A DNA stretch of 64,000 bases from a virus. The notes beneath the pieces were generated by a model. The model was not told the origin of the DNA and did no database searches. It saw only the letters and a list, made by a program, of their open reading frames with translations. The translations under genes were made by a program, and so were the position numbers. The DNA is taken from the IMG/VR virus record IMGVR_UViG_3300016484_000735, positions 14,418 through 78,417 of that record. The stretch is one strand, 5' to 3'. Below, one piece after another: positions 1 to 64,000 of the stretch; positions within the stretch are counted from its first letter, which is position 1, and each line of letters starts with the position of its first letter.

Positions 1-2473
1 CTTCGTACCCGATCACAGTCCCGCCAACCGACTGACGGATCTTGCGAACGAAGATCACCCACGAGTCTTCCTTCGTTGCAGCTTGAACGCCGAGCGTCGG
101 AGCATCCGTGCTCATCGAGAACACCTGCGCGTCCTTCATGCCGGACGAGTAGTTCGGCATCTGAGTAGCACCCATGACCTCCCAGTACCCATTGAGGTTC
201 ACGAGCCCGTTGAACGAGCTATTCGAGCGAAGCACGAGGTTCCCAGATGAATCTGTGTCAAGGATGAACGCATCACCTGCAGCGAACGAAGTCGTGCCTT
301 GCGTCACGGTGAACATCGGGGCGGAGACCGAGAACCCAGACGGTTGGATGTCGTACTGCGTGCCGATCGTGCCAGTCGGGAACGTGCCGCGGATGTTCGA
401 GCGAACGGCGAGCGTCAGACCATCAGCCTGAACTTCGATCGTGAACACTTCACCGGCGACCCAGTACGACCCAGTGACCCAGAGCCCGTTCACGAGCGAG
501 ATCGTCCCGTTCCCGATCGCCGACATCGCGCGGTTGTACCGAAGACCGAAGTAGTTCTGCTCAGCGACCGGTTGCAGCCCAGAGCCAACGTCGCCCGGAG
601 GGTACTTGTTCACGCCATCGATCGTACGCGGCAGCGTCGCGTCGTAGATCCGCGAGTCGTCCTCTGGGTACAACCCCGGATCCGGGATCACGCCGAGCAG
701 CGTGCCAGAAGCGTCAAGAACTCGTGAGGTCGGTTCGCCGTACCAGTGCCGGTCGATCAGACCCTGCATCGCGGTCTTCTCCTTCAGCGAGCCATCGCCG
801 GTCGAGAGCACAGCAACGTACGTACCGTCGAGGTCCTTGTACCGGTCACCGCGGTTGTCCTCGATGAACACACGACGCGGAGCCGACACGACACCAGCGA
901 ATGCCGGGTCGGCTGCCGAGATGTGCATCATCGTGTTCAGCACGCCCGAGGTGCTCAGGAGCGGCTCGATCACTTCATCGATCAGGGCTCGTCCAGAAGC
1001 CGAGGTCGTGATCGTGTTCAGACCCATGGTGTACCGCATCACGAGGTCATCACCGAAGAGCTTCACGTTCTCGTACGAACCGGACGCGTCGTTCCAGTCG
1101 ATGTACTTCGGTTGCCCGGCGAACGTGCGGTTCACGACTTTCAGGCGGAGGATCGACGGATCCTTCAGCATGAACGTGTTCGCATCCTGCCCGTTCACGA
1201 TCCGGTTCTGAGCGTAGTACGTCGACGGCGCCGAGCGACGGATGTGCTCGATCGATTCGGTTGCGGATCCGTTCTGCAGGGTGCTCGTGAGCGAGAACGT
1301 ACCAGAGAACGTTTCGGCGTTCCCGATCGTGCTCGTGTACCCAAGCGAGATCTGCTCGTTCGCGATCTTGTTCTTCTGAATCACGATCGAGTCGTTCGCA
1401 GACTGTCGCATCCAGAACCGGAACGAACCAACAGGTGCATCCGAGAAGTCGCCATCACCGAACAGGACCGAGATCGCGTCGTTCTCAAGGGTGTCAACCT
1501 CGAACTTCTTTCGCGTGCTTCGAAGATCGTTGAACACAAGGTTCTGCTCGTTCACGGACTCGACCTGCTTCCAACGTTCGGCGATCGTGCCATCGGCGTT
1601 CAGCTTCTGGACCCAGACGTCTGTGTTGTTCACGTTCGACGGGGTGAACTCGATCTTCCGATCTGGGAGCTGCTGCGTGATCTCGTAGTCGATCCGGTTC
1701 AGCACGCCCTGCTTCGTGAACATCAGGAACCCAGTGTAGTCCGAAGAGTCGCCGATCCCGTCGTTCGCGTACAGAATCGAGAGCGATGAGCTCAGGTCCG
1801 GTTCGCGTTCGAATGGTCCGTTCGAATCGACGTCCGCCGGCACGATTTCCATCGAGTACGTGTTCAGTCCAGTCGAAGCGGTGTACGCGAACACACCGTT
1901 CCGCAGGGTGCCGGTGTTGTTCTTCAGCGAGTACAGGTCGAACACGACATCGCCGATCTGCACGGACTTCGATGGTTGACCGAACCGAGTCGCCAGCATC
2001 CGGTTCATCACGAGGAAGAACTGCTCCTTCCAGTTCGGGTTGTTCGCATCGTTCCAGGTGATCGTGATCCCGGAGAGGTTCACACCACGAGAATCGAGGA
2101 CTCGTTCCGATGTCGAGACGGTGTTCAGCTTCACCAGCCCACGGACCGGAATGTTCCGAGTCGCCTTGTAGCTGATCAGCTTCGCCAGACGAAGGATCGA
2201 CTGCTTCCGTTGAGCGGTCGTGATGAAGTTCTCATGGGCGACCATGTCGACTCGGTACGCGAGCTGCTCGGCGATGTACGCGAACATCTCAAGCATCGCG
2301 ATGAACTCGGACGACTGGATGTAGTCGTCGAACGCCTCTGGGTAGTACGTGCGAGTGTAGTCGATCAGCGACTGGCGGATCGTGTTGAAGTCGTACGAAA
2401 CGAACGAGACGGCCGAGAACGCCTGGTAGATCTTGTCCCAGGTCTCGGCTGAGTACGTGGTGCGAAGTGCCAT
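1..2473 (-). CDS. gp6: Baseplate wedge protein, T4 gp6-like (3' part runs off the window start; missing from ORF track)
   Basis: ATG at 2473; manual translation MALRTTYSAETWDKIYQAFSAVSFVSYDFNTIRQSLIDYTRTYYPEAFDDYIQSSEFIAMLEMFAYIAEQLAYRVDMVAHENFITTAQRKQSILRLAKLISYK matches the gp6/baseplate J N-terminus (DF..I...L, E.F..TA.....I..LAK..SY). TAAATA on - strand at 2498-2503. Confidence 0.85.
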   Translation of the reverse strand, partial: MALRTTYSAETWDKIYQAFSAVSFVSYDFNTIRQSLIDYTRTYYPEAFDDYIQSSEFIAMLEMFAYIAEQLAYRVDMVAHENFITTAQRKQSILRLAKLISYKATRNIPVRGLVKLNTVSTSERVLDSRGVNLSGITITWNDANNPNWKEQFFLVMNRMLATRFGQPSKSVQIGDVVFDLYSLKNNTGTLRNGVFAYTASTGLNTYSMEIVPADVDSNGPFEREPDLSSSLSILYANDGIGDSSDYTGFLMFTKQGVLNRIDYEITQQLPDRKIEFTPSNVNNTDVWVQKLNADGTIAERWKQVESVNEQNLVFNDLRSTRKKFEVDTLENDAISVLFGDGDFSDAPVGSFRFWMRQSANDSIVIQKNKIANEQISLGYTSTIGNAETFSGTFSLTSTLQNGSATESIEHIRRSAPSTYYAQNRIVNGQDANTFMLKDPSILRLKVVNRTFAGQPKYIDWNDASGSYENVKLFGDDLVMRYTMGLNTITTSASGRALIDEVIEPLLSTSGVLNTMMHISAADPAFAGVVSAPRRVFIEDNRGDRYKDLDGTYVAVLSTGDGSLKEKTAMQGLIDRHWYGEPTSRVLDASGTLLGVIPDPGLYPEDDSRIYDATLPRTIDGVNKYPPGDVGSGLQPVAEQNYFGLRYNRAMSAIGNGTISLVNGLWVTGSYWVAGEVFTIEVQADGLTLAVRSNIRGTFPTGTIGTQYDIQPSGFSVSAPMFTVTQGTTSFAAGDAFILDTDSSGNLVLRSNSSFNGLVNLNGYWEVMGATQMPNYSSGMKDAQVFSMSTDAPTLGVQAATKEDSWVIFVRKIRQSVGGTVIGYE

Positions 2474-2526
2474 GAGGAACCTTGTGCTGTGATCCAGTAT
2501 TTACACTTAAGGGCGGATCTAGATTT

Positions 2527-2590
2527 TGTAACGACCTGAAGTTCGTTACAACTTCGACCATCAGAACTCCTGCGACCGTGTTATAGTACA
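2527..2590 (+). promoter_or_regulatory. Early cassette promoter with TGTAACGA-N8-TCGTTACA inverted repeat and TATAGT -10
   Basis: Perfect 8-bp IR 2527-2550; gtgttatagt upstream of ORF 2613. Confidence 0.7.
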
Positions 2591-2612
2591 TCTATCGACG
2601 CTGGAGAGCATC

Positions 2613-2849
2613 ATGAACGGTAAGCAAAAATTCCACAAGCCGAACGGCCCGGCCTTCAACTGCTGGGAACAGTGGCATGCCGCCGATGGTTCTGGTCGTG
2701 TCGTGGAGATCGACTCCGTCGTGAAGTTCGGAAACGAGAAGTTCGACTACGACGTCACGTACACGGACATCGCAACTGGCGAAACGCACACGAAGGACGC
2801 CTGGAACTTCCAAGTGAAATACTTCCACAGCGCCGACAAGAGCCTGTGA
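2613..2849 (+). CDS. Early hypothetical protein
   Basis: ORF track, GGAG RBS, own promoter. Confidence 0.7.
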   Translation: MNGKQKFHKPNGPAFNCWEQWHAADGSGRVVEIDSVVKFGNEKFDYDVTYTDIATGETHTKDAWNFQVKYFHSADKSL

Positions 2850-2917
2850 AGTACTTCACACCAGGACCTTGAGTTCTGGTGTTACAATGCATCATCAACG
2901 TTTTAGGGAGAACGAAG

Positions 2918-3154
2918 ATGGCCTCGAAAATGACCGCCGCTGCTGCGCTGACCTCTGCCACCGTGATCATTCGTGCTGAGCTGCAGAAGTGCGCCCGTGA
3001 AGCTCTCGAGCTGGAGCGGACTGGCGTCCTACCGGTCGGGATGATCCGCGAAGCCCAGCTGATCCTGATGGATGGCGGCCTCCCGAAGGATGTCGCGTTC
3101 AGCATCCTGCGGACCGAAGCGCTGCATGCGATCGCGTTCTCAGCTGAGAACTAA
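2918..3154 (+). CDS. Early hypothetical protein (start moved to MASKMTAA)
   Basis: GGGAG RBS before ATG 2918; TACAAT -10 upstream. Confidence 0.7.
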   Translation: MASKMTAAAALTSATVIIRAELQKCAREALELERTGVLPVGMIREAQLILMDGGLPKDVAFSILRTEALHAIAFSAEN

Positions 3155-3211
3155 TTCACACAAGAACCACGAGTTCTGTGGTATAGTTCAACCATCGTCA
3201 AGGAGAACGGC

Positions 3212-3547
3212 ATGTCGAACACCGCCACCGAAATCGAAGTCCTGGAACAGCGACTCGCCGAACTCAGGAAGCAGAAGGCGCAAGAGGAAAAGGCCGAAGT
3301 CAGCCTCACCCCGGCCCAGAAGATCGCGATCCGTCTGCACGATTCGCTCTGCTACCATGACCACTGCGGCCAATGCGGCTGGTTCTACGAGATCAGCGAC
3401 GGCGTGCACTCCTGGGGCCCTGGCACGACCCACGACGACTGGTGGCGCCGTGCGAACCAGTTCAAGAAGTTCGCCGAGGAACGGGAGATCGACGTCGAAG
3501 TCGGTCTGGGTTTCGTTGATGCCTTGCGGAAGGGGCGGGTGCTGTAA
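3212..3547 (+). CDS. Early hypothetical protein (coiled-coil N-terminus, CxHxxCxxCxW motif)
   Basis: AGGAG RBS; stop TAA embedded in TGTAAC repeat arm. Confidence 0.75.
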   Translation: MSNTATEIEVLEQRLAELRKQKAQEEKAEVSLTPAQKIAIRLHDSLCYHDHCGQCGWFYEISDGVHSWGPGTTHDDWWRRANQFKKFAEEREIDVEVGLGFVDALRKGRVL

Positions 3548-3610
3548 CAAGACGGTGGTCGTTACAACTTCGGCGTGTACAAGTTCTGCGAGCAGGATAT
3601 AGTACTACTC

Positions 3611-3844
3611 ATGAACACGAACACCACCTCCATCGAAGTCATGAAGCTCGTCGTGCTGCACGACGGTTGCTACGTTCGCGACTTCGGCAAGATCGCTTCG
3701 AAGAGCGTCCTCGTGCAGTACCTCGCGAACTCGATCCATCGCGATGGGAAGTTCGAACTCGCGATCGCTCGGATGACCGGTGAACTCGTGTCGTACCGTC
3801 TGCCACTCCCGAACGTCCTCCGTCGGACTCGGGTTCAGTTCTGA
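3611..3844 (+). CDS. Early hypothetical protein, probably leaderless (MNTNTT...)
   Basis: TATAGT 3598-3603, ATG 7 nt later, no SD. Confidence 0.7.
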   Translation: MNTNTTSIEVMKLVVLHDGCYVRDFGKIASKSVLVQYLANSIHRDGKFELAIARMTGELVSYRLPLPNVLRRTRVQF

Positions 3845-3855
3845 AAGGATTCAAG

Positions 3856-4119
3856 ATGCGTTGCCTCGTGTGGTTCTCATACGGTCGTCCTCGTGTGTTC
3901 GCCCTCCCGGACCTCCCGTCGTTCCAGAAAATCGTGATCGCCCTGCGCGCCGGCACCGCTGGCTGGGGCATCGAAGAAAAAGCGTTCGTCGCTCTCGAGA
4001 AAGCGATCCTCGGTGGATCGATGGTCGCCGCCGAGCGTCGAATCACCGAGTTCCTGAAGGAGCACGGTCTGAACGAGCATGAGATGTTCGAGGCGGCGCA
4101 GTTCATCCGCCTCGAGTGA
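3856..4119 (+). CDS. Early hypothetical protein
   Basis: ORF track; AAGGA RBS. Confidence 0.7.
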   Translation: MRCLVWFSYGRPRVFALPDLPSFQKIVIALRAGTAGWGIEEKAFVALEKAILGGSMVAAERRITEFLKEHGLNEHEMFEAAQFIRLE

Positions 4120-4123
4120 TCCA

Positions 4124-4159
4124 GTAACAGGACCCTGTTACGTAACAGGGTCCTGTTAC
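4124..4159. repeat. Perfect 36-bp palindrome made of two GTAAC-N8-GTTAC units
   Basis: gtaacaggaccctgttac|gtaacagggtcctgttac; second half is the exact reverse complement of the first. Confidence 0.95.
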
Positions 4160-4203
4160 AACTTCAGAGTGTACAAGTTCTGCAGGCGGGTTATAGTACA
4201 CAC

Positions 4204-4542
4204 ATGGACACGAACATCACCTTCGCCGAGTGGAAGATCCTGGAAGCCGAGCGTGCTCGGGAACTGAAGATCCTTCCGTTCCCGTCGTTCGAGAAGTTCT
4301 GTGAGGAGACCGGACGCACTGAGTACGAGGTCGTGATCCTCTCGGAAGAGCACGTTCGGTACCACCTGCCGCAGGTCCCGAAGCTCTGCACGAACTTCCT
4401 CTGGGAAGCTCACGACTTCGCCTCGAAGCTCTTCGAGTCCGAAGGTGTCCGCTGTGCCGTGTACCACCTCCGCACCGACGGCTACGTCGGAATCTACGAG
4501 CCGAAGCCGAAGCGGGATCGCCTCGGTCGTTTCTCGAAGTAA
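4204..4542 (+). CDS. Early hypothetical protein, probably leaderless
   Basis: TATAGT 4192-4197, ATG 6 nt later. Confidence 0.7.
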   Translation: MDTNITFAEWKILEAERARELKILPFPSFEKFCEETGRTEYEVVILSEEHVRYHLPQVPKLCTNFLWEAHDFASKLFESEGVRCAVYHLRTDGYVGIYEPKPKRDRLGRFSK

Positions 4543-4552
4543 GGAGATCACC

Positions 4553-4831
4553 ATGTACCTGGAAGCCAAGGATCTGAAGGTCGGTACCACGTACGAGTGC
4601 TTCGAGAACTGCACCCAGTGCCCGACGATCACCCTGATCCGTCCGGACCGAATCGAGATCGGTCGTGACAGAGTGACCCTGGTCGCCGGCGGAACCTCGT
4701 ACGAGTACACGACCTCGTACGGTCGGTTCAAGGAAGTTCCTCGGGAGATCCTCGAGGCGCGAATCCGCGGCCATCAACGGGTCATCGAGTCGGCGAAGCG
4801 GGAGATCGAGTTCCTCGAGTCCCTGCTGTAA
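4553..4831 (+). CDS. Early hypothetical protein (MYLEAKDLKVG...)
   Basis: AAGGAG RBS; stop TAA in TGTAAC arm. Confidence 0.75.
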   Translation: MYLEAKDLKVGTTYECFENCTQCPTITLIRPDRIEIGRDRVTLVAGGTSYEYTTSYGRFKEVPREILEARIRGHQRVIESAKREIEFLESLL

Positions 4832-4919
4832 CAAGTTCCGGCGGTTACAAATCGCCGATGCAGATCCTCGACGACCGTGTTATAGTAACACTATCGTCAA
4901 ACGAACTGGAACTACGAAC

Positions 4920-5267
4920 ATGAGCTCTCGTCTGGACCGTGCCTGGGCCGTTCTCCCCTGCGCCTGCATCTTCGGTGATCGCACTGCGGTCCCGATGATC
5001 GAGATCGCGAACGAATGGCCGGAAGGTCAGGTCCTCGTCGTGAAGGATCTGCGCACCGATCGCCTCCGCTTCTTCTGCTCGTGCGGAGACCTGGGTTACA
5101 AGGTCGGGCACCGTCAGGAAGCGTATCACGACCAGACCCTGAAGATCATCGGCGAGTTCGAGGTCCTGAACGTCGTGAACTACCGCACCGTGGACGGGAA
5201 GCCGGTGATGAACTCGGCGAACTCCGTCGGCCTCGACAAGAAGGCCCCGATTTACTGCTTCAAGTGA
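4920..5267 (+). CDS. Early hypothetical protein (FCSCGD motif)
   Basis: Cassette promoter and conserved leader upstream. Confidence 0.7.
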   Translation: MSSRLDRAWAVLPCACIFGDRTAVPMIEIANEWPEGQVLVVKDLRTDRLRFFCSCGDLGYKVGHRQEAYHDQTLKIIGEFEVLNVVNYRTVDGKPVMNSANSVGLDKKAPIYCFK

Positions 5268-5297
5268 TCCTCCGCTGAACCCTCTCGAAAGACGACC

Positions 5298-5510
5298 ATG
5301 GAACAAATCTCTTCGTACCTGATCACCCTGAACGTCGGTGCCGGCATCGCCCTGATGTGTGCCATGATCACCGGGTACGGCCTGGTCCTGGAGGTCGCGT
5401 CCGGCGACCTGAGCTCCCTGAAAGACCTCCGTTCGATGAACTGGTACCAAGCCGTTCTGGTCCTGGTGTTCCTGAGCTCCCTCGGGATCTTGTTCCTCCG
5501 AGTGGCGTAA
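5298..5510 (+). CDS. Small two-TM membrane protein
   Basis: Two hydrophobic stretches; stop TAA in GTAAC arm. Confidence 0.7.
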   Translation: MEQISSYLITLNVGAGIALMCAMITGYGLVLEVASGDLSSLKDLRSMNWYQAVLVLVFLSSLGILFLRVA

Positions 5511-5598
5511 CAAGTTCTTCGGTCGTTACGACTTCGGGGTGTACATCTTCGGCGACCGTGTTATAGTAACACTATCGTCAAACGAACTGGAGATCGAA

Positions 5599-5934
5599 AT
5601 GGGATTCCGTACCGTCGTCGTTCTGAACAATGACTACGCTCACGAGTGGGAGAACGACCCCGAGCTCGGCAAGAAGATCTTCCTGGCTGCCTCGGCTGCT
5701 CAGTTCGGCCGCGACGAGAGTCAGGCCCGTCGGATCCTGCCGTACGGCCAGGCCATCGAGCAGGTCCATGCGGACTGCCAGACCGTGGCGATCCTGGACG
5801 GGTACGGCGGGAAGGCCGTCGCGTACAGCCACGGCCGTCGTGCGCAGACCGACGAGGAACGAGACCTGGCCTGCCTGAAGGCCCTCGCCGAGAAGCTCGG
5901 GTACCGTGTTTCGAAGAAGCCGGTGAAGGGCTGA
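5599..5934 (+). CDS. Early hypothetical protein (MGFRTVVVL...)
   Basis: GGAG RBS in conserved leader; start moved to 5599. Confidence 0.75.
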   Translation: MGFRTVVVLNNDYAHEWENDPELGKKIFLAASAAQFGRDESQARRILPYGQAIEQVHADCQTVAILDGYGGKAVAYSHGRRAQTDEERDLACLKALAEKLGYRVSKKPVKG

Positions 5935-6036
5935 TCGTTACAACTTCGGAGTGTACAAGTTCTGCGAGCAGGATATAGTATACGAGTTCCACCACGACGA
6001 TGGCCTGAAGGTCCTTCGCATCACCCTGGTTCAGCA

Positions 6037-6336
6037 ATGAAAAACGACTTCCTCGGAAATTCCCTCGAGATCGGCGACCTGGTCGTGGTCCCGGCCCCGC
6101 AGTACCACCACCTCACGATCGCTCGTGTGTACGCGTTCACTCCGAAGGGAGCCCGAGTCGAGTTCCTGAACACCTGGAACTTCGATCCGAAGGATCCGCG
6201 GTACACCCAGTACCTCGCCGCCCCGTCGTACCTCACGAAGATCACGACTCCCACGGAAGCCTCGATCGCCGCGGCCGCCGCTCTGGACGCCGCTCGGGTC
6301 AAGAAGAACCTCCCGCCGATCAGCGAACTCTCGTAA
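6037..6336 (+). CDS. Early hypothetical protein (phage D.LG..L.IGD.V SH3-like motif)
   Basis: MKNDFLGNSLEIGDLVV; stop TAA in GTAAC arm. Confidence 0.7.
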   Translation: MKNDFLGNSLEIGDLVVVPAPQYHHLTIARVYAFTPKGARVEFLNTWNFDPKDPRYTQYLAAPSYLTKITTPTEASIAAAAALDAARVKKNLPPISELS

Positions 6337-6426
6337 CAAGTTCTTCGGACGTTACAATTCTCCGATGTACAAGTTCTGAAGGCGTGTTATAGTACACCTA
6401 TCGACACACGAACTGGAATCACGAAC

Positions 6427-6789
6427 ATGGAACAGATCCGCATCGCCCCCGTCGCCAAGGGTTACTTCGCCTCGATGAAGGTCACCCTGGCCGACATCGC
6501 CCGGAAGCGTCGTGCCGGTATCGCCGTGTTCGCTGAGCGTCACAATCCGGACGGCAGCATCACTCAGGTGTTCCTGATTCCGGAAGGCACCTCGATCAAG
6601 ACCAAGGAAGGCGAGTTCCTGGAGGCCGTGAACCTGAAGACGAAGCGCCCGTACGGCCAGCACCAGGTCCTGGCGAAGCTGAAGTTCTCGATGAAGCGAG
6701 GTTTCCTGGAGATCGACGGGATCGCCCCGGCGACCGCCGCGTACGCCGATGCTCTGGACCTGGAAGCCGTCGCGTTCGAAGTCGCTTGA
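6427..6789 (+). CDS. Early hypothetical protein
   Basis: Cassette promoter and leader upstream. Confidence 0.75.
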   Translation: MEQIRIAPVAKGYFASMKVTLADIARKRRAGIAVFAERHNPDGSITQVFLIPEGTSIKTKEGEFLEAVNLKTKRPYGQHQVLAKLKFSMKRGFLEIDGIAPATAAYADALDLEAVAFEVA

Positions 6790-6819
6790 AGAACAGAGAT
6801 CCTCTGAAGGAGTTACGCA

Positions 6820-7008
6820 ATGAAACACTCTGAGCACGAGTTCAAGGTCGATGACGTCGGTGCCCGCGGTCGCGTCACCGGTGACGAGTGGCTCGCTCTG
6901 TCCGCCGTGTTCGAGACGCTGTTCAGCGAAAGCCAGGCGAGCCAGAAGCCGGCTCTTGATCCTCTGACGATCGAGGTCCTTCAAGAGGACGACGGCGAGA
7001 TCGACTGA
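6820..7008 (+). CDS. Early hypothetical protein
   Basis: AAGGAG RBS. Confidence 0.6.
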   Translation: MKHSEHEFKVDDVGARGRVTGDEWLALSAVFETLFSESQASQKPALDPLTIEVLQEDDGEID

Positions 7009-7154
7009 GACGGAACACCAGTCCCAGGCAGTCCGCTCCCTGGCGGCGAACAGGGCGGCCGGTCGTTACAAGTTCTAGGCGTTACAACTTCGGGGTGTAC
7101 ATTCCACGTCGGCAGGTTATTATTCACCTATCGACAACGAACCGGAACATCGAA

Positions 7155-7439
7155 ATGTCCTTCAAGACCTGGTACAAGAAGCAAGTCACGACCTCGACGA
7201 AGTTCCGGAACACCGTGCTGGTCGTGGCAGCTCCCGTGGTGTACGGTGCCGCGATCGTCGCCTGTGTCTGGCACTGCCTGAAGGACATCGGATCGACGAT
7301 CGTCGACTCGGTCGTTCAGACGAAGAACACCGTGAGCGATGTGAACGCGTACTACCGCGCCGTGTTCTCCACGAAGGCCGGTGAGGAATACACCCCGCCG
7401 GCTGCGAACACCGTTCGTCCCGTTCGTTACGAGGACTGA
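7155..7439 (+). CDS. Early membrane-anchored hypothetical protein (MSFKTWY...)
   Basis: Conserved leader; one hydrophobic segment. Confidence 0.7.
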   Translation: MSFKTWYKKQVTTSTKFRNTVLVVAAPVVYGAAIVACVWHCLKDIGSTIVDSVVQTKNTVSDVNAYYRAVFSTKAGEEYTPPAANTVRPVRYED

Positions 7440-7493
7440 ACCGGTTACAACTTCAGAGTGTACAATCCCTAGGATCAGGTTATAGTACTACTC

Positions 7494-7691
7494 ATGAACA
7501 CGAACACGACCTTCACCACCACGTTCCTGACCCGCCACGATGGCATCGGCACGATTCACCAAGGTGTGATTCGCCGCCTGGAACACGGTGAGAACATCGT
7601 GTACGCCGTGATCGAATCGATCGACGAACGCAAGATGAAGCGTGTCGTCGCCAAGGAACTGAAGATCCTGAAAGCCAAGGAACAAGCATGA
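7494..7691 (+). CDS. Early hypothetical protein, probably leaderless (MNTNTT...)
   Basis: TATAGT 7481-7486, ATG 7 nt later. Confidence 0.7.
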   Translation: MNTNTTFTTTFLTRHDGIGTIHQGVIRRLEHGENIVYAVIESIDERKMKRVVAKELKILKAKEQA

Positions 7692-8071
7692 AGCCCCTGA
7701 AATTCTACTCCGGTGCCGATCTGCCCACCGCGAACCCTCGTGACTTCGACACCGTGTACGTGTACCGTCAAGGCATCGTTGAGTTCACCGGCACTCGGGA
7801 CGAGCACGAGCAGTTCGTGAGTGCGAACCCGGGCTCGAAGGACTGGGTCACCGAGTACGTTCGCGACGAGGATGCCCTGAAGGCAGCTCGTCAGAAGTAC
7901 ACGAAGGATCGTGCGACCCGGGCGGCCCAGTTCCTGAACGACCTCTCTCAAGAGAACGGCCTGCCGGTTTCGAAGATCTCGAAGATCCTGGAGCTGGCCG
8001 CGAATCTTGATCTGGACCCAGAACAGAAGGTCGAACTCGTCGAAGGGTTCGCGAAGATCTTCCGGAGCTGA
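7688..8071 (+). CDS. Early hypothetical protein
   Basis: ATGA overlap with upstream stop. Confidence 0.7.
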   Translation: MKPLKFYSGADLPTANPRDFDTVYVYRQGIVEFTGTRDEHEQFVSANPGSKDWVTEYVRDEDALKAARQKYTKDRATRAAQFLNDLSQENGLPVSKISKILELAANLDLDPEQKVELVEGFAKIFRS

Positions 8072-8073
8072 AC

Positions 8074-8244
8074 ATGAACGTGATCTTCCTGACCGAAGAC
8101 CGGATGCCGGAGACGATCTGGGTCGCCGCACCGGAAGTCGGTGATGTCCTGTCGATTCCGAACGATGGCGACGACGAACTGCAGTCGTACGTGATCGATT
8201 CGGTGAACCTCCCTCTGAACACCGTGTACGTGAGGAACCTCTGA
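8074..8244 (+). CDS. Small hypothetical protein, 56 aa, missing from ORF track (MNVIFLTEDRMPETIWVAAPEVGDVL...)
   Basis: Fills the gap exactly; TGA overlaps ATG of the next gene; phage-like codon use. Confidence 0.65.
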   Translation: MNVIFLTEDRMPETIWVAAPEVGDVLSIPNDGDDELQSYVIDSVNLPLNTVYVRNL

Positions 8245-8597
8245 TGAGCCCGACTCCGTCTGAAGTCACTTCCCTGGCCGTGAGCCTGAACCTGAAGATC
8301 GACGAGGTCCTGAAAGCGTTCGAGTTCGAGAAGGTCCGAAAGGTCATGGAATTCCTGGACTGGAAGTGGTCCACGAACTCCGGTTACCAGACTCCGGACG
8401 TCGCCGAACTCCGGAGAACGGCTCGACGTCTCCTGAACTCCACCGTGGAAAGGTGGTTCTTGCAGGGTCGTCCGGCGAGCGGGATGACGGTATCGACCGG
8501 TGGCCTCGTCGCCGAGATCGTCCTGTTCGCCGCCGACGAAGACCGCATGAATCCCAAGGTGGTCCTGACGTTCTACGTCGATCAGCGCGATGCCTGA
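8244..8597 (+). CDS. Early hypothetical protein (F.FEKV.KVM..L.W.W type phage family)
   Basis: Translationally coupled ORF. Confidence 0.7.
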   Translation: MSPTPSEVTSLAVSLNLKIDEVLKAFEFEKVRKVMEFLDWKWSTNSGYQTPDVAELRRTARRLLNSTVERWFLQGRPASGMTVSTGGLVAEIVLFAADEDRMNPKVVLTFYVDQRDA

Positions 8598-8607
8598 AGG
8601 AAACATC

Positions 8608-9075
8608 ATGATCCGCACCCTGTTCCTGATCCTCCTGTCCCTGTTCTCGCTGCCGTCGTTCGCCGGTATCAGTGATGCCGTGAACCTCACGATGTGCGCC
8701 GTCTCGTTCGATGCCGGTGATCCTCGTCGGGTGCAGTTCGCTCAGCGGGCATTCGACGCGATGCCGACCGACGTGTACGCTCAGAACCCGACGCTGCTCC
8801 CGGTCGGTGCCGATCCGAAGACCGCGGCGTACACGGCAGCCGTCGGGGCGAGCCGTCTGGAACTCGAGGAACGAACGGTGCAGTTCCTGAACGTGGAGGC
8901 GAACAAGAGGATCCGTTCGTTCGAGGCGTACAGCACCCTGCTCATGATCTCGAAGAAGGGTGCCTGGATCGTCGCGTACTCCCGGGCCGCCGGTGTCTCG
9001 CCGGCCGAGGCTGAACGAACCTGGGCTGATGGTGAACTCGCCGTTCGTCGTCAGTTCCAGCTGAACTGCAAGTGA
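8608..9075 (+). CDS. Exported hypothetical protein with signal peptide
   Basis: MIRTLFLILLSLFSLPSFA-G signal-peptide pattern. Confidence 0.7.
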   Translation: MIRTLFLILLSLFSLPSFAGISDAVNLTMCAVSFDAGDPRRVQFAQRAFDAMPTDVYAQNPTLLPVGADPKTAAYTAAVGASRLELEERTVQFLNVEANKRIRSFEAYSTLLMISKKGAWIVAYSRAAGVSPAEAERTWADGELAVRRQFQLNCK

Positions 9076-9144
9076 TCTGTGACGTAGTTCACACACGTTC
9101 TCGAAGTTCTGGTGTACAATGTTTCATCGTTACGGGAGAACACT

Positions 9145-9357
9145 ATGGCACTGTCGTTCGTCTCTTTCGTCCTGAAGAACGTCGTGATGCAGAACCTCGT
9201 GGTTCTGTGGATCCTGCTCACGGCGATCCTGTTCCTGGCCCTGGGCCGCGGTGAGACCCTCACGATCAGCGTACTGTTCGCGATGTACCTCAGCGGGGCG
9301 GTGTGTTCCGCTCTGGGCCTGACGAAGCTGTTCATCCGGTGCCTGATGCCAGAGTAA
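9145..9357 (+). CDS. Small multi-TM membrane protein
   Basis: GGGAG RBS; hydrophobic; TACAAT -10 upstream. Confidence 0.65.
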   Translation: MALSFVSFVLKNVVMQNLVVLWILLTAILFLALGRGETLTISVLFAMYLSGAVCSALGLTKLFIRCLMPE

Positions 9358-9411
9358 AAATTCCGAAAGTTTCCGTGCCTGGGCTCGAAGTTCCGGTGTA
9401 TAATGGATCTC

Positions 9412-9594
9412 ATGAACATCCTGAAGTCCTGCCCGGTTCTGTCGTTCATCGCGATCGTCCTGATCTCGACGTTCCTGACCTCGCTGTCCGTGAACCCGGA
9501 AGCCGGTGCCGCCGTGTTCGTGATCGAAGTCATGCTGTCCCTGATCGGCACGATCACGATGATGTTCGTCTCCCTGCTGACCTCGAAGAGCTAA
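9412..9594 (+). CDS. Small two-TM membrane protein, probably leaderless
   Basis: TATAAT 9399-9404, ATG 7 nt later. Confidence 0.65.
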   Translation: MNILKSCPVLSFIAIVLISTFLTSLSVNPEAGAAVFVIEVMLSLIGTITMMFVSLLTSKS

Positions 9595-9597
9595 GCC

Positions 9598-9876
9598 ATG
9601 AACACCCTTGAACAGGTCCGTTCCGCCCTCGTCGCCAAGGCCGTTGATGCCACTGAGCTCCGCCTGGCACCGTTCGAGGAGAAGTTCTACGTTCGACACA
9701 CCTCGGAGACCGGTGAGGGCGTTCTGATCTCGGTCCGGAAGACCGACGGTCTGAATGAACTCCTGGTGTACGGTGTCTCCCTGAAGCAGAACGCTGGGTT
9801 CACGCAGTACCTGAAGTTCGCCGGCACTCCCGAGACCCTGGCTGAAGAACTCGTGGCCTCGTTCGCCGCGTACTAA
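9598..9876 (+). CDS. Early hypothetical protein
   Basis: ORF track; codon bias. Confidence 0.7.
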   Translation: MNTLEQVRSALVAKAVDATELRLAPFEEKFYVRHTSETGEGVLISVRKTDGLNELLVYGVSLKQNAGFTQYLKFAGTPETLAEELVASFAAY

Positions 9877-9954
9877 AAATCCACAAGTTCCGATGTACAA
9901 GTTCTGAGGGCGTGTTATAGTACACCTATCGACACACGAACCGGAACCGCGAAC

Positions 9955-10287
9955 ATGAACATGGACTTCTTCGAACTGCAGGCCCTGTCCCAAATGCAGG
10001 CCTCCTTCAAGAACACGAAGGAGTTCAACGGAGTTCGGGTGGTGATGGTCGATCACGTTGACCAGTACCGTGAAGACTTCAAGGTCACCGTGTACGGTGA
10101 AGGCGAGTACTGGGACCTGGAGATCACGATCCTCGAAGGTCAGATCCTGATCAGCGGGTTCGAGGACGAGTCGGTCGTGGGTTCTGGCACGATCGCTCTG
10201 AAGTACCGTGAAGGCGAGAAGTCCTGTAACACCGTCGCCCGCTGCCTGTCCCGGATCGCCGAAGAGATCGAGTTCCGGTCGAACTGA
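9955..10287 (+). CDS. Early hypothetical protein
   Basis: Cassette promoter and leader upstream. Confidence 0.7.
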   Translation: MNMDFFELQALSQMQASFKNTKEFNGVRVVMVDHVDQYREDFKVTVYGEGEYWDLEITILEGQILISGFEDESVVGSGTIALKYREGEKSCNTVARCLSRIAEEIEFRSN

Positions 10288-10382
10288 TACATCCATCAGA
10301 ACTTCGTTACACTTCACCAGTGTACAAGTTCTGAGGGCATGTTATAGTAACACTATCGACACACGAACCGGAGCTACGAACC

Positions 10383-10628
10383 ATGAACGCCAAGAACCTG
10401 CACGCCGCTCTGTCTGCCCACACCGACACCCGTCACCTGGTTCTGCACGTGCTGCCGCTGCAAGGCGAGAAGTTCTATGTTCGTGTGATCGGCAAGACCG
10501 AAGTGGTTCGTGTGAAGATCACCGTCGGTGACAGCATCCAGTACGTCGCCGAGACCACCAAGAAGGGTGACGTCACCGGCACCGCCAAGGATCTGAACGA
10601 GCTGAAGTCGTTCCTGATGAAGCTCTGA
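10383..10628 (+). CDS. Early hypothetical protein
   Basis: Cassette promoter and leader with GGAG. Confidence 0.7.
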   Translation: MNAKNLHAALSAHTDTRHLVLHVLPLQGEKFYVRVIGKTEVVRVKITVGDSIQYVAETTKKGDVTGTAKDLNELKSFLMKL

Positions 10629-10749
10629 TCGTTACAACCTCCGGAGATCGTTACACTTTCACTGAACCTGAATCCTCGAACCGTGTTATAGTAACACTGT
10701 CGACAACGACATCAACCACCCTCCAGCACTTCGTCAAAGGAACACCACC

Positions 10750-11301
10750 ATGACCGCTACCGCCACCGTCCTGTCCCTGATCCCCAGCACCCGCGCCATG
10801 ATCTCCGGCACGAAGACCACGCTGTTCGACGCCGCTGTGGCCCTCGGCACCGGTCGTGTCACCGTCGCCCTGCGCGACAACGGCGAGAAGATCAACGGTA
10901 CCCTGGTGTTCATCGGCGGTGACGTCGGCGAGGTCGGCAGCACGGTGAACGCCCTGAACGCCCGGAACAAGGCGAAGTACGGCACGCACCTGATCCTGGG
11001 CACCGTGGACCTGGTGGTCCAAGAAACCGAAGGTGATCCCCTGGTCGCGATCTCCGACGTGAACGCCGACATCGACGTCGACCTGAACACCAAGGCCGCT
11101 CTGTTCACCGTCGCCGACACCAGCACCGTGTCCGCCGAGACCGTGACCGTCGTGAAGGCCAAGGACGGCACCGTCGTCGCCGCTGACGTCACCGTCGAGA
11201 CCGCCGAACTCCTGATCGCCAAGGCCAAGGCCGGCAAGCAAGCTGCCCTGAAGATCGCCAGCTCCACCGACCTCCTGATCGCCGAAGCCGTCGAGGCCTG
11301 A
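10750..11301 (+). CDS. Early hypothetical protein, beta-rich, strongly biased codons
   Basis: AAAGGA RBS; followed by a terminator-like hairpin. Confidence 0.75.
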   Translation: MTATATVLSLIPSTRAMISGTKTTLFDAAVALGTGRVTVALRDNGEKINGTLVFIGGDVGEVGSTVNALNARNKAKYGTHLILGTVDLVVQETEGDPLVAISDVNADIDVDLNTKAALFTVADTSTVSAETVTVVKAKDGTVVAADVTVETAELLIAKAKAGKQAALKIASSTDLLIAEAVEA

Positions 11302-11328
11302 TCCCCGACCGCCGGTTACGACCGGCCA

Positions 11329-11366
11329 GAAACACCCAGCGCCGTTACAGGTTCTGGGTGTTTTCG
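11329..11366 (+). terminator. Rho-independent terminator-like hairpin
   Basis: aaacacccag...ctgggtgttt followed by a T-rich tract. Confidence 0.6.
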
Positions 11367-11372
11367 TTTCTG

Positions 11373-11644
11373 AGTTCTTGTGGTACAATGATTCATCATC
11401 TGGAGAACTGAACCATGAAGAACTTCATCAAGGCTCTGATCGAACGTCTGACGAAGATCTCTCCCGCCGTCGGTGCTGCTCGCATCGAGGCTGAACTCGC
11501 TCGCCGTCAGGCAGCGTTCGTTCAAGAACTGCGTTCGAAGGTGCTGTAACGGATCCGTTACGATAAAGGTGCGTCCAAAGAACCTGAACTGAAGTTCTTG
11601 TGGTACAATGATTCATCATCTGGAGAACTGAGCCATGAAGAACT
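11373..11644 (+). repeat. 52-bp direct repeat (11373-11424 / 11593-11644, 1 mismatch) = promoter, RBS and MKN start
   Basis: agttcttgtggtacaatgattcatcatctggagaactga[a/g]ccatgaagaact; 220-bp period. Confidence 0.95.
11415..11549 (+). CDS. 44-aa basic amphipathic peptide missing from ORF track (MKNFIKALIERLTKISPAVGAARIEAELARRQAAFVQELRSKVL)
   Basis: Own promoter and GGAG RBS; stop TAA within perfect palindrome gtaacggatccgttac (11546-11561). Confidence 0.75.
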   Translation: MKNFIKALIERLTKISPAVGAARIEAELARRQAAFVQELRSKVL

Positions 11645-11886
11645 GGAACCTGATTCGCTCGAAGCAGACCTTCAACGAGTTCACCACCGCTCTGCGTCAC
11701 AACATCGAACGCGACGGCCCGGTTCTGGTCGAACTGCGGGATGGCACGAAGGTCGTCGTTCAGAACGGCACGCCCGAAGAACTTCTGGAGAACCAGATCG
11801 CGTTCCGGACCCGGGACTTCCGGCGGATCTGGAATGCCGATGGTTCGTCGGTGACCTCCGAGAACCTCGACATCATCGAGTTCTGA
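11635..11886 (+). CDS. Early hypothetical protein
   Basis: Second copy of the promoter/RBS repeat upstream. Confidence 0.75.
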   Translation: MKNWNLIRSKQTFNEFTTALRHNIERDGPVLVELRDGTKVVVQNGTPEELLENQIAFRTRDFRRIWNADGSSVTSENLDIIEF

Positions 11887-11914
11887 ACACCCACGACGAA
11901 CTAGGAACCACATC

Positions 11915-12316
11915 ATGATCAAGGCGCCTCGCACCGCTCAAGGTTTCACGATGATCGAACTGATCGTCGCGATCGTTCTGATCGGTGTCCTCGCCGCAGT
12001 GTCCGTCCCGCGTTTCCTTGACGCGAAGCCGAACGCGCAGAGCGCCATCAAGAGCCACGTGATCTCGGTGATTCGTACCGGAGACGCGATGAACAACTCG
12101 ATTCGATACGCCACGAACTACACGATGGGCGTTCGAACCTTCGGGATGCCGTGTAACTTCGTGATTCCGAGCGTCGTTCAGTCCGGCAAGCTTCCGCCCG
12201 GCTTCATCATCTACGCCGGCATCATCGTGACCGGGAACGTCGGTGAAACGTTCAACTGCCAGATGCGAGGTCCGGACAACGTGAATTTCACGGTGCCGAT
12301 CACGATCGTGATGTAA
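11915..12316 (+). CDS. Type IV pilin-like protein (prepilin N-terminal cleavage/methylation motif)
   Basis: K..R..QG|FTMIELIVAIVLIGVLAAVSVPRF: G-1/F+1, E+5, P+22 class III signal; two C-terminal Cys. Confidence 0.9.
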   Translation: MIKAPRTAQGFTMIELIVAIVLIGVLAAVSVPRFLDAKPNAQSAIKSHVISVIRTGDAMNNSIRYATNYTMGVRTFGMPCNFVIPSVVQSGKLPPGFIIYAGIIVTGNVGETFNCQMRGPDNVNFTVPITIVM

Positions 12317-12329
12317 CACCACCGCGACG

Positions 12330-12382
12330 AATACAGCATTAGGTGCTGAATAAAAACGAAGGGACTCATCCGAGTCCTTTTT
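12330..12382 (+). terminator. Conserved 3' element copy A (AATACAGCATTAGGTGCT) plus terminator hairpin
   Basis: 18-nt identity to copies at 27129 (+) and 53108 (-); aagggactc-atcc-gagtccttt then T tract. Confidence 0.75.
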
Positions 12383-12597
12383 GGGCTTTCCGCACACCGG
12401 GCTGATACTCTGTTCAGGCCAAGGAATTCCGCCCCAGGGACCGCTCAGAACGCTCCGCTTCCGACACTCGTAGTGTAAGATCCACCCCGCTTTTGACGGT
12501 CCCTGGCGCCGCCCTCCGGACTCTGTAACAGCTCAAAAAGCCGAACACTCGTCGAAGTTCTGGTGTATAATGATTCATCAACGAACTGGAGATCGAG

Positions 12598-12927
12598 ATG
12601 ACCGAAGCGAACCGTGGTACCGAGATCATGAACCTGTTCCCGGCAGCGTTCTACGCCACGAAGTCGACCTCGATGAACAGCGTCGAGTTCAGCACTGTGG
12701 GCGAGAACGAAGTGAGCTTCACCTGCACGTGCTCGAACACCGGACGTCCGCTGATCGTCACCATCAAGATCAACGTCGATAACTTCGCGATCGCCAAGAT
12801 CCAGAACGGCAAGAACATCCACACCGCAGGCTTCGTGCCGGCTCGTGTGATCACTCAAGAAGTCGTTGAAGACCTGGTGATGGCGATCAGCAATCAGATC
12901 GACGAGATGTTCTTCCTGGAGATCTGA
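12598..12927 (+). CDS. Early hypothetical protein, paralogue 1
   Basis: MTEANRGTEIMNLFPAAFYATKSTSMNSVEF; near-identical N-terminus to next gene. Confidence 0.8.
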   Translation: MTEANRGTEIMNLFPAAFYATKSTSMNSVEFSTVGENEVSFTCTCSNTGRPLIVTIKINVDNFAIAKIQNGKNIHTAGFVPARVITQEVVEDLVMAISNQIDEMFFLEI

Positions 12928-12991
12928 TCAAGAGCCGAACACGCGACGAAGTTCTGGTGTATAATGAACCATGAACGAACTGGAGATCGAG

Positions 12992-13315
12992 ATGACTGAA
13001 CAGAACCGCGGCACTGAGTTCATGAACCTGTTCCCGACCGCGTTCTACTCCACGAAGACGACCTCGATGAACAGCGTCGAGTTCCAAGTCACGAACGAGG
13101 ACAAGGTCACGTTCACCTGCACGTCCTCGCACACCGGACGACCGGTCCTCGTCACGATCGAGTTCGGTAAGAACTTCGCCGTCGTCACCGCCTTCGATGG
13201 CACGAACGCCGATCGTGCAGCACCGGTGTTCGCTCCGGTGATCACGCTCGCCTCGGTCGAAATGCTCGTCGAGAGCATCAGCGACCTGATCGAGAACCTG
13301 TTCTACCGGTTCTGA
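12992..13315 (+). CDS. Early hypothetical protein, paralogue 2
   Basis: MTEQNRGTEFMNLFPTAFYSTKTTSMNSVEF; duplicated promoter/RBS; start set by analogy. Confidence 0.8.
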   Translation: MTEQNRGTEFMNLFPTAFYSTKTTSMNSVEFQVTNEDKVTFTCTSSHTGRPVLVTIEFGKNFAVVTAFDGTNADRAAPVFAPVITLASVEMLVESISDLIENLFYRF

Positions 13316-13696
13316 TCAAGAACCGATCGGGAACTCGAGCCGCATCGTCTCGGTCAAGTTCAACCGAAGGTAAGTGAGATCGATGATCGCCACGATCGCG
13401 TTGTTGTCCGGCAGAGCCAGAACGACCAGCTCGTCCAGCTGAACTCGAGGTTCAGCGGCGATCACAGTCCGGAGCTGCGATTCGATCGTCGACACGGTAT
13501 CCTCGTCCAACGGTTCGAACGCCATCATCGGAATCGTCGTGCCGAAGTCCGGGTTCATCGGACGCTCGCCCTTGATCGTCCAGATCGCGTTCAGCAGATC
13601 TCGCTTCACGGTCTCGATTCCAGAAGTTCCGAACGATCGGTCCTTGCGCTCCAGTTGAGAAGCGGTGCTGAACCCACGATAGATCATCTTAGCCAT
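13316..13696 (-). CDS. gp25: Baseplate wedge subunit gp25-like
   Basis: MAKMIYRGFST...VKRDLLNAIWTIKGERPMNPDFGTTI...IAAEPRVQL = GPW/gp25 family signature. Confidence 0.9.
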   Translation of the reverse strand: MAKMIYRGFSTASQLERKDRSFGTSGIETVKRDLLNAIWTIKGERPMNPDFGTTIPMMAFEPLDEDTVSTIESQLRTVIAAEPRVQLDELVVLALPDNNAIVAIIDLTYLRLNLTETMRLEFPIGS

Positions 13697-13703
13697 TTTA
13701 CCC

Positions 13704-14813
13704 TCACTTCTTCCAATGTGCGCCTCGCGGCGAGGACGAGATTGGTCGCTCCCACGGTTCGTGCTGAGGCACGATCGTCGGTGCAGTAGCACACGCCGCC
13801 TCTGCTGCACTCGGTCCGTTCAAGTGAATCGCACTCCCGGTCGCCAACAGGTTCCCACTCGCCAAGAAGTTCATCGCCGCACCTGAAGTGATGTTCACTC
13901 CGGCACCCGTCACTCCCAACGATCCACAAGCAGTCAGTCGAGCGTCACCACCAGCCAGCAGGTTCAGAGTCGTCCCAGCGCTGATGTTCACCGATCCGCT
14001 CGCCGCCAGGTTCAGATTCCCACCAGCAGCGATCGACACGGACTCAGCAGCGAACAGGTGCACGTGCCCGTCCTTGTCGATCTCGAGGTACGCCTGCCCA
14101 CCAGCCACTGACAAGTAGATCCGTTCGTTCGCATCGTCGAAGATGATCTGATGACCCTCTGCCGTCTTGAACCGCAACCGACTGTTCGCTGGGTTATCCT
14201 GCATCAGGATCGCGTGCCGACCAGGAGTCGTGATGCAGAACGTCTGTGACTCCAACTCGCCAACACCCTTCGTCCCTACCGGCACAGTCCGCGTCTGATA
14301 CCCCTCAGTACTGTTCTTCTCATCCGCGGGTTGTGCTGCCTGTCGTTCGTACGCACCACGCGTCTGAGCGATCGACGAACTCAGATCACCGAACTGTGCC
14401 TTCAGGTTCGAAGCAGCAGGTTCCAGAACCCCACCAGAATCAGTCGTCAGATTCCCAGCACCATCGTTCCGACCCACCGGCAACGACCGGTTCCCGTGCT
14501 CTCGGAACACCGACCCGATGTACACCCGCTGGTTGTAGTCACCGTACAGGAACATCACCAGCACCTGCGCACCGATCTTCGGAATCGCCCAGAACCCGTA
14601 CGACACCGGTCCATCAGACACTCCACCGCCACCACCCGGATAACTGTACGCCTGCCCAGCGAACGGCGACATGTACACCGCCCACGGCAACGTCTCAACA
14701 TCAGAGATCACATCACCATCGATCGCCGGACACCACACGCGCAGACGACCCATCTCCTGTGGATCGCTCGTATCGACCACGATCCCTTCAACAACGAACG
14801 GCGCATCAATCAT
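13704..14813 (-). CDS. gp5: Baseplate central spike, gp5/VgrG-like (OB-fold plus beta-helix, no lysozyme)
   Basis: GIVVDTSDPQEMGRLRVWCP, P.IG..V.V.F..GD, TAEGHQIIFDD repeats. Confidence 0.8.
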   Translation of the reverse strand: MIDAPFVVEGIVVDTSDPQEMGRLRVWCPAIDGDVISDVETLPWAVYMSPFAGQAYSYPGGGGGVSDGPVSYGFWAIPKIGAQVLVMFLYGDYNQRVYIGSVFREHGNRSLPVGRNDGAGNLTTDSGGVLEPAASNLKAQFGDLSSSIAQTRGAYERQAAQPADEKNSTEGYQTRTVPVGTKGVGELESQTFCITTPGRHAILMQDNPANSRLRFKTAEGHQIIFDDANERIYLSVAGGQAYLEIDKDGHVHLFAAESVSIAAGGNLNLAASGSVNISAGTTLNLLAGGDARLTACGSLGVTGAGVNITSGAAMNFLASGNLLATGSAIHLNGPSAAEAACATAPTIVPQHEPWERPISSSPRGAHWKK

Positions 14814-16890
14814 TCTTCTTCACCCTATAATCTGCCGAAGCAGCGAACACGTTGTGCGAGTACAACTCCAGATCCTGAGTGAACGCGTGACCACGAATCA
14901 CGTTCGTCAGACGGAACACGGTGTAGTACTGATCGCTCAGAATCGACACGCTGTACGGCGGCGAGTTCTCCTCGTTCGTCCGGAAGTCAACCGCCGGTCC
15001 CGACACGTTCAACTTCACGAACACAGGACTCACTGCGTACGACGCCTCAGACAGGATAGAATCGTTAGCAGTCAAAGAACCATCAGGAGACTTCGTCAGA
15101 CCCTTGTTCAACCCTAGAATCCGATCCTCCAGATCCTTCCGGTACGCCTCCTTCGTCCCAGCAGTGCCAACCCCTCCTGCTGACCCTTCTCCTGCTGGAT
15201 GCAGGAGCGTCATGCCCAGGTTGAACTTGTGCATGATCAGAGGGTTCCCCTTGATCGTGATCGACGTCTGCACTGGTGAGCCGGCCCAGAACATCGAGAG
15301 GTTCTTCTTGTACTGTTGATGCGCGGCAGTGGCATCTTGATCCTTCTTACCCGCGACACCAGCCAGGTTACTGAACGCCTTCAGTGCCGCCTGGGTGTCT
15401 GCAGGCATCAGGATAGGATCGTACTCCCGGGTGCCCAGGGCGTCCCTGGAGGACTGCTTGGTAGCCTGGTCCGGGACGGTTCCTGAGTCCGCCGCAGTGT
15501 TCGTGTATTCCGGACCAATCTTGAGGTTCGACGCCAGCAGAACATTGAAGTCCTGAATCTTCATGTCGAAGTTCAGAACGTCCTTGTTCTTCCCGGTGAA
15601 GATGTAATCGTATTCGAGCAGATCCTTCGGCACCCTTCGCTCGACCCTCTGCGACCCTTGAACAGATTCTGTACGATATGCGCCCGCGTCGCCCGATACT
15701 GCGCTCGAATTCTTCGATCGTGCGATGATGTTCGGCACCTTGAACTCGACGACATTAACGTGAACGCACAGTTCCGTCTTCGAGGAGGTCAATCCCGTAA
15801 AGAACTTGTAGAACGTGATAACGTCGCTGTCGGCTCCGGCCGACTCCTGCGTCTTGAAGTTCCCCATTCTCGCAACGTCGGGAACCTGAGAGAACATAGA
15901 ATCAAGGATATCGGTGATCGCAGCCCCAGGATATGTGCTGAAATTACTATCAACGATCTTCACGGTGTCTACGCCGGCCTTGTTCGTGAACTTCGTCTCT
16001 GTCTTCTTGCCATCTGCTGGACCCTGCACCGTGAACTTCTTCCACTGTTCTGGAATAGTGATCTGGTACTTCACGAGGCGTCCGTACGGTTTCTGCAGTT
16101 CTGCCTTCTGTTCTGCTGCGAGTCCCTGCGTCCCCCGGCCCCCTCCGACGCGTGCGCCGGCAACTGCTCGCTGAACATCGTCATAGAACTTCTTTGAATT
16201 CTCGTTCAACCGGAGCTCGAAGTTCTGAATCAGACCACCGAGTTCGTTACCCTTTCCGGTGCTGTACGTGGTGCTCATGCCTACCGACAGGAACCGACGG
16301 TTCTTACGAACATCGAAGTTCAGGTTCGGCATGAATTCGAGCTTGTAGATACCCTTCGCGTAATTCAGATCGATGTCCATCGAGAGCAGGTGCATCGGAA
16401 TCGTTTCGGTCTGAATCGTCTTCGTGCTCCCGTCTTCGTTCTGACCGACAAAAATAGTCCGAAGCATGAACACGAGACCATCGAAATTCGTCTTCAGCTT
16501 CTGATCCATCAGGTACTGCATGAAGTGCGCGAAGCTGATTCCGACGGAATCGATCACGGTCATCGTGAGATCGGTGGCAAGGTTACTAGTGGAGCCACCC
16601 TTGGTCAGAGCGTTCACGTGAACGTCGTACTTCAGCTCGTCGATCGTGAACTGAGAGAATCGACGAGTATCGATCACCAGGAACACATCGTTCTGACTGT
16701 CACCGAAGACCACGGGATCACCGAGGGCGTGCGTGTTATTCACGGCGTCCAGAGTGCTGTTCGCGTTCTGATCATCGGCGAATTTCGAGGCATCGATCGT
16801 AGTCCGGCACGCAAGGAGTACGTAGTGCACCGAGTACGTGTGGAACTCGTCGAGCGGGTTCTTCAGGACGGATTTATTCAGAACGGTCAT
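14806..16890 (-). CDS. Baseplate hub protein (gp27/GpD-like)
   Basis: Position between spike and gp53-like gene; C-terminal SITIKGNP motif. Confidence 0.55.
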   Translation of the reverse strand: MTVLNKSVLKNPLDEFHTYSVHYVLLACRTTIDASKFADDQNANSTLDAVNNTHALGDPVVFGDSQNDVFLVIDTRRFSQFTIDELKYDVHVNALTKGGSTSNLATDLTMTVIDSVGISFAHFMQYLMDQKLKTNFDGLVFMLRTIFVGQNEDGSTKTIQTETIPMHLLSMDIDLNYAKGIYKLEFMPNLNFDVRKNRRFLSVGMSTTYSTGKGNELGGLIQNFELRLNENSKKFYDDVQRAVAGARVGGGRGTQGLAAEQKAELQKPYGRLVKYQITIPEQWKKFTVQGPADGKKTETKFTNKAGVDTVKIVDSNFSTYPGAAITDILDSMFSQVPDVARMGNFKTQESAGADSDVITFYKFFTGLTSSKTELCVHVNVVEFKVPNIIARSKNSSAVSGDAGAYRTESVQGSQRVERRVPKDLLEYDYIFTGKNKDVLNFDMKIQDFNVLLASNLKIGPEYTNTAADSGTVPDQATKQSSRDALGTREYDPILMPADTQAALKAFSNLAGVAGKKDQDATAAHQQYKKNLSMFWAGSPVQTSITIKGNPLIMHKFNLGMTLLHPAGEGSAGGVGTAGTKEAYRKDLEDRILGLNKGLTKSPDGSLTANDSILSEASYAVSPVFVKLNVSGPAVDFRTNEENSPPYSVSILSDQYYTVFRLTNVIRGHAFTQDLELYSHNVFAASADYRVKKND

Positions 16891-17258
16891 ACGATCGGCA
16901 GGATAGCGAGAGGAACTTCACGGGTGCTCGGAACGCCACCAGTCTTTCCGGTAGTCAGGGTGCTCAGGCGATCGGCGGACGGGATCTGCAGGACGCGACC
17001 TTCGGCGATCTCGTTGTACGGATCCAGAATATTGTTCAGCATCGCGATCACCCACCACAGCGTGCTGTCGCCGAGCTGCGAAGCTGCGATCAGATCGATT
17101 CTATGTGCGAACTTCTTCTCGACGACGTAGAACGTGTCGTCATCAGCCGGCAGCAGAACGTTCCGCTCGAACCATTCAAGGCGGTTCGCGCTCACTTCGG
17201 TGGTCCCACCCGCGACGTACCGGGAGTTCGAGTAACTCACAGAATTCTTATCGGCCAT
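16887..17258 (-). CDS. Baseplate wedge gp53/LysM-like protein
   Basis: RIDLIAASQLGDSTLWWVIAMLNNILDP...GRVLQIP. Confidence 0.75.
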   Translation of the reverse strand: MADKNSVSYSNSRYVAGGTTEVSANRLEWFERNVLLPADDDTFYVVEKKFAHRIDLIAASQLGDSTLWWVIAMLNNILDPYNEIAEGRVLQIPSADRLSTLTTGKTGGVPSTREVPLAILPIV

Positions 17259-17268
17259 CGTTCGTACC

Positions 17269-18813
17269 TCAAGGAATATTCGGGAAATTAGGTTCTGGAA
17301 CGCTTGGTGAGCTCGGCATCAGGGATGCAGCGGCTGAAACACCAGCCGGCAGAGCAGAGAGCGATTCCGAGATCGGTGCTTTCTTCGTAGAGTCCGAGAT
17401 CGCAGCCGAGACAGAAGACACGGAGCCTGTGATCGAACCGGTGACGTTCCCGAACCCAGAGCCGGCTGTCGGCAGAACCGGAGGTGCAGCGACAGATTGT
17501 GCTTCTGGCTTCTTCGTGGCTGCCGGATTCTCAGGAGATTTGAACGCGAACTTCGAAGATGTGCTGAACTTCCCGATGCCGTACTGGCTGTAGCTCATCT
17601 GGTCGAACTGATCAGTGCTGTACGACTCAACGAGCTGCAGACTAACCTGAAGAACGACCGGGAACGGAATCACAGCTTCACCAGGAATCACGGTCTGAAC
17701 GCCGGTCTCGTCATCGATCAGCAGATTCAACCGAGCTGCCGGGATGTAGTCGACATCACGTGGGAACTGCCAGGAGAGCGAGGTCAGAACAGTTGGGACC
17801 GGACCGATCATCGACTCACGGTACCCGTGGAACCGAAGGACCGGCGGAGGCGAGCCGATTCGGGAGCCGTACATCGAGTCGAACGAGTTCGCTTCACCGA
17901 ACACCGGCATCGTCCACTGACGAAGCTTGTTCAGGTACAGGAGGTTCTTCGTCGCCTCATCAGAGGTTCGAGAGATCAGCGAGACGTTCACCGTGTACTG
18001 GACCGAGGACGTGCCCTTGTACTTCTGGAACGCACCAGGGAACTGCGGCGGGGCGACAGCTTCGTACTCGACAGAACGAGACTCCTGAACTTCTGGCATC
18101 ACGTCGAATCGAATCGAGAACCCGTCCGGATCAGTGAGCGACACGAAGTACTTCACATCCTTCGCGCGGGCAGAATCAGCGGCTTCGATCTGAGCTCGAA
18201 GAGCAGCAGCTGAAGCTTGACCTTCGGCGGCGGCCGCCAGAGCGTTAGTCTGCTTCAGCTGCGCAGCGGCATCGAGCTTCTTCAGTTGTTCTGGTGAGGT
18301 GCCGAACAGGAACTCCTTAGCGGAGCCGGCTGCCTTCGAGAACTGACCCTTGATGTCGGTTGCCGAGAACTTCTTCGCGAGCGCGTCGTACCCTTCGTTC
18401 AGGCGTTTCCCGGCATCACCGAGGCTGAATCCGCTAGTGCTTCCAGCCGATCCAGTGTTCTCGCTCTGATTCCCGAACAGGTTCTTCACAGATGCCGTTG
18501 CAGAATCGAGCCAGCTCGAGTACGAGGCCTTGTTCTCGGCGGCGGCCTGCGTCTCGGCCTTCATATCGAAGATCCCAGCAGCTGCTTTATCGCCTGACGC
18601 CCGGGCATCGTCCGCCATCGAGGCGTACAGCGAACTGATCTCGTCGTTCTTCGTGGCTTCAGCAGCTGGGTACGCCTTCAGAATCGCTGCACCGGCTGCC
18701 TCCTGCGACTGGATGCTGCCAGGCGAGACTTCAGAGGTCTTTCCCTTTCCGAACAGGCTGATGTTCGAGGTCGCTGAAGAGATCGATGATGTGAGATTAC
18801 TGAAGAAGCTCAC
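17269..18813 (-). CDS. Tail-tube initiator-like baseplate protein (gp48/CIS tube fold) with low-complexity termini
   Basis: Core PEVQESRSVEYE...PPVLRFHGY...VLTSLSWQFP; context. Confidence 0.5.
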   Translation of the reverse strand: MSFFSNLTSSISSATSNISLFGKGKTSEVSPGSIQSQEAAGAAILKAYPAAEATKNDEISSLYASMADDARASGDKAAAGIFDMKAETQAAAENKASYSSWLDSATASVKNLFGNQSENTGSAGSTSGFSLGDAGKRLNEGYDALAKKFSATDIKGQFSKAAGSAKEFLFGTSPEQLKKLDAAAQLKQTNALAAAAEGQASAAALRAQIEAADSARAKDVKYFVSLTDPDGFSIRFDVMPEVQESRSVEYEAVAPPQFPGAFQKYKGTSSVQYTVNVSLISRTSDEATKNLLYLNKLRQWTMPVFGEANSFDSMYGSRIGSPPPVLRFHGYRESMIGPVPTVLTSLSWQFPRDVDYIPAARLNLLIDDETGVQTVIPGEAVIPFPVVLQVSLQLVESYSTDQFDQMSYSQYGIGKFSTSSKFAFKSPENPAATKKPEAQSVAAPPVLPTAGSGFGNVTGSITGSVSSVSAAISDSTKKAPISESLSALPAGVSAAASLMPSSPSVPEPNFPNIP

Positions 18814-18815
18814 GA

Positions 18816-19490
18816 TTACTCCTTAGTGGAGCCGAGAGCAGCTTCGACCTTCTTGAAGATCAGGTCCGCGAGCTTCTGATCGACGCCGAGGATCTTCGCG
18901 AACGCGACCTTGTACCCGAGCTTCACGGCGAGACGAGCCATCGAGCCTGAGATCAGGTGCAGCGGGATCTCTTCGCCCTTTTCGGCGAGCTCCAGAACTT
19001 CTTCTGACGGTGTCCCTTCGTCGTCTGGATCCTCACGGTCCTTCAGACCCGGCACGATCACGTGCTCGAGCTTCTTGCCATCAGGCCCGGTGAAGTACTT
19101 GTCGAGCATCTCGAGGTACTTCGAAGCACGATCAGAACCAGCGGCGATCGCGTACGGCTCGTACCCGGCCTTTCGGACATCCTCGAACGCAGCGAACGCT
19201 GATCCCGAGATGATGAACTGGATCCCGTTCGCCTTCTTCGAGGCTTGCATGAACTTCACGCGCTCTTCGCCGGTCAACGGGTTCTTCGACTTGTCCTTCG
19301 ACGTCTCCTTGCCGGCTACGACCACGACGACCGGCACGACGCCCTTGTTCTCGCGAGCGAACTTCTTCAGCAGATCAATGACCTTGTAGTGCCCGGCAGT
19401 CGGCGGGTTCATGCGACCTACCATCACGACGGCGCGCTTCGACTGCATCCCGACGGTCTCTTCAAAGAGATCGACAGTGAATTCTTCCAT
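18816..19490 (-). CDS. Cytidylyltransferase-like (HxGH nucleotidyltransferase)
   Basis: GRMNPPTAGHY, NPL..EER..F, AGSDR, SGS.AR motifs; late promoter at 19518-19523. Confidence 0.75.
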   Translation of the reverse strand: MEEFTVDLFEETVGMQSKRAVVMVGRMNPPTAGHYKVIDLLKKFARENKGVVPVVVVVAGKETSKDKSKNPLTGEERVKFMQASKKANGIQFIISGSAFAAFEDVRKAGYEPYAIAAGSDRASKYLEMLDKYFTGPDGKKLEHVIVPGLKDREDPDDEGTPSEEVLELAEKGEEIPLHLISGSMARLAVKLGYKVAFAKILGVDQKLADLIFKKVEAALGSTKE

Positions 19491-19618
19491 AGTTCCTCCT
19501 GAACCTAGATCCGATCGTATTTATGGGTGTTCTAGATCCTGTTTTTTGTGTACTCCCTCGTGGTACCGTGTTACAATGACACTGTGCCGTTACAGTAACC
19601 ACTCCACCGAGAGTTCAG

Positions 19619-20146
19619 ATGGCGGCAAAGAAAACAGCATCAACTTTGACTGAGGCGGCAGCCTCTTCTGTTCCGGCCAAGAAGGCGAAGACCGTGAAGG
19701 TCAAGAAGGAACGGAGCACGAGCACCCGGGGGCACTACGTCACGAACGCTCAACTCCTGCCGGAGATCGCCGCGTGCAAGGCGAACAACAACACGTTGAG
19801 CCCAGCGCTCGCGAAGATGCTCTGGATGATTGCCGAACGGTACTCGTACTCGGCATCGTTCGCGAACTACTCGTTCCGTGAGGACATGGTCTCGATCGCC
19901 GTTCTGAACCTGTGCGCGAACTGGCATAAGTTCGATCTGACGCGTGAGAACCCGAATCCGTTCTCGTTCTACACGACCTCGGCGTACCGCTCGTTCCTGC
20001 AGTACCTCGCTCACGAGAAGGATCATCGCGACATCCGTGATGCTCTGCTCGTCGATGCCGGCGCGAACCCGTCGTTCAACTACGACGGCGGGCGCGGGAT
20101 GTCGCACGATGATACCGCGTTCCGTGGGTCGAACTCTGGAGACTGA
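19619..20146 (+). CDS. gp55: Late transcription sigma factor gp55
   Basis: HYVTNAQLL, FANYSFREDM, NPFSFYT...FLQYLAHEK match gp55 family. Confidence 0.85.
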   Translation: MAAKKTASTLTEAAASSVPAKKAKTVKVKKERSTSTRGHYVTNAQLLPEIAACKANNNTLSPALAKMLWMIAERYSYSASFANYSFREDMVSIAVLNLCANWHKFDLTRENPNPFSFYTTSAYRSFLQYLAHEKDHRDIRDALLVDAGANPSFNYDGGRGMSHDDTAFRGSNSGD

Positions 20147-20148
20147 TC

Positions 20149-21219
20149 GTGATCAGTACGTCGATCAAGGATCGAGTTCGTGGTCCGATCACGAAGCTCG
20201 CGATGTTCACAGACATCCACTTCGGGGCGCGGAATAACTCTGATCAACACAATCTGGACAATCTGGACTACATCGACTGGTTCATCGAGCGAGTGAAGGA
20301 AGAGAACCCGAGCCACATCGCGTTCCTCGGCGACTTCTTCGAGAACCGGAACGCGATCAATGTTCGGACGTTGAACCACGCGATCACGGCGTGCCGTCGT
20401 TTGAACTCGCTCGGGATCCCGGTGATCTGGGTCGTCGGGAACCACGATCTGTACCATCGAAGCACACGGTCGGTGTTCAGTACGAACATGTTCGATGATC
20501 TCGAGAACTTCATCGTGATCTCGGAGACGACTGAGCTCACGAAGGATTTCCTCGTGTGTCCGTTCCTGTTCAAGGACGAGTACGTCGCTCAGGCTGCCCA
20601 GATCAACGCGCACAAGTACGTGCTTGGTCACTTCGAGTTCAAGGACTTCGTTGTGGCTGGAAGCACTCGGACGCTGGATCACGGCCCTGATGGTGGTGCG
20701 TTCACTGGACCGAAGTACATCTTCTCCGGTCACTTCCACAAGCGCCAGTTCAATCGGAACATCGTGTACATCGGGAACACGTTCCCGACGAACTACGGCG
20801 ATGCTGGTGATGCTGAGCGCGGGATGGCAGTGTTCGACGTTCTGAACGACGATGTGTACTTCCATAACTGGGACGATGCTCCGTTGTTCTTCAAGACGAA
20901 GCTCACTCGAGTGATCAACGGCGAGGTCGACTGGCCTCCACGAGCTCGCGTTCGCTGCGTTCTGGACATGGACATCGGGTACAGCGAAGTGCAGACGCTG
21001 CGTGAAGAGATGATCGACACGTTCAGCCTTCGCGAGTTCTCGGTTGAAGAGGACGTTGCACTCCGGAAGGAGATGCTCAGCGAAGGCCTCGAGCTCGAGC
21101 ATGATCTGGATACGAGCTCGTTGGATGCGACTGTTCGTCAACTGATCACCGAAGGCGTTCAAGCTTCAGCCACGATCGATCCTGGAACCCTGGTGAAACT
21201 GTACGAGGAACTTCGATGA
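20149..21219 (+). CDS. gp47: Recombination nuclease gp47 (Mre11/SbcD)
   Basis: TDIHFG, LGDFF, VGNHD, GHFE, SGHFH metallophosphoesterase motifs. Confidence 0.92.
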   Translation: MISTSIKDRVRGPITKLAMFTDIHFGARNNSDQHNLDNLDYIDWFIERVKEENPSHIAFLGDFFENRNAINVRTLNHAITACRRLNSLGIPVIWVVGNHDLYHRSTRSVFSTNMFDDLENFIVISETTELTKDFLVCPFLFKDEYVAQAAQINAHKYVLGHFEFKDFVVAGSTRTLDHGPDGGAFTGPKYIFSGHFHKRQFNRNIVYIGNTFPTNYGDAGDAERGMAVFDVLNDDVYFHNWDDAPLFFKTKLTRVINGEVDWPPRARVRCVLDMDIGYSEVQTLREEMIDTFSLREFSVEEDVALRKEMLSEGLELEHDLDTSSLDATVRQLITEGVQASATIDPGTLVKLYEELR

Positions 21220-21338
21220 ACTGGGAATTCATGGTCACGGCGATCATCGGCTCAGCCTTGATTGGCGCGCACTTCGGGTCTCTGATCCTCGCCATCGGCA
21301 TCTACTTCTGTCTCCTTGCAATCAACAAATCACAATGA
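21216..21338 (+). CDS. 40-aa hydrophobic membrane peptide missing from ORF track
   Basis: MNWEFMVTAIIGSALIGAHFGSLILAIGIYFCLLAINKSQ; ATGA overlap with gp47 stop. Confidence 0.55.
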   Translation: MNWEFMVTAIIGSALIGAHFGSLILAIGIYFCLLAINKSQ

Positions 21339-21346
21339 GTTCAATC

Positions 21347-22054
21347 CTAGTCTAGGTACTTGATTGTCCAACCTTCGACGCGCGAGATACGCTTCTTCGA
21401 TGTGACCACGCCGTTCTCGGTCTTCAGAGCAGCTCTGAATGCCGTGAGCGGGTACTTCGACTCTGCACACCACGCAGTGAGGTCATCAACGATGAAGACC
21501 TTCCCGGACGATGAGGTTACCTCGTACTTTCGATTCTTCGCTGCCCAGGTCTTTGCCATACTTTCCGGTGAGCGGGTACGGTCTTTCTTTGACCAAGTAG
21601 AGCGCCATTTCTGATGTCGTTCTTCGCTCCACTTCTTACCAAAGTTCGGATTGTTCTCACCGCTGTTCAACTCACTCAACAATGCCTTTGTCTCATCAGA
21701 CATCGACCACCCGTCATCACCACCATGACGAGCATTCATCAGAATACCTCCTTCTGGAAGAATACCAAAGTGCTTCGTCAGAATGCGTTCGGTCGCGAAC
21801 GCTGTCACTTCATCGCCTTCATAGACAGTGATCACCGGGAGAGTCCTGTATCCAAGGCTCTTCATCCCAAGCAACCAGCGATCGATGATCTGACCTGAGT
21901 AAGACGAGAGCTCATCATTCAAGAATGATACAATGCCTAGTGGGCGTTCAGGACGCCCCTTCCCAACGTAAGCCGGTTGATGGTCGAATACTCCGAATGG
22001 ATGCTCGAACTTGCCTGGTTTCCGTGGATCAAGTACAACGTATGTGATGAACAT
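21347..22054 (-). mobile_element. Free-standing GIY-YIG (LEM-3-like) homing endonuclease with NUMOD3 repeats
   Basis: YVVLDPRKPG...YVGKGRPER; SDETKALLSELNSGENNPNFGKKWSEE; antisense insertion between gp47 and gp46; TAAATA at 22076-22081 (-). Confidence 0.75.
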
Positions 22055-22099
22055 CAGAACTCCTGTAGTTTCATCTATTTACAGTAAGGAGATGAAGTT

Positions 22100-23839
22100 A
22101 TGTCATCGTTGCTGCGGTTCAAAACACTTGAACTGAGGAATTTTCTTTCGTTCGGCAATCACCCGTCTGTGATCGAACTCGATGGTCAAGGCACGGTCAC
22201 GATCACTGGTGAGAACATCGATCAAGGAGGTTCGAACGGCGCTGGCAAGACCACGTTGATCAATGCGCTGTGTTACGCGCTGTACAACAAGGCGTTCGAC
22301 AACATCACGCTGCAACGTCTCGTGAACACGACGAACGGATTGAAGAACACCTCGATGGAGGTTCGTCTCACGTTCGACAAGGACGGGTGCGAGTACGAGG
22401 TGTTCCGGTCGCGCGGTGCAGCGTACACGGTCGAGATCAAGCGCGATGGTGAAGACATCACGCCAGGCAAGGGTGCCGTCGAGTGCGATGCGCTCCTCGT
22501 CGACATCATCGGGATCAGCTACGAGTTGTTCACGAAGACGATCATCTTCTCTGGGAACTCGCCAGCGTTCTTGCAGCTCCCGTTGTTCCAGCAACGGAAT
22601 CAGATCGAGGAGCTCTTCAACATCACGATGCTCTCTGAGAAGGCGGCACTGCTGAAGGAGCAGATCAAGACGACTGAGCAGGACATCAAGGTCCAAGAGG
22701 CGGTGTGCAAGCAGCAAGAGGGTGCTCTCGAGCTGCACAAGAAGCACGTGCGCGAAGCGAACGATCGTGTATCTCGCTGGGAGAAACAACGTACTGACCA
22801 GATCGCCGATCTGGAAGAGACGCTGCTGATCATCGGACAGGTTGACTTCGACTCTGAGAAGCTCCTGCACGCTGAACGGGCGAAGCTCAAGGAGGAAGGT
22901 GCGTACCTCGCGGCTGCGCTCTCGCCGAAGAAGAAGGACCTCACGACACTCACGAAGAAGGTGAACGAGCTGCTCGCCGAGCACGAACACCTCTCGGATG
23001 CGAAGTGCCCGTACTGCACGCAGTCGTTCGCTGGTGCTGCCGAGAAGCTCGTGAAGGTTGATGCCGACATCGAATCGCGCGGTGCTCGTGTTCTCGAGCT
23101 CGAAAGCGAGGTCGCTGCTCTTGAGGCGAAGCAGGCGGATCAGAAAGCGCGCCTCCGTGAGGTTGAGGGCGCGATTCAGTATCAAGAGCTTGATGAGCTG
23201 TTGGCTGCTCGTGAGAACGCTCAAGGGATGCGGAACAAGATCGCCGAGCTGAAGGTCGCTGTGAACCCGCACATCGAGGCTCGAGATAAGCTCGCGAACG
23301 AATCGCAGAACGCCGTCGACTACCTGAAGGTTGATGAGCTTCGTAAGAAGCTCGATCATCAACAGTTCCTGCTGAAGCTCCTGACCGACAAGAACTCGTT
23401 CCTCCGTCGCCAGATCATCAACCGCACGATTCCGTTCCTGAACGGTCGATTGAACCACTTCACCAGTACGCTCGGCCTGCCGCACGTCGTGAAGTTCGAT
23501 GCCGACATGAGCTGCACGGTTGCTGAGTTCGGTCGTGAGCTCGACTTCGGGAACCTCTCGGCTGGTGAGAAGAAGCGAGTGAACACCGCGATGGCTCTGG
23601 CATTCCGTGATGTTCTGCATCACCTGCACGCGAAGACGAACCTCCTGGTGATCGACGAACTCGACGGTGCTCTGGATCAACAAGGTATCGACAGCATCGT
23701 TCGGATTCTGAAGGACAAGAGCCGTGACGAGGAACTCTCGGTGTTCGTGATCAGCCATCACCCGAGCATCGTGGGTCGCCTCGACAAGAATGTCACGGTT
23801 CGGAAGGAGAACGGGTTCAGCCAGTTCATCGACGAGTAA
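22100..23839 (+). CDS. gp46: Recombination ATPase gp46 (Rad50/SbcC)
   Basis: NFLSFGN, GSNGAGKTT, CPYC zinc hook, LSAGEK signature, IDELDG Walker B. Confidence 0.95.
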   Translation: MSSLLRFKTLELRNFLSFGNHPSVIELDGQGTVTITGENIDQGGSNGAGKTTLINALCYALYNKAFDNITLQRLVNTTNGLKNTSMEVRLTFDKDGCEYEVFRSRGAAYTVEIKRDGEDITPGKGAVECDALLVDIIGISYELFTKTIIFSGNSPAFLQLPLFQQRNQIEELFNITMLSEKAALLKEQIKTTEQDIKVQEAVCKQQEGALELHKKHVREANDRVSRWEKQRTDQIADLEETLLIIGQVDFDSEKLLHAERAKLKEEGAYLAAALSPKKKDLTTLTKKVNELLAEHEHLSDAKCPYCTQSFAGAAEKLVKVDADIESRGARVLELESEVAALEAKQADQKARLREVEGAIQYQELDELLAARENAQGMRNKIAELKVAVNPHIEARDKLANESQNAVDYLKVDELRKKLDHQQFLLKLLTDKNSFLRRQIINRTIPFLNGRLNHFTSTLGLPHVVKFDADMSCTVAEFGRELDFGNLSAGEKKRVNTAMALAFRDVLHHLHAKTNLLVIDELDGALDQQGIDSIVRILKDKSRDEELSVFVISHHPSIVGRLDKNVTVRKENGFSQFIDE

Positions 23840-23878
23840 CGACAGTGGATAAATACGGGATCTGCACAAGGATCCCGT

Positions 23879-24370
23879 ATGTCTAAGCACCTGATCACCC
23901 TCGGACGTTCTCTCCGTGAATCGCACCTCGCCTCCACCTGGCGCGCTCGTCTCGCTGAAGAAGAGATCGAGAACAAGTCGCCTGAATCGGTGTGGGCAGA
24001 GAACAAGGACAACGCCGAGACGTTCATCTCGAACACTGTGTACTACGTGAAGGAGCTTGACGGAGGCGAGAAGTACGAGATCACGACCGTTGACGGCTCT
24101 GAACGGAAGCAGTTCGGCACCGTGTCTCGTGCAGACCTTGACAAGGGGTTCACTCCGATCCGTGCGAACGATGCTGCTGATGCTGAAGGATACAAGCAGT
24201 ACCGGAAGGTCGACGAAGTTCAAGCGTTCAAGTACGACGGCGAGACTGTAAAGGTGAACGGCGTTCTGATCTCGAGCGGTGACTATCTGATCAAGATGCC
24301 GAAGGACGACCAGTTCGTGTACGAAGTGAAGAAGGCGAAGAACTTCGATCTGGCGTACACGAAGAAGTGA
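23879..24370 (+). CDS. Late hypothetical protein (PGDYG-like C-terminus)
   Basis: TAAATA 23850-23855; SGDYLI and F...Y end. Confidence 0.7.
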   Translation: MSKHLITLGRSLRESHLASTWRARLAEEEIENKSPESVWAENKDNAETFISNTVYYVKELDGGEKYEITTVDGSERKQFGTVSRADLDKGFTPIRANDAADAEGYKQYRKVDEVQAFKYDGETVKVNGVLISSGDYLIKMPKDDQFVYEVKKAKNFDLAYTKK

Positions 24371-24394
24371 TGTTCTGAGGGATCTAAATACGGG

Positions 24395-24823
24395 ATGGAC
24401 CAATTCCCGTACCCACCACCGAATCGCACCCAAGAGCCAGTGAAGCTCAAGGGCAAGGATGTCAAAAGCACTCGTCTCTCGTTGCTTGAGCAGCAGGGGT
24501 ACAAGTGCACGTTGTGTCAAGAGCTGTGCTCCGAAGACGAAGCCGTTCTTGACCACTGCCACAAGGGCGGACACGTTCGATCTGTTCTTCATCGCGGCTG
24601 TAATGCCGCTGAAGGGAAGATCATGAACGCGATGCGTCGATACGGTATCACGAATCCGCTCACGTTCCTTGAGCAGATGATCGAGTACCAGAAGACGCAC
24701 TCGACGAATCAGACCGGGCTGATTCATCCGACACACAAGACCCCGGAAGAGAAGGCCGCCGCCGTGAAGGCGCGAGCCAAGAAGAAACGCGAAGCCGCAA
24801 AGAAGGCTAAGCAGCAAGCTTAA
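24395..24823 (+). CDS. gp49: Recombination endonuclease VII (gp49-like)
   Basis: EQQGYKCTLC, VLDHCHKGGHVRSVLHRGCNAAEGKI. Confidence 0.88.
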   Translation: MDQFPYPPPNRTQEPVKLKGKDVKSTRLSLLEQQGYKCTLCQELCSEDEAVLDHCHKGGHVRSVLHRGCNAAEGKIMNAMRRYGITNPLTFLEQMIEYQKTHSTNQTGLIHPTHKTPEEKAAAVKARAKKKREAAKKAKQQA

Positions 24824-24833
24824 GAGAAATCCT

Positions 24834-25427
24834 ATGACAATCGAAACCTCTCTCCCTAGGTGGAGTGTACGCCTTGACGCGTTCCGCCCACACGGGTTCT
24901 CCGACTTGATCCCGATGTTGGATGCGCACTTCCGAGTTCACGAAGACCTCACGAAGTTCCTCGGTCCGTACAATGCCCGCCAACGATCATCGAACCTCCC
25001 GTATCACGCGCCCGACAAGGAAACCCTGCGTCAGCTCGTCCCACAACGGCGGATGAACGACTTCTCGTACAACGCACTCCTGAACAGCACGATCAAATTC
25101 TGCGAGAGCACGAAAGGGATGCGCGCCCTGCCTGAGCCTCATCCTAGCACGATCCATTCGATTCAGCTCCCTCGTCCTGCATTCGAGTTCGCCTCGGTTG
25201 GTGGAGGTAGTACAATGGTGCAGATCATCGGGATTCAGGAACCGATCGAGGTTCGCGGGCTGCGGATGCCGGACGAGGTGAAGTTCATCATCGTTCGCCC
25301 GAAGCTCTCGAAGCTCGGCACAGCCTCGGCGAAGAACTGGGAAGTCTTGTGCTTCCGCCAAGCCCTCGGGTACATCCCAGACTGGGCCGACTCGGATCTG
25401 AACCCACGATACAGCGGACGCTTTTGA
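24834..25427 (+). CDS. Hypothetical protein
   Basis: ORF track; operonic. Confidence 0.7.
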   Translation: MTIETSLPRWSVRLDAFRPHGFSDLIPMLDAHFRVHEDLTKFLGPYNARQRSSNLPYHAPDKETLRQLVPQRRMNDFSYNALLNSTIKFCESTKGMRALPEPHPSTIHSIQLPRPAFEFASVGGGSTMVQIIGIQEPIEVRGLRMPDEVKFIIVRPKLSKLGTASAKNWEVLCFRQALGYIPDWADSDLNPRYSGRF

Positions 25428-25439
25428 TAGGAGAACCGA

Positions 25440-25631
25440 ATGCTCGTTCAGTACACACCAGTGAACTCACTCTCGCTAGAACAGCGCCAGCGCCTTGCTC
25501 AGGCTGCTCGTGTCCTGCTCACGATGAACGAGGCCAGCACCGGTCGAGTGATGTGGGAAGGGAAGTACTTCCAAGTCTCTGAGATTCAGGCTCTCGTGAG
25601 CTCGTCGCGCCAGTTCCTGCAAGAAGGCTGA
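25440..25631 (+). CDS. Hypothetical protein
   Basis: AGGAG RBS. Confidence 0.65.
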   Translation: MLVQYTPVNSLSLEQRQRLAQAARVLLTMNEASTGRVMWEGKYFQVSEIQALVSSSRQFLQEG

Positions 25632-25634
25632 ACG

Positions 25635-25892
25635 ATGAGTGCGAAGCAAGCGAAGCGGTTGCGACAAGCAGCTCGAGGCCTCGTCGTGTCCCTTGACCAG
25701 GCTGGCGTTCAGATCTCCGAGCGGAAGCAGAAGGTGATCGATCACGGTGCCGAGTTCCTGAAGAGCGTGCATCCGAAGGATCGTGTTGATGCTCCAGCCG
25801 AAGGTTCCCTTCAGATCGTGAACGAGGGGAACTCGATGCGCGGTATCATTCGAGCAATGAAGAAAGAACAGAAGCTGCTGAAGTCGCGATGA
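25635..25892 (+). CDS. Hypothetical basic protein
   Basis: Operonic ORF. Confidence 0.65.
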   Translation: MSAKQAKRLRQAARGLVVSLDQAGVQISERKQKVIDHGAEFLKSVHPKDRVDAPAEGSLQIVNEGNSMRGIIRAMKKEQKLLKSR

Positions 25893-27130
25893 CTGAACTG
25901 TACCGAGTGGTGGGTGGAGCTGTCCATCACTCTGATCCTCTGCACGTCGGGAACTTCTTCCCGAACAAGCTCCGTCATCATCGTGGCGTGATGCAGCGTC
26001 GCCAAGACCTGATTCTGTACCTCGCGAACCTGCACGCTGCCGCTGTTGAGACCGGGATGCCGTTGGGCATGATTCACATCCCGATGCGGCTGATGTCGCT
26101 GCGAGCTTGGTGTCAAGACTACCGAGTGATCCTCGATGCGTTCTTCAACGTCGAGCAGCTCGGCTTCAATCTCGGTGATGGTGACTTCGAGATCAGCACC
26201 CTGACGCCGAAGAACGTCACGAACGGGAAGCGAGCAGCATCGAACGCTGCGAAGGAGCTCGTGTACGAGGTGCCAGAACGCCCTGAGAACGGCAGCATCT
26301 CGAAGGTGTACATTCAGCAGCAGAACCGTGAAGCGATCCTGACTCGCCTCACGAACACCTCGCGCCTCGATCTGAAGGCGCCGGTTGAGTGGTTGCTGAA
26401 GCAGAGCGAGGTGAACTTCCACTTCGAGCGAGCTGGGAAGCTTCAACAGCGAGACACGAGCATCTGGCCGGTCCGTGGCGTCGAGACGTGGCCGTCGTGG
26501 CTTCGTGAGATGCTGTTCGGCGAGGGTGTCGACATCGACTCGGCGTACACTCAGTACCTCGTTGGTCGTCTGCGTGATGCATACAAAGGGCGTGAGACGC
26601 TGCTCGAGACGATGTTCCCAGACATTCTTCGGTCGTTGACCGACAAGAAGGCGTGGCGCATCGAACTCTGTGAAGGCGTGCTCGGGCTCGAACCGACCGA
26701 GGAGAACATCGGCGTCGTGAAGCGGCTGTGCATGAGTCTGGCGAACGGGTCCCGGATCAGTCCAGCGATCCTGCTTGGGAACCGATCGTTCAGCGTGACC
26801 GCTGACATCGTGATTCAGAGCACTGAGGACATCCGTCCTGAGAACTTGATCCGAATCGGTGAACGATTGCAGTCGATTGCGAAGCAGTACGTGAACGCTC
26901 GGAAGATGATCTGCACGTCGTCGATGCGAACGCGGGCGACCCGCGAGAATCAGAAGCGGGTGTTCAGCAGTTACTTCGAATGGGAACGTGAAGCACGGTA
27001 CGCGATCTGGGAACAGTGCGACCGACATGGCATCATGGTGCACGACGGCATCGACGGGATCCCAACGGAGTACCTCGATCGGATGCCACAGATCATGGAG
27101 ACGCTGAACATCCGACTCACACGCGGATAA
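25889..27130 (+). CDS. Family-A-related (TV-Pol-like) polymerase domain protein
   Basis: Motif A LR..L....VDIDSAY, motif B K.L..SLANG, motif C MVHDG in correct order. Confidence 0.55.
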   Translation: MTELYRVVGGAVHHSDPLHVGNFFPNKLRHHRGVMQRRQDLILYLANLHAAAVETGMPLGMIHIPMRLMSLRAWCQDYRVILDAFFNVEQLGFNLGDGDFEISTLTPKNVTNGKRAASNAAKELVYEVPERPENGSISKVYIQQQNREAILTRLTNTSRLDLKAPVEWLLKQSEVNFHFERAGKLQQRDTSIWPVRGVETWPSWLREMLFGEGVDIDSAYTQYLVGRLRDAYKGRETLLETMFPDILRSLTDKKAWRIELCEGVLGLEPTEENIGVVKRLCMSLANGSRISPAILLGNRSFSVTADIVIQSTEDIRPENLIRIGERLQSIAKQYVNARKMICTSSMRTRATRENQKRVFSSYFEWEREARYAIWEQCDRHGIMVHDGIDGIPTEYLDRMPQIMETLNIRLTRG

Positions 27131-27178
27131 TACAGCATTAGGTGCTAGATAAAATCGCGGGGACCAATTGGTCCCCGC
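27129..27178 (+). terminator. Conserved 3' element copy B plus palindromic hairpin at convergent junction
   Basis: AATACAGCATTAGGTGCTAGATAAAATC then gcggggacc-aatt-ggtccccgc. Confidence 0.75.
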
Positions 27179-27184
27179 TGTCGT

Positions 27185-27835
27185 TTAGAACTCGTTCTTC
27201 TCGATCGTGTGTGCTAGATCAAGCAGATCAATTCGCATCGCGTCCCACTCGTACGGTCGCATCGGTTGACCGCGGAAATGCACGACGATGTACCCTTGAA
27301 TGTTGCCGAACCCTTGTGGGAACGGCACACGGCACGAAGCCACGAACTTGTTCTTCAAGTCTGGCCACACTCGGCTCAGGCCACCAGCCATGAACGGGTC
27401 GCAGATCTGTTCGCCTTGAACGAGCGAAATCATCTGGGTGTTGTTCGACTCATCACCCTTGATGTACATCGGGAGCGCTCCAGAACCGCCGTTCAACCGC
27501 TTCATGATCTCATCGCGAAGCTCATCGTCGTTGAACGCCCGGTACACCGGAGTCCGGGTGTTCTTTCGGTGCTCAAGTTTCAGGACCGTGAGGTACGCGG
27601 CCGTTGACTGGTACTTCTTCATGAAGGCCAACGCCGCCAGCTTCGACCTGTCGCCGATCGCTGTAAAAGGCTTCTCCTTCTTAGCGAACACGTACTCGGT
27701 GATCGACGCCTGGCTTGTGTACGTGAGGTACGAAAGAACGCAGGTGCCCGAAAGCAGCGCGAACAGAAGAACACGCTTCAACGACAACTTCACGAGGATC
27801 TTGGCGATCGCATCAATGATTCTATCCATGTACAC
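27185..27835 (-). CDS. Single-TM protein with periplasmic GAF-like domain, T4 holin T-like
   Basis: 216 aa, N-terminal TM, SCRVPF...IQGYIVVHF; TAAATA at 27852-27857 (-). Confidence 0.45.
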   Translation of the reverse strand: MYMDRIIDAIAKILVKLSLKRVLLFALLSGTCVLSYLTYTSQASITEYVFAKKEKPFTAIGDRSKLAALAFMKKYQSTAAYLTVLKLEHRKNTRTPVYRAFNDDELRDEIMKRLNGGSGALPMYIKGDESNNTQMISLVQGEQICDPFMAGGLSRVWPDLKNKFVASCRVPFPQGFGNIQGYIVVHFRGQPMRPYEWDAMRIDLLDLAHTIEKNEF

Positions 27836-27859
27836 CCCATTGTTACAGGCATATTTAGG

Positions 27860-28084
27860 TCAGTACACTGGATTCGGGTTCTTCTTCTGGGCTTCCAGAC
27901 GATCGTTCACGAACTGAACAGCAATGTCCCGTTCGAGTGGTGACATCCCGAGCGCAGTCTCGTACTGAATAGATCCACGCGAAAACCAAGCGATCTCAAC
28001 CGCTTGCTTCAGCAGGTTCCGGGTGTCGATAGCTAGAGCGTTGATCATGTCGGAGACCCTGGCTGCGTCTCCGAACATGATCAT
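27860..28084 (-). CDS. Baseplate hub assembly protein gp51-like
   Basis: IAWFSRGSIQYE...MSPLER motif; follows gp26-like gene. Confidence 0.6.
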   Translation of the reverse strand: MIMFGDAARVSDMINALAIDTRNLLKQAVEIAWFSRGSIQYETALGMSPLERDIAVQFVNDRLEAQKKNPNPVY

Positions 28085-28863
28085 TCGGTGAAAAAATTGA
28101 TCGGGTTCAGTGGGAGCTCAACGTCCATGATCTCACCGCAGTCCTTGCACTTCAGCTTCACAGTCTGCGCGGGACCCCAGTCGTTCGTCTTCTCGATCGC
28201 TTCCGAGATCCGATTCTGGTACGGTGTGCTCAGCGCCTTCACCCATTCTTCGATGAACGCCTTGTTCGTGACGTCATCAACCGATTCGATCACGTTCACG
28301 AGGTTGAACACGAGGTTCCGCTTCGTGTCTTCTGGGCTGTACTCAGTCTTTCCGAGGTTCATCTGGAACAGCTTCACCATGTGATCGAACTTCACCGGGT
28401 GTACACGGACGATCTGCCCGTTCGGTAGCACGACCTTGAACTGCTCCTCAATCACGGTCGGATCCAGACGTTTCATCTCTTGGACGATCTTCTCGATGTT
28501 CACCGAGTACGAGTGGCTGTTCGCGTTCTTGCAGGTGTGCTTCACATCGACCACGAACTCCGGTCCGTACGTCACAAGACGCATGAAGTACATTAGCGCG
28601 TCGATGTCACGACCGTACAGTTCATTCGTCTTCTTGATCTCTGGGATACACTCTGCGAACACCTCTTGCAAAGCCTTCCCGTTGAACAGCAGATCAGGGT
28701 TCTTCAGCGTGATCTCGGCAAGTGCCGACAGCGGATGAACGTGCAGTTCACCCTCGGTACCCGAGAGCTCTCCGTTCTTGTACATGGCTCCGCCAGACGG
28801 GAGCTGGAACGTGCGACCTGGCAGCTTGATCTTCCCCATCAGCGGGTTCACTGGTGCTTCCAT
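28081..28863 (-). CDS. gp26: Baseplate hub assembly chaperone gp26-like
   Basis: Start MEAPVNPL at 28863; QLPSGG, D...L...MRLVTYG, C..C near C-terminus. Confidence 0.75.
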   Translation of the reverse strand: MEAPVNPLMGKIKLPGRTFQLPSGGAMYKNGELSGTEGELHVHPLSALAEITLKNPDLLFNGKALQEVFAECIPEIKKTNELYGRDIDALMYFMRLVTYGPEFVVDVKHTCKNANSHSYSVNIEKIVQEMKRLDPTVIEEQFKVVLPNGQIVRVHPVKFDHMVKLFQMNLGKTEYSPEDTKRNLVFNLVNVIESVDDVTNKAFIEEWVKALSTPYQNRISEAIEKTNDWGPAQTVKLKCKDCGEIMDVELPLNPINFFTE

Positions 28864-28881
28864 GTGGTTCTCCGTATGTGT

Positions 28882-28905
28882 GTAAATACCTAACGATGTA
28901 TTTAC
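28882..28905. promoter_or_regulatory. Divergent pair of late promoters (gtaaatac-N8-gtatttac)
   Basis: TAAATA + at 28883-28888 (tape measure) and - at 28899-28904 (gp26). Confidence 0.75.
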
Positions 28906-28939
28906 GGGTTCCTTCAGAGCCCAAAAAATTGGACCTAGG

Positions 28940-31900
28940 ATGGCGCTCCCTAACGATCCAGCTACAGAACTGACGCTCAAGAAGGTACTTGATGCGATCA
29001 ACAAGGCCTTCCCAGCCTCCGCAGGAGTTCAGGGTCGTGGCGGGGCAACCGTGAGGACTTCTGCCGATCGAGCCGAAGAGGCGAATCGGCAGAAGGCAAA
29101 GCGGACGATGGTCGCTACGACGAAGGCCGTCGATGCGCTCGGTACATCTGCGAATCACGCAGCTGGCTCGCTGAAAGAACTTCAAGCTCGGGCAAAGAAC
29201 CTGACAGGCCAGTTCAAGAAGCTTGGCGATGAGACCGACGAAGCATCTGGATCGGTGAAGAATCTCGGGACGAAGAGCGACACCGCAGCTGGTAAGCTCG
29301 GAGATCTCTCAAAGAAGGCTGGCGCCGCCACTGACGGGCTCGGCGAGTTCCGCTCCGGCATCGCCGATACGCTGAAGGCTCTCGCTGCTGCTCAGAAGAC
29401 CCTCGACAAGCTCGACTTCTCTGGGGCGACCGACGAGTTCAGGGCTGCCTTGAAGCAGCTTGACTTCTCGAAGATCCCAGAGGATATCGTTGCACTTCTG
29501 AAGAAGCTCGACTTCACAGAAGTTCCAGAGTCGATTCAAGACGAACTGAAGAAGGTGCTCTCGGCGTATTCGTTCGATCTTGAGTTCGTACCGAAGCAGA
29601 TCGAAGAGGCTCTTCGCAAGGCGCTTGAGAAGCTCAAGGTTCCTGAGTCTGAGCAGGAGAAGATCGACAGCAAGAACATCCTTGGCGTGAACGTCGCGGT
29701 CGCCGGATTCGCGAAACTCATCGAGGGCTCTGTCACTACCCGCTTCAACCGGTTCAATAAGATCCTTCGTGGAACAACGAATGCGCTGAACGGTCTGCGG
29801 CGTGCTGCCCAGAGTGGCGCGGTGCCTGTCCCAGGAATCAGTACGCCAGTCTCACCGGTACATACCAGCGCGCCGACGACATCTGTTGCGCCGGTTCAAG
29901 CCACAGCACCACAACCGGTCGATACTACTCCGGACACAACACCTGCTACGCCGAAGAACAAAGACAAGAAGCCGAAGCAGCCGAAGAAGGAAGAAAAGCC
30001 GAAGACATTTGCCGAAGGGCTGAACAAGGCCGTAGACAAGCGTCTTGCTCATCTTGATGATGCAGCGAAAGCAGAAGCGATCAAGAAAATTGGTCGCCTC
30101 GGGGCTGTGGCAGGCGCAGTGTCGCTTGCCTTCGGCGGCATTCTTCGTGCAAGCGCACGGATCCTCGATGAGATGAAGGGTCTTGCCGCTGCCGGGTACG
30201 GGCTGACCGATTCGTATACAAGCTTGAGCTGGTATGCTGCGCAGAACGGCATGGCGCTCAGCGAGTACACAGACATGATGAAGGAGAGTATGGCCGTCGT
30301 GTCACGCTCGTCTTCATTCGCCGATTTCCAAGCGAAGCTCAAGGTCGGCACTGATGCTCTCGCGAAATTCGGCCAGTTCGGTCCCGGCGCGGCCAAGGCC
30401 GTCGGCGAGATCATGACGACCTCGACACAAGCCGGCATCTCACAAGATCGGATGAATGAGGCCGTGCTCGCGCAGACGAAGGCGTTCGGCGAACTGCAGA
30501 AGACGACCGGCATGACTGTGGAGGAGTTCTCGAAGCTCACCGCCGAGATCATGAGCGATACGCAGGTCCGCACCGACATGCTGTCGTTGTCGCAGACCGA
30601 ACGCATTCGACTTCAGGCACAGCTCACCCAGCAGGGTCTGTATGCTCGCTCGCTGAACTTGAGCACCGCCGAGGTGAACAAGTACACGCAAGCGATCCTC
30701 GAGCAGCGTAAGTCCACGGTGAAGAGCCGGTTCAAGCAGGCAGGCGTCCTTCAACAGATGGCTGGCATGGCCGGCATGGCCCCTGAACAAATCGATGAGC
30801 TCCGTAAGCTCACGATGAAGAAGAACAAGGATCCAGCAGAGCAGAAGCGATACGACGAACTGCTTGGCGAGCTCGGCGCTCGTCAAAGCGAGATGCAACG
30901 GAACTCTGAGGATAACGAGGCATACGGCGGCAGTAACCAAGTAGACATCGCACGCGAGAAGATGGCTGAGGCCGGACTCTCGACAGCGATGGAGGCCGCA
31001 GCAGCTATTCGCTTGGCCAAGGAATCTGGATCGGTCACGAAGGCCGACGGCAGCTCAGTGAACGCCGACATGGGGAAGCAGCTCAGTGAAGGGCAGCAGA
31101 CCCTGCTGAAGGCGACGACTGTCCTTGAAGGGGCAATGAAGAACACGCTGACGCAGATCGCTACTTCGGCCATCGCTGGTATCGCTGCAGCCGCCGCATC
31201 GTACTTCGCCGCAGCCCCGATCATCGGAACGATCATCGGGAAGATCATCGGGCGGCACTACGGCGGCACGCCGCCGGCTGGTCCAAGTGCCGGCTCAGGC
31301 GCTGCTGGCCAGCCGAAGCCGAACACTCCGACTGGTGGTCCGAAGCCTCAAGCTCCTCTGCCTGGTGCTCAGACGCCAGGCGCTGGCGGATCGATTCAAC
31401 ACCAGCCGACAGGTCAGTACGGTCAGAAGACGACGACCCCGGTGAATGCGACGCCGGCCGGCACGAAGCCTGGTTCGGTGATCCCAACGTCTCAACAACC
31501 GATTCAGACGACTGGGACTGGCGCGTACTCGCAGAAGTTTACACCGCTCCAGACAACACCGATTCAAGCGACGCCAGCGAACACAACCGTTGCTACACAA
31601 GCCGCCCCAGTACCTGCAACGCCGGCTGTGAAGCCTGAGGCGCCAAAGGGTAAGTTCGGGAAGTATCTTGGCTCTCTCGGCCAGATCAGCAAGCTCGGTA
31701 TGATCACCGGTGCGGTCACCGCCGGTGCCTCTCTGGTTGGAGCAGTCCAAGACGGGAATGCTGCGGCTGAACAAGCTAAGGCCACAGGCGGTGATGTCGG
31801 CGCCGCCAAGGGTAGTGCCATTGGACAAGGTCTCGGCGGCGCGGTCGGCGCTGTTGGCGGAGTCGTTGCGGGTTCGGCGGCAGGCGCCTGGGTCGGCGGT

Positions 31901-32794
31901 GTACTCGGTTCGATTGCCGGTCCTCTTGGCACCATTGCGGGCGCGACCATCGGACGTGAGCTTGGTGGTCTGGTCGGCCCGATGGTTGTTGCGCCGCTCG
32001 GTGAGTGGGCTGGGAAGATCGTCGGAGCCTGGATGGGATCTGACAAGACAGCTAAGAAGAACACAGAGCAGACGAAGGCGAACACCGCACAAGTGAAGGC
32101 GAATGCTGAAGAACTCAAGAAGACTCGAGATCAGATGATCGCCGAGCGCCGAGCTTCTGCAGGCAGCTCGGTCATCGACGAATCGAATCTCGCTTCGGTG
32201 CAAGGGAACATCCTTCGAACTGGGCGGGCCTATGTGGCGCCGACCGATGCTGAGGTTCAGGCACGCTGGTCTGCTGATCAGAAGGCTAAGGCAACTGCTA
32301 CCAAGACCGTTGAAGAGGTCAAAAACACTGGGGCTAATATCACCCCAGTTGCCAATGCTGCGGCTACAGCCGCTGGAGCTGCAGCGATCGCCCCGTATGT
32401 CCGGAACCCGATGAGTTCTGGATCCCGGACAGCTACCCCGGTTGCGCAACAGCTTCAGTCAGTTGTTTCACCTGCGCCGGCGAATGCGGCTTCGATTGCA
32501 GTTCCTGCGGCGGTTGCACAGAAAACCGTCAATCCTCCGGCCGTAAATACCCCTGCACCAGCGGCGCCTGCCAAGGAATCGGCACCTTCGAACGCTCTTC
32601 AACCTGGTCAAGCCGGCTCTGCCGCTACACCAAATGCCGACGTGATGAAGCAGATGCTTGATGTCCTGAAGCAGATGCTGGCGACAGAGAACCAGCAACT
32701 TGAACTTTCGAACATGATGCTGCGCGCTCGGAACTCGTCGATGTACGTCCCGGGTAAAGACGTCATGGTGAGCCGAGTGCTGGCGCAGAACTAA
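28940..32794 (+). CDS. Tape measure protein
   Basis: 1284 aa Ala/Gly-rich helical protein with GxxxG TM clusters and Pro/Thr linkers; divergent from hub chaperones. Confidence 0.75.
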   Translation: MALPNDPATELTLKKVLDAINKAFPASAGVQGRGGATVRTSADRAEEANRQKAKRTMVATTKAVDALGTSANHAAGSLKELQARAKNLTGQFKKLGDETDEASGSVKNLGTKSDTAAGKLGDLSKKAGAATDGLGEFRSGIADTLKALAAAQKTLDKLDFSGATDEFRAALKQLDFSKIPEDIVALLKKLDFTEVPESIQDELKKVLSAYSFDLEFVPKQIEEALRKALEKLKVPESEQEKIDSKNILGVNVAVAGFAKLIEGSVTTRFNRFNKILRGTTNALNGLRRAAQSGAVPVPGISTPVSPVHTSAPTTSVAPVQATAPQPVDTTPDTTPATPKNKDKKPKQPKKEEKPKTFAEGLNKAVDKRLAHLDDAAKAEAIKKIGRLGAVAGAVSLAFGGILRASARILDEMKGLAAAGYGLTDSYTSLSWYAAQNGMALSEYTDMMKESMAVVSRSSSFADFQAKLKVGTDALAKFGQFGPGAAKAVGEIMTTSTQAGISQDRMNEAVLAQTKAFGELQKTTGMTVEEFSKLTAEIMSDTQVRTDMLSLSQTERIRLQAQLTQQGLYARSLNLSTAEVNKYTQAILEQRKSTVKSRFKQAGVLQQMAGMAGMAPEQIDELRKLTMKKNKDPAEQKRYDELLGELGARQSEMQRNSEDNEAYGGSNQVDIAREKMAEAGLSTAMEAAAAIRLAKESGSVTKADGSSVNADMGKQLSEGQQTLLKATTVLEGAMKNTLTQIATSAIAGIAAAAASYFAAAPIIGTIIGKIIGRHYGGTPPAGPSAGSGAAGQPKPNTPTGGPKPQAPLPGAQTPGAGGSIQHQPTGQYGQKTTTPVNATPAGTKPGSVIPTSQQPIQTTGTGAYSQKFTPLQTTPIQATPANTTVATQAAPVPATPAVKPEAPKGKFGKYLGSLGQISKLGMITGAVTAGASLVGAVQDGNAAAEQAKATGGDVGAAKGSAIGQGLGGAVGAVGGVVAGSAAGAWVGGVLGSIAGPLGTIAGATIGRELGGLVGPMVVAPLGEWAGKIVGAWMGSDKTAKKNTEQTKANTAQVKANAEELKKTRDQMIAERRASAGSSVIDESNLASVQGNILRTGRAYVAPTDAEVQARWSADQKAKATATKTVEEVKNTGANITPVANAAATAAGAAAIAPYVRNPMSSGSRTATPVAQQLQSVVSPAPANAASIAVPAAVAQKTVNPPAVNTPAPAAPAKESAPSNALQPGQAGSAATPNADVMKQMLDVLKQMLATENQQLELSNMMLRARNSSMYVPGKDVMVSRVLAQN

Positions 32795-32803
32795 GGAGAC
32801 AAT

Positions 32804-34495
32804 GTGAGTTCGATTCAAAACTACTGGCGGATCGTGTCGCCGGCGTCGCGTAAGCAATTGTACACGACGCTGTCGACGGACGCCTACGATCCGCGGAAGA
32901 CTGACGTCTCGTCGATGTCTTCGATCCAGTGGTACTCGCAGGTCCTGCGCGGTCCTGGTTCTCGGAACGCGTCGTATAAGCAGTACGACGCGATGGACAC
33001 CGACATCGACATCGCTCGTTCGCTCGACATCATCGCTGAAGAGATGTCCACGAAGGACGAGAAGACGAAGCTGCCGTTCGAAGTGGACTGGCAGAAGGAA
33101 GACAACCAAGACATCTCTGATGCGACCACTGTGACACTGCGACAGGCTGTTCGCCAGTGGACTGAGATTCAAGACCTGAACAAGCGTCTGTTCCAGATCG
33201 CGCGATGCCTAGTGAAGTACGGTGACTGCTTCTTCCGCAAGACGTCGGATACAAAGAAGTGGAAGTACGTTGACCCATCGCTCGTGTACGGCATCGAGAT
33301 CGACGAGAACGGTGAGAAGATCTCGTACCATCTGAAGAAGCCATCTCAGAACAACGGCAGCGTGTACGGCGCTAGGAACGAAGAAGTTGAAGTCGTGCCG
33401 GCGGCGGCGATGATCCACTTCACGATGTCGGACGACATGGGCGCATCCGCCCCGTTCGGCGCCTCGATTTTGCAGCCGATCTACCGTGTGTATCGTCAGC
33501 TCGCGATGATCGAAGACGCGGTGATCATCTACCGTATCGTTCGCGCCCCGGAGCGTCGTGTGTTCTACATCGATACCGGGAACATGCCTCCGCAGCGTGT
33601 GAAGCAGTACCTCGAGCAGATCAAGAATGAGATGCGTCAGAAGCGTGCTCCGAGCACCTCGACCACTGGAAAGGACACCGTTGACGGCGCGTACGACGCA
33701 ACGTCGATTCAGGAAGACATGTTCTTCCCAGTGACTGCGTCCGGCCGTGGATCGCGCGTTGAGACGCTGCCGGGAGGTACTGAAGACTTCGGTACGAATC
33801 TGCTGAAGTACTTCCAAGATAAGGTGTTCCGTGGTCTGCGGATCCCGACCTCGTACATGGGCGGTGCTGATGCGCAAGGCGCTCAGACGAATGATGGCAA
33901 GGTCGGTATCGCGTACATCGAAGAACTGCGATTCGCGAACTTCATTCGTCGTCTGCAAGACCGGATCGACGAGATCATGGATCAAGAGTTCAAGGTGTAC
34001 TTGAAGGTCTGCGGCCTGAAGATCGACGATGAGATCTTCAAGATCAAGCTGCCGGATCCAGCGAACTTCGCACTGTACCGTCAAGCTGCTCTGGACGCTG
34101 ACCTGATCGGCTCGTTCAACAACATCGAAGGCAGCAAGTACCTCAGCCGCCGATTCATCCTGAAGCGTTACCTCGGTCTGACCGATGACGAAATCCAGAT
34201 GAACGAAGTGATGTTGAAGGAAGAGCGGAACATCAGCGACACCGCAACGGTCTCAGCTCTGCAGCAGATGTACGACCCGGCCGTGTACGAGAACCGTGAG
34301 TCGGTGTCTGTTGACGCTGACGACTCGGGTGGTGACCTTGGCGGTGGCGGGGATGAAGATCTCGGCGGCATCGACGGCATGAGCGACGGCGCGTTCGGAG
34401 GCGACATCGGCGGCGACGAAGACTTCGGTGATCTTGGCGGCGAAACACCGCCTGAAGAAGCCGGAGCCGGAGTTGAGCCTCCTCCGGCCGCTTGA
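32804..34495 (+). CDS. gp20: Portal protein gp20
   Basis: MIEDAVIIYRIVRAPERRVFYIDTGNMP, EDMFFP, GRGSRVETLPGG, ELRFANFIRRLQ. Confidence 0.97.
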   Translation: MSSIQNYWRIVSPASRKQLYTTLSTDAYDPRKTDVSSMSSIQWYSQVLRGPGSRNASYKQYDAMDTDIDIARSLDIIAEEMSTKDEKTKLPFEVDWQKEDNQDISDATTVTLRQAVRQWTEIQDLNKRLFQIARCLVKYGDCFFRKTSDTKKWKYVDPSLVYGIEIDENGEKISYHLKKPSQNNGSVYGARNEEVEVVPAAAMIHFTMSDDMGASAPFGASILQPIYRVYRQLAMIEDAVIIYRIVRAPERRVFYIDTGNMPPQRVKQYLEQIKNEMRQKRAPSTSTTGKDTVDGAYDATSIQEDMFFPVTASGRGSRVETLPGGTEDFGTNLLKYFQDKVFRGLRIPTSYMGGADAQGAQTNDGKVGIAYIEELRFANFIRRLQDRIDEIMDQEFKVYLKVCGLKIDDEIFKIKLPDPANFALYRQAALDADLIGSFNNIEGSKYLSRRFILKRYLGLTDDEIQMNEVMLKEERNISDTATVSALQQMYDPAVYENRESVSVDADDSGGDLGGGGDEDLGGIDGMSDGAFGGDIGGDEDFGDLGGETPPEEAGAGVEPPPAA

Positions 34496-34530
34496 GGTAA
34501 ATAGAACACTGGCATCTCGAAGGAAGAACA

Positions 34531-35139
34531 ATGCGCCTCCTCACTGAAAACCTCTCCCCGATCGCAGCCTCTCTGACTGAGATGAAGCGCGGGAACGATC
34601 TGTACCTGAACGGCATCATGATGCAGGCCGAGCTCAAGAACGGCAACGGCCGTTGCTACCCGCTCGCTGAGATCGCACGTGCCGTTGATGTCGCTCAGAA
34701 GCGCATCAGCGAAGGTCACTACATCCTGGGCGAACTGAATCACCCAGACGTCCTGTCGATCAACCTCGCGAACGTGTCGCACGCGATCACTGAGTGCCGT
34801 ATGGACGGGAACAACGCCGTCGGCAAGATGAAGCTGCTGAACACGCCGTCCGGGAACATCGCCAAGGGTCTGATCGAAGGCGGCATCCGTCTCGGCGTCT
34901 CCTCGCGTGGCACTGGGAACGTGAACGAAGCCGCGATCGTCTCGGACTTCTCGTTCGTGACCGTCGACATCGTGTACCAGCCGTCCGCACCGGACGCGTA
35001 CCCGAACGTCGTTCAAGAAGCTCTGCAGAACACGAAGGTGCTCTCGCTGGCTGAATCGCTCGTGCACGATCCGAAGGCGCAGAAGCACTTCGCCAAGGAA
35101 ATCAAGTCGTTCCTCGAGTCGCTGAAGCTCTCGAAGTAA
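34531..35139 (+). CDS. gp21: Prohead protease gp21
   Basis: NGNGRCYP, LGELNHP, GVSSRGTG, DIVYQPSAPDA. Confidence 0.96.
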   Translation: MRLLTENLSPIAASLTEMKRGNDLYLNGIMMQAELKNGNGRCYPLAEIARAVDVAQKRISEGHYILGELNHPDVLSINLANVSHAITECRMDGNNAVGKMKLLNTPSGNIAKGLIEGGIRLGVSSRGTGNVNEAAIVSDFSFVTVDIVYQPSAPDAYPNVVQEALQNTKVLSLAESLVHDPKAQKHFAKEIKSFLESLKLSK

Positions 35140-35195
35140 GAAGTTCGCGGATTCCTGACTGTAAATACGTCGTCTCAAACACAGAAGGAGTCCGA

Positions 35196-35390
35196 ATGAC
35201 TGCTCACGCTGAAACCCTGAAGTCGATGCTGCAAAGCATCATCAACGATCGCCACGAAGAAGCGGCTGTCACGATGCACGATTACTTCGTCGCGAAGACG
35301 AAGGAAGTCGCTGGTCTGGGTGCGCCGTCCGAAGTCGAGCCTGAGATCGTTGACGTCGAGACCGACGAGACTGATACTGACGAAGAATAA
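35196..35390 (+). CDS. Small prohead core protein (gp67/68-like position)
   Basis: Acidic small ORF between gp21 and gp22; late promoter 35162-35167. Confidence 0.6.
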   Translation: MTAHAETLKSMLQSIINDRHEEAAVTMHDYFVAKTKEVAGLGAPSEVEPEIVDVETDETDTDEE

Positions 35391-35408
35391 GCCCCGAGAG
35401 GGGCGAAG

Positions 35409-35443
35409 CGGGGTGAAAACACTTGGATTTTCACCCCGTTTTT
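35409..35443 (+). terminator. Terminator hairpin
   Basis: cggggtgaaaa...ttttcaccccg followed by a T tract. Confidence 0.7.
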
Positions 35444-35579
35444 GCGCACTTCGCTAAATAAGAAATGCGATTCAGGATGTGGTAAAGAGCTCTGCTCGCT
35501 TGCCTCGTCCGTCCAATCCAAGTGTAGGTTAGCTGTGTAGGCGATCTACGTCCCAATCAACCACACCAAGGAGAAAGCA

Positions 35580-36458
35580 ATGGATGAGATCCTGAACAAG
35601 CTTCTGCAATCCGAGCTCCTCAGCGAAGAAACGAAGGCTGAAATCTCCGAGCAGTGGACGACCTCCGTCGAAGCCTTCAAGTCGCAAGTTCGCGAAGAAG
35701 TCTCTGGCCAAGTCCGTCTCGAGCTCGCAGAACAGTGGGCCGGCGAACGTGATGAACTGATCACGAAGGTCGACCAATTCGTGGCTGAAGCTCTGACCAA
35801 GGAAGTTTCGGAACTGCGCGGTGACATCGATCGCTTCCGCGACCTCGAAGCAGAATACGCTGAGAAGCTCGTCGAAGAGAAGCATCGCCTCGCTGCTGAA
35901 GTCGCCGACGAACTCGACGGTCTCGTGGACAAGATCGACTCGTTCTTCGAGATGCGTCTGTCCGCTGAGATGGAAGAGCTCAAGGAAGACCTCGAGATCG
36001 TGAAGCAGAACGACTTCGGTCGCAAGATCTTCGAAGCGTTCGCAGCCACCTTCGGCGAATCGTATGTCGACGAAGACGCAGTGCAGTCGAAGCTCGCAAT
36101 CGCCGAGCAGAAGCTGTCTGCAGCACAAGCTGCCCTGGCTGATCGTGAAGAGAAGCTGAACAAGATGGTCCGTGAAGCCAAGCTGGAACAAGTTCTGGCC
36201 CCGCTGACCGGCAAGAAGCGTGAACAGATGGCGATGGTGCTCCGCAACATCGAAACGTCGCGCCTCGAAGAGTCGTACAAGTTCTTCATCGGCCGCGTGC
36301 TGAAGGAAGACACCGAAGCAACTGCAAAGCCACTGAGCGAAGCAGCTGCTCCATCCAAGACCACTGTTGTGACTGGTGAGCCAGCCGCAACGATCGTGGA
36401 ATCGCAAGGCTCCAAGTCCTCGGACCTGGCTGCCCTTCGTCGCCTCGCAGGCCTCTAA
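35580..36458 (+). CDS. gp22: Prohead scaffold gp22
   Basis: Acidic coiled coil before MCP; GRKIFEAF motif. Confidence 0.88.
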   Translation: MDEILNKLLQSELLSEETKAEISEQWTTSVEAFKSQVREEVSGQVRLELAEQWAGERDELITKVDQFVAEALTKEVSELRGDIDRFRDLEAEYAEKLVEEKHRLAAEVADELDGLVDKIDSFFEMRLSAEMEELKEDLEIVKQNDFGRKIFEAFAATFGESYVDEDAVQSKLAIAEQKLSAAQAALADREEKLNKMVREAKLEQVLAPLTGKKREQMAMVLRNIETSRLEESYKFFIGRVLKEDTEATAKPLSEAAAPSKTTVVTGEPAATIVESQGSKSSDLAALRRLAGL

Positions 36459-36487
36459 GCAAATCCTGCCACAACTAGGAGAATCTC

Positions 36488-37801
36488 ATGCAACTGATTG
36501 AAAACTGGCAAGAAACCAAGGATGCCCTGCTCGAAGGCCTCCAGGGTTCCAAGAAGACCGTCATGTCCACTCTTCTGGAGAACCAGAAGAAGCACCTCAT
36601 GGAAACTGCAGGCTCGACCTCGGTGAACATGGGTTCCGTCGCGAACTTCCAGAAGATCACGATCCCGATGATCCGCCGTATCGTTCCGGGCACCATCAGC
36701 TCCGACCTCGTTGGCGTTCAGCCGATGTCTGGTCCGGTTGGCCTGGCGTACTCGCTGCGCTTCGCGTTCGCTGAAGACGCTGATTCGGCTGGCACTGGCA
36801 ACGACATCGCCGCCGGCGACGAAGTGTACGCCAACAACAGCAAGATGAAGCGCTTCTACTCGACTTCGTCGGCTGGCGCTACCACTGGCTATCCGCCGGC
36901 TCTCGCTTCGGCAGCTTCGTCCGGCTTCGCCGTGGCTGATGCTTCGACCGCGAACCCGCTGCTGAACGCTTCTGGTGACTACGAAGGCTTCGGCGGCAAG
37001 GCAATGCGCCTGTCGGTCCTGAAGCAGACGATCACTGCTGGTTCCCGCAAGCTGCAAGCTCGCTGGACCATGGAAGCTGAGCAGGACATGCACTCCCAGC
37101 ACGGCATCGACATCCAGTCGGAACTGACCGCTGCTCTGTCGACCCAGATCGCTCACGAAATCGACAACGAAATCCTGACCGACCTCCTGTCGCTGGCTTC
37201 GACCGTCGCAACGTACGACTTCGCTGCTCCGCCGGCTGGCTTCGCTCCGAACTACCTCGGCGATCGCTACGCTCACCTGGGTATCCTCGTGAACAAGATG
37301 GCGAACGAAATCGGTGCCAAGACCCGTCGTGGTCCAGGCAACTGGCTCGTTGGCGGTCACCTGATCACCTCGATGCTGCAGTCCGCTGCCAAGTCGGTGT
37401 TCGCACCGGCCGTCTCTGGTTCGTTCGCTGACCCGGTCGGCAACAAGCTGGTTGGCACGCTGAACGGCTCGATGAAGGTGTACTCGTACAACTGGGGTCT
37501 GCAAGACGCATGGCAGCTGACCGGTTCCGGCGCTGGTGTCGTGAACGCCTCCGGTGACGTTGGCGAAGAGATCCTCATGGGTTACAAGGGTGGCTCGTCC
37601 GAACTGGACACCGGCTACTTCTACTGCCCGTACATCCCGCTGGTCTCGACCGGTGTCGTCACCGACGCGAACACCTTCATGCCAGCTGTGTCGCTCTCGA
37701 CCCGCTACGGCAAGTGCACGTTCACGAACGCTGCAACCAGCCTCGGGAATAGCGCTGATTACTACGCTCGCATTCTGGTGAAGAACGTCGCGTTCTCCTG
37801 A
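36488..37801 (+). CDS. gp23: Major capsid protein gp23
   Basis: GVQPMSGPVGL, SRKLQARWTMEAEQD, EIDNEIL, GYFYCPYIPL, TRYG. Confidence 0.98.
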   Translation: MQLIENWQETKDALLEGLQGSKKTVMSTLLENQKKHLMETAGSTSVNMGSVANFQKITIPMIRRIVPGTISSDLVGVQPMSGPVGLAYSLRFAFAEDADSAGTGNDIAAGDEVYANNSKMKRFYSTSSAGATTGYPPALASAASSGFAVADASTANPLLNASGDYEGFGGKAMRLSVLKQTITAGSRKLQARWTMEAEQDMHSQHGIDIQSELTAALSTQIAHEIDNEILTDLLSLASTVATYDFAAPPAGFAPNYLGDRYAHLGILVNKMANEIGAKTRRGPGNWLVGGHLITSMLQSAAKSVFAPAVSGSFADPVGNKLVGTLNGSMKVYSYNWGLQDAWQLTGSGAGVVNASGDVGEEILMGYKGGSSELDTGYFYCPYIPLVSTGVVTDANTFMPAVSLSTRYGKCTFTNAATSLGNSADYYARILVKNVAFS

Positions 37802-37841
37802 TCTTATCACGAGCCGATAGGCTCGTGTTGATCTGATCCTT

Positions 37842-37873
37842 GAAGAGGCAACCTAGAAATAGGTTGCCTCTTC
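37842..37873 (+). terminator. 14-bp stem with GAAA loop after capsid gene
   Basis: gaagaggcaaccta-gaaa-taggttgcctcttc. Confidence 0.8.
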
Positions 37874-37899
37874 TGCTTTCTACGTGGTATAGTTCGTGT

Positions 37900-38181
37900 A
37901 TGACTACCACACAGTTCGACGCAAAGCGTAACGAAGCCAAGGCTCTGATGGAGGCCGTGGGCCTCACCGACATCTCGTTCCCAGGCATCGACAAGTTCGG
38001 CAAGGCCCTTGTGACGTTCACCCACACCGAGTGCGGGACTACACAGACTTGGCAGTTGGGCAACGTCAAGAAGCGCCTGAAGGCCGATGCGAATACTGCG
38101 CCGTGTTCTCACTGCGGGGCGAAGCGGCGCACAATGAACGCCACCCTGAAGTCAGCGGAAGTTCGTGGCAAAAAGGCTTGA
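37900..38181 (+). CDS. Zinc-ribbon protein (H..CG...C..C), probably leaderless
   Basis: TGTGG/TATAGT 37888-37893 six nt before ATG; TFTHTECGTTQTW...PCSHC. Confidence 0.7.
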   Translation: MTTTQFDAKRNEAKALMEAVGLTDISFPGIDKFGKALVTFTHTECGTTQTWQLGNVKKRLKADANTAPCSHCGAKRRTMNATLKSAEVRGKKA

Positions 38182-38773
38182 GCTGACCTGTGTCGACTGT
38201 GGCCTCAAGAGGTTCTCCTTCGGGCGACACGAACGTTGTAACCCGTGTGCGACGCTGAAGAAGTACAAGACGCTCCGTGATGAGCGTGAGGCTTTACTGA
38301 ACACGATGTACATCGGTGTTTCAAGAAGCGAGCCGACCCACTACGGCAAAACTGCCTGGACATTCACACACGTCGAGTGCGGCACCACACAAACCTGGTC
38401 CGACAGCAATCTGACAAAGCAGCTAGATCTTCGTCCCAACAGCACCCCGTGTAAGAAGTGTGGAGCCAAAGAACGAACAGACATCGCAAGAGCTGCGTTC
38501 GTAGCGAAATACGGTCTTGATCCGGCTCGGATCGACGAGTGGGAGATCTACCTGAAGACAACTAGGCGACTGACTGAGAAGAACTACCACCTTCACAAGG
38601 CGACGATCAACCCACTGAACCTTGATCGAGGGATGGATACCTATCACCTCGACCACAAGTTCCCGATCATCGAAGGGTTCCTTCAAGGTCATCCACCAGA
38701 GTTCATCGCTCGACCTGAGAACCTTCAGATGCTGACAGCAACGGCGAACCTATCTAAGGGACGAACAACTTGA
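38165..38773 (+). CDS. HNH endonuclease with N-terminal zinc ribbons (homing-endonuclease-like)
   Basis: TFTHVECGTTQTW...PCKKC; C-terminal YHLDHKFP...NLQMLTATANLSKG. Confidence 0.7.
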   Translation: MAKRLELTCVDCGLKRFSFGRHERCNPCATLKKYKTLRDEREALLNTMYIGVSRSEPTHYGKTAWTFTHVECGTTQTWSDSNLTKQLDLRPNSTPCKKCGAKERTDIARAAFVAKYGLDPARIDEWEIYLKTTRRLTEKNYHLHKATINPLNLDRGMDTYHLDHKFPIIEGFLQGHPPEFIARPENLQMLTATANLSKGRTT

Positions 38774-39033
38774 ACAACGACTTCATTCAATCTTCGAAAC
38801 TGTACGGCACCGCTCCGAAGGACATGATGGGACGAGAGTTCCGTGTCGGCGATCGTGCGGTTCGGGCACGCGTCGGTCTGAACACCATCGAGATCGTTCA
38901 GATCACTGAGATCCGTGACGGCAAGGTGTACTGTGCTGAGTCGAAGGTCCCGCTGAACTACCCCGGTCGCCTGCTGATCGTGAACGAAACGATCGACGCG
39001 AACCCGAATTCAGGATGGAGCAGCATCGCCTGA
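38770..39033 (+). CDS. Hypothetical protein (DMMGREFRVGD SH3-like)
   Basis: Overlapping operonic ORF. Confidence 0.6.
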   Translation: MNNDFIQSSKLYGTAPKDMMGREFRVGDRAVRARVGLNTIEIVQITEIRDGKVYCAESKVPLNYPGRLLIVNETIDANPNSGWSSIA

Positions 39034-39074
39034 TGTTACAATGTCATTCTGGCCTCATCAACCAAGGAGCCAAG

Positions 39075-39518
39075 ATGACTTTGAAGAACCCTGACCTGAT
39101 CCAAGACATCGCCGACATGCACGCGAAGTTCGGCGTGAACCCAGTGATCCGTGGCCTCGACCCGGAGAAGCTGAAGATGTTCCTGAAGTTCCGCATCGAC
39201 TTCCTGAACGAAGAGTACACCGAGCTCGTCGATGAGTTCGAGGGGAACCTCGGCCACAGCGCCACGAAGCGTGCTGACAACACCGTCGATGCGCTGATCG
39301 ATCTGATCGTGGTCGCGATCGGCACGCTGGACGCGATGGACGTGGACATCGGTGAAGCCTGGAACCGTGTGCACACTGCGAACATGGCGAAGGATCCGGG
39401 TGTGAACCCGAAGCGTCCGAACCCGCTGGGCCTGCCAGACATGATCAAGCCGGAAGGCTGGACCGCGCCGACGCACGCCGACAACGTCGGTCTGATCGCG
39501 AAGGTCTTCGTCGACTAA
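39075..39518 (+). CDS. MazG/PRA-PH-like nucleoside triphosphate pyrophosphohydrolase
   Basis: FL.EEY.EL, VDALIDLIVVAIG, RVH.ANM.K, KP.GW.AP; AAGGAG RBS. Confidence 0.8.
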   Translation: MTLKNPDLIQDIADMHAKFGVNPVIRGLDPEKLKMFLKFRIDFLNEEYTELVDEFEGNLGHSATKRADNTVDALIDLIVVAIGTLDAMDVDIGEAWNRVHTANMAKDPGVNPKRPNPLGLPDMIKPEGWTAPTHADNVGLIAKVFVD

Positions 39519-39566
39519 GCGAATCCCTGCGAGTCATAAATACCTGATCGAACAATCAGGTACGTT

Positions 39567-40445
39567 ATGGCTCGCACATACTCAATCGCACAGGTCCAAC
39601 AGTCCGGCGCCGCTGGCGTGCCGGGCCGCATCATTCTGGATGCCTCAGCCGGTGACCTCGTCTCCTCGTTTCAAGGGAAGTTCTATCGTAACGAAGCCGG
39701 CGCGACGCTTCCGTTCAACACCGCGCTGTCGACGACCGGGTACACGCTGATTCAGGCGACGACGTTCACCGTAATCGGGAACACATCGTACAACGGCACG
39801 TACACCGTGTACACCGCCGCAACATCGATCGACCTGAACCCGTCGTCGGAGTTCAATGGCACCCAGACCGAGATCCTGGTGAACGAGCTGATCTCGGCTC
39901 CGTCAGTCGTGGGTGATGATGTTGGCGTCGGTTCGGTCACGAATATCTCCACGTACCTGCTGAAGATCACTGGTGAGAGCGATCTCCTCGTTCCACCGGC
40001 GGTGACGTTCACGAACCGCCCGATGGACGTGATCGGGCGGAACGGTTCGCCATGGGGTGAGTCGTTCATGCAGAACTTTCTCGAGCTCGCTCAGAACTCG
40101 GCTGGTACTGCTGCTCCGGTGAACCCGTACCTTGGGCAAACCTGGTACGACAACGGCACGAACGCACTGAAGCTGAACAGCACTGCTGGCTGGGTCACGA
40201 TCGCCTCTGGTGTGCCGAACTCGAACACCACGTACCGCTCGGCTGTTCAGACCGGGAATTCGTGGGTGATCAACCACAACATGGGGCTGCCGGCTCCGTA
40301 CGTGGCTCTGATCCAAGTGTTCGTGGATGTTGGCGGCGGTTCGTACAAGATGATCATCCCAAGCGACATCACGTTCGTCTCTGCGAACCAGACCGTGATC
40401 ACGTTCACTTCCTCCGTCACGGGGATCGTCCTGATGCGAATGTAA
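39567..40445 (+). CDS. Virion structural protein (fibre/baseplate-associated)
   Basis: Late promoter 39537-39542; WGE..MQNFL.L..N, P..PYLGQTWYD, W.INHN.G motifs. Confidence 0.65.
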   Translation: MARTYSIAQVQQSGAAGVPGRIILDASAGDLVSSFQGKFYRNEAGATLPFNTALSTTGYTLIQATTFTVIGNTSYNGTYTVYTAATSIDLNPSSEFNGTQTEILVNELISAPSVVGDDVGVGSVTNISTYLLKITGESDLLVPPAVTFTNRPMDVIGRNGSPWGESFMQNFLELAQNSAGTAAPVNPYLGQTWYDNGTNALKLNSTAGWVTIASGVPNSNTTYRSAVQTGNSWVINHNMGLPAPYVALIQVFVDVGGGSYKMIIPSDITFVSANQTVITFTSSVTGIVLMRM

Positions 40446-40509
40446 CGAAGAACCGTTCGTTACACTTTAGCTGTTTACAGTCGCCTAGGTTGTGGTATAG
40501 TACAACCTA
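40441..40509 (+). promoter_or_regulatory. Early-type promoter with TGTAACGAA-N6-TTCGTTACA repeat, TTTACA -35 and TGTGG-TATAGT -10
   Basis: Same inverted repeat as the early cassettes; ATG 7 nt after -10. Confidence 0.75.
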
Positions 40510-41711
40510 TGCGTACACTTGTCTGGATCACGAATTCGTTCCGCCTGGACTCTCGTCTCACGGCGGCCCTCCATGGTGAAGTCACGTTCGTGTACTACTC
40601 GCCGTACTACTTCGCCGGCGAACGCGAACGAGCGATGTACAAGCGCTGCTCGCAAGCGAACCTCGATGCGTTCTACGAATCGCTGCACGCCTTCGACTTC
40701 GAGCTTCAAGCCGAGCACGACTGCCGTCTGCACGTGTTCAAGGAAGCTGATCCCGTCTCGCACCTGAACAAGCTGATCGACGAGCACAAGTACGATGAGG
40801 TGATCATCGACATGCCGCTGTTCGGTCTGTGGCACAACGTCCCGTTCCAGGACATCAAGGCCAAGGTCAGTGTGATCGACTCGGCACTGGTCGACGACGA
40901 ATGCCTGAAGCTCACGGCGAAGTCGCGCTGGATGTCGCACGTGAAGCAGCTCGACTCGTTCAAGCCGTTCAAGTTCTCGAAGACCGTCACGCCGTACAAC
41001 CTGCCGTCGACCGGCTGCACGTACCCGAAGCCGACCGTGAACCCGTTGCTCGACCGTGAGTCGGCGATGAAGCGTGCCCGCAAGATGGCGCCGCGGTACC
41101 ACGTCACTCGTGATCGCCACGACGGCCAGACGCAGCTCTCCACGATCCTGCACAACGGTCGCCTCGATCCGCGCACGGTGTTCTTCACCCTGGCGAAGGA
41201 CTTCAAGGCTGCAGGCGAGGACCTCACCGTGAACGAAGGCCCGGCTGCCGGGATGCTGCGACAGCTCGCGTTCCGCGAGATCTCGATCATCCGCGCTCGT
41301 CGCGTTCAGCTCACCCTCGAGGACGACCCTCTGACCTGGGCGAAGGCTCTGATGCCGACCGCATCGTACGAGAACCTGATCACTCAGAAGCCCGGCGGCA
41401 CCCTCACGTTCGACAAGATCAAGGCCGGGAACACCGGTGTTCATGCCCTCGACGTTCTGCTGAAGCCGTTCCTGAAGACCGGCATCATGCCGAACCGGGC
41501 GCGGATGCTGTTCGCTTCGCTCGTGTTCTACAACTCGCCGACCGGCATCGATGCGCTGAACATCCTGATCGACACGTTCGACCTGATCGGTCTCGACGGC
41601 CAAAGCCCGAACAACTACACGCAGTGCCTCGGTGCTCTGGAACTCAGCTACGGCAAGGTTCTGCAGATGAACATCGACACGGCGTTCAAGAAGCTGTACG
41701 ACAAGGCCTGA
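40509..41711 (+). CDS. Divergent photolyase/cryptochrome-family protein
   Basis: LVWITNSFRL (cf. WFRRDLRL), TQLS..LHNG.L.PR, RQL.FRE, G.TG...D, TG.M.NR.RM..AS, D...NN. Confidence 0.75.
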   Translation: MRTLVWITNSFRLDSRLTAALHGEVTFVYYSPYYFAGERERAMYKRCSQANLDAFYESLHAFDFELQAEHDCRLHVFKEADPVSHLNKLIDEHKYDEVIIDMPLFGLWHNVPFQDIKAKVSVIDSALVDDECLKLTAKSRWMSHVKQLDSFKPFKFSKTVTPYNLPSTGCTYPKPTVNPLLDRESAMKRARKMAPRYHVTRDRHDGQTQLSTILHNGRLDPRTVFFTLAKDFKAAGEDLTVNEGPAAGMLRQLAFREISIIRARRVQLTLEDDPLTWAKALMPTASYENLITQKPGGTLTFDKIKAGNTGVHALDVLLKPFLKTGIMPNRARMLFASLVFYNSPTGIDALNILIDTFDLIGLDGQSPNNYTQCLGALELSYGKVLQMNIDTAFKKLYDKA

Positions 41712-41760
41712 ACCTGCATCTCGCGAACCTGTCGATCCTCTCTCAAGATACAATCGCTGT

Positions 41761-42438
41761 ATGAACATCTTCGTTCTCTCTCAAGACCCTCGCGAAGCGG
41801 CTCGGATGCATCTCGATAAGCATGTCGTGAAGATGATCATCGAGTACGCCCAGCTTCTGTCGACGGCGCACCGCCTGCTCGATGGTCGCTTCGAGGTTCA
41901 TCAAGGGCCGAACACGAAGCCGAAGAAATTCTGGCTGCTCGAGGGCGAAAGCGTTCGCGAGGAACAGACCATCGTGATGGTGCAGTCGGATGTCACCGAG
42001 TTCCTCGTCGAACAAGCCGTGTACAAGCTCGTGGTTCAGAATCCGCAGTGCTACTCGCTGTCGCACCAGAACCACCCGTGTGCCGTCTGGGCTCGCGAGT
42101 CCGACACGAACTACCGCTGGCTGTACTCGCTGTTCGAAGCGACCTCGCTCGAGTACACGCACCGATACGGCAAGACCCACAAGACATGGGCCGACCTGAA
42201 GGACTTCCTCCGGAACCCGCCGAAGAACATCGCTGCCGGCGATCTCACGACGTTCCCACAAGCGATGGGCGACGAATTCAAGGTGACCAATGATCCAGTC
42301 GCTGCGTACCGCAATTACTACCTGGGCCCGAAGGCTGAGTTCGCCCGCTGGACGAACCGTGCAGTCCCAACCTGGTTCTCCACCTCGTACAAGGATTACG
42401 ATGCATCCGCTTTCTCAAGAACGACTGCTCTGGGTTGA
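41761..42438 (+). CDS. Pyrimidine-dimer DNA glycosylase / endonuclease V family
   Basis: MNIFVL...DKHVVKM..E.AQLLST, H.NHPCAVWARES..NY.WL, AYR.YY. Confidence 0.78.
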   Translation: MNIFVLSQDPREAARMHLDKHVVKMIIEYAQLLSTAHRLLDGRFEVHQGPNTKPKKFWLLEGESVREEQTIVMVQSDVTEFLVEQAVYKLVVQNPQCYSLSHQNHPCAVWARESDTNYRWLYSLFEATSLEYTHRYGKTHKTWADLKDFLRNPPKNIAAGDLTTFPQAMGDEFKVTNDPVAAYRNYYLGPKAEFARWTNRAVPTWFSTSYKDYDASAFSRTTALG

Positions 42439-42670
42439 GGCCCGGATCTTCACGCTGGGCCGCATGATCCAGGAGCTCACGCTGCGCCAGACTCGGTACC
42501 AGCAAAACCAGCGGTACGGTCGCTTGCACCCGCACGTGATGGACACGATGCTGGCTGAACAACTCCAGCTGAACATCGAACGGAACGTGATCGAGGAGTA
42601 CCTCGAGGCCGAGCGTGAAGCGAAGGTCGCACGTGCGCAAGCGCTGCTTGATGCTGGGGATCACAACTGA
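42401..42670 (+). CDS. Hypothetical protein (MHPLSQERLL...)
   Basis: AAGGA RBS before ATG 42401. Confidence 0.6.
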   Translation: MHPLSQERLLWVEARIFTLGRMIQELTLRQTRYQQNQRYGRLHPHVMDTMLAEQLQLNIERNVIEEYLEAEREAKVARAQALLDAGDHN

Positions 42671-43257
42671 TGGGAGCGAACCTCACGAAGATCTTCGTCG
42701 TCGACATCGAAGCGACCTGCTGGCGGACGCCTGAAGAGCAGGGCGACCTGCCGAACGAGGTGATCGAGATCGGGATCTGCGAGCTGCGAACGAAGTCTCG
42801 TGAGATCGTGAACAAGCGTTCGTTCGTCGTTCGTCCCGAGGTCACGCGGGTGAACGAGTTCTGCACTGAGCTCACTGGCTGGACGCAGGATCAGATCGAC
42901 GCACAAGGGAAGCCGATCGCTGATGTTCTGTTGGACATCGAGCGAGAGATGGGTACCTCGCGTCACCATGTGTGGTGCTCATTCGGCGAGTACGATCGGG
43001 TGAAGCTCTCTTCCGATCCGTACGAAAAGGGAGGGTTGTATTCGCTGTATGGTATCGAGCGGGCACGGAACCCGTTCGCCTACATGCGAGCTCACTACAA
43101 CATCAAGACGCTAATGGCGTTCAAGGAAAGGTTGCCGAAAGAGCTCGGCATGGCGAGGGCATTGCAGTTCTATGGACTCGAACTTCTTGGCAGGCACCAC
43201 AACGGCGCGGACGATGCTTTCAACATCGCTCGTATTGCTGATCGCGTTCTCTCATAA
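42670..43257 (+). CDS. DEDDh 3'-5' exonuclease (ERI-1/KapD-like)
   Basis: VVDIEATCW, EVIEIG, FCTELTG, GEYD, GRHHNGADDA.NIA. Confidence 0.88.
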   Translation: MGANLTKIFVVDIEATCWRTPEEQGDLPNEVIEIGICELRTKSREIVNKRSFVVRPEVTRVNEFCTELTGWTQDQIDAQGKPIADVLLDIEREMGTSRHHVWCSFGEYDRVKLSSDPYEKGGLYSLYGIERARNPFAYMRAHYNIKTLMAFKERLPKELGMARALQFYGLELLGRHHNGADDAFNIARIADRVLS

Positions 43258-43477
43258 CGCTTTCGCCGAGCCGATCGACGAATACCGCTCGTGCATGATC
43301 TTGGGGCACGCCGCGACGAAAAGCATTGAGCCAACTCGTGTCGGGGTCGCTATGCACGTCATGGCGCTTGACGCGAAGTGTTCGAAGCCTCACACTAGAA
43401 CCGAAGCTTTCGAAATCGAACGAAAGAAGTTCAAGCTTGCGTTCTTGGCGAAGTGCCAAGCTGAAGCGCTGCTTTAG
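43214..43477 (+). CDS. Small exported Cys-containing protein
   Basis: Signal-like MLSTSLVLLIAFSHNAFA; three Cys. Confidence 0.5.
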   Translation: MLSTSLVLLIAFSHNAFAEPIDEYRSCMILGHAATKSIEPTRVGVAMHVMALDAKCSKPHTRTEAFEIERKKFKLAFLAKCQAEALL

Positions 43478-43689
43478 AACCCGTACCCGTTGTCGTCATC
43501 GTCAACATCCTTCGGGAGAGGGATCTTGAACGAAGCTCCTGGGCGCGGCAGAACACCGCCGTTCATCTCGTTGAACTTCTCTCGCAGCTCTTGAAGTTGC
43601 GGTGGCGAAAGGCTGTACACGCCGTGCATCTTGATCACAGCGTCAATCGTTTCGCCTGGACGGAAGCAGTGTAGAACGTATCTGGTCAT
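43474..43689 (-). CDS. Small LysM-like protein
   Basis: H.F.PGETIDAVIK...MNG..LP.PG..FKIP. Confidence 0.55.
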   Translation of the reverse strand: MTRYVLHCFRPGETIDAVIKMHGVYSLSPPQLQELREKFNEMNGGVLPRPGASFKIPLPKDVDDDDNGYGF

Positions 43690-43742
43690 ACGGATATGTA
43701 TCGGTAGGGTCGTAAATAGGAGAACACTCCTAGGATCCTGCA

Positions 43743-45623
43743 ATGAGCTCTTCAGATCTTTCGTCGAAGACAACCCACGACCTGTGGGTCGAATCTCGCC
43801 AGCTCACCCTGTCGATTGCTCGGGGCACGCCCGGAACGATTCAGCTCACCGTTTCGTACCCAACGACCACAACGGTCATCGATGGGCTTCTGATCACCCT
43901 GCACGACAAGGTGATCACCGCCTCACATTACCCGACTGACGGCACGAAGTACATTGCTTCTACCGATTACTCGTCGCCGGCATCTCGCATCGAAGGTGCC
44001 GACGGCGCAGTAGTTGTCGGGTTCTACTCGAACATCCTGAACCAGACGATCCCATCGGGCACTCTGAGCACCGATGGGACGATGTCTTCGTTCACGATCA
44101 CAGTCACCGGCACTGACGACAGCGTCGTGTACTATGCTTCGGTTCACGGGGTCTCGAACGTCCTTCAGTACTACCCGATCGGCGTGCAGTCATACCCGCT
44201 TGAAGGTGCTCGGGCGGAGAAGGGTGTCTCTGCATTCACTGGCTCGATCCCATCGTTCCCGTCTGCCCCAACCGACCCGACGGTCGGGATGGTGTACAAC
44301 GACGAGCAGATCGATGCCGTGATGTACTGGACCGGGAGCGCTTGGATCCCGACTCGTGCTGATTCGATCGCGTCTGGCGCTACGAACCCAGGCACTCAAG
44401 GGCAGGCGTACGTGAAGAACGCCGGCGGTCTCTGGGTGTTCAGCGGTTCGAAGTGGATGCAGGCTTCAGCCACGACCCTTCAGGTGAAGGTGCCTGGTCC
44501 AGCTTGGGTTCCGTTCGTGAAGATCTCTGCGAACACGAAGCTCCCGGCTGCACCGGCGGCGGGTGAGTTCGCGTGGGATTACACTCAAGAACGCCTGCAG
44601 TACTTCGACGGCACAGCCTGGCAGTTCCCAACAGCCTCGAACACCTTGTTCGATGCCGGCGCTGGCCCGTTCCCAGCGTTCGTGAAGCCTGTGACGTACG
44701 AATTCGACGCACTGCCAGATCCATACGTCGGGCAGTTGTTCTACAACACGACGTCGAAGCTCCTGAATGTCTGGACTGGCGTTGAGTGGGTCCAAGCGAA
44801 CACCGATCAAGAAGGCACTCCGTCTACAGACAAGATCGCCATCGGGAACGACGGGTCATACGATGAACGCGTTCGTCTGATCACTGTGCTGAAGAACCAA
44901 CTCGGCTGGCCAGTGCAGTGTGTTGAGCTCACGGAAGAACAATTCAACGTTGCCGTCGATAACGCACTCGACAACTTCCGGATGTGGACTGATCAGGCGT
45001 ACTCGCATCGGTTCATCATGTTCCAACTGAACCCGAATCAGCAGACGTACTACCTGAACTCGCCGACGAACGGCACTACCAAGGTCGTCGACGTGTTGAA
45101 GGTTCATCGCTTGAACATCCTCGGCATCGAACAGGCTGTCGGCCAAGATGCGATCTGGTCGTCTGGTATCCTGACCTCGTACTACTCGGCGGCTACGGTT
45201 GATGTGCTCTCGCTGCACCTGCTCTCGAGCCTCTCTAAAGACTTCACCCGCGTGTTCGCCGGTGACTTCACGTTCCTCTGGGATGAACCGACACGTGAGC
45301 TGATGCTGACACGTAAGGTCACTCGGTCCGAGAAGGTGATCCTCGAAGTCTCGATGGAGAAGACTGAACAAGAGCTCATGGTCGATCGGTGGTCGAAGCA
45401 GTTCATTCAGAACTGGGCACTGGCTGAGTGCAAGGAGATGCTCGGTCTGATTCGTTCGAAGTTCAGCTCCGGCACACCAGGCGCAGCTGGCACGATCTCG
45501 TTGAATGGTGAGATGCTGATCTCCGAGGCTCGTCAAGACATGGCAGAGCTGAAGCAATCGGTGCTTGACTACGAGTGGGGCGGTCACAACAACTGGGGCA
45601 ACGTCTCCTTCCTGATCGGTTGA
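43743..45623 (+). CDS. gp13: Neck protein gp13-like with long N-terminal extension
   Basis: C-terminal LGWPVQCVELTEEQF..AVDNAL..F, W...WALAECKEMLGLIRSKF, LNGE.L..EA; late promoter 43713-43718. Confidence 0.8.
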   Translation: MSSSDLSSKTTHDLWVESRQLTLSIARGTPGTIQLTVSYPTTTTVIDGLLITLHDKVITASHYPTDGTKYIASTDYSSPASRIEGADGAVVVGFYSNILNQTIPSGTLSTDGTMSSFTITVTGTDDSVVYYASVHGVSNVLQYYPIGVQSYPLEGARAEKGVSAFTGSIPSFPSAPTDPTVGMVYNDEQIDAVMYWTGSAWIPTRADSIASGATNPGTQGQAYVKNAGGLWVFSGSKWMQASATTLQVKVPGPAWVPFVKISANTKLPAAPAAGEFAWDYTQERLQYFDGTAWQFPTASNTLFDAGAGPFPAFVKPVTYEFDALPDPYVGQLFYNTTSKLLNVWTGVEWVQANTDQEGTPSTDKIAIGNDGSYDERVRLITVLKNQLGWPVQCVELTEEQFNVAVDNALDNFRMWTDQAYSHRFIMFQLNPNQQTYYLNSPTNGTTKVVDVLKVHRLNILGIEQAVGQDAIWSSGILTSYYSAATVDVLSLHLLSSLSKDFTRVFAGDFTFLWDEPTRELMLTRKVTRSEKVILEVSMEKTEQELMVDRWSKQFIQNWALAECKEMLGLIRSKFSSGTPGAAGTISLNGEMLISEARQDMAELKQSVLDYEWGGHNNWGNVSFLIG

Positions 45624-45624
45624 T

Positions 45625-47493
45625 ATGGCAACGAATCTGAACGACTGCCCAGACGCAGCTGGCTCGCTGAACAATCCGAACCTCGCGAACGGCGGGATCC
45701 CTGGCGCGCAACCATCGAATCCGTACGTCGCACCAGAGCTCTGCCTAGGCACCTGGTCGCTCACTGACTCATCGAATGCGAACTCGTCAGCTTACCAAGA
45801 GCAGCTCGCAGCCGAGAACTTGAACATCTCTGGCGCAACAGTGAACGTGTTCAAGCTTCTTGGCGTGCACGAGCAAGGGCGGCTCGTTGACCTCACGGGG
45901 CTCGGGAACGCACTCTCATCTTCTGGGAACGGTGCACTCGCGTTCGATGCGCTCGCTGCCCCGTGGGTATCTGGCGAGGCCGGCATCGACGTCGTTCAGA
46001 CACCGTCGTTCATCGGGTACGACTTCGGCATCCGCCGGACATCGTTCAATGACACCGAGACGCTGCCTGAAACGAACAACACGCTGCACGTGACCTCGTT
46101 CCGAATCACTCAACCAGTCGATGGCGCACGTGCGCTGCAAGTCCGTGTTGATCGTTCGAACGGCGGGTACAAGGTGAACCCGTTGAACGTGCACTTCACC
46201 GGCGTCGGCGATGGTGCAGTCGGCGACTTCATCTCAGGCACGACGCCAGTTCCAGGCACGTTCATGCTCGTCGCTGCTTCGGCAACGACGTTCTCAGTGA
46301 TGTTCATCGGGCCGTCCGGCTCGTCATCGATCGGGATCGCCACGGTCGGGAAGCGATTCGCCTGCACGATCGGTTCGTTCTTGATCACAGAAGGCACGAC
46401 ACCGTTCGCTGCCGGTGACATGTTCACGATGCCGATCGAACTCGAATGGCACCGTGTTGACGTAGTGAACCTGCCGAACATCGGCACCCCAGCGATCGTT
46501 CGCATCCGTCAGTCGGCACCGGCACGGTACTGGCGCCTCGTCCCGCTCTCGTACTCTGGTGTTCTCGGCACGCTGCCGTGGTCAGTCGACAAGCTCGAGC
46601 TGTTCGACTATCAGCAGACTCGTCTCGATGACATCCAAGACTCGCTGTACCTCGAGAACCGTGATCGCGATTACGCGAAGATGGCGATCAGCGTGAAGGC
46701 AGCGTACACGCCATTCGATGCGGTCTCAGACCTTTCGAAGTTCGGGTTCTCGATCGCGGATGTGTACACGTTCAACACTTCGTTCGCGATGATGGTGAAG
46801 GCGCTCGGGCGCCCGATCGTGGTCGGCGATGTGCTCGAGCTTCCAGCAGAGATGCAGTACGATCACAACCTGCGTCCGGTCCGGAAGTTCCTCGAGGTCT
46901 CGGATGTGAGCTGGGCCGCTGACGGGTTCACGACCGACTACCGCCCGATCATGTACCGGTTCCAGGCGCAGTCGCTGATCCCGTCAGCCGAGCATCGAGA
47001 CATCCTCGGCACAGTCGATACGCAACACTCGGTCGTCGACGACGGTACGTTCTTCGAAGGCATCGAGCAAATCGAGACCGCAGCGTTGGTCGTTTCGGAG
47101 CGGAACGAACAGGAGGCGATCTCCGCTGTTCCGGAGAAGGGTACGAACATCCGAGAACAAGCTTCTGGGACGAATCGGTTCTCGGAACCAGCTACATATG
47201 AAGGTACGGGCGTGTTCGTGGAAGATGGTCTTCCGCCAGACGGCAAGCCGTACAAAACTGGGTTCGGTAAGCTTCCTGACGTATCAAGTGCAATTGACGG
47301 TGAATTCTACCGTCTCGAATATGACCCGAAGCTCAAGATCCCAGCACGGTTGTACAAGTTCTCTTCAATGAAGAACAAGTGGATCTATGTTGAGACTGAT
47401 CGTCGTACCGAGCGCTCGGCACATCGTCCGTCTCAACTTGAGATCCTCGATAGAACAGAGACAATGTCTCTCACATCAAAGAGGATTGTATGA
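45625..47493 (+). CDS. gp14: Neck/head-closure protein gp14-like with inserted beta-domains
   Basis: Follows gp13; D.LYLENRDRDY, LSKFG..I, LGRPIVVGDVLELP. Confidence 0.65.
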   Translation: MATNLNDCPDAAGSLNNPNLANGGIPGAQPSNPYVAPELCLGTWSLTDSSNANSSAYQEQLAAENLNISGATVNVFKLLGVHEQGRLVDLTGLGNALSSSGNGALAFDALAAPWVSGEAGIDVVQTPSFIGYDFGIRRTSFNDTETLPETNNTLHVTSFRITQPVDGARALQVRVDRSNGGYKVNPLNVHFTGVGDGAVGDFISGTTPVPGTFMLVAASATTFSVMFIGPSGSSSIGIATVGKRFACTIGSFLITEGTTPFAAGDMFTMPIELEWHRVDVVNLPNIGTPAIVRIRQSAPARYWRLVPLSYSGVLGTLPWSVDKLELFDYQQTRLDDIQDSLYLENRDRDYAKMAISVKAAYTPFDAVSDLSKFGFSIADVYTFNTSFAMMVKALGRPIVVGDVLELPAEMQYDHNLRPVRKFLEVSDVSWAADGFTTDYRPIMYRFQAQSLIPSAEHRDILGTVDTQHSVVDDGTFFEGIEQIETAALVVSERNEQEAISAVPEKGTNIREQASGTNRFSEPATYEGTGVFVEDGLPPDGKPYKTGFGKLPDVSSAIDGEFYRLEYDPKLKIPARLYKFSSMKNKWIYVETDRRTERSAHRPSQLEILDRTETMSLTSKRIV

Positions 47494-48095
47494 AGCTTCC
47501 GGTTTCAACATTCATGAAGTTGCTGATCTGGTTCGCGCCGATGGTGATCTCGCTGTCGGCGATGTACTTCGTCGTGAAGGCTGAGTCGCCGCGCCTGCCG
47601 AATCTTGTTCGAGTATCGACCGAGATCGAGGAGAAGGTTGACGCACTGGCAGCGCTACCGAACATCCAAGCAGCGGGCGTCGTGTTCGTTGATACGCAGA
47701 AGAACGAACGCATGATGCTCACGTACCGAGTGAATGACACTGATCTCGCATGGCTTCTGCGGAAGTACATCGTGATGTACGGGTTCAAGGTCCCGCTGTT
47801 CGAATCTGAACACGGGTACGAAGACATGGTGAAGATCGTTGAGGTGTTGAACGGCGGCAGCGTCTGCGTCCCGTCAATGAACCTCGTGATGTTCCGCAAG
47901 ATGCCTGACCTGGCGAAGCATGTCGGATCGGCCTGCTTCTTCGGTATGGCATACATTGATCCTCGGTACCGCCACTACATCCTCGTGTTCACCAAGGAAC
48001 CGATGTCGATCAAGGACTTCGATGAACATGGCTTCCTGATCGACTCAACTCGCCAGAAGCTGTTCCTCTCTTGGATTCAAGACATTCAAGGCTAA
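47490..48095 (+). CDS. Single-TM protein with GAF-like domain (second holin-T-like architecture)
   Basis: N-terminal TM; spacing of VC and SAC similar to 27185-27835. Confidence 0.5.
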   Translation: MKLPVSTFMKLLIWFAPMVISLSAMYFVVKAESPRLPNLVRVSTEIEEKVDALAALPNIQAAGVVFVDTQKNERMMLTYRVNDTDLAWLLRKYIVMYGFKVPLFESEHGYEDMVKIVEVLNGGSVCVPSMNLVMFRKMPDLAKHVGSACFFGMAYIDPRYRHYILVFTKEPMSIKDFDEHGFLIDSTRQKLFLSWIQDIQG

Positions 48096-48098
48096 CCC

Positions 48099-48917
48099 GT
48101 GATCCAGCATTACTTCTTCGACAATCAGATCCGTCAGTACCTTCTGCAGTTCGTCTCGATCTTCTACGGGATGCAAGTACAGACAGGCAAGGGTGAGTGC
48201 GGTGAAGCCGAGATGATCTCGGTGCCGATCATGTTCGGGAACAAGGATCGTGTCGTTGCTGCGATCATGTCTGGGAACACATCGAACCGTTCATTCAGTC
48301 TGCCGGCGCTCGCCGCGCACCTCGTGTCTCTCACCCCGGCGCCAGAGCGTCGGAAGGTTCAAGCGTACGTTGACCAGCGTGTCACGCTGCCGGTCGGTGG
48401 TGTGTTCCCGAACGACCTCACCGTTGTGAAGCGGGCGATGCCGGTTCCGTACAATGCGACGATCGAGCTCTCGATGTACGTGTCGAACATGAATCAGCGT
48501 GATCAGATCCTCGAGCAGATCCTGACGATCTTCAACCCAGACCTCCAGATCCAGAAGTCGGATGGACCGTTCGACTGGACGAAGATCACGAAGGTCGAAC
48601 TCACCGACATCAGCAACGAAGAGAACTACCCGGTGAGCACCGATCGACGGATCATCGTGTGGACCCTCACGTTCGAGGTGCCGATCTTCCTGTCGATCCC
48701 GATGGGTGTGAAGGACGATCTGGTCCGTAAGGTCATCGTTCGGATCTCGAACCTGAACTCGATGGTCGTGAACGAAGTGGATGAAGACGGATTGCCTACA
48801 TATGGAGAGGAGCTCACACGGATGACGTTCGATACGACCGTTGATCCGAGCGACCCGAACTACTACATGCCTCCACCGAAGGGTGAAGACCCGTTCCCAC
48901 CGACCGAGCTGCCATGA
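48099..48917 (+). CDS. gp15: Tail terminator / sheath stabiliser gp15
   Basis: HYFFDNQIRQY..QF..IF, VPIMFG, LP, AMPVPYN..IEL, QILEQILTIFNP, IVWTLTFE. Confidence 0.88.
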   Translation: MIQHYFFDNQIRQYLLQFVSIFYGMQVQTGKGECGEAEMISVPIMFGNKDRVVAAIMSGNTSNRSFSLPALAAHLVSLTPAPERRKVQAYVDQRVTLPVGGVFPNDLTVVKRAMPVPYNATIELSMYVSNMNQRDQILEQILTIFNPDLQIQKSDGPFDWTKITKVELTDISNEENYPVSTDRRIIVWTLTFEVPIFLSIPMGVKDDLVRKVIVRISNLNSMVVNEVDEDGLPTYGEELTRMTFDTTVDPSDPNYYMPPPKGEDPFPPTELP

Positions 48918-50470
48918 TCTCATTCAAGCAATACCTTCAAGAGCGCGCTATGAACCAGCGCGAGTTCGCACGCACACTCTCGAATCATGGTGACACGGCG
49001 AAGGTCGGGTTCGAGTTCGAGATGGCGATCCCGAGTGATTCGGAGCTGTATAGAGGGCTTAACCTCGAGGCTGCGGCCCCAGATGTGTTCATGCTTCGAG
49101 ACCTTGATCACATCGATGAGGTCTCGGAGTACTTCGATGCTAATCGACGGAAGCTTCAAGACATCGATTCGGACTACGGGGAATGGGTGAACGATGCTCG
49201 CGAGAAGTACGTGTATGACAATCGGGATGATGATCACGAAGATCTAGATGCTCATGAAGAAGAGCTTCGTGACGAATGGAACGACCGGTATCGTCACAAG
49301 TACGACTTCAAAGACTGGGTGAGCTCTGAGTTCGCGTCTGTGTACACGTTCTTGCAGGATTACGGCCTCGACCCACGCTTCGGTTGGGACGACGATACAG
49401 GCAATGACTACTCGACAGTGTTCGTCGCAGCTGCTGAAGAGAGCGACGAAGATCATCACGAGGAAGTAGTGTTCAAGAAGATCGCCGCGGAGCTCACTAA
49501 GTTCATGAATGAACCTGTGAAGATCCCGAGGTTCGATTCTGTAGACAAGTCGAAAGAGTGGATGATCGTGCCAGATGGTTCGATCGAGATCTCGGGCGCC
49601 AAGAGTGGTATGACGGCAGAAGTGGTATCGCCGCCGCACGACCTGAAGACAGCTCTCACGAAGCTGAACACGATGTTCAAGTGGATGTCGGCAAACGACT
49701 GCGAGACGAACAGCACGACCGGTCTACACATCAACATCTCTGTGCCGAACATCAAGGACTGCGACCCGGTGAAGCTCGTGTTGTTCATGGGCGATCGGCA
49801 CGTGCTGAAGCAGTTCGAACGTCTTGGGAACACGTACACACGGTCGCAAATCACCGCAATCGAAAAAGAAATTCAAGCCAGCGGCACGCTGAAGCGCACA
49901 GACAAGGCCCAAGACCTTATTGACGCCGCGTACTCTGGTCTGAATCAAGCGAAGTACGCGTCGGTGAACCTGAAGAAGCTTCAAGACGGGTACCTTGAGT
50001 TCCGAGTCGCTGGGAATACCGACTACCACAAGAAGTTCGACCTCGTTCGAGACACTGTCCTGCGATTCGTGACCGCTCTCACAATCGCCTGTGATCGTGA
50101 TGCTGAACGTGACCTGTACGTGAAGAAGCTTGTGCGGCTGTTCGGCGAGAACACCACGAAGATCGTTGATGCTGAAGAACCGTCGCTCTTCGATGTCTTG
50201 GAAAACGGCACCGCGACCTCGATGGCTGAACGCTGGCAGGCGTACAACGAGACCCTGAAGTCTGGTGGAACGCTGGACGACGAAGCGATCGACGACCTTC
50301 GCCGTAAGATCATCCCTCGGATCATGATCGAGCTGAACAACAACGACAAGCGGCCTAGCTCGAAGCTTCGTGCCGAAATGAAACTGTTCATGAAGCGGGC
50401 GAAGAAGAGCATGCAAGATCTGGTAGTTGATGACTGGAAGAACGAATTCCGAGAGTTCTTCCAGATCTAA
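48914..50470 (+). CDS. Putative amidoligase (COOH-NH2 ligase type 2)
   Basis: KVGFEFE, PDGSI, EVVSP, TTGLHINIS, KY.SVN, YLEFRVAG. Confidence 0.78.
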   Translation: MISFKQYLQERAMNQREFARTLSNHGDTAKVGFEFEMAIPSDSELYRGLNLEAAAPDVFMLRDLDHIDEVSEYFDANRRKLQDIDSDYGEWVNDAREKYVYDNRDDDHEDLDAHEEELRDEWNDRYRHKYDFKDWVSSEFASVYTFLQDYGLDPRFGWDDDTGNDYSTVFVAAAEESDEDHHEEVVFKKIAAELTKFMNEPVKIPRFDSVDKSKEWMIVPDGSIEISGAKSGMTAEVVSPPHDLKTALTKLNTMFKWMSANDCETNSTTGLHINISVPNIKDCDPVKLVLFMGDRHVLKQFERLGNTYTRSQITAIEKEIQASGTLKRTDKAQDLIDAAYSGLNQAKYASVNLKKLQDGYLEFRVAGNTDYHKKFDLVRDTVLRFVTALTIACDRDAERDLYVKKLVRLFGENTTKIVDAEEPSLFDVLENGTATSMAERWQAYNETLKSGGTLDDEAIDDLRRKIIPRIMIELNNNDKRPSSKLRAEMKLFMKRAKKSMQDLVVDDWKNEFREFFQI

Positions 50471-50566
50471 AGTGGGGTGAGAACAGAGGTCAAAAACCAG
50501 CACTTCCATAAATACATCCTGAACAACCAGAGCAGCACCGCTGTCACCCCTTAGGAGAAAACTCAA

Positions 50567-52405
50567 ATGGCTACACTCATCTCTCCAGGCGTTAGCGTTA
50601 CCGTCGAAGACCAGAGCTTCTTCTTCCCGGTTTCGGCGACGACTGTCCCACTGTTCTTCGTCGCTACCCGTTCGGGCAAGACACAGACTGATGGCGTTAC
50701 CGCTGCTGCTGGTACGCTCGAGTCTGGTGTCGTCCGTACCGTGACTTCGCAGACTCAGTCCCTGCAGCTGTACGGTGTTCCGTACTTCGTGAACGACGTG
50801 TCTGGCCAAGAGTTCCACGGCGACGCCCGGAACGAATATGGCCTGCTGGCTCTGAACAGCTTCCTCGGCATCGGGAACCGTGCATACGTCGTCCGCGCTG
50901 ACGTGAACCTGAACGACACTCCAGAGACGTTCATCTCCCTCGGCACCCCGACCGCTGGCACCGCCTCGTTCGTTGGTATCGGCAACGGCACGATCTCCGG
51001 CATCAGCGCCGCTTCGTCGCAGGTGAAGCCGCAGACGATCGTTGTGTCGTTCACCTCGAACACGAACTTCAGCGTCACCGGCTCCGTCACCGGCCACATC
51101 GGCTCGGGCGTGGTTGGCACCGCATTCAACTCGACTGTCGTGTCGTTCAACATCGCTGCTGGCTCGGTGAACTTCGTGAACGGTGACAAGTTCACGTTCG
51201 CTCTGTCGTACGCGGCTGTTCCGACCGTCGGCAACACCGGCAACGGTACCGTCGTTGGTCTGAAGCCGGACACCCTCGCTGTTCCAGAAGCGATCACGAT
51301 CACGTTCGTCTCGCCGACGAACTACACCGTGTCGAACCTGTTCGGTCCAGCTGGTTCCGGTGTTGTTGGCTCGCCATTCGATGACAACCGTCTGAACTTC
51401 ACGATCGTTGCTGGCTCGACTCCGTTCGTGGCTGGTGACGAGTTCACCGTGACCGCTGCGACCGTCACGATCTCCTCACCGCTTGGTGCATCGGACGCAC
51501 AGCGTCGCGTCGCGATCGTGACCGCTCTGCAAGCTGCGATCAACAGCAACGTTGATGTTCGTTCGGAACTGTACGAGTACAACCTGATCCTGTGCCCAGG
51601 GTACCACGAAGTCGTTGACGAACTCGTCACGCTGTCGAACGATGTGTACGGCGAAGCATTCGTGATCGCTGACACTCCGTGCAACCTGAACCCAGACCAA
51701 GTCGCTCAGTGGGGCCTGACCTCCGCTCGCCAGTCGAAGTCGGAAGTTGCGTACTACTACCCATGGGCAATGGTTTCGAACCTCGATGGTCGGAACGTTC
51801 TGGCTGCTCCGTCGGGTGTCGCCCTCCGTACGATCGCGTACAGCGACGACCAAGCATACGTGTGGGAAGCACCGGCTGGTGTCTCTCGTGGTCTGACATT
51901 CGGTCCGACGCAAGTCGGTTACGTCACTGGCGATCTGGGTACCGCAACGACATTCGTCGAAGCGAACCTGAACGCTGGTCAGCGCGACAACCTGTACGAG
52001 TACTACAAGAACATCAACCCGATCGTGTTCTTCCCGGGTCGTGGCATCCTGATCTGGGGTCAGAAGACTTCGTCTCCGGCGGCTTCGGCAATGGACCGCA
52101 TCAACGTCGTCCGTCTGGTGATGTACCTCCGTCGTACGCTTCGCAAGGGTGCGATGCCGTTCGTGTTCGAACCGAACGACCAGATCACTCGCGACAACCT
52201 GAAGGCTGCCGCTGATGCAGTGATGAACGACATCATGGTGAAGCGTGGTCTGTCCGACTTCGCATCGTACTGCGATGACACGAACAACACTGCGGCTCGC
52301 ATCGATGCGAACGAGCTGTGGCTCGACATCGCGATCAAGCCAACGCGTGCGGCAGAATTCATCTACATCCCGATCCGCGTGGTGGCAACGTCCGCTTCGA
52401 TCTGA
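50567..52405 (+). CDS. gp18: Tail sheath protein gp18
   Basis: LISPGVSVTVED, YYYPW, APAG.SRG, RDNLY...INPI, WGQKT, DRINVVRL, FVFEPND. Confidence 0.97.
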   Translation: MATLISPGVSVTVEDQSFFFPVSATTVPLFFVATRSGKTQTDGVTAAAGTLESGVVRTVTSQTQSLQLYGVPYFVNDVSGQEFHGDARNEYGLLALNSFLGIGNRAYVVRADVNLNDTPETFISLGTPTAGTASFVGIGNGTISGISAASSQVKPQTIVVSFTSNTNFSVTGSVTGHIGSGVVGTAFNSTVVSFNIAAGSVNFVNGDKFTFALSYAAVPTVGNTGNGTVVGLKPDTLAVPEAITITFVSPTNYTVSNLFGPAGSGVVGSPFDDNRLNFTIVAGSTPFVAGDEFTVTAATVTISSPLGASDAQRRVAIVTALQAAINSNVDVRSELYEYNLILCPGYHEVVDELVTLSNDVYGEAFVIADTPCNLNPDQVAQWGLTSARQSKSEVAYYYPWAMVSNLDGRNVLAAPSGVALRTIAYSDDQAYVWEAPAGVSRGLTFGPTQVGYVTGDLGTATTFVEANLNAGQRDNLYEYYKNINPIVFFPGRGILIWGQKTSSPAASAMDRINVVRLVMYLRRTLRKGAMPFVFEPNDQITRDNLKAAADAVMNDIMVKRGLSDFASYCDDTNNTAARIDANELWLDIAIKPTRAAEFIYIPIRVVATSASI

Positions 52406-52424
52406 TCTATCAGATGAGCTGAAC

Positions 52425-52448
52425 AAAAGGACCTTCGGGTCCTTTTTT
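52425..52448 (+). terminator. C(UUCG)G terminator
   Basis: aaaaggacc-ttcg-ggtcctttttt. Confidence 0.9.
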
Positions 52449-52483
52449 CGCATAAGTATAGAATGTTCAAGAAGAGCCTATCG

Positions 52484-53053
52484 ATGATCACGTTCAAGCA
52501 GTTCCTCGCAGAGTCCGAGCGTAAGATCTACGCAAAGAAGCTTGGCGATGTTGGCGCATTCACACCGGCGAAGGCTGAGGACAGTTACACGGTCGGTAAT
52601 GTCACGTTCAGTGCGAAGGACGGTCTCGGCTCAGTGCCGCACAATCAAGAGGTGTGGTACATGGGGTTCGTCGCCACGATGAAACCAAGCATGTTCTTGA
52701 AGATCGCGCTCGACGATGAAGGCTCACAAGTACCGACGTCGAAGGAGCTCGCGAAGCTCGTTCAAGACGGGTACGCCGTTGGGATTCCGTTCCTCGAGAT
52801 CGAGTTCGATCCGGATGGGAACGACCTCCCGAAGATCAAGGGTCACGAGGGTCGTGGTCGGATGCGCATGGTGCAGGATCTGAATGGTGATGAACCGATT
52901 CCAGTGCACTTCTTCCTGCGCGGTGGTCTGCGAGCTCGGAACGTCACTCGTGAGATGATCGACGAGGTGAAGCAAGGTGTGTACGCCGAGAAGTCATCTC
53001 GATTGGTGAAGAACCCTGTTGAACGGATCTGGCTCGACTACAGCGAGATGTAA
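52484..53053 (+). CDS. Hypothetical protein with capsid-targeting-like N-terminus; possible ParB/Srx fold
   Basis: MITFKQFLAE; IPFL...IKGHEGRGRM. Confidence 0.65.
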   Translation: MITFKQFLAESERKIYAKKLGDVGAFTPAKAEDSYTVGNVTFSAKDGLGSVPHNQEVWYMGFVATMKPSMFLKIALDDEGSQVPTSKELAKLVQDGYAVGIPFLEIEFDPDGNDLPKIKGHEGRGRMRMVQDLNGDEPIPVHFFLRGGLRARNVTREMIDEVKQGVYAEKSSRLVKNPVERIWLDYSEM

Positions 53054-53108
53054 ACAAAAACGGGAGCCATTGGCTCCCGTGATTTTATCTAGCACCTAAT
53101 GCTGTATT
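53053..53108 (-). terminator. Conserved 3' element copy C plus terminator
   Basis: Reverse complement AATACAGCATTAGGTGCTAGATAAAATC (53108-53081), acgggagcc-aat-ggctcccgt, T tract. Confidence 0.75.
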
Positions 53109-53122
53109 TGCGTTGAGTGGTG

Positions 53123-53665
53123 TTAAGACCTGATGAACTCGCAGCACGTGCGGTACAACACATCACGTGCGGCTGTCGGTTCGAATGGACGATCTTGTTC
53201 GTCACGCGTCATGATCAGGTGGTTCGTGCCGTACTTCTTGTATTCTTCGATACCGGCGTTGAACTGGTCCACCGTGATCTTGATGCGATCGTCTACGAAC
53301 TCAGCACGAATCGGCGGGCGAGTGACGAACACTTCCATCACATTGAACCGGCGCTTGAACTCTGCGTAGTACTGACGCGAGAGCGCGGTGTCTTCGCCAC
53401 GCAGGATCTTGTCGTATACGAGGTTCGAGACGATGAACCTATCGAGCAGGTACGTCTTGCTCTTGTCGAGTAGGTCGAACATCGTGAACAGGATCTCGAA
53501 GTCCTTCTCTGTGTTCATGCGAAGCAGGGCACCCGACGGCATCGTTTTCGGGAACTTCACCTCGACCGCATGCGGCCACATGTCACGGGCAACGTCAGCG
53601 AGCAGTGTGCTCTTGCCGCAGTTGTCCATGCCGTCGAACACGATGAACTTAGTTTGATTTGACAC
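53123..53665 (-). CDS. dNMP kinase (thymidylate kinase-like P-loop)
   Basis: GTG start 53665; FIVFDGMDNCGKSTL, LLDRF..S..VY. Confidence 0.8.
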   Translation of the reverse strand: MSNQTKFIVFDGMDNCGKSTLLADVARDMWPHAVEVKFPKTMPSGALLRMNTEKDFEILFTMFDLLDKSKTYLLDRFIVSNLVYDKILRGEDTALSRQYYAEFKRRFNVMEVFVTRPPIRAEFVDDRIKITVDQFNAGIEEYKKYGTNHLIMTRDEQDRPFEPTAARDVLYRTCCEFIRS

Positions 53666-54698
53666 GGCAGAAAACCTTGTTGTAGAAAGCGTCAGTCTCG
53701 CCTTCCGCGAAACGGAAGCGTCCGATCTCCACTTCATTATAACTCAGCGAGTTCAACCGGGCGCCGATCTCGCTTAGGTGCACGATCGTGTTCGGATTCC
53801 GGATCAGATCAGCATTGTACGTGACCACTGGGCAACCGTAGTGAAAGAACTCGATCGTGCCAGGATGCAGGACCGTGTCGATGTCATCGAGCATCACGAC
53901 CACCGGACGCTTCGCGAGAAGCTCGTAGTACTCAGACTTCGTCGGCTTCATCTTCCCGATGTACGCCCGCTCATGCTTCATCGAATCGTTCGGGTCAGTG
54001 GTCTCGATCGTCCAGCCGCGACCCGACAAGTTCAGCTCGTCGAACACGTCGATGAACTGATCGAACTTGTACGCCTTGTCGCTGATGCGGAACGGCCAGA
54101 AGATCTTCTGACGCTCAGCTTCGGTCTTGTGCGGTGGGTCGATCTTCGGCAGCATCGAGGCATGCACGCACTTCGTGTTCACGAAGACCTTGTCGACCAG
54201 GTCAGGACGAACCTCGAGAATGTACTCGCGCTGACGAGGGTTCAGCACTGTCGTGAACGCGCCGCGTTCGATCGAATTGAGATCGCTCTCAAAGAACCGG
54301 TCGATGTACGGGCGATCGAGCTCGGGAAGCTTCGTGATGTTGAAGTTGTTCGCGAACGGCTTCTCTCCGTTGTACCCAGTGATGTCGGTGATCACGAAGT
54401 CAGACAGACGATCAAGCGCCCAGATCATATCGGCGTTCAGCTCCCAGAAACGCTCTCGCGTCTCCACAGCATTCAGGCCGTACTCGAGGCACACGAACGA
54501 AACTCGTGTATGGTCTTTGAACCGCTCGAGAACTTCGTCGAAGTCGGCGGCACCGACCGGCACAGCCACGACCACCTGATCGAAGTTGGATGCCAATACT
54601 CGCGCCATCGTGAGCTGGAAGTTCCCATCCTTCAGGATCGAGTACTTCCCAGTCTCGTGGCTCCGCATGCTGAAGATGGGAATCCAGAGAACCCTCAC
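53649..54698 (-). CDS. GT-B glycosyltransferase, putative DNA-modifying
   Basis: GTG start overlapping upstream TGA (MRVLWIPIFS); IFWPFRISDKAYKF, EYYELL, PGTIEFFHYGCPVV resemble GT-B C-domain motifs. Confidence 0.65.
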   Translation of the reverse strand: MRVLWIPIFSMRSHETGKYSILKDGNFQLTMARVLASNFDQVVVAVPVGAADFDEVLERFKDHTRVSFVCLEYGLNAVETRERFWELNADMIWALDRLSDFVITDITGYNGEKPFANNFNITKLPELDRPYIDRFFESDLNSIERGAFTTVLNPRQREYILEVRPDLVDKVFVNTKCVHASMLPKIDPPHKTEAERQKIFWPFRISDKAYKFDQFIDVFDELNLSGRGWTIETTDPNDSMKHERAYIGKMKPTKSEYYELLAKRPVVVMLDDIDTVLHPGTIEFFHYGCPVVTYNADLIRNPNTIVHLSEIGARLNSLSYNEVEIGRFRFAEGETDAFYNKVFCRVKSN

Positions 54699-55396
54699 GA
54701 CAGGAAGCCTCGCACGTAGTTGAAGTCGCGCTCGAACACGTGGCCGTTGATCAGGTGGCAGTGGTACTCGCAGTCCTTGACGTCGATGCCGAGCTGACCA
54801 GCGACCATGTGCAGCAGACGCATCTGCAGGTAGAAGTCGAGCTGCATCACGACCGCGATGTTCTGCGAGCGCATCACCGTGCTCAGGATGAGCTTCCCGT
54901 TCCGACGGGTCAGGTGGTACGCGATCGTGCACGGGAACTCGAGCGTCTCGTCCTTGTCGAGGAGCTGCAGATCGTCCTCGTTCAGGATCATCAGCGAGCA
55001 CCGACGCGAGTTCGGGTGATCAATGAGTTCTTGCAGGATTGCCGGGAGCTGCTTCGCGATCCGTGGACCGTAGAACGTGTTGAAGTTCGCCGGCAGCGCA
55101 TCGCTCTTAGGCTTTGAGACGAATTGCGCGACTTGCGGGTACTTCTCGAAGGCAGCTTGGGCGTCGGTGCCACCGCTGATCATGAAGTCCCAGAACGTTG
55201 CTGCGTACTCGTAGCTGATGCGGTTGATGCGCGGGTCGGTGAGTACGAAGTCGCGAGTGTCAGCGACACGGAACGTGACATCGATCAGCTCGTTCGCTTT
55301 GCCGATCCGGGTGTCTTCGACGTATTCAGGGGTGTCGAGTGCCGCACGGCACAGACCCTTGAAAGCATCGGTCATTGTTGCGAAGTGCAGTTCCAA
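54695..55396 (-). CDS. Thymidylate-synthase / dCMP-hydroxymethylase homologue, dCMP-type
   Basis: TTG start after AAGGAG; YGPRI, NSRR, FPC (catalytic Cys), MRSQN..., Asp at the TS N177 position. Confidence 0.85.
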   Translation of the reverse strand: MELHFATMTDAFKGLCRAALDTPEYVEDTRIGKANELIDVTFRVADTRDFVLTDPRINRISYEYAATFWDFMISGGTDAQAAFEKYPQVAQFVSKPKSDALPANFNTFYGPRIAKQLPAILQELIDHPNSRRCSLMILNEDDLQLLDKDETLEFPCTIAYHLTRRNGKLILSTVMRSQNIAVVMQLDFYLQMRLLHMVAGQLGIDVKDCEYHCHLINGHVFERDFNYVRGFLS

Positions 55397-55406
55397 GTAG
55401 TTCTCC

Positions 55407-55901
55407 TTATTGGTGTTTGCCGAGGCGGTGTGCGAGATCAAGGTACGCTTCAGCTTGATCAGGCGTGAGGCGCGGTCCGACGTTCTGGAAGACAGCGATT
55501 TTCGGATGCAGACCGCAGTACTTCATTGCATCCTCGAGGTACGAGGTGTTGTGGGTCTTCTGCTGTCCCATGCTGATCAGCACCGTCGTCGGGATGTCGA
55601 TCTTGGGCACCATTCTATCGCCCTTGAGCTCGAACGCGAACCCGAACACGAATGTGGTCTGAAGGAACTCGACCATCTTCGCCGGCGGCATCTCCCACCA
55701 CAGCGGGTACACGAGGCACATCGCATCGGTTTCTAGGACGAGTTGACGAAGATCGACATCCTCGATGTCTTCGTCGTACAGGTTCAACCACGTAACCTGG
55801 TGCTCTGCTTCGTTCGCACCCTTGCGGTACTGCTGCGCGAGCTGCCCAGTGAACGACTTCTCGGAGGTGTCCGGATGCGCGATGATCTGAAGGATTTTCA
55901 T
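55407..55901 (-). CDS. Flavodoxin-like-fold NAD(P)H oxidoreductase (Flavodoxin_2 / KefF-MdaB type)
   Basis: MKILQIIAHP...SFT, V..LNLY, D...LVYPLWW.MPP......F...GFAF; TACAAT -10 at 55928-55933 (-). Confidence 0.85.
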   Translation of the reverse strand: MKILQIIAHPDTSEKSFTGQLAQQYRKGANEAEHQVTWLNLYDEDIEDVDLRQLVLETDAMCLVYPLWWEMPPAKMVEFLQTTFVFGFAFELKGDRMVPKIDIPTTVLISMGQQKTHNTSYLEDAMKYCGLHPKIAVFQNVGPRLTPDQAEAYLDLAHRLGKHQ

Positions 55902-56072
55902 GGCGAGTAAATAGCTTCTACATGCCTATTGTATCAAGCTCGGACCACCGCTGAACCTGTGCCTAGGATCTACAGAGCACCCGCCCCAGGATGCCACTGG
56001 AAATCGACCCAGGACATAAATAGGTTCTGATCAACTCAGCTCTAGAGTGTTGAGCTAACTGGAGAACATCAC

Positions 56073-56666
56073 ATGGCAACTCTGTCGAACTTCGGGATCC
56101 CGGGCGCTGGCGCTGGTATCCTGCACCCACGCCTGAAGAACAAGTTCCGGATCACGTTCCAGAACATGGGTCAGCTCGTTGCGGGTACGAACACCCGTAA
56201 CCTGACGATGCAGGTCACGAACATCACCCTGCCGAACCTGACCTTTGAAGAAGTCACGCTGCATCGGTACAACTCGACCGCGTACGTTGCCGGCAAGCAC
56301 TCGTGGGAACCGATCTCCGTCACTGTTGAAGACGACATCGGCGGCCTCGCTGCTACCGTGGTGAAGGCTCAGCTCGAGACTCAAGGCCGCATCATCGGCG
56401 TTGACCTCGACGGCCGTTGGCTGAACACTGCCGCAACCGGTACCGACTACAAGTTCGGTGCGAAGATCGAACAACTTGATGGCGACGAAGGTGTCGTTCA
56501 GACCTGGATCCTTGAAGGCTGCATGATCACTGGCGCTGACTTCGGTGACCGTGACTACTCGGCTTCGGAAGCTGCAACGATCACGATGCAGGTTCGCTTC
56601 GACCACGCTCGTCACGTCGAATCTGGCGGCGGGTACGGCACTGCTCTGGGCGGTAACGTCGCCTAA
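56073..56666 (+). CDS. gp19: Tail tube protein gp19
   Basis: P.LKNKFRITF, LPNL.FEE, YVAGKHSWEPISVT, W.LEGC; late promoter 56017-56022. Confidence 0.88.
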   Translation: MATLSNFGIPGAGAGILHPRLKNKFRITFQNMGQLVAGTNTRNLTMQVTNITLPNLTFEEVTLHRYNSTAYVAGKHSWEPISVTVEDDIGGLAATVVKAQLETQGRIIGVDLDGRWLNTAATGTDYKFGAKIEQLDGDEGVVQTWILEGCMITGADFGDRDYSASEAATITMQVRFDHARHVESGGGYGTALGGNVA

Positions 56667-56690
56667 TCGTTCTTCGACACTCTGGCACTC

Positions 56691-56714
56691 AGAAAGGTCC
56701 TTCGGGACCTTTCT
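56691..56714 (+). terminator. C(UUCG)G terminator
   Basis: agaaaggtcc-ttcg-ggacctttct. Confidence 0.9.
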
Positions 56715-56759
56715 TCGCTTCTGCGTTCTCGTAAATACACGATCTAGCAGAAGGTCAGT

Positions 56760-58094
56760 ATGGCGTCGTTCAACATCTCTAGTCTCCTCAGCGATACCAA
56801 GACGCAGCTTCAGAAGGCGTCTCTTGATAAGTTCGGGGCGGCTGTCGAGGACTTCAGCAAGGGCAAGCTCACTGAGCTCTTGAAGAAGGGTTCTAGCACT
56901 GGCACTGCCACGTCGAACCGTGACGATCAGAACACGATGTACGCGCAGTCGTACGCCGCGGCCCTCTCTGGTCAGTCAGACTATCGCCCGAAGCTGAAGT
57001 TCCTGTTCAAGGTCGAGTTCGGGTTCTCTGCGAACACAAGGGCCGCCATCAAGCAGATCGCTGGCAGTGATCCGCAGCTCCAAGCGGCAATGAGCCGGAT
57101 GCTTGCGAACGAGTTCACGTTCATGGTGAAGTCTGTCGAGCGTCCGAAGGTTGACTTCGAATACGACGAAGACAACAACATGTACAACTTCCGGACGAAG
57201 GCGCTGAAGCGAATCGTTCACCGCGATCTGACGATCCAGTTCATGGACGACGTTGGGAACCGCGTGTTCGACTTCTTCCGGATTCTGATGGCTGTGCACT
57301 CGCCGATCACCCGTAGTCAGTTCATTCGCGATGGCGGTGCTGCTATTCCGTCTTCATCCAAGCTCAAAACCGGATCCGGCATGTCTTGGATTCTCGGTCA
57401 GGGCGCTGGTGCGAACAACGCTAACCGCGCGGTGGTGAACAGTGACTTCGGGCAGTCGATCGACTACATCCGTGTGAAGCAGATGTTCGCAGACCCTAAC
57501 CAAGGCATCTCCGAAGCGGCGCAGATGGTCGCGTTCGACTTCGTGAACCCGCGCATCGTCTCGTTCGATCTTGATGAACTCTCACACGAAGCAAACGATG
57601 TGAACACGCTCACGATGGTGTTCGGGTACGACTGGATGGAAATGGTGAAGATGGGTTCGCTGAACCAGTTCCGCAAGGACTACACCGAGTCGATGTACAA
57701 GATCCGCGCGAACAACATTCAGACCGTTCCACTTGACGTGATGCCTGGGAAGCCTGGGATGTCGAATTCGAAGAACGCACAAGGTAAGCAAGGTCTGCTC
57801 TCGAAGGTTCTCGGGCAACAGACAGACAAGTACACAGAGAAGCTCACTTCCGATGTGCTCTCGCGCGGCGTCACATCAGTGTTCGGGAACGGCACCGTTG
57901 GTAAGCAGCTATCTGGTCAAGTTACCTCTGGCCTCTCGAAGCAGCTTGGCGGTTTTGTCAGCGGTGGCCTCAAGGAACGATCAAGCGGGTTGTTCAACTC
58001 GTTCTTCAGCCCCGGCTCGAAGGTCGCTTCGTCCGGTACGACTGAAGGCGGCACAATCACAGCATCCGCCGCATCCACCGATGGGAGTGCATGA
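56760..58094 (+). CDS. Tube-fold baseplate protein (gp54/gp48-like)
   Basis: PKLKFLFKVEF, VK.VERPK..F, LTIQFMDD, F.NPRI.SF; late promoter 56732-56737. Confidence 0.6.
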   Translation: MASFNISSLLSDTKTQLQKASLDKFGAAVEDFSKGKLTELLKKGSSTGTATSNRDDQNTMYAQSYAAALSGQSDYRPKLKFLFKVEFGFSANTRAAIKQIAGSDPQLQAAMSRMLANEFTFMVKSVERPKVDFEYDEDNNMYNFRTKALKRIVHRDLTIQFMDDVGNRVFDFFRILMAVHSPITRSQFIRDGGAAIPSSSKLKTGSGMSWILGQGAGANNANRAVVNSDFGQSIDYIRVKQMFADPNQGISEAAQMVAFDFVNPRIVSFDLDELSHEANDVNTLTMVFGYDWMEMVKMGSLNQFRKDYTESMYKIRANNIQTVPLDVMPGKPGMSNSKNAQGKQGLLSKVLGQQTDKYTEKLTSDVLSRGVTSVFGNGTVGKQLSGQVTSGLSKQLGGFVSGGLKERSSGLFNSFFSPGSKVASSGTTEGGTITASAASTDGSA

Positions 58095-58546
58095 TGGCTG
58101 GGCAAGGTCGATTCATTCCTAAGAACCCACAGAAGTACGTGGGGAAGTCGATCAATCGGATCTTCTTCCGTTCATCGTGGGAGCTCGCGTTCATGAAGTG
58201 GCTTGACAGCACCGATGCCGTTCTGCGCTGGGGTGCTGAAGAGCTCGCGATTCCCTACGTGCATCCGCTCGACGGGAAGATGCACCGGTACTTTCCAGAC
58301 ATGATCGTGATGTACATCGACGCGACTGGGCAAGTGAAGAAAGAGATCATCGAGATCAAGCCGTACAAGGAGTCCGTGCTCACGCCGAAGGCGACACCAC
58401 GCGACCAACAAGCGTTCTTGATCAATCAAGCAAAGTGGGCATCTGCTCGTGAGTACGCAAGTCGGAACGGCGCTACGTTCCGGGTGCTGACCGAGAAGAC
58501 CCTGTTCAAGCAGAAGGCCAAGAAGCCTGTAGGGAGTGCCGTATGA
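58091..58546 (+). CDS. gp4: Head completion nuclease gp4 (TnsA-like)
   Basis: GRFIPKNPQKYVG, RSSWEL.FM.WLD, W..EE..IPY, HRYFPD, IEIKP, NQAKW..A, F.VLTEK. Confidence 0.92.
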   Translation: MMAGQGRFIPKNPQKYVGKSINRIFFRSSWELAFMKWLDSTDAVLRWGAEELAIPYVHPLDGKMHRYFPDMIVMYIDATGQVKKEIIEIKPYKESVLTPKATPRDQQAFLINQAKWASAREYASRNGATFRVLTEKTLFKQKAKKPVGSAV

Positions 58547-59007
58547 GCGTACTGAACACCAAGATCACGAACCCGTTGGACGAACTGTTCAACACGCTCC
58601 CTGGCGACCTCGAGCAGGAAGGCGAGTACATCCCAACGACTGAAGGCACTGTCGCCGAGCTGAACGGCACCGCTGATGCTCAAGTCCCGAAGGACGAAGA
58701 GGACGTCGAGATCGATGCGAAGATCGATACAGTGTACACAGCCGCGATGGACGCATTCAACAACCAGACTGCGTACATGGAGATGATCGAACCTCGGTAC
58801 GCAGCTCGGAACGCCGAAGTTGCAGCGAATTACTTGAACATCGCTCTGAACGCTGCTTCAGTCCGGGCTCGAGTGAAGGGTGATCGTCGGAAGCAGGCGA
58901 CGTTCGTTCCGTTCACGAACAACAAGACGAACGGCGCCGTCGTGGCATCTCGCGAAGACATCATGAAGATGCTCGCTGTTGATGCCGAGATGAAGAAGGG
59001 TGAATGA
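58543..59007 (+). CDS. Hypothetical protein, possible small terminase subunit
   Basis: Helical D.E...ID..Y..A...PR...EVA...L..A pattern; late-gene context. Confidence 0.4.
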   Translation: MSVLNTKITNPLDELFNTLPGDLEQEGEYIPTTEGTVAELNGTADAQVPKDEEDVEIDAKIDTVYTAAMDAFNNQTAYMEMIEPRYAARNAEVAANYLNIALNAASVRARVKGDRRKQATFVPFTNNKTNGAVVASREDIMKMLAVDAEMKKGE

Positions 59008-59387
59008 TGTCGTTGCTTGCTGAGCTCCTGGAGAGCGTGAATGAGAAGGTGTTCAAACCTGGGTTCGAGCAGGTAAAGGAGCTGCCTGGCGATAAGTACA
59101 AGTTGGTTGCGAAGCCAGGGTACGTGAAGATCGACCAGAAGCAGAGCGAGCAGTTCCGGATCGAGTTCCAAACGAAGCGCGGCACCGTTCTTGGGTGGGT
59201 GAACTTCGTTGTGAACGGAGACGATCTGGAGGCACTTGATCTGCATGTGGATAAGAACTTCCGTCGTCGCGGGTTCGCAACAGAGATGTACAAGTTCGCT
59301 CGAGAACTCGGCAACAGTATCGCACAATCGAAAAAGCAGACCGCCCTTGGGAAGGCGTTCTGGTCAGTCAAGGACCATTCGCAATGA
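59004..59387 (+). CDS. GNAT acetyltransferase
   Basis: LHVDKNFRRRGFATEMY (motif A), QT..GKAFW. Confidence 0.75.
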   Translation: MMSLLAELLESVNEKVFKPGFEQVKELPGDKYKLVAKPGYVKIDQKQSEQFRIEFQTKRGTVLGWVNFVVNGDDLEALDLHVDKNFRRRGFATEMYKFARELGNSIAQSKKQTALGKAFWSVKDHSQ

Positions 59388-60526
59388 TCACCTTCAAACA
59401 GTTCCTGTTCGAAGCGTCAAACGGCAAGGACAAGTGGGAGAAGTACTTTTCCTCTGGTGACGTTGAGACGATCGCAAAGAATGACTCGGGGCTCTTCGAC
59501 GTCTTCGGTAAGGCATCGAAGAAGTCGGTGAAGAAGGGCGACAAGATCACTGTTCTTGCCTCCGATAAGTACGAGTCGAAGCTCCGCGTTCGCGTTGGCG
59601 ATGGCGAGTACCTGATGAAGCTCGCTGACATCGACAAGCCGTTCAAGATGGAGCGCACAGTCGGTATCGATCTGAAGCCGGACCAGCTCGGCCTGTTCGG
59701 TCCGAAGTTCATCTCGAAGTACCCAGCCGAGGTGAAGAAGCTTCTCGACAAGCACAAAGAGATTCCAGAAGAGCAGACGAAGTACTTGAAGGCGCTGGTC
59801 GATCTGGCTGAGAAGCCGAATGACAAGAAGCGCCAGCAAGCAGCGAAGGATCTGTACGTCTCGTCTGGCACGAAGGAAGACAGTGCATTCAAGAACACGA
59901 TCAACAACGACTTCATGGAAGTCCTCGGTCCGCTGTTCGTTGTGAATGAGAAGCCTGAGTACTCAGCCGGTGGCGTTCGATTCCCAGAGCTTGGGAACGA
60001 GCCGCTGTACGACTTCACGATGAAGGCAAAGCAGGGTGCTGATGAGAAGATCGACTCGTTCAGCTCGAAGCGATCTGGCGGGAACACGAACACGCTGAAG
60101 GTCACCGAGGTTCTGAAGGCAATTGAAGCATCGCCAGCAGCGATGAAGCGGAAGTACAAGAAGGAGATCGAGCTCATGAAGCTGATCTCGGAGAACTCCG
60201 TGAAGACCGCTCCACAGAAGATCAATGCATGGCTTGCTGCGAACTACCCGACGTACGAAGAAGCGCCGGATCCAGGCACCGACAACACCGGCATCGCTCG
60301 TCTTGAGGCAGCGGTCGTGAAGTGGATCACGAATGAGTCCGGCATGAACTTCATCCCGCTCGTTCAACAGGCCGTTCCGGATCTGTGGTACGTGAAGTCT
60401 CGTCTGGCTACAGATGGTACGATCAAGGTCGAACCGCTGAAGTCTGGTCGTGAGATTTCGAAGGCGAACCTCCGATCGAAGTCGTCGCCAGGTCACCTGT
60501 CCGACAAGATCGGTTTTGCAATGTAA
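59384..60526 (+). CDS. Hypothetical protein with capsid-targeting-like N-terminus
   Basis: MITFKQFLFE. Confidence 0.75.
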   Translation: MITFKQFLFEASNGKDKWEKYFSSGDVETIAKNDSGLFDVFGKASKKSVKKGDKITVLASDKYESKLRVRVGDGEYLMKLADIDKPFKMERTVGIDLKPDQLGLFGPKFISKYPAEVKKLLDKHKEIPEEQTKYLKALVDLAEKPNDKKRQQAAKDLYVSSGTKEDSAFKNTINNDFMEVLGPLFVVNEKPEYSAGGVRFPELGNEPLYDFTMKAKQGADEKIDSFSSKRSGGNTNTLKVTEVLKAIEASPAAMKRKYKKEIELMKLISENSVKTAPQKINAWLAANYPTYEEAPDPGTDNTGIARLEAAVVKWITNESGMNFIPLVQQAVPDLWYVKSRLATDGTIKVEPLKSGREISKANLRSKSSPGHLSDKIGFAM

Positions 60527-60570
60527 GCTGTCGGTGACCCATAAATACTAGAACACTCAACGGAGACACT

Positions 60571-61680
60571 ATGTCACTCCTCTCTCAAATCACATCGCTG
60601 GTTGAAGGCGCCCCTCTCGACAGCAAGCGTAAAGAGATCAAGGCCGGCGATCGCCTGCTCTGGGTCGACGAGAACGGCGAACACACCGGTAGGGTTGAAG
60701 CCGATCCGAAGTACAACGGCGGCCTGCGCGTCGGTGGTCGTTCGGTGAAGAACATCATCGACGATTCTGAGAAGGTCACCGTGCTTGAAGGTGACATCTC
60801 GAAGACCGTCGCGGCAGCCGCAACCGGCCGGCGCGGTAAGGCGCCGTATTTGAAGGCGAAGGCTGGAGAGAAGTCATTCGACACCTTCGCCGATTGGAAG
60901 GCCGGAGTGAAGAAGGAATGCCCAGACGCGTTGTTCTATGGGAACTCGAAGAGCGCATCAGCACACGATCCAGAGTCCGAAGGACAGATCGCAGAGTGGG
61001 ATGGTTCACTTGGTGTGATCTTCAAGGGCTGGAACAACTACATGAAGGAAGACGCTGCCCTTCAAGGCCTCGGCAAGGGTCTCGCTGGCAAGTCGGCTCC
61101 AGCTCAGAAGGCTTCGGCCCCGGCGAAGGTCCCAGCTGAAGATGCTTCGGCTGAACCAGAAGATGACACCGCTCCATCGGACACCCCAGTGAAGGCCGAT
61201 CCGGATGAACAAGCCACGACCGCCGAGTTCAAGGTTGGCGACGTTGTGAAGCCGCTCGTTGGTCCGCACAAGGGTGAGAAGCACGACGTCTCGCAGGTTC
61301 TGCCGGACGGTCGTCTCGTGATCTCACCGCAGGCCGTTGATGGTCAAGCCGTGAAGTACCGGAACGGCAAGGTGTACGCGAAGCCAGATCAGGTCGTTCT
61401 ATCGGAAGGTCTGCGTGTTACCAAGGGCCCGCTGTTCAAGAGCATCGCGAACGCAGAACCGATCGTTGAAGCTGCTCCGAAAGACGGCATCATGCCGCTC
61501 TCATACAAGGCTGGCAAGGGTCACACGATCGAAGCATACGGTCGCAAGGGCATGAAGAACTCCCAGTGGCGGAAGTGCTTCAAGGATCAAGCTGCTCTCG
61601 AGAAGTGGTGCGAGATCCACGATGCTACTGTCGAAGGCACTCGCGAGCTGGACGCCGATGAGATCCGGAGTGCACGATGA
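60571..61680 (+). CDS. Multi-domain protein with KOW/SH3-like modules, probable internal head protein
   Basis: Late promoter 60542-60547; IKAGDRL and FKVGDVVKPLVGPHKGE; several L/I/V-x-E sites. Confidence 0.7.
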   Translation: MSLLSQITSLVEGAPLDSKRKEIKAGDRLLWVDENGEHTGRVEADPKYNGGLRVGGRSVKNIIDDSEKVTVLEGDISKTVAAAATGRRGKAPYLKAKAGEKSFDTFADWKAGVKKECPDALFYGNSKSASAHDPESEGQIAEWDGSLGVIFKGWNNYMKEDAALQGLGKGLAGKSAPAQKASAPAKVPAEDASAEPEDDTAPSDTPVKADPDEQATTAEFKVGDVVKPLVGPHKGEKHDVSQVLPDGRLVISPQAVDGQAVKYRNGKVYAKPDQVVLSEGLRVTKGPLFKSIANAEPIVEAAPKDGIMPLSYKAGKGHTIEAYGRKGMKNSQWRKCFKDQAALEKWCEIHDATVEGTRELDADEIRSAR

Positions 61681-62027
61681 TTCTCCAAGAGCTCTTTGGT
61701 AAAAAGACTTCGCCCACGAAGCGCGCCGACATCACTGCCGAAGAGCGAGCGATGATCAAGAAGGTGTTCCAGAAAGGCTCGAACGCGGACATGAAAATGG
61801 GGAACGGCGAGTACGTTCTCCCGCAGAACATCCACGTCACGCTTGATCACACGCGCGTGAACTTCTACAAGGATAGCGACCAGCTCATGGCGAGCATCGA
61901 ATGGTACTCGAGCGATCAAAGTCCGGGAGACCCGAAGGCCCGCCCACTCACCCATACGGAAGAGAAGATCGGCAATGAGCATGATCTTCAAGCCTTGAAG
62001 AAGAAACTTGAAGGGGATTACAAGTGA
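61677..62027 (+). CDS. Hypothetical protein
   Basis: MILQELF; coupled ORF. Confidence 0.7.
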   Translation: MILQELFGKKTSPTKRADITAEERAMIKKVFQKGSNADMKMGNGEYVLPQNIHVTLDHTRVNFYKDSDQLMASIEWYSSDQSPGDPKARPLTHTEEKIGNEHDLQALKKKLEGDYK

Positions 62028-62515
62028 AGGTATCAGAACTGTTTGAAGTCAAGAAGCCGAACATGCGTGGTGTTGAGGCCGAATTGAAGGCACACGCCGA
62101 TAGCAAGATCGCACACGAGAAGAAGTACGGCCCGATGTCTGGTGCCGATCTTCATTCTCACGAAGTTCGACGGAAGGCGCTGTTGAAGAAGCTCGACCGT
62201 GAGCGTAGCAAGGCGAATCTGGCTGAAGGCGCGGACAACACGTACATGCAGCCTGAGCTTCAAGAGGGCTGGAAGGGTGCCGTAGCTGGTGCGGCCGTTG
62301 TTGGTGCGGTGGCGGCCGGCATTGGCGCATCGCCGAAGGTTGAAATTAACGGTCACACGTACGACAAAGCCGTCTCATCGGCACCGACCACGGCGAAGTC
62401 CGCGACAGTGAGCATCAACGGCAAGAAGAAGTCGGTGAAGTACTGGGACGCAGCTGGACCGAAGGGTCGTGTGTCTCGTGTGTATGCTATCGACGAAGAG
62501 GGCAAGAAGAAGTGA
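62024..62515 (+). CDS. Hypothetical protein with internal hydrophobic helix
   Basis: MKVSELFE; LAE and LQE sites before GWKGAVAGAAVVGAVAAG. Confidence 0.7.
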   Translation: MKVSELFEVKKPNMRGVEAELKAHADSKIAHEKKYGPMSGADLHSHEVRRKALLKKLDRERSKANLAEGADNTYMQPELQEGWKGAVAGAAVVGAVAAGIGASPKVEINGHTYDKAVSSAPTTAKSATVSINGKKKSVKYWDAAGPKGRVSRVYAIDEEGKKK

Positions 62516-63222
62516 AGCTCGCGGAACTCCTCGAAGCACGAAAGAAGTCAGAGCCTTCTTGGGCTGATGACTACGCTTCGGGGTACGAGGGCCTCCGCGG
62601 GATGCAGCAACACCTCGGAAAGCATGAGCCGAAGCTCCAACTGTTCGTCCCGAAGAATCGAGATCCGAAGCTTGAGCGTGAGCTTGACACTCGACTGCGC
62701 CTGCAGCAGGTTCGTCGTGAGATTCAAGAATCAGCGACGACACCGGTGCTCACAGCGTTCCGTGAATCGCCTGTGAACGGCACGAACAAACCAAGTGGTG
62801 CGTTCTGGACTTCGACGGCGATCCGTCGCAAGGACGGATACACATCCGATTGGTACCAGTATGTTCTGCAGAATCACAGGACTTGGCAGACTGACTACGG
62901 GTTCCTGTTTGAAGTGAAGCCGGATACACTGGTTCTTCCAACGTTGTACCTCGAACAGTTCTACGAGTGGGCAGAGCGTGTCGGGCGGACTGAAGAGAAA
63001 GAATGGATGAGCTCGTCGTACGGACGAGACAAGATGCGCTTGAACTATCCGTGGAAGGAACTCGCGAAGGCATTCGACGGCGTTCACCATGGTGGTCATG
63101 CATACGATGACTTCACATACGGTTGGGACGTCGAGTCCACAGCGTGGTTCAACACCTCGCGTCTGAAGTTCAAGGGCGCTGTGAAGCTTGTGAAGTACCA
63201 CGAAGACGAGGATGAAGAATGA
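62512..63222 (+). CDS. Hypothetical protein, possible ADP-ribosyltransferase fold
   Basis: MKLAELLE; F-R, KP.G.FWTS, WDVES pattern. Confidence 0.55.
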   Translation: MKLAELLEARKKSEPSWADDYASGYEGLRGMQQHLGKHEPKLQLFVPKNRDPKLERELDTRLRLQQVRREIQESATTPVLTAFRESPVNGTNKPSGAFWTSTAIRRKDGYTSDWYQYVLQNHRTWQTDYGFLFEVKPDTLVLPTLYLEQFYEWAERVGRTEEKEWMSSSYGRDKMRLNYPWKELAKAFDGVHHGGHAYDDFTYGWDVESTAWFNTSRLKFKGAVKLVKYHEDEDEE

Positions 63223-63578
63223 TCACGTTCAAACAGTACCTCGTGAAGCTGAAAGAAGAAGTGAAGGGTCGACACGGAGAATATGTCGGCGACGTAGCCG
63301 AGAAGACGATGATCCACGCGATCATCAACATCCTGATGAAGGGTGATAAGACGGACGAGAACTACGACAAGGCGTACTCGTTCATTGAACACAAAGACCA
63401 AGAAGGATTCTACGATCGGTTCTACGATGCGTTCGCTGAGAAGGCAGCATCGAACGAGGCACGTCGAAAGGGTACGCCTGATCCTGGGGTCTCGAAGGCA
63501 TCGAAGCAGAAGCTCGGCGACTTCAAGAACCAATTGAAGCAAGCATACAACCGCTGGAAGAAACATGCTGGTCAGTGA
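63219..63578 (+). CDS. Hypothetical protein with capsid-targeting-like N-terminus
   Basis: MITFKQYL. Confidence 0.7.
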   Translation: MITFKQYLVKLKEEVKGRHGEYVGDVAEKTMIHAIINILMKGDKTDENYDKAYSFIEHKDQEGFYDRFYDAFAEKAASNEARRKGTPDPGVSKASKQKLGDFKNQLKQAYNRWKKHAGQ

Positions 63579-64000
63579 ACTTCTTGAAGGTCTTACCTCT
63601 AGTACAAAGAACGGTAAGAGGGCGTACAAAGACTACACGAACTTCAAAGGCGTGAGCGCTGAAGAAAAGCGTGAGTTGAAGAAGGAAATGGATCGCGAGC
63701 TCAAGAAGTTCAAGAGCAGCGATCACAAAGATCCTGATTCGTATCCTAAGATCAACGGCAAGACCGATTGGCCTGCTGACAAGAAGTACCGTGAGAAGCT
63801 GAAAGCGCGCGGCAAGACGCTTCCAAAGTCCGCGAGCACCGATGCATACCATCGAATGTATGGTGAGAGCCTGATTCTCGAAGACGGGAACGTCGAGAAG
63901 GCCCTGAAGAACAAGGCTGAGAAGACCGGCATCGCGTACGGAATTCTGAAGCAAGTATTCAATCGCGGCGCAGCTGCTTGGCGTCAACATCACCGTCCTG
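63565..64000 (+). CDS. Conserved T4-like phage protein (KALKNKAEKTGI.YGILKQV..RG.AAW...HRP), partial; missing from ORF track
   Basis: Manual translation MLVSELLEG...; open to the window end. Confidence 0.7.
   Translation, partial: MLVSELLEGLTSSTKNGKRAYKDYTNFKGVSAEEKRELKKEMDRELKKFKSSDHKDPDSYPKINGKTDWPADKKYREKLKARGKTLPKSASTDAYHRMYGESLILEDGNVEKALKNKAEKTGIAYGILKQVFNRGAAAWRQHHRP

Follow-up and report, generated by a model that had tools for sequence, protein, structure and literature searches.

A candidate PeSL-like cassette array between baseplate genes of a T4-superfamily jumbo phage

Promoter-early stem-loop (PeSL) cassettes have been described in the T4-type phages RB49/phi1, T4/PST and KVP40/nt-1 (Arbiol 2010; Comeau 2014; PMC2839356, PMC4122927). 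In nt-1, a second promoter class, PmSL, plays the same role (PMC2839356, PMC4122927). PeSL shuffling is already known from T4-type phages, and the locus described here extends it to a distant, GC-rich jumbo lineage. Our reading of this locus is that PeSL-like regulatory cassettes, shuffled at their repeats, fill a hyperplastic region in the genome of a T4-superfamily jumbo phage; we give this reading a probability of about 0.75.

The comparison with PeSL is apt because the phage, an uncultured giant (jumbo) phage, belongs to the T4 superfamily. It encodes homologues of the T4 portal, gp5-like, gp25-like, wedge, sheath and gp46/47 proteins. Its closest cultured relative is Ralstonia phage RsoM2USA, with a portal identity of 51%. 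The GC content is 57%, in contrast to 42% in RsoM2USA. The viral record comprises 135 kb and is 43% complete; the window is the whole 64,000-nucleotide stretch of it that was analysed.

An array of 30 small genes

Between a large baseplate wedge gene and a gp25-like baseplate gene lie 30 small genes, all on the + strand and within positions 2613-13315 (Table 1). The stop codon of the gp25-like gene abuts that of gene 30. The two baseplate genes lie 10.8 kb apart here. In ten more distant relatives they are neighbours or nearly so, with gaps from 31 bp up to 2.2 kb, and for this reason we regard the array as a hyperplastic region. In the baseplate loci of eight of the ten, none of the 30 array proteins was found. 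Megablast of the array region against GenBank phages gave no match, and metagenome contigs scanned with the gp25-like protein yielded matches at 34% identity only. A NUMOD3 homing-endonuclease-like gene lies near the array.

The original prediction spoke of about 30 orphan ORFs. The number is right: an independent gene caller, run on an ENA contig (identical to the window across the 20,381 bases fetched), returned the same 30 products. The word orphan is nearly so. No PHROG match (E <= 0.01) exists for 24 of the genes, five hit families without an assigned function (one only weakly), and gene 28 is pilin-like. Precomputed Pfam matches cover two of the 30 (DUF7205, N_methyl), and an Rfam search across the array at E <= 0.1 found nothing. 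Besides the pilin mimic, the accessory genes of the block include several small membrane proteins. GC3 ranges from 0.73 to 0.91, except in gene 26 (0.62). Because the genes are not paralogues, apart from 29 and 30 (56% amino acid identity), gene duplication was rejected as the source of the repeated upstream sequences.

Table 1. Coordinates of the array, its flanks, its promoter modules and the segments missing from the close relative
Feature	Position	Strand	Remarks
Left flank, large baseplate wedge protein, 1191 aa	2..2473	-	phrog_10646, E 1e-176; 3' part beyond window
Late-type TAAATA motif of left flank	2503		
Hyperplastic array	2521..13315	+	30 small genes in 20 promoter-led units
Class A, gene 1	2528..2612	+	hairpin 2528-2549, -10 2582-2587
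Class B, gene 2	2846..2917	+	14-nt palindrome 2846-2859, -10 2883-2888
Class B, gene 3	3144..3211	+	-10 3182-3187
Class A, gene 4	3544..3610	+	hairpin, -35 3576-3581, -10 3598-3603, ATG 7 nt past -10, leaderless type
Class A, gene 6	4124..4203	+	two tandem 18-nt hairpins, -10 4192-4197, ATG 6 nt past -10
Class A, gene 8	4828..4919	+	gene 7 stop within hairpin, weak -35, -10 4881-4886
Class A, gene 10	5507..5598	+	gene 9 stop within hairpin; left partner of 826-bp event
Missing in relative, genes 10-11, 826 bp	5593..6418	+	junction in leader common to modules 10/12
Class A, gene 11	5937..6036	+	atypical 57-nt leader
Class A, gene 12	6333..6426	+	gene 11 stop within hairpin; right partner of 826-bp event
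Class A, gene 14	7065..7154	+	-10 TATTAT, GTTACA element duplicated
Class A, gene 15	7444..7493	+	leaderless type; heads 5-gene operon 15-19
Class B, gene 20	9077..9144	+	
Missing in relative, genes 20-21, ~0.45 kb	9148..9595	+	edges are two start codons
Class B, gene 21	9384..9404	+	
Class A, gene 23	9878..9954	+	no GTTACA element; left partner of 427-bp event
Missing in relative, gene 23, 427 bp	9910..10336	+	junction inside modules 23/24, exact edges ambiguous within repeat
Class A, gene 24	10306..10382	+	right partner of 427-bp event
Class A, gene 25	10631..10749	+	two GTTACA elements, no -35, -10 10687-10692
Class B, gene 26	11373..11424	+	one copy of 52-bp pair (1 mismatch)
Class B, gene 27	11593..11644	+	other copy of 52-bp pair; site of breaks in Logan contigs
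Tandem unit 1, class B module and gene 29	12536..12929	+	
Missing in relative, gene 29, 394 bp	12603..12996	+	switch within 21 nt common to two class B leaders
Tandem unit 2, class B module and gene 30	12930..13323	+	
Right flank, gp25-like baseplate protein, 126 aa	13316..13696	-	PF04965
gp5-like baseplate hub	13704..14813	-	Pfam Phage_base_V, PHROG
Isolated class A	40442..40508	+	hairpin, promoter, leaderless ATG; before 400-aa photolyase-like gene

Two classes of promoter module

The array holds 12 class A and eight class B modules, which together occupy roughly 19% of it. A module directly precedes 20 of the 30 genes, in agreement with the predicted two-thirds. The companion statement that each small gene carries its own module does not hold: the remaining ten lie in 2- to 5-gene operons behind one, so that a single unit precedes one to five small accessory genes. 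Four pairs of near-identical repeats had also been listed, and all have precisely the lengths and mismatch counts given: 6362-6429/9890-9957 (68 bp, 4 mismatches), 3559-3604/5935-5980 (46 bp, 1 mismatch), 4872-4910/5553-5591 (39 bp, 0 mismatches) and 11373-11424/11593-11644 (52 bp, 1 mismatch).

Class A modules begin with a hairpin, TGTAAC..GTTACA, continue with the promoter TGTACA-N16-TATAGT and end in a conserved leader. The spacer is 16 nt, often with TG-n before the TATAGT -10, and the element upstream of the -35 is GTTACAACTTC, which is not AT-rich. Downstream of the -10, some units have a conserved leader of 31-34 nt with GGAG/GGAA ahead of the ATG, and in others the ATG itself stands 6-7 nt past the -10. 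The second form, found in three units of the array and two elsewhere, implies a leaderless mRNA. In most units GGAG/GGAA stands 7-10 nt upstream of the ATG. Class B modules read AGTTCT-N4-TAYAAT and have no -35 element.

GTTACA-N9-TGTACA-N16-TATAGT (<=3 mismatches) matches the window ten times, always on the + strand, and never in 100 shuffles. Across the 135-kb record TATAGT occurs 19 times on the + strand and once on the - strand, and nhmmer profiling recovers 22 class A copies, all on +. A sigma-70 scan gave nine TGTACA-16-TATAGT/TATTAT sites versus 2.9 +/- 1.5 expected.

Within the array, six of the 12 class A modules carry the hairpin, and the stop codon of the preceding gene often lies in its 5' arm. 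Its 5-bp core is invariant, the inner stem varies with compensating changes, and folding energies run from -4 to -11 kcal/mol. The record contains 14 matches to GTAAC-N3-20-GTTAC versus 0.5 expected. Twelve of them directly abut a class A promoter; the other two are the upstream member of the gene 6 tandem pair and one upstream of the gene 27 class B promoter. The stems lack a trailing U-tract, and the record shows no excess of terminator-like sites (10 vs 8.7 expected), so the sequence gives no support to the terminator half of PeSL.

T4-type late TAAATA motifs precede the structural genes, and none occurs within the array. Class B modules were considered as late promoters and rejected, as the late genes use TAAATA. 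The isolated class A module before the photolyase-like gene suggests that the module is the general non-late promoter type of this phage. An nhmmer search of the loci of eleven distant relatives and 200 kb of RsoM2USA found no arrays, with one clear RsoM2USA copy at 186184. Pattern scans of IMG/VR returned one true module and one chance match.

Gains, losses and mosaic copies

A close relative is represented by contigs in five Logan runs (SRR34434918/19/28/29/39) at 86-95% nucleotide identity. In the flanking baseplate genes it is colinear with this phage over ~7 kb, but within the array at least six gene-level gains or losses separate the two. The relative lacks genes 10-11, 20-21, 23 and 29 and carries two genes missing here, of 133 and 72 amino acids. 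In place of genes 10-11, 23 and 29, it has in each case a chimeric module whose junction lies in register within the flanking repeats; at the gene 10/12 junction the exact homology is just ~10 nt. Where this phage has genes 20-21, the relative joins the gene 20 class B module straight to the ATG of gene 22. This event and that of the 72-aa gene, two of the six, have their edges at start or stop codons, outside the repeats. One junction lies at a hairpin edge: the relative has an extra 449-bp cassette at 2527/2528, exactly at the 5' edge of the gene 1 hairpin. In the gene 2 module, ~17 nt just past the -10 differ and the protein is identical.

Two of these arrangements recur: the single copy of 29/30 is present in three runs, and two runs have the gene 23 event. 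Three assemblies of the genotype studied here are identical and thus give no sign of rearrangement within the population.

The module copies themselves are mosaic. The upstream part of module 4 matches module 11 (97%) and its downstream part module 15 (100%). The hairpin of module 10 matches module 12 (94%) and its downstream part module 8 (100%). The PHI statistic on the copies is 1.676 vs 1.813 +/- 0.035 (p = 0.0005).

The original prediction had proposed that recombination between copies excises, duplicates or reorders cassettes, for example through a 3528-bp circle between 6362 and 9890, and so makes a putative host-takeover library, with gene order in related genomes as a check. The close relative shows the opposite of a fixed order and content. 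Because its array content differs, the junctions lie inside modules and the copies are mosaic, the recombination reading is supported. On this evidence, directly repeated modules act as homology patches. An exchange between two of them deletes the intervening DNA and leaves one chimeric module, and the reverse reaction or an unequal exchange inserts or duplicates a cassette. Such exchange also renders the copies mosaic. It may be carried out by the phage's own recombination system, given the homologues of T4 gp46 and gp47, possibly through circular intermediates like the mini-circles that arise when neighbouring PeSL elements recombine. Host RNA polymerase probably reads the modules, early or mid infection.

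Alternative readings and known systems

Could selection alone account for the repeats? They would then be promoters and leaders kept alike by their function, with genes turned over by illegitimate recombination or homing endonucleases and modules that happen to sit at gene borders. One module is ~82% conserved over 60 nt in a phage contig of 46% GC, and RsoM2USA has one module of the same layout, so selection by itself can keep copies alike. The two events with edges outside repeats fit this account, as does the NUMOD3 gene nearby. Random breaks, however, would almost never yield three events in which both ends stay in register and a chimeric module results, and the spacer sequence is common to copies in block-wise, conflicting pairings. 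We therefore consider selection without exchange unlikely.

Still less probable, in our judgement, is that the TGTAAC..GTTACA hairpin is the target of a dedicated recombination or nicking enzyme, with the head of the array by the wedge gene as the preferred point of entry. The invariant core and compensated inner stem would suit such a site. The hairpin at 2528 comes first in the array, where no gene lies upstream that it could terminate, and the relative's extra cassette sits exactly at its 5' edge. If true, this would be an integron-like system moving self-expressed cassettes in a phage. Against it, the three clean junctions fall in the promoter/leader part rather than in the hairpin, and a search of the 135-kb record (43% complete) for an IntI-type tyrosine recombinase (PF00589) gave no match. 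The GTTACAA of the array also departs from the attC core, RYYYAAC/GTTRRRY, in having C where R is needed. An assembly artefact in the relative is the least credible explanation. The 52-bp repeat does interrupt Logan contigs, yet short-read de Bruijn assemblers stop at repeats instead of joining across them. The junctions recur in independent runs, and the relative is 5-13% diverged and has two genes absent here. Shuffling of cassettes at their repeats is the reading that we prefer.

The evidence for shuffling comes from natural variation in metagenomes, not from laboratory strains. Annotation of non-late genes in these phages can draw on the module as a ready promoter/leader model. The block marks accessory genes with fast turnover, which are natural candidates for host-interaction or anti-defence screens.

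Among known systems, integron attC cassettes likewise line up as single small genes in an array, with imperfect inverted repeats at their borders and a content that differs between close relatives. They differ in that the units here have their own promoters and the junctions lie in the promoter/leader. An integron reading was rejected on the missing integrase, the core mismatch and the promoter in every unit. The T4 transcription programme shares sigma-70-like promoters before accessory genes and a TAAATA-type late motif before structural genes, whereas no MotA-box middle promoters were recognised in this phage. In contrast to PeSL, this array sits in a distant GC-rich jumbo lineage outside the Tevenvirinae. 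The stem has an invariant TGTAAC/GTTACA core, often with the upstream stop, where PeSL stems are G-run/C-run. An AT-rich upstream tract and a U-tract are both absent, a 16-nt spacer separates the TGTACA -35 from the -10, and the start follows a conserved leader or is leaderless. In both, a composite of stem-loop, sigma-70-like promoter, Shine-Dalgarno and ATG is repeated before small ORFan genes. These elements cluster where hyperplastic regions separate conserved core genes, and indels between close relatives leave chimeric elements behind.

A promoter-bearing gene array

The array (genes 1-30) occupies 2613-13315 with 30 plus-strand genes of high third-position GC. An independent gene caller, applied to an ENA contig, gave the same 30 products, in line with the original prediction of about 30 genes. 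The four long near-identical repeat pairs in that prediction are exact. Its claim that each gene carries its own upstream module holds for 20 of the 30, and the remaining 10 are downstream members of two- to five-gene operons.

Two classes of module are found. The 12 class A copies in the array give an ungapped alignment between GTTACA and the -10 box, with GTTACA at -49, TGTACA at -34, a 16-nt spacer, often TG-n, and then TATAGT. A 43-nt class A pattern, allowing up to three mismatches, matched 10 times, on the plus strand only, versus 0 in shuffles. A profile search of the record returned 22 copies, also on the plus strand only; TATAGT itself occurs 19 times on the plus strand and once on the minus. 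Class B (8 copies) consists of AGTTCT-N4-TAYAAT and has no -35. Isolated class A modules stand elsewhere in the record ahead of an RNA ligase and other non-structural genes, which argues that class A is the general non-late promoter type of this phage, densest in the array. Gene 1 (2613-2849) has a distant paralogue (record 129712-129936; 33% amino acid identity, E 5e-4) that is likewise behind a class A module, namely the copy conserved in other phages. Gene 28 (11915-12316) has a type IV pilin-like N-terminus (G/FTMIELIV..), matches PHROG 'pilin' and Pfam N_methyl, and is kept in the close relative described below.

GTTACA forms the 3' arm of an inverted repeat, GTAAC-N3-20-GTTAC, observed 14 times in the record versus 0.5 expected. 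Of these 14 hairpins, 12 sit immediately against a class A promoter, another forms the upstream half of a tandem pair at gene 6, and the last lies upstream of the gene 27 class B promoter. The 5-bp core is invariant, while the inner stem varies among copies with compensating changes. In several units the preceding gene ends at the TAA within the 5' arm. The stems lack a trailing U-tract, and there is no enrichment of terminator-like sites. Only two strong terminators were seen in the array (Table). Ahead of three class B promoters, a palindrome of a separate type, GTGAAGTACTTCAC, overlaps the upstream stop codon; it may serve as an operator or form a small RNA hairpin.

In most units the class A leader is a conserved 31-34 nt ending in GGAG/GGAA and then ATG. 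The ATG lies only 6-7 nt past the -10 in five cases: genes 4, 6 and 15, a photolyase-like gene at 40509 and, beyond the window, a 388-aa gene. The mRNAs of these five are therefore predicted to be leaderless. Their first codons (MNTNT/MDTNI) mimic the ACGAAC repeats normally found in the leader. The photolyase-like N-terminus belongs to a 400-aa protein (40509-41711) with its own class A module amid the structural gene block.

The window (GC ~57%) covers bases 14418-78417 of an IMG/VR virus record of 135,176 bp with a CheckV completeness of 43%. Among the products of the window are a T4-type portal (PF07230, E 2e-90), a gp5-like hub, a tail sheath, a large baseplate wedge protein and T4 gp46 and gp47 homologues. 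The nearest cultured phage is Ralstonia phage RsoM2USA (344 kb; portal identity 51%). Structural genes have a T4-late-like (A)TAAATA motif 25-60 nt upstream, suggesting a late programme of the gp55 type. The motif is absent from both strands of 2521-13315. Between the gp47-like and gp46-like genes, on the opposite strand, is a NUMOD3 (homing-endonuclease-type) gene (21347-22054).

Gains and losses between two baseplate genes

The array occupies a hyperplastic site and is flanked by a gp25-like gene (13316-13696) and a wedge gene (ending at 2473), both on the minus strand and thus opposite in orientation to it. Seven IMG/VR relatives, with wedge proteins of 66-79% amino acid identity, have 31 bp to 2.2 kb between these genes; the gap is 165 bp in RsoM2USA and, in one ENA contig, 1.6 kb. 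At an eighth IMG/VR locus it is ~1 kb; that contig holds only the first 375 wedge residues, 79% identical. Gap cargo is unrelated between one relative and the next. A search of the eight IMG/VR loci recovered none of the 30 array proteins, and only one of the 30 is matched, weakly, within the first 200 kb of RsoM2USA. Two independent contigs of a 61%-identity relative (L042 and L043; Logan SRR11245132/33) both stop 61 nt past the gp25-like gene; a repeat-rich insert may likewise sit at this junction in that relative.

Contigs of a close relative were found in five Logan runs by cluster and exact-sequence look-ups. Both flanks are colinear with gaps of a few bases only: on the left, L044 1-3147 matches the wedge gene at 93.0%, and on the right, L048 matches at 93.4% across gene 30 and then the gp25-like, gp5-like and following genes. 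The array itself differs in at least six places (Table), as expected from the proposal that gene content varies among relatives. The extra unit in the relative is made up of GTTACA, a class-B-like promoter and an ORFan of 133 aa, with the stop codon of the ORFan inside GTAAC.

Features of the array and its surroundings (window positions unless stated; differences are in the close relative)
Feature	Position	Detail
Class A promoters with short -10-to-ATG distance	3598-3613, 4192-4206, 7481-7496, 40496-40511; record 97422-97436	
(A)TAAATA motifs	2503, 19523, 23849, 28883, 34498, 39536, 43713, 50508, 56016, 56732, 60541	
Palindrome type	2846-2859, 3147-3160, 9080-9095	
Intrinsic terminator	12350-12380	clear GC stem + T-run, after pilin gene (gene 28)
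Second strong terminator	~11340-11372	ahead of gene 26
Difference 1	2527/2528	extra 449-bp unit, exactly at 5' edge of first hairpin
Difference 2		genes 10-11 absent, 826 bp removed; module 10 through leader joined to end of module 12 leader and gene 12
Difference 3		genes 20-21 absent; gene 20 class B promoter joined to gene 22 ATG
Difference 4		72-aa membrane protein gene after gene 22; no homologue in this record
Difference 5		gene 23 absent, 427 bp missing; junction inside modules 23/24
Difference 6		single copy of 29/30 pair, 394 bp missing

The single 29/30 copy matches unit 1 (module and gene 29) in its upstream region, promoter and leader (93-98%), and unit 2 (module and gene 30) in its coding part (94-100%). 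The switch point falls inside a 21-nt stretch common to both leaders. Since the gene 29 and gene 30 proteins are only 56% identical, the duplication is old, and gene 29 was most likely lost from the relative. At gene 2, ~17 nt just past the -10 differ between the phages while the protein is identical; the version of this stretch in the window phage resembles other class B leaders, which suggests conversion. The single-copy 29/30 arrangement recurs in three runs, two runs show the gene 23 event, and the contig for genes 10-11 also occurs in a second place. Three assemblies of the window genotype are identical over the array, with no within-population rearrangement seen. Breaks in Logan contigs at the 52-bp repeat are an assembler effect.

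Mosaic modules and known cassette systems

Compared segment by segment, the class A copies give conflicting identities. The upstream part of module 4 pairs with module 11 (97%), its downstream part with module 15 (100%). The module 10 hairpin pairs with module 12 (94%) and its downstream part with module 8 (100%), and module 12 downstream pairs with module 23 (100%). A PHI-type test on 18 copies gave 1.676 versus 1.813 +/- 0.035 (2000 permutations, p = 0.0005). This mosaic pattern fits exchange among copies, and block-wise selection could contribute. A class A-like module at record 129629-129688 is 82% conserved over 60 nt in L021 (10827-10885), a phage contig of 46% GC, and the L021 copy and the one here (GC 57%) share an identical 15-nt spacer. 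The L021 contig has no protein similarity to this record, and the neighbouring genes have no detectable homology. RsoM2USA (GC 42%) has a module of the same layout at 186184-186262. Conservation across phages of such different GC argues that the promoter type is old and under selection, and the argument from module similarity alone is thereby weakened.

The invariant hairpin and the insertion at a hairpin edge prompted an integron-like reading, which fails on integrase (no PF00589 match in the record, 43% complete), core sequence and junction position. Promoter-early stem-loops (PeSLs) are composite stem-loop and early-promoter units concentrated in hyperplastic regions of T4-type phages, where their recombination deletes or swaps ORFans, with mini-circles formed in RB49 and phi1 (PMC2839356). 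Later work added T4/PST and KVP40/nt-1, where there is also a second, middle-promoter class (PMC4122927). The literature searched treats PeSLs for T4-like phages only, with nothing relevant linking jumbo phage, hyperplastic and promoter. The array shares the sequence-testable features of PeSLs except the AT-rich tract, which it lacks, and a terminator role for its stems is unsupported. Judged from sequence, we file the array with the PeSL systems, in a distant lineage.

Follow-up and report, generated by a model that had tools for sequence, protein, structure and literature searches.

The paired GTAAC and GTTAC arms in this viral DNA are probably two recognition boxes, placed upstream of the promoter, in repeated early-promoter cassettes of an uncultured T4-like jumbo phage. 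We analysed the window (the whole stretch of 64,000 nucleotides), the contig to which it belongs and related phages. By its portal the phage is T4-type (Portal_T4 match, 2e-90), and cassettes 1-12 stand in a hyperplastic array of about 28 small genes on the + strand (2527-13315, 10.8 kb). This array is set between two - strand baseplate-module genes that adjoin in relatives, and 27 of its 28 open reading frames (ORFs) have no Pfam match above the curated cut-off. From their sequence and by analogy with T4, the TATAGT cassettes are likely to be active early promoters; a separate late class, cATAAATA, lies ahead of structural genes.

Layout of the promoter cassettes

Each recognition box (R box) has the core GTWAC, in its fuller form TYGTWACRA, with a free centre base (T or A). 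In 5′ to 3′ order a cassette has box R1, 11-14 nt, box R2 (consensus tcGTTACAatTTc), a -35 hexamer (TGTACA or TTTACA), 16 nt, a -10 box ((TGn)TATAGT) and a putative start on the A of ATG or ATC, 6-7 nt past the -10. Relative to this predicted start, R1 lies at about -65 to -68 and R2 at about -51 to -38, within the -40 to -60 UP-element zone; in six R-box cassettes of the contig the start falls on the ATG itself (leaderless). R1 is found in either orientation (scored against the R2 matrix, its flanks are direct in 11 and inverted in eight), and in 14 of 20 these flanks outscore 95% of the other GTWAC sites.

All cassettes described here are on the + strand. In cassette 1 (2528-2587), R1 of the inverted type (TTGTAACGA, 2528-2532) and R2 (2545-2549) precede a promoter with TGn and TATAGT (2582-2587) and no -35 hexamer, predicted to drive ORF 2613-2849; both boxes are present although a + strand gene upstream is absent. 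Cassette 2 (3544-3613) has R1 at 3544-3548, its TAA being the stop of ORF 3212-3547, and R2 at 3561-3565, followed by TGTACA (3576-3581), a -10 (3598-3603) and a leaderless ATG at 3611. The boxes of cassette 3 (4124-4206) belong to a 36-bp perfect palindrome (4124-4159) with four GTWAC units, the last of which is R2 (4155-4159); the -35 is at 4170-4175, the -10 at 4192-4197 and a leaderless ATG at 4204. Cassette 4 (4828-4922), whose direct-type R1 (GTAACAAGTTC, 4828-4832) holds the TAA of ORF 4553-4831, continues with R2 (4844-4848), TGn and -10 (4881-4886) and ATG 4920. Cassettes 5 (5507-5601) and 7 (6333-6429) also hold a stop in R1 (5507-5511, TAA of ORF 5298-5510; 6333-6337, TAA of ORF 6037-6336), with R2 at 5525-5529 and 6351-6355, the -35 at 5540-5545 and 6366-6371, the -10 at 5562-5567 and 6388-6393, and the ATG at 5599 and 6427, respectively. 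Cassette 6 (5937-5979) has no R1: R2 (5937-5941) comes right after TGAtc, the stop of ORF 5599-5934, and is followed by a -35 (5952-5957), a -10 (5974-5979) and an atypically long leader to ATG 6037. Its appearance is that of a collapsed R1/R2 pair.

Cassette 8 (7065-7123) has a direct-type R1 (GTTACAAGTTC, 7065-7069), R2 (7081-7085), a -35 (7096-7101) and the -10 TATTAT (7118-7123), and is predicted to drive ORF 7155-7439; cassette 9 (7426-7496) has R1 at 7426-7430, R2 at 7444-7448, the -35 at 7459-7464, the -10 at 7481-7486 and a leaderless ATG at 7494. R2 is degenerate in cassette 10 (9879-9921; CCACAAGTTCC), which has its -35 at 9894-9899 and -10 at 9916-9921 ahead of ORF 9955-10287, its putative target. 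No clear R1 is seen in cassette 11 (10306-10348; R2 10306-10310, -35 10321-10326, -10 10343-10348), which would drive ORF 10383-10628. Cassette 12 (10631-10692), with a direct-type R1 (10631-10635) that has a TGA stop 5 nt before it and R2 at 10650-10654, lacks a -35 hexamer; TGn and its -10 (10687-10692) would serve ORF 10750-11301. Outside the array, in cassette 13 (40442-40511), R1 of the inverted type (TGTAACGAA, 40442-40446) supplies the TAA of late gene 39567-40445, and R2 (40459-40463), TTTACA (40474-40479) and a -10 (40496-40501) lead to the leaderless ATG (40509) of a photolyase-like gene. One outlier (11546-11561, + strand), a 16-bp perfect palindrome (GTAACGGATCCGTTAC) with two R cores and spacer N6, contains the TAA of the 44-aa ORF 11415-11549; the promoter behind it is of a second type (TGgTACAAT), with its -10 at a distance of 42 nt instead of 32.

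Eight of these sites had been picked out by a first-pass annotation as inverted repeats, and all eight are where it placed them, including the six (3547, 4831, 5510, 6336, 11549 and 40445) at which the TAA of GTAAC was said to be a gene stop and ORFs do end. That list was incomplete, lacking the GTTAC...GTTAC pairs at 7065, 7426 and 10631, the R2-only cassettes at 5937 and 10306, and nine cassettes outside the window. The pairs are real but not independent repeats, being R1 and R2 of a + strand promoter cassette; the alternative description, direct repeats running into the -35, holds for roughly half of the R1 boxes.

Register of the boxes with the promoter

The motif is well above random expectation: GTAAC-N10-14-GTTAC occurs six times in the window, against 0.05 expected from dinucleotide shuffles. 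The combination of box and promoter is likewise enriched and confined to one strand. GTTAC-N32/33-TAnnnT is found 12 times in the window (0.49 expected) and, across the contig, 23 times on the + strand and 0 times on the - strand; TATAGT itself occurs 19 times on + and once on -. Such a promoter follows 20 of 21 GTWAC-N10-14-GTTAC matches, and the distance from R2 to the -10 is exactly 32 nt in 21 of 22 cassettes. A sigma-70-like -35/-10 promoter lies inside the repeat, and an independent scan for TGTACA-N16-TATAGT returned nine promoters, all on the + strand (2.4 expected). In an information profile, R2 is conserved at the level of the -10 and above the -35. TGn is present in all five cassettes that lack a -35 hexamer, and a perfect TGTACA in all five that lack TGn; this complementarity is the usual sigma-70 promoter logic. 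The composite pattern does not represent a promoter type of cells: none of the cellular genomes (185,579 species) had more than one match in a scan that demanded TGTACA and fixed spacing, which a host promoter with R2 alone would escape.

We propose that the -35, TGn and -10 are most likely recognised by a host RNA polymerase of the sigma-70 type, and that the R boxes, in the UP-element/activator zone, most likely recruit or hold it, either through a sequence-specific protein (phage-delivered or a host factor) or through alpha C-terminal domains. The R boxes would then be sites of protein binding, and we favour activation over repression, as about twice as probable. R1 would have the weaker role, since some cassettes here do without it and relatives have it in variable form or not at all.

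Repression would mean that the boxes are operators for an early or middle phage protein that shuts early promoters off later in infection, which we consider unlikely. A palindromic core, paired and orientation-tolerant sites and clade-wide conservation would suit an operator, and T4-type phages do have to silence their early transcription (PMC2988021). However, the boxes occupy about -38 to -68, a region beyond the upstream edge of the core promoter that activators and UP elements use; cassettes without a -35 keep R2, which suggests compensation for the loss of the -35; and a Pfam search of the array ORFs revealed no candidate repressor.

If the boxes do activate, they may, more tentatively, be the target of a dedicated factor of the jumbo-phage clade that marks early promoters for the host polymerase, for which a virion-delivered protein and a modified polymerase alpha subunit are candidates. 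Searches for a binder with Sigma70_r4 and the MotA C-terminal domain were negative, the latter without a positive control, and neither an Alt-like enzyme nor a binding protein was identified. With such a factor, the R box would be a clade-wide, phage-specific promoter element that tolerates a second copy in either orientation and can replace the -35, and it would also define the joints at which promoter-gene units swap.

Folding, gene ends and gene order

The arms might instead pair in the RNA, and the resulting stem-loop would terminate or stabilise the transcript from upstream shortly before the next promoter begins, as in the promoter-early stem-loop (PeSL) cassettes of T4-type phages, in which a stem-loop lies just upstream of the promoter (PMC4122927). 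Stops do abut the element, the palindrome at 4124-4159 is perfect over 36 bp, and the seven inverted-R1 pairs reach folding energies of -8.7 to -12.4 kcal/mol, with z between about -3 and -4.5. Against this, eight of 20 pairs are GTTAC...GTTAC and unable to fold (0 to -3.4 kcal/mol), the mean z of the R1-R2 pairs is -1.2, no T-run was found after the pairs, and terminator-like sites are not enriched (eight against 9.7 expected); by these measures an upstream terminator stem-loop is not a feature of the cassettes. The arms are conserved in sequence and not through compensatory change: the 'tc' flank of R2 is retained even where R1 is direct, and the orthologous photolyase cassette in relatives L039 and L022 has a direct R1 in place of the hairpin-capable one. 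An RNA element would have no need of the fixed R2-to-(-10) distance, and cassette 1 has no upstream transcript on the + strand. We therefore regard a stem-loop function as improbable.

The promoter-box reading also accounts for the position of the stops. Across the contig, seven of 11 GTAAC-type R1 boxes supply the TAA of the upstream gene, and five further cassettes have TGA or TAA 5 nt before R1; genes are thus docked to the left edge of the cassette. A gene running into R1 would end at the TAA created by a centre A, or else at a stop 5 nt ahead, so that stops seemingly 'swallowed' by the repeat would reflect use of the free centre base where genes are packed against the cassette. In three of four small-gene units, the R1 centre is T in a relative and A (giving the TAA stop) here.

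The first-pass annotation had seen in the same stops an attC-like core, at which a phage recombinase would cut GTT/AAC and move gene cassettes. Boxes exactly at gene ends (stop inside or 5 nt before), cassette-headed units permuted between relatives, an array that is an insertion as a whole and the collapsed look of cassette 6 are all in keeping with such a core, but other observations make it very improbable. The tyrosine recombinase it called for (PF00589, the family expected of an IntI-type enzyme) is absent from the contig, which is 43% complete, and from five relatives, four of them at least 97% complete; the serine recombinase PF00239 is absent from the contig and from complete cassette-bearing relatives. 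Every unit carries its own -35/-10, as the annotation had itself recognised, in place of promoterless cassettes under a common promoter. The arms are 5-9 bp with spacers of 11-14 nt, not a bulged attC hairpin, eight of 20 pairs are direct, and GTTACAA has C where GTTRRRY needs R. The strict spacing of 32 nt to the -10 and the presence on the + strand alone point to a role in transcription rather than to a recombination core, and the roughly 100 bp of cassette similarity suffices for homologous exchange.

Comparison with relatives further supports promoter boxes. R2, TGTACA, N16 and TAnnAT recur strand-specifically in relatives G004, G006, G007, G010 and G011, R boxes are kept in phages with 60-78% portal identity, and environmental contigs hold ten true cassettes. 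In the orthologous cassettes before the photolyase gene and four small genes (a comparison of five cassettes only), R1, R2, the -10 and the ATCG start are kept, while the -35 region and flanks have diverged and flanking genes are 45-66% identical in protein.

The R boxes resemble the -35 region (GTTACA versus TGTACA/TTTACA), and the flank AAGTTC recurs. Together with near-identical cassette subfamilies, this is what would be expected if the boxes had no function of their own and had merely been carried along as one ancestral promoter region was duplicated again and again, for instance as additional copies of the -35 region. We give this the least credence of all: both boxes persist in orthologous cassettes despite the divergence of proteins and -35 region, the position of R2 is invariant, and the boxes survive at the portal distances just given. 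Cassette similarity within the genome may in part reflect recent duplication and not selection, which the orthologous comparisons mitigate.

Cassettes are up to about 80% identical next to unrelated genes. With a cassette of about 100 bp in front of many unrelated small genes, recombination that reorders promoter-gene units has homology to work on, and homologous recombination within cassettes, PeSL-like, is the route we infer. Cassettes are indeed present where related phages differ by an insertion or in gene order. Compared with L110, L111, L115 and L116, the 10.8-kb array is inserted, and the unit order here (3212, 4920, 5599, 6427, 10750) becomes 3212, 6427, 10750, 4920, 5599 in L343 and L363, where each unit is headed by a cassette. 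Breakpoints at cassettes are partly true by construction, since units were defined as beginning with one; some order differences from L343 (6427|8074 and 5599|7688) are away from cassettes, and exact crossover points cannot be placed because the relatives are distant (45-66% protein identity). The modular idea of the first-pass annotation thus survives in a homologous-recombination form, as cassettes mark the boundaries of permuted units. Its other half, an operator or activator array, is the better supported, given the fixed -10 distance, the restriction to the + strand, conservation of sequence and not of pairing, and retention in the relatives' orthologous cassettes.

Relation to known systems

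The proposed definition (R box at -49, TGTACA as -35, TGn, TATAGT and an A start) would describe the early promoters of a widespread uncultured clade of T4-like giant phages and could help to mark early genes and leaderless starts in metagenomic sequence.

Integron attC sites are imperfect palindromes of 57-141 bp with R''/L''-L'/R' cores and GTTRRRY, and integron cassettes are promoterless and expressed from a common promoter. The likeness lies in a repeated AAC/GTT element at gene 3′ ends, inverted-repeat in some copies, within a modular gene array. In contrast, here no integrase was found, each unit has its own promoter, and the element is far shorter, has no bulged hairpin, misfits GTTRRRY and stands in strict register with the -10.

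The 'UP/-35/TGn/-10' early promoters of T4 (Hinton 2010, PMC2988021) share their setting with the cassettes: the phage has a T4-type portal and a separate ATAAATA late class, and, as in T4, its predicted strong early promoters combine a -35, TGn and -10 with further conserved positions between -40 and -60. The UP elements of T4 are A/T-rich tracts contacted by alpha C-terminal domains (PMC2988021), whereas in R2 A/T-richness is confined to the 3′ half (ACAATTT): conservation is highest in tcGTTAC, behind which the sequence is moderately A/T-rich, and a second copy of the box lies further upstream in either orientation.

PeSL cassettes (Arbiol et al. 2010, PMC2839356; Comeau et al. 2014, PMC4122927) are likewise composite regulatory repeats that stand among small, mostly orphan genes in the hyperplastic regions of T4-type phages. 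They too have a sigma-70-like -35/-10 promoter that ends, 3′, in a leader and a start codon, a further conserved element immediately ahead of this promoter, and ties to gene insertions and changes of gene order between related phages. They differ in having a variable G+C stem-loop terminator where the cassettes described here have a sequence-conserved box pair at fixed distance, eight of 20 pairs of which cannot fold and none of which has a T-run; here, too, the -35 is TGTACA, several cassettes are leaderless, and the upstream stop is docked into the first box or 5 nt before it. This comparison suggests that T4-type gene-shuffling composite cassettes exist with a conserved recognition box in place of the terminator hairpin, a form that points to a candidate factor or polymerase contact.

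Anatomy of the predicted promoter cassette

All eight GTAAC...GTTAC sites described in the first-pass annotation were confirmed in position, and the spaced pattern GTAAC-N10-14-GTTAC has six occurrences in the window, where dinucleotide shuffles predict 0.05. With either GTAAC or GTTAC as the first box there are 20 pairs contig-wide, exclusively on the + strand; − strand 'matches' to the pair pattern are the same palindromic loci in reverse reading. The same promoter follows every pair except the one at window 19570. In the contig TATAGT has 19 + strand occurrences and a single − strand one; GTTAC-N32/33-TAnnnT has 23 on the + strand and none on the − strand over the 135 kb, with 12 occurrences in the window where 0.49 are expected. 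An independent consensus scan of window 2400-13400 returned nine copies of TGTACA-N16-TATAGT, all on the + strand, against 2.4 expected.

Alignment of 22 cassettes, anchored on the −10 element, gave the consensus tcGTTACAatTTc, 4-5 nt, gTGTACA, 16 nt, (TGn)TATAgT, 6-7 nt, AT[C/G]. R2, the second of the two upstream GTWAC boxes, is as conserved as the −10 element and more so than the −35, and lies 32 nt from the −10 in 21 of the 22. The TGn extension is present in all five cassettes without a −35 hexamer, and a perfect TGTACA in all five without TGn; sigma-70 promoters trade −35 against TGn in the same manner. We also considered R2 as the −35 element of a tandem promoter and rejected this, as no −10-like hexamer lies 16-18 nt downstream.

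The A of AT[C/G] is placed as expected for a transcription start; with that start, R2 lies at about −51 to −38, and R1, the first box, begins at about −65 to −68. In six R-box cassettes (four at window 3611, 4204, 7494 and 40509, the other two beyond the window) this predicted start coincides with the A of an ATG, which would make the mRNA leaderless; the presence of ATC at the position of ATG in leadered cassettes points to a conserved A start. An ATG follows the −10 by 6-7 nt at window 3598-3613, 4192-4206, 7481-7496, 37888-37902 and 40496-40511 (spans from −10 to ATG) and at the contig positions that correspond to window 83005 and 100024; the ATG additional to the six R-box cases lies behind the promoter at 37888, which has no R boxes. 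The leaders at window 4890-4920, 5571-5600, 6397-6427 and 9925-9955 share the motif ACGAAC (for example, ACGAACTGGAAnnACGAACATG), which reappears in the opening codons of the leaderless genes 3611, 4204 and 7494 (ATGAACACGAACAC, protein MNTNTT). Either a signal related to translation or common cassette ancestry alone could account for it.

We consider it likely that the boxes act in cis, as upstream recognition elements of early promoters that the host sigma-70 polymerase reads. R2 would be the main box, at a constant distance from the core promoter and capable of replacing a missing −35, and R1 a second copy, tolerant of position and orientation; a sequence-specific protein and the alpha C-terminal domains of the polymerase are both candidate binders. 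Two points make us favour activation over repression, namely where the boxes lie and the retention of R2 in cassettes that have lost the −35. A search for Sigma70_r4 was negative, as was one for the MotA C-terminal domain that was run without a positive control. T4 early promoters also carry extra conserved information at −40 to −60 (PMC2988021).

Two other functions for the boxes were rejected. A restriction or homing-endonuclease target is disfavoured by the strict −10 register. Against an RNA processing site, cassette 1 lacks a transcript upstream, and it is at the DNA level that the register is kept.

Orientation, folding and stop codons of the boxes

Because GTWAC is self-complementary except at its centre base, any two copies resemble an inverted repeat. 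We therefore scored the flanks of R1 with the R2 matrix. The alternative reading of the arms as direct repeats, offered in the first-pass annotation, holds for 11 of the 20 R1 boxes (tcGTTACAAGTTC or its centre-A version) and fails for eight that are inverted (TTGTAACGA), with one ambiguous. Scores for 14 of the 20 exceed the 95th percentile of the 82 other GTWAC sites in the contig; the box thus fits a degenerate palindrome, TYGTWACRA, that can take either orientation at the upstream position. LytTR/AlgR-like direct repeats, with their period of 21-22 bp, were rejected: the period here is 16-19 bp, and few cassettes have the CCGTTCGTT flank.

Folding energies are −8.7 to −12.4 kcal/mol for seven inverted-type pairs; for the eight GTTAC...GTTAC pairs they are 0 to −3.4 kcal/mol, no stronger than those of shuffled sequence. 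The pairs have no T-run behind them, and the array of small + strand genes, which holds most of the window's cassettes, shows no excess of terminator-like sites (8 versus 9.7 expected). These results indicate that the common feature is the sequence and not a hairpin. There are two outliers: at 4124-4159 four stacked cores make a 36-bp perfect palindrome, and at 11546-11561 two cores separated by N6 lie 42 nt upstream of a promoter of another type. An R-box-like sequence does occur within a real stem-loop at window 11323-11365, a terminator-like hairpin (AAACACCCAG...CTGGGTGTTT) with a T-rich tail, whose loop holds GTTACAGGTT.

The TAA of GTAAC is the stop of the ORFs ending at 3547, 4831, 5510, 6336, 11549 and 40445, as first reported. 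Across the contig, the upstream stop falls within 7 of 11 GTAAC first boxes, where a random frame would give one-third. Direct-type GTAACAA first boxes supply this stop in five of five cases, and in five further cassettes a TGA or TAA lies exactly 5 nt before the first box.

Conservation and distribution of the cassette

The window covers positions 14418-78417 of a viral contig (135,176 bp, 57.5% G+C, an estimated 43% complete) whose genes include those for a T4-type portal (Pfam Portal_T4, 2e-90), a tail sheath and a baseplate hub. Among cultured phages, its portal is closest to that of Ralstonia phage RsoM2USA (344 kb; 51% protein identity); no cultured phage matched in a 25-kb megablast, and uncultured relatives are many. 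A further motif, cATAAATA(c/g), occurs 12 times on the + and twice on the − strand of the contig, mostly directly before structural genes (window 23849, 39536, 50508, 56016, 60541 and others), and resembles a class of late promoters akin to T4 TATAAATA. Since this placement is like that of T4 late promoters, the phage appears to follow the T4 scheme, with separate early and late promoter classes.

The arrangement R2, 4-5 nt, TGTACA, N16, TAnnAT is strand-specific in five related genomes with 60-78% portal identity (G004, G006, G007, G010 and G011); G006, for example, has 0 forward and 8 reverse matches, with controls at 0/0. The motif is absent from G013 (55% portal identity) and from RsoM2USA (3+5 matches versus 12+12 in the control). 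Cassettes of G011 have two boxes and predicted leaderless ATGs, as in the contig; elsewhere among the relatives R1 is missing, adjacent, or at a distance of 5 to 21 nt. R1 thus varies among relatives and R2 does not, which makes R2 the constant and R1 the auxiliary box.

Exact cassette patterns had no match in viral and metagenome collections. A looser pattern recovered ten further true cassettes from metagenomes and was dominated by one unrelated gut-bacterial sequence (104 matches). The loci concerned, L247-L366, share the exact 24-mer TCGTTACAAGTTCCCTGAGTTACA, common to 104 contigs, mostly from human-gut metagenomes; this widespread, unrelated sequence is no phage cassette and fits the pattern by chance. 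Across 185,579 prokaryote species, each represented by one genome, a composite R2, TGTACA and −10 pattern gave 59 matches, never more than one per genome and mostly in A/T-rich taxa. These matches are chance-like and give no clue to the host; by this composite pattern, the cassette is not a cellular promoter type. Our literature search found nothing relevant on TGTACA or such a promoter type in jumbo phages.

Comparisons of orthologous cassettes provide the strongest evidence for selection. Upstream of the photolyase-like gene at window 40509, R1 is inverted and bears the TAA stop in the contig phage; upstream of the photolyase gene in two related loci (L039 and L022), R1 is direct and a TGA precedes it. 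All three keep R2 exactly 32 nt from the −10 and a leaderless ATG, and differ in the −35 region. The gene itself (40509-41711) has weak Pfam matches to FAD_binding_7 and DNA_photolyase, and its early-type, leaderless cassette is set within the late structural region. In the related contig L343, homologues of ORFs 6427, 10750, 4920 and 5599 (named by window start) retain R1, R2, the −10 and the ATCG start upstream, with proteins just 47-64% identical to those of the contig phage. Three of these four units have GTTAC in the relative versus GTAAC in the contig phage, where the centre A of R1 is part of the stop of an unrelated upstream gene. The switch indicates that the centre base is free and serves as a stop codon for packed genes, which explains the 'swallowed' stop: the free base doubles as the stop of a gene packed against the cassette.

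The gene array, permuted units and known systems

A gp25-like gene (13316-13699, − strand) and a baseplate-module gene of 824+ amino acids (2-2473, − strand) flank the array. In four related loci (L110, L111, L115 and L116) the same flanking genes are about 30 bp apart, and in L109 other small ORFs lie between them; because the flanks adjoin in relatives, the array is a hyperplastic insertion into a late operon. It spans 10.8 kb (window 2474-13315), is early-type and opposite in orientation to its flanking genes, and the convergent stops at 13313-13318 form TGATCA. Of its about 28 small genes (2527-13315, + strand), one has a Pfam match passing the curated cut-off (type IV pilin signal, 11915-12316). 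There is one paralogous pair, the tandem genes 12598-12927 and 12992-13315 (56% identical), each with its own copy of a second promoter type. This type, AGTTCTkGTG then TAYAAT (extended −10), lacks R boxes and occurs at window 2850-2890, 3155-3190, 11365-11392, 11590-11612, 12545-12572 and 12940-12965; at 2850 and 3155 an imperfect inverted repeat lies upstream, its arms varying between copies with complementarity kept. For two array ORFs, a degenerate-pattern method recovered no close relative from viral contigs.

Eight array genes have homologues, reached solely via cassette-pattern loci, in L343 and L363, two contigs of the sample series that also yielded the closest relative. There, cassettes precede five units: 3212; 6427-8074-8244; 10750; 4920 with following ORFs; and 5599-7688. 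The order in the contig phage is 3212, 4920, 5599, 6427, (7688, 8074, 8244), 10750. The first gene behind the promoter is the same in both phages for five of five units, and unit order is permuted; ORF 3212 lies behind the other promoter type, without R boxes, in the contig phage. Cassettes reach about 80% identity over 60 nt with unrelated genes behind them, and one −35 region type, GAACCTGA(A/T)TCC, precedes 10750 in the contig phage, the photolyase gene in L022 and the 6427 homologue in L343. From these sequences, cassette parts look to have been exchanged.

The first-pass annotation had proposed either a recombination core or an operator or activator array. The evidence favours promoter-upstream recognition elements and not site-specific recombination: the tyrosine recombinase it suggested looking for was not found in the 43% complete contig or in complete relatives bearing the cassette, and neither was a serine recombinase. 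Homologous exchange between repeated cassettes, as described for promoter-early stem-loop (PeSL) cassettes of T4-type phages (PMC4122927), fits the evidence. Some order differences from relatives lie away from cassettes, and the relatives are too distant for placing crossovers.

The PeSL cassette is the closest known system. Three of the four PeSL features tested are found here, namely a sigma-70-like promoter, location in a hyperplastic region and association with rearrangements; the PeSL terminator stem-loop is not, and conserved boxes stand in its place. The second promoter type at 2850 and 3155 is nearer to the classic stem-loop-plus-promoter cassette.

Follow-up and report, generated by a model that had tools for sequence, protein, structure and literature searches.

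A strand-specific tag at early gene ends of uncultured T4-like jumbo phages and its inverted copy in front of a YqeY operon

The window analysed here is a stretch of 64,000 nucleotides (64 kb) within a 135-kb record of an uncultured phage, and was originally predicted to carry three dispersed copies of a conserved element at gene 3′ ends (copies A, B and C, Table 1). These copies exist: a 26-nt pattern matches the window only at 12330-12355 (+), 27129-27154 (+) and 53108-53083 (-), and is absent from shuffled sequences (0/100). Copies B and C are identical over 28 nt, and copy A shares the first 18 nt and 24/26 positions overall. All three lie in sense orientation at the ends of transcription units, 0-14 nt past the stop codon of a same-strand gene, and the gene map places B and C at convergent junctions. 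The conserved stretch itself is longer than first noted, since it covers 31 nt in copy B and in two copies outside the window, where it runs through ..ATAAAATCGCG, and it has a C-rich/CGC box upstream that is semi-conserved over the element family. In total, the 135-kb record holds five copies. The unit of copy A and those of the two copies outside the window have upstream promoters of the early type, and units for recombination and nucleotide metabolism end at B and C. The name 'polymerase-like', given earlier to the gene preceding copy B, finds no support in Pfam or PHROGs.

Table 1. Features at the three copies of the element in the window
Feature	Position	Strand	Remarks
Pilin-like early gene upstream of copy A	11915..12316	+	Pfam N_methyl, E 1.3e-07
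C-rich/CGC box upstream of copy A	12314..12329	+	TAACACCACCGCGACG; the TAA within is the gene's stop codon
Copy A of the tag	12330..12356	+	core AATACAGCATTAGGTGCTGAATAAAAA; 13 nt past stop of pilin-like gene
Terminator 3′ of copy A	12362..12382	+	hairpin (12362-12377) and T-run
413-aa gene, no assigned family	25889..27130	+	last in a unit with gp47-like, gp46-like and endonuclease VII genes
Copy B of the tag, 31 nt	27129..27159	+	overlaps TAA stop of 413-aa gene
Bidirectional terminator at copy B	27157..27188	.	hairpin (27157-27178) and T-run; convergent junction
Bidirectional terminator at copy C	53050..53080	.	hairpin (53060-53080) and T-run; convergent junction with tail-sheath gene cluster
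Copy C of the tag, 31 nt	53078..53108	-	14 nt past stop of dNMP-kinase-like gene
dNMP/thymidylate-kinase-like gene	53123..53665	-	ends nucleotide-modification operon

The predicted GC hairpin is present behind all three copies and has a T-run; at B and C it is called as a terminator on both strands; in copy B the A-rich end of the tag is at the same time the T-run of the opposite-strand terminator. The stems differ in sequence while their pairing is kept: at the site orthologous to C, two of the 12 pairs show compensatory changes. These GC hairpins are ordinary intrinsic (rho-independent) terminators, partly bidirectional. The proposed link between element and termination is loose: roughly 70% of copies have an adjacent hairpin, and about 13 of 43 do not. 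About 15 hairpin-plus-T-run terminators in the record are credible by our own judgement, and about 12 of these lack the element. The small AGCA-TTAGG-TGCT hairpin proposed within the element is not supported by the comparison. Its three inner pairs never vary and all departures consist of unpaired cells; in a covariation test for a nut/boxB-like or otherwise structured RNA, four of the five pairs depart only in this way. The hairpin cannot form in the G011 lineage, in two of three G006 copies or in L164. Because several lineages are without it, it is not a conserved feature, and no conserved intramolecular structure was found in the element.

Related contigs of uncultured T4-like jumbo phages contain about 40 further distinct copies, frequently behind the same genes. 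Gene ends account for approximately 38 distinct copies, spread over at least 20 positions; every one of them is in sense orientation, with a same-strand stop codon usually 0-30 nt upstream. From this comparison the element emerges as a strand-specific tag of ~28-45 nt with a common layout: the C-rich/CGC box, a block AATA-Y-AGCA-Y-TAG, a 5-nt middle that varies between lineages, and a block RRATAAG... The two blocks are invariant between lineages whose proteins are 42-60% identical, and the sole substitution seen within the AGCA block is that of L231. The same gene-end positions are retained in phages of 55-75% protein identity, with invariant core blocks and diverged flanks. The original view of an undescribed conserved motif, sequence-specific well beyond the needs of a terminator, is thus borne out by its retention at orthologous gene ends. 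Copies have also been gained or lost between relatives, with a decayed copy at record position 109.9 kb and none after the 413-aa gene in L169. A clean insertion or deletion at record position 101.3 kb was considered and rejected: the loci in question are orthologues of the copy before the gp32 gene.

The window has no Rfam match at the gathering threshold, and the element and two leader loci have none at E<=1. GenBank phages gave only two 18-base matches (E=6), which we take as chance, as we do the single match in a scan of GTDB genomes. Some 85 of the 105 matches to an exact 17-mer in IMG/VR are unrelated AT-rich repeats within phage coding sequences. The closest isolate, Ralstonia phage RsoM2USA (portal 51% identical), possesses a YqeY gene, but the element is absent from it at <=3 mismatches and its YqeY leader is not repeated.

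Several other readings of the tag were rejected. Stop codons in three frames (TAG..TGA/TAG/TAA..TAA) are not its purpose, as the frame-1 stop is missing in L162/163 and L164 and the upstream genes have their own stops. Against a coding C-terminal extension or a tmRNA-like tag, copies are in different frames with variable spacing, and an ARAGORN scan of the entire 135-kb record detects neither tRNA nor tmRNA genes. If the element were an SP6/T7-like promoter for its own strand, it would run directly into a terminator or a convergent gene, and the TTAGGTG likeness is lost in other lineages. A CsrA-type GGA site is contradicted by the loop, which is AGGU, and by the second GGA, missing in all five copies of the record. 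Finally, away from the copies themselves, the record offers only <=10 nt of complementarity for an antisense target.

New in this analysis is that the element also occurs inverted at one conserved locus, behind an early promoter and ahead of an operon comprising a small ORF, YqeY and a gene of ~490 aa. The locus is orthologous among the phages: a guanylate-kinase/NTP-transferase cluster precedes it, and the small ORF, YqeY or the ~490-aa gene follows. Eight lineage variants carry such a copy (L008, L125, L126, L187-190, L191, L225/233, L231 and L232). In seven of them it begins 3-17 nt past a sigma70-like -10 box, L125 being without an evident upstream promoter; in all eight it stops before the Shine-Dalgarno sequence (SD). 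A same-direction gene start follows every inverted copy at 13-130 nt. A further inverted copy, in L134, lies past a gene and upstream of a promoter, outside any leader. The small ORF belongs to no Pfam or PHROGs family, its Atlas neighbours are nameless, and its AlphaFold model is of low confidence (pLDDT 60). A relative of this ORF is present in another phage group, without the element. The 135-kb record itself has neither an inverted copy nor a YqeY gene and is only ~43% complete; the partner of copies A, B and C is therefore inferred from the relatives. Inverted copies in a leader are better explained by an RNA partner, or by a directional DNA signal, than by an accessory role in termination.

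Lineage-specific substitutions, including those in the 5-nt middle, are common to gene-end and inverted copies, and such shared variants were found in five lineages. In G011, a single 131-kb contig, three gene-end copies and one inverted copy have the same core; two of the gene-end copies match the inverted one over ~33 nt, including a private CTTCA middle, and the third over ~24 nt. Variant-specific scans of IMG/VR for gene-end partners of the L225 and L231 inverted copies gave none. The presence of the same tag after early genes and, inverted, before one operon suggests an undescribed regulatory link.

We tentatively propose that the gene-end tag acts as RNA by pairing over 28-45 nt with the 5′ leader of the YqeY operon. 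The uniform orientation and placement of the gene-end copies, the leader position of the inverted ones, the substitutions that both share, the early character of the tagged units and the lack of a conserved intramolecular structure or an Rfam family all favour this reading. The tag would be transcribed as the last unstructured segment of many early mRNAs, between stop codon and terminator, and would base-pair in trans with an exactly complementary stretch that opens the leader of this conserved early operon. Both partner regions lie within predicted transcription units, the gene-end copies from stop to terminator and the inverted copies from -10 box to SD (7/8 variants), and transcription of both strands is presumed. 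Complementarity is perfect over 28-35 nt and extends to ~45 nt; RNAduplex energies of -45 to -94 kcal/mol are inflated by weak pairing of the flanks. Contiguous pairing of the core continues into the C-rich box, whose complement is the G-rich leader beside the SD. If formed in the cell, the duplex would end 4-27 nt ahead of the ribosome-binding site and, being so close, could alter translation or RNase III/E processing of the operon, and possibly of the tagged mRNAs, in one direction or the other. Operon output would thereby be coupled to bulk early transcription. Somewhat more speculatively, RNA-RNA pairing might read out the summed level of early transcripts, with at least 10 unrelated tagged mRNAs facing one operon leader, and a protein of the operon may bind the tag and close a feedback loop. 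We know of no precedent for one operon regulated by at least 10 tags, and this counts against the proposal.

Gene-end and inverted partners do co-vary, as pairing predicts, but this is also expected under the rival explanations. Several observations speak against pairing. In one lineage the core of the gene-end copy (L156) differs from that of the inverted copy (L187), and both differences (n=2) are non-wobble mismatches. In addition, the L134 inverted copy is placed upstream of a promoter and outside a leader, and the 135-kb record is without the presumed partner. Moreover, a varying middle between invariant blocks is closer to what a protein reading the sequence directly would impose than to the mark of complementarity alone.

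Such a protein is the basis of a reading broadly that of the original prediction, to which we give a rather low probability: the element would be the site of a sequence-specific protein that reads it in the mRNA 3′ UTR or in DNA and controls termination or read-through or 3′-end stability, or acts as a polar roadblock, with the inverted leader copy as an autoregulatory operator or decoy. Besides the constancy of the blocks in distant lineages, the position of most copies just before terminators agrees with it. Furthermore, the inverted copy overlaps the promoter from +1 to +35, a classic operator position, and the adjacent genes include a YqeY (GatB-tail) domain, elsewhere an RNA-binding fold. 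On the other hand, an RNA-binding protein could not read the tag as well as its complement, whereas a binder of double-stranded DNA leaves the single orientation of the ~38 gene-end copies unexplained. The proposed hairpin is not conserved, ~30% of copies lack a terminator, and convergent junctions have no nearby promoter to regulate. A candidate DNA-binding protein was not found, and the model of the small ORF is of low confidence.

Similarly unlikely in our estimate is that the reverse complement of the element constitutes a new phage-specific promoter class, directed antisense into early genes and sense into the YqeY operon. Firing at gene ends would then shut early genes off, cause collisions or prime R-loops, and the adjacent stem-loop would immediately precede the promoter, an arrangement documented for the PeSL cassettes of T4-like phages (PMC4122927). 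Like T7/SP6 promoters and the MotA-dependent middle promoters of T4, the element is an asymmetric 25-30-nt motif that is identical within a genome, as is typical of phage-specific promoters, and co-varies between lineages. Its two blocks with a fixed 5-nt spacer form a directional signal; the reverse strand reads TGC-T(G/A)TA(T/A)T followed by GC-rich GCGCG, with T-15, G-14, T-12 and T-10 invariant, the L231 substitution in the AGCA block hits the unspecified -13 position, and the inverted copies all face a gene start within 130 nt. However, the most critical melting bases for sigma70 are the least conserved (-11 is G in ~30/43 copies, -7 is not T in 8/43), so that the reverse strand does not conform to an extended -10 promoter (TGnTATAAT, with A-11 and T-7 conserved and a gene downstream). 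Unlike in known phage-specific promoters, most copies point antisense into genes, the reverse strand of gene-end copies facing the 3′ end of the gene, and no gene of the 135-kb record has one of the five copies as its promoter. The start expected from the motif would leave a leader of only ~13 nt in L008 and L187. The reverse strand also contains TAATGCTGTA, which fits 9/10 positions of the MotA-box consensus. A T4 middle promoter would have this box near -30, a -10 TAnnnT 11-13 bp downstream, and MotA and AsiA genes in the genome, but a -10 is missing at this distance, and in L008 and L187 only 21-23 nt remain to the ATG. A MotA domain search over 540 kb of relatives gave no match, but neither did its control, which makes this negative uninformative. 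No single-subunit or other extra RNA polymerase and no extra sigma factor was identified.

Very improbable, finally, is a homology patch without sequence-specific function, its uniformity owed to gene conversion and its dispersal to recombination, as with PeSLs, which are mobile and shuffle genes: uniformity within genomes, ~25 extra nt of promoter-like flank common to the two copies outside the window, gain and loss among relatives and the flipped L134 copy would fit, but positions and core blocks persist while flanks diverge, orientation is strict, and inverted repeats of 30-45 bp would cost inversions under very active recombination unless selected.

The closest known systems include PeSLs and PmSLs, which combine terminator and promoter in one cassette in T4-type phages (Arbiol 2010, PMC2839356; Comeau 2014, PMC4122927). 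Like the element, they are short, conserved intergenic modules dispersed beside stem-loops in T4-like genomes, uniform within a genome, different between lineages and tied to gene gain and loss. In a PeSL, however, the stem-loop leads directly into the conserved part, a sigma70-type early promoter with an SD and the start of the next gene behind it. The element instead stands ahead of the stem-loop, on the strand of the gene that it follows, with no recognisable promoter-like site on this strand at A, B or C, and an inverted counterpart of it lies in a leader. The 135-kb record does contain many true early promoter cassettes of the PeSL type, and their consensus differs from the element. Lambda nut (boxA and boxB) likewise lies just past a gene and before a terminator with a CGC-rich box upstream, and the window lineage even offers a 15-nt hairpin (5 bp and a 5-nt loop). 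Unlike nut, however, this hairpin is not conserved across lineages, the copies stand at unit ends and not behind promoters, and convergent junctions offer no downstream target for read-through.

Phage antisense RNAs with several targets include the c4 RNA of P1/P7, which acts with ant, and the CI RNA of P4 with seqA/seqC. As in the pairing proposed here, short complementary repeats in transcribed non-coding DNA control translation or termination of a downstream operon, but there a single small RNA acts on two targets close together in the same operon of a temperate phage, in contrast to at least 10 dispersed mRNA 3′ ends and one leader in a lytic T4-like jumbo phage. Bacteria have 3′UTR-derived small RNAs and 3′UTR-5′UTR mRNA pairing, exemplified by CpxQ and icaR. 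As would hold for the tag, these have a single-stranded seed just upstream of their own terminator, with the target beside a ribosome-binding site. We know of no case in which many unrelated mRNAs bear the same seed. UTR-derived ncRNA candidates have been reported from phages (PMC10914365).

To our knowledge, what has been described of gene regulation in T4-like jumbo phages concerns promoters and terminators almost exclusively. The element is neither: it is a conserved, strictly oriented non-coding signal across an uncultured clade. That many gene ends pair with one leader is a testable hypothesis for post-transcriptional or antisense timing in lytic phages, and the tag would then represent a genome-wide mRNA tagging system. 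If the reverse complement instead proved to be a promoter, a new promoter class would emerge that serves to transcribe early genes antisense. Either outcome would add an extra layer to phage gene timing and provide a compact orthogonal regulatory part.

The 26-nt pattern of the element matches the window at copies A, B and C only, with no match in 100 shuffles, and its 14-nt core finds the same three sites even when up to two mismatches are allowed. The original prediction had placed three copies here and described their similarity, and both points hold: B and C are identical over 28 nt, and A agrees over the first 18 nt and at 24 of 26 positions. According to our gene calls, each copy lies 0–14 nt past a same-strand stop codon, and B and C are located at convergent junctions, as proposed. 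The predicted GC hairpin is likewise found, together with a T-run, within a few bases 3′ of each copy. The terminators after B and C scored on both strands; for the opposite-strand terminator the T-run is supplied there by the A-rich 3′ end of the element. The unit ending at copy B contains gp47-like (Metallophos), gp46-like (SMC_N) and endonuclease VII genes; the 413-aa gene before copy B has no Pfam or PHROGs family.

When 43 distinct copies were aligned, the anatomy of the element became clear, i.e. a block AATA-Y-AGCA-Y-TAG, a middle of 5 nt varying by lineage (GTGCT, TTGCT, TTGCC/TTGGC/TAGGC or CTTCA) and a block RRATAAG..., with a semi-conserved C-rich/CGC box 5–25 nt upstream. The small hairpin claimed to be conserved within the element does not withstand this comparison: its three inner pairs are invariant, every departure leaves unpaired positions, and whole lineages are unable to form the stem. 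The downstream GC hairpins, said to covary, are genuine and show compensatory changes at the orthologous site of copy C. About 13 of the 43 copies have no downstream hairpin and instead a convergent stop codon, gene start or promoter directly 3′. In one post-tag terminator (contig L136) the 5′ arm is tandemly duplicated (gggacccaat twice), which suggests slippage within the hairpin.

The source record (IMG/VR; 135,176 bp, 57.6% GC, about 43% complete) has genes for a T4-type portal (Pfam E 2e-90) as well as gp32, gp46/47-like proteins, endonuclease VII, a T4 baseplate protein and a tail sheath. Among isolates, the Ralstonia jumbo phage RsoM2USA is closest; the two portals are 51% identical. 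Two sigma70-like early promoter types recur before small genes in the intergenic regions. About 30 small early genes each have their own promoter module of one of these types, and the modules are a PeSL-like cassette array (stem-loop plus early promoter) typical of T4-type hyperplastic regions. The motif (C/G)ATAAATA(C/G), which matches the T4 late-promoter type, recurs upstream of structural genes; in relatives it often lies 45–65 nt beyond tag and hairpin. Another short motif recurs directly 3′ of terminator stems preceding late promoters (see table).

In the record, about 15 hairpin-plus-T-run sites were judged credible terminators, some 12 of them without the element, which is present in five copies in total. 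The two copies outside the window both have AATACAGCATTAGGTGCTGAATAAAATCGCG, and neither is followed by a simple terminator. One adjoins an early promoter; the other separates gp32 from a kinase gene that is closed by a terminator of its own. At this pre-gp32 copy the separate terminator is upstream, and on the 3′ side there is a long imperfect hairpin; its loop resembles a degenerate early promoter and is homologous to the promoter that follows the fifth copy.

Locations of the element copies and accompanying features
Feature	Location	Strand	Remark
Copy A	window 12330-12356	+
Copy B	window 27129-27159	+
Copy C	window 53078-53108	-
gp47-like, gp46-like and endonuclease VII genes of the unit ending at copy B	window 20149-24823
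Small early genes with promoter modules	window 2474-13000; also many intergenic regions elsewhere in the record
Early promoter module types			GTTACAA..GTGTACAAGTTC..GTTATAGTA, or GTTCTGGTGTAYAATG; sigma70-like
Late motif sites	window 28864-28940, 35140-35195, 39519-39566, 50471-50566, 55902-56072, others
TTTCGGGC(G/A)TYC sites	L052, L054, L127, L137, L139, L179; record 98601-98650, 109920-109940
Region of the pre-gp32 copy	L004:1400-1700 (record ~98600-98900)
Decayed remnant	L113:11899-11917 (record 109899-109917)		outside window; ..TTCTGATTCAAGAA before terminator
Duplicated terminator arm	L136:173-222
Small-ORF relatives	L227:3001-3210; L229:3001-3207

About 40 further distinct copies were obtained from related uncultured phage contigs by scanning IMG/VR and JGI metagenomes for exact patterns and by look-ups at orthologous gene ends. 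The accession prefixes suggest that soil or rhizosphere metagenomes are among the source samples. It should be considered that exact-match searches inflate the apparent invariance; the fair sample is the unbiased orthologous sites. These include the positions after the 413-aa gene, after a dNMP-kinase-like gene and in the kinase/gp32 interval. At a fourth site the record retains only the decayed remnant, which exemplifies element loss because the copy is intact there in six related contigs. At orthologous sites the first 18 nt of the element are usually identical, and neighbouring coding DNA is 58–69% identical. The core identity of the relatives' copies to the record is 54–89% overall, since the record has its own 3′ block. 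RsoM2USA has no copy, Rfam gave no match, and GenBank phages yielded just two 18-base matches (E=6), taken as chance. An exact 17-mer match at L007, L012, L021, L032, L041 and about 80 other loci was rejected as a chance hit within AT-rich repeats of phage coding sequences, which read ..NTALGA.. in one frame and have no relation to the element.

With few exceptions, which are upside down, the copies lie in sense orientation behind a gene. The conserved inverted locus lies downstream of a guanylate-kinase/NTP-transferase cluster and precedes a small ORF (65–87 aa), a YqeY-like gene (Pfam E as low as 2e-17) and a ~490-aa gene; the element is inverted there in eight lineage variants (L008, L125, L126, L187-190, L191, L225/233, L231 and L232). 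Even where the first gene of the operon differs (YqeY in L008, a 461-aa gene in L126), the element is still at the operon 5′ end. Its start lies 3–17 nt past a sigma70-like −10 box in seven variants, the promoter being called by the tool in L191 only and otherwise read from its resemblance to early promoters of the clade; in L125 the upstream sequence shows no evident promoter. In every variant the element stops 4–27 nt short of the SD. This anti-tag would thus form the leader's 5′ end. The 383-kb contig JAWVHC010000046.1 (GCA_040384225.1), read around the YqeY locus, has an inverted copy with a private ..GCTACGTAAGG.. variant. In other phage groups, relatives of the small ORF are found without YqeY; the element is absent upstream of the one in L227, and in L229 a model scan, inspected only cursorily, gave no convincing match.

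Lineage-specific changes are common to gene-end and inverted copies. This is most evident in the 131-kb contig G011, where a core with a private middle and 3′ block is common to the inverted copy and three gene-end copies, and two of the gene-end copies agree with the inverted one over ~33 nt. Predicted intermolecular duplexes range from −45 to −94 kcal/mol, figures inflated by weak flank pairing, and the predicted contiguous duplex reaches into the C-rich box, opposite a G-rich leader beside the SD.

Judging from sequence, the 3′ tags may pair in trans with the operon leader; we rate this reading highest, as plausible though short of probable. It would account for the strict opposite orientations of tags and anti-tags, for the placement of both classes inside transcription units, and for the length, lack of structure and concerted change of the element. 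Against it, the inverted copy is absent from this partial record, block-wise invariance hints at protein read-out, and a further inverted copy in contig L134, which follows a small gene and immediately precedes an early promoter, does not fit. That the reverse strand of the element is instead a promoter appears unlikely. Such a promoter would explain directionality, the two blocks, the striking TGC-T.T register and the stem-loop-then-promoter layout, as in PeSLs; however, −11 and −7, the most important positions for sigma70, are the least conserved bases, the copies in the record drive no gene, and no extra RNA polymerase or sigma factor came to light. A generic protein site, closest to the original prediction, is equally doubtful, as the occurrence of both orientations is not easily explained. 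Pure recombination homology is highly improbable, since it leaves positional and block conservation unexplained. Some of the probability falls outside these four readings.

The closest described systems are the PeSL cassettes of T4-type phages, antisense RNAs with several targets, as in P1 and P4, and 3′UTR-derived sRNAs. By the features tested, the element belongs to none of these classes. We rate it as matching no described repeat and as kin of the known phage regulatory repeats.
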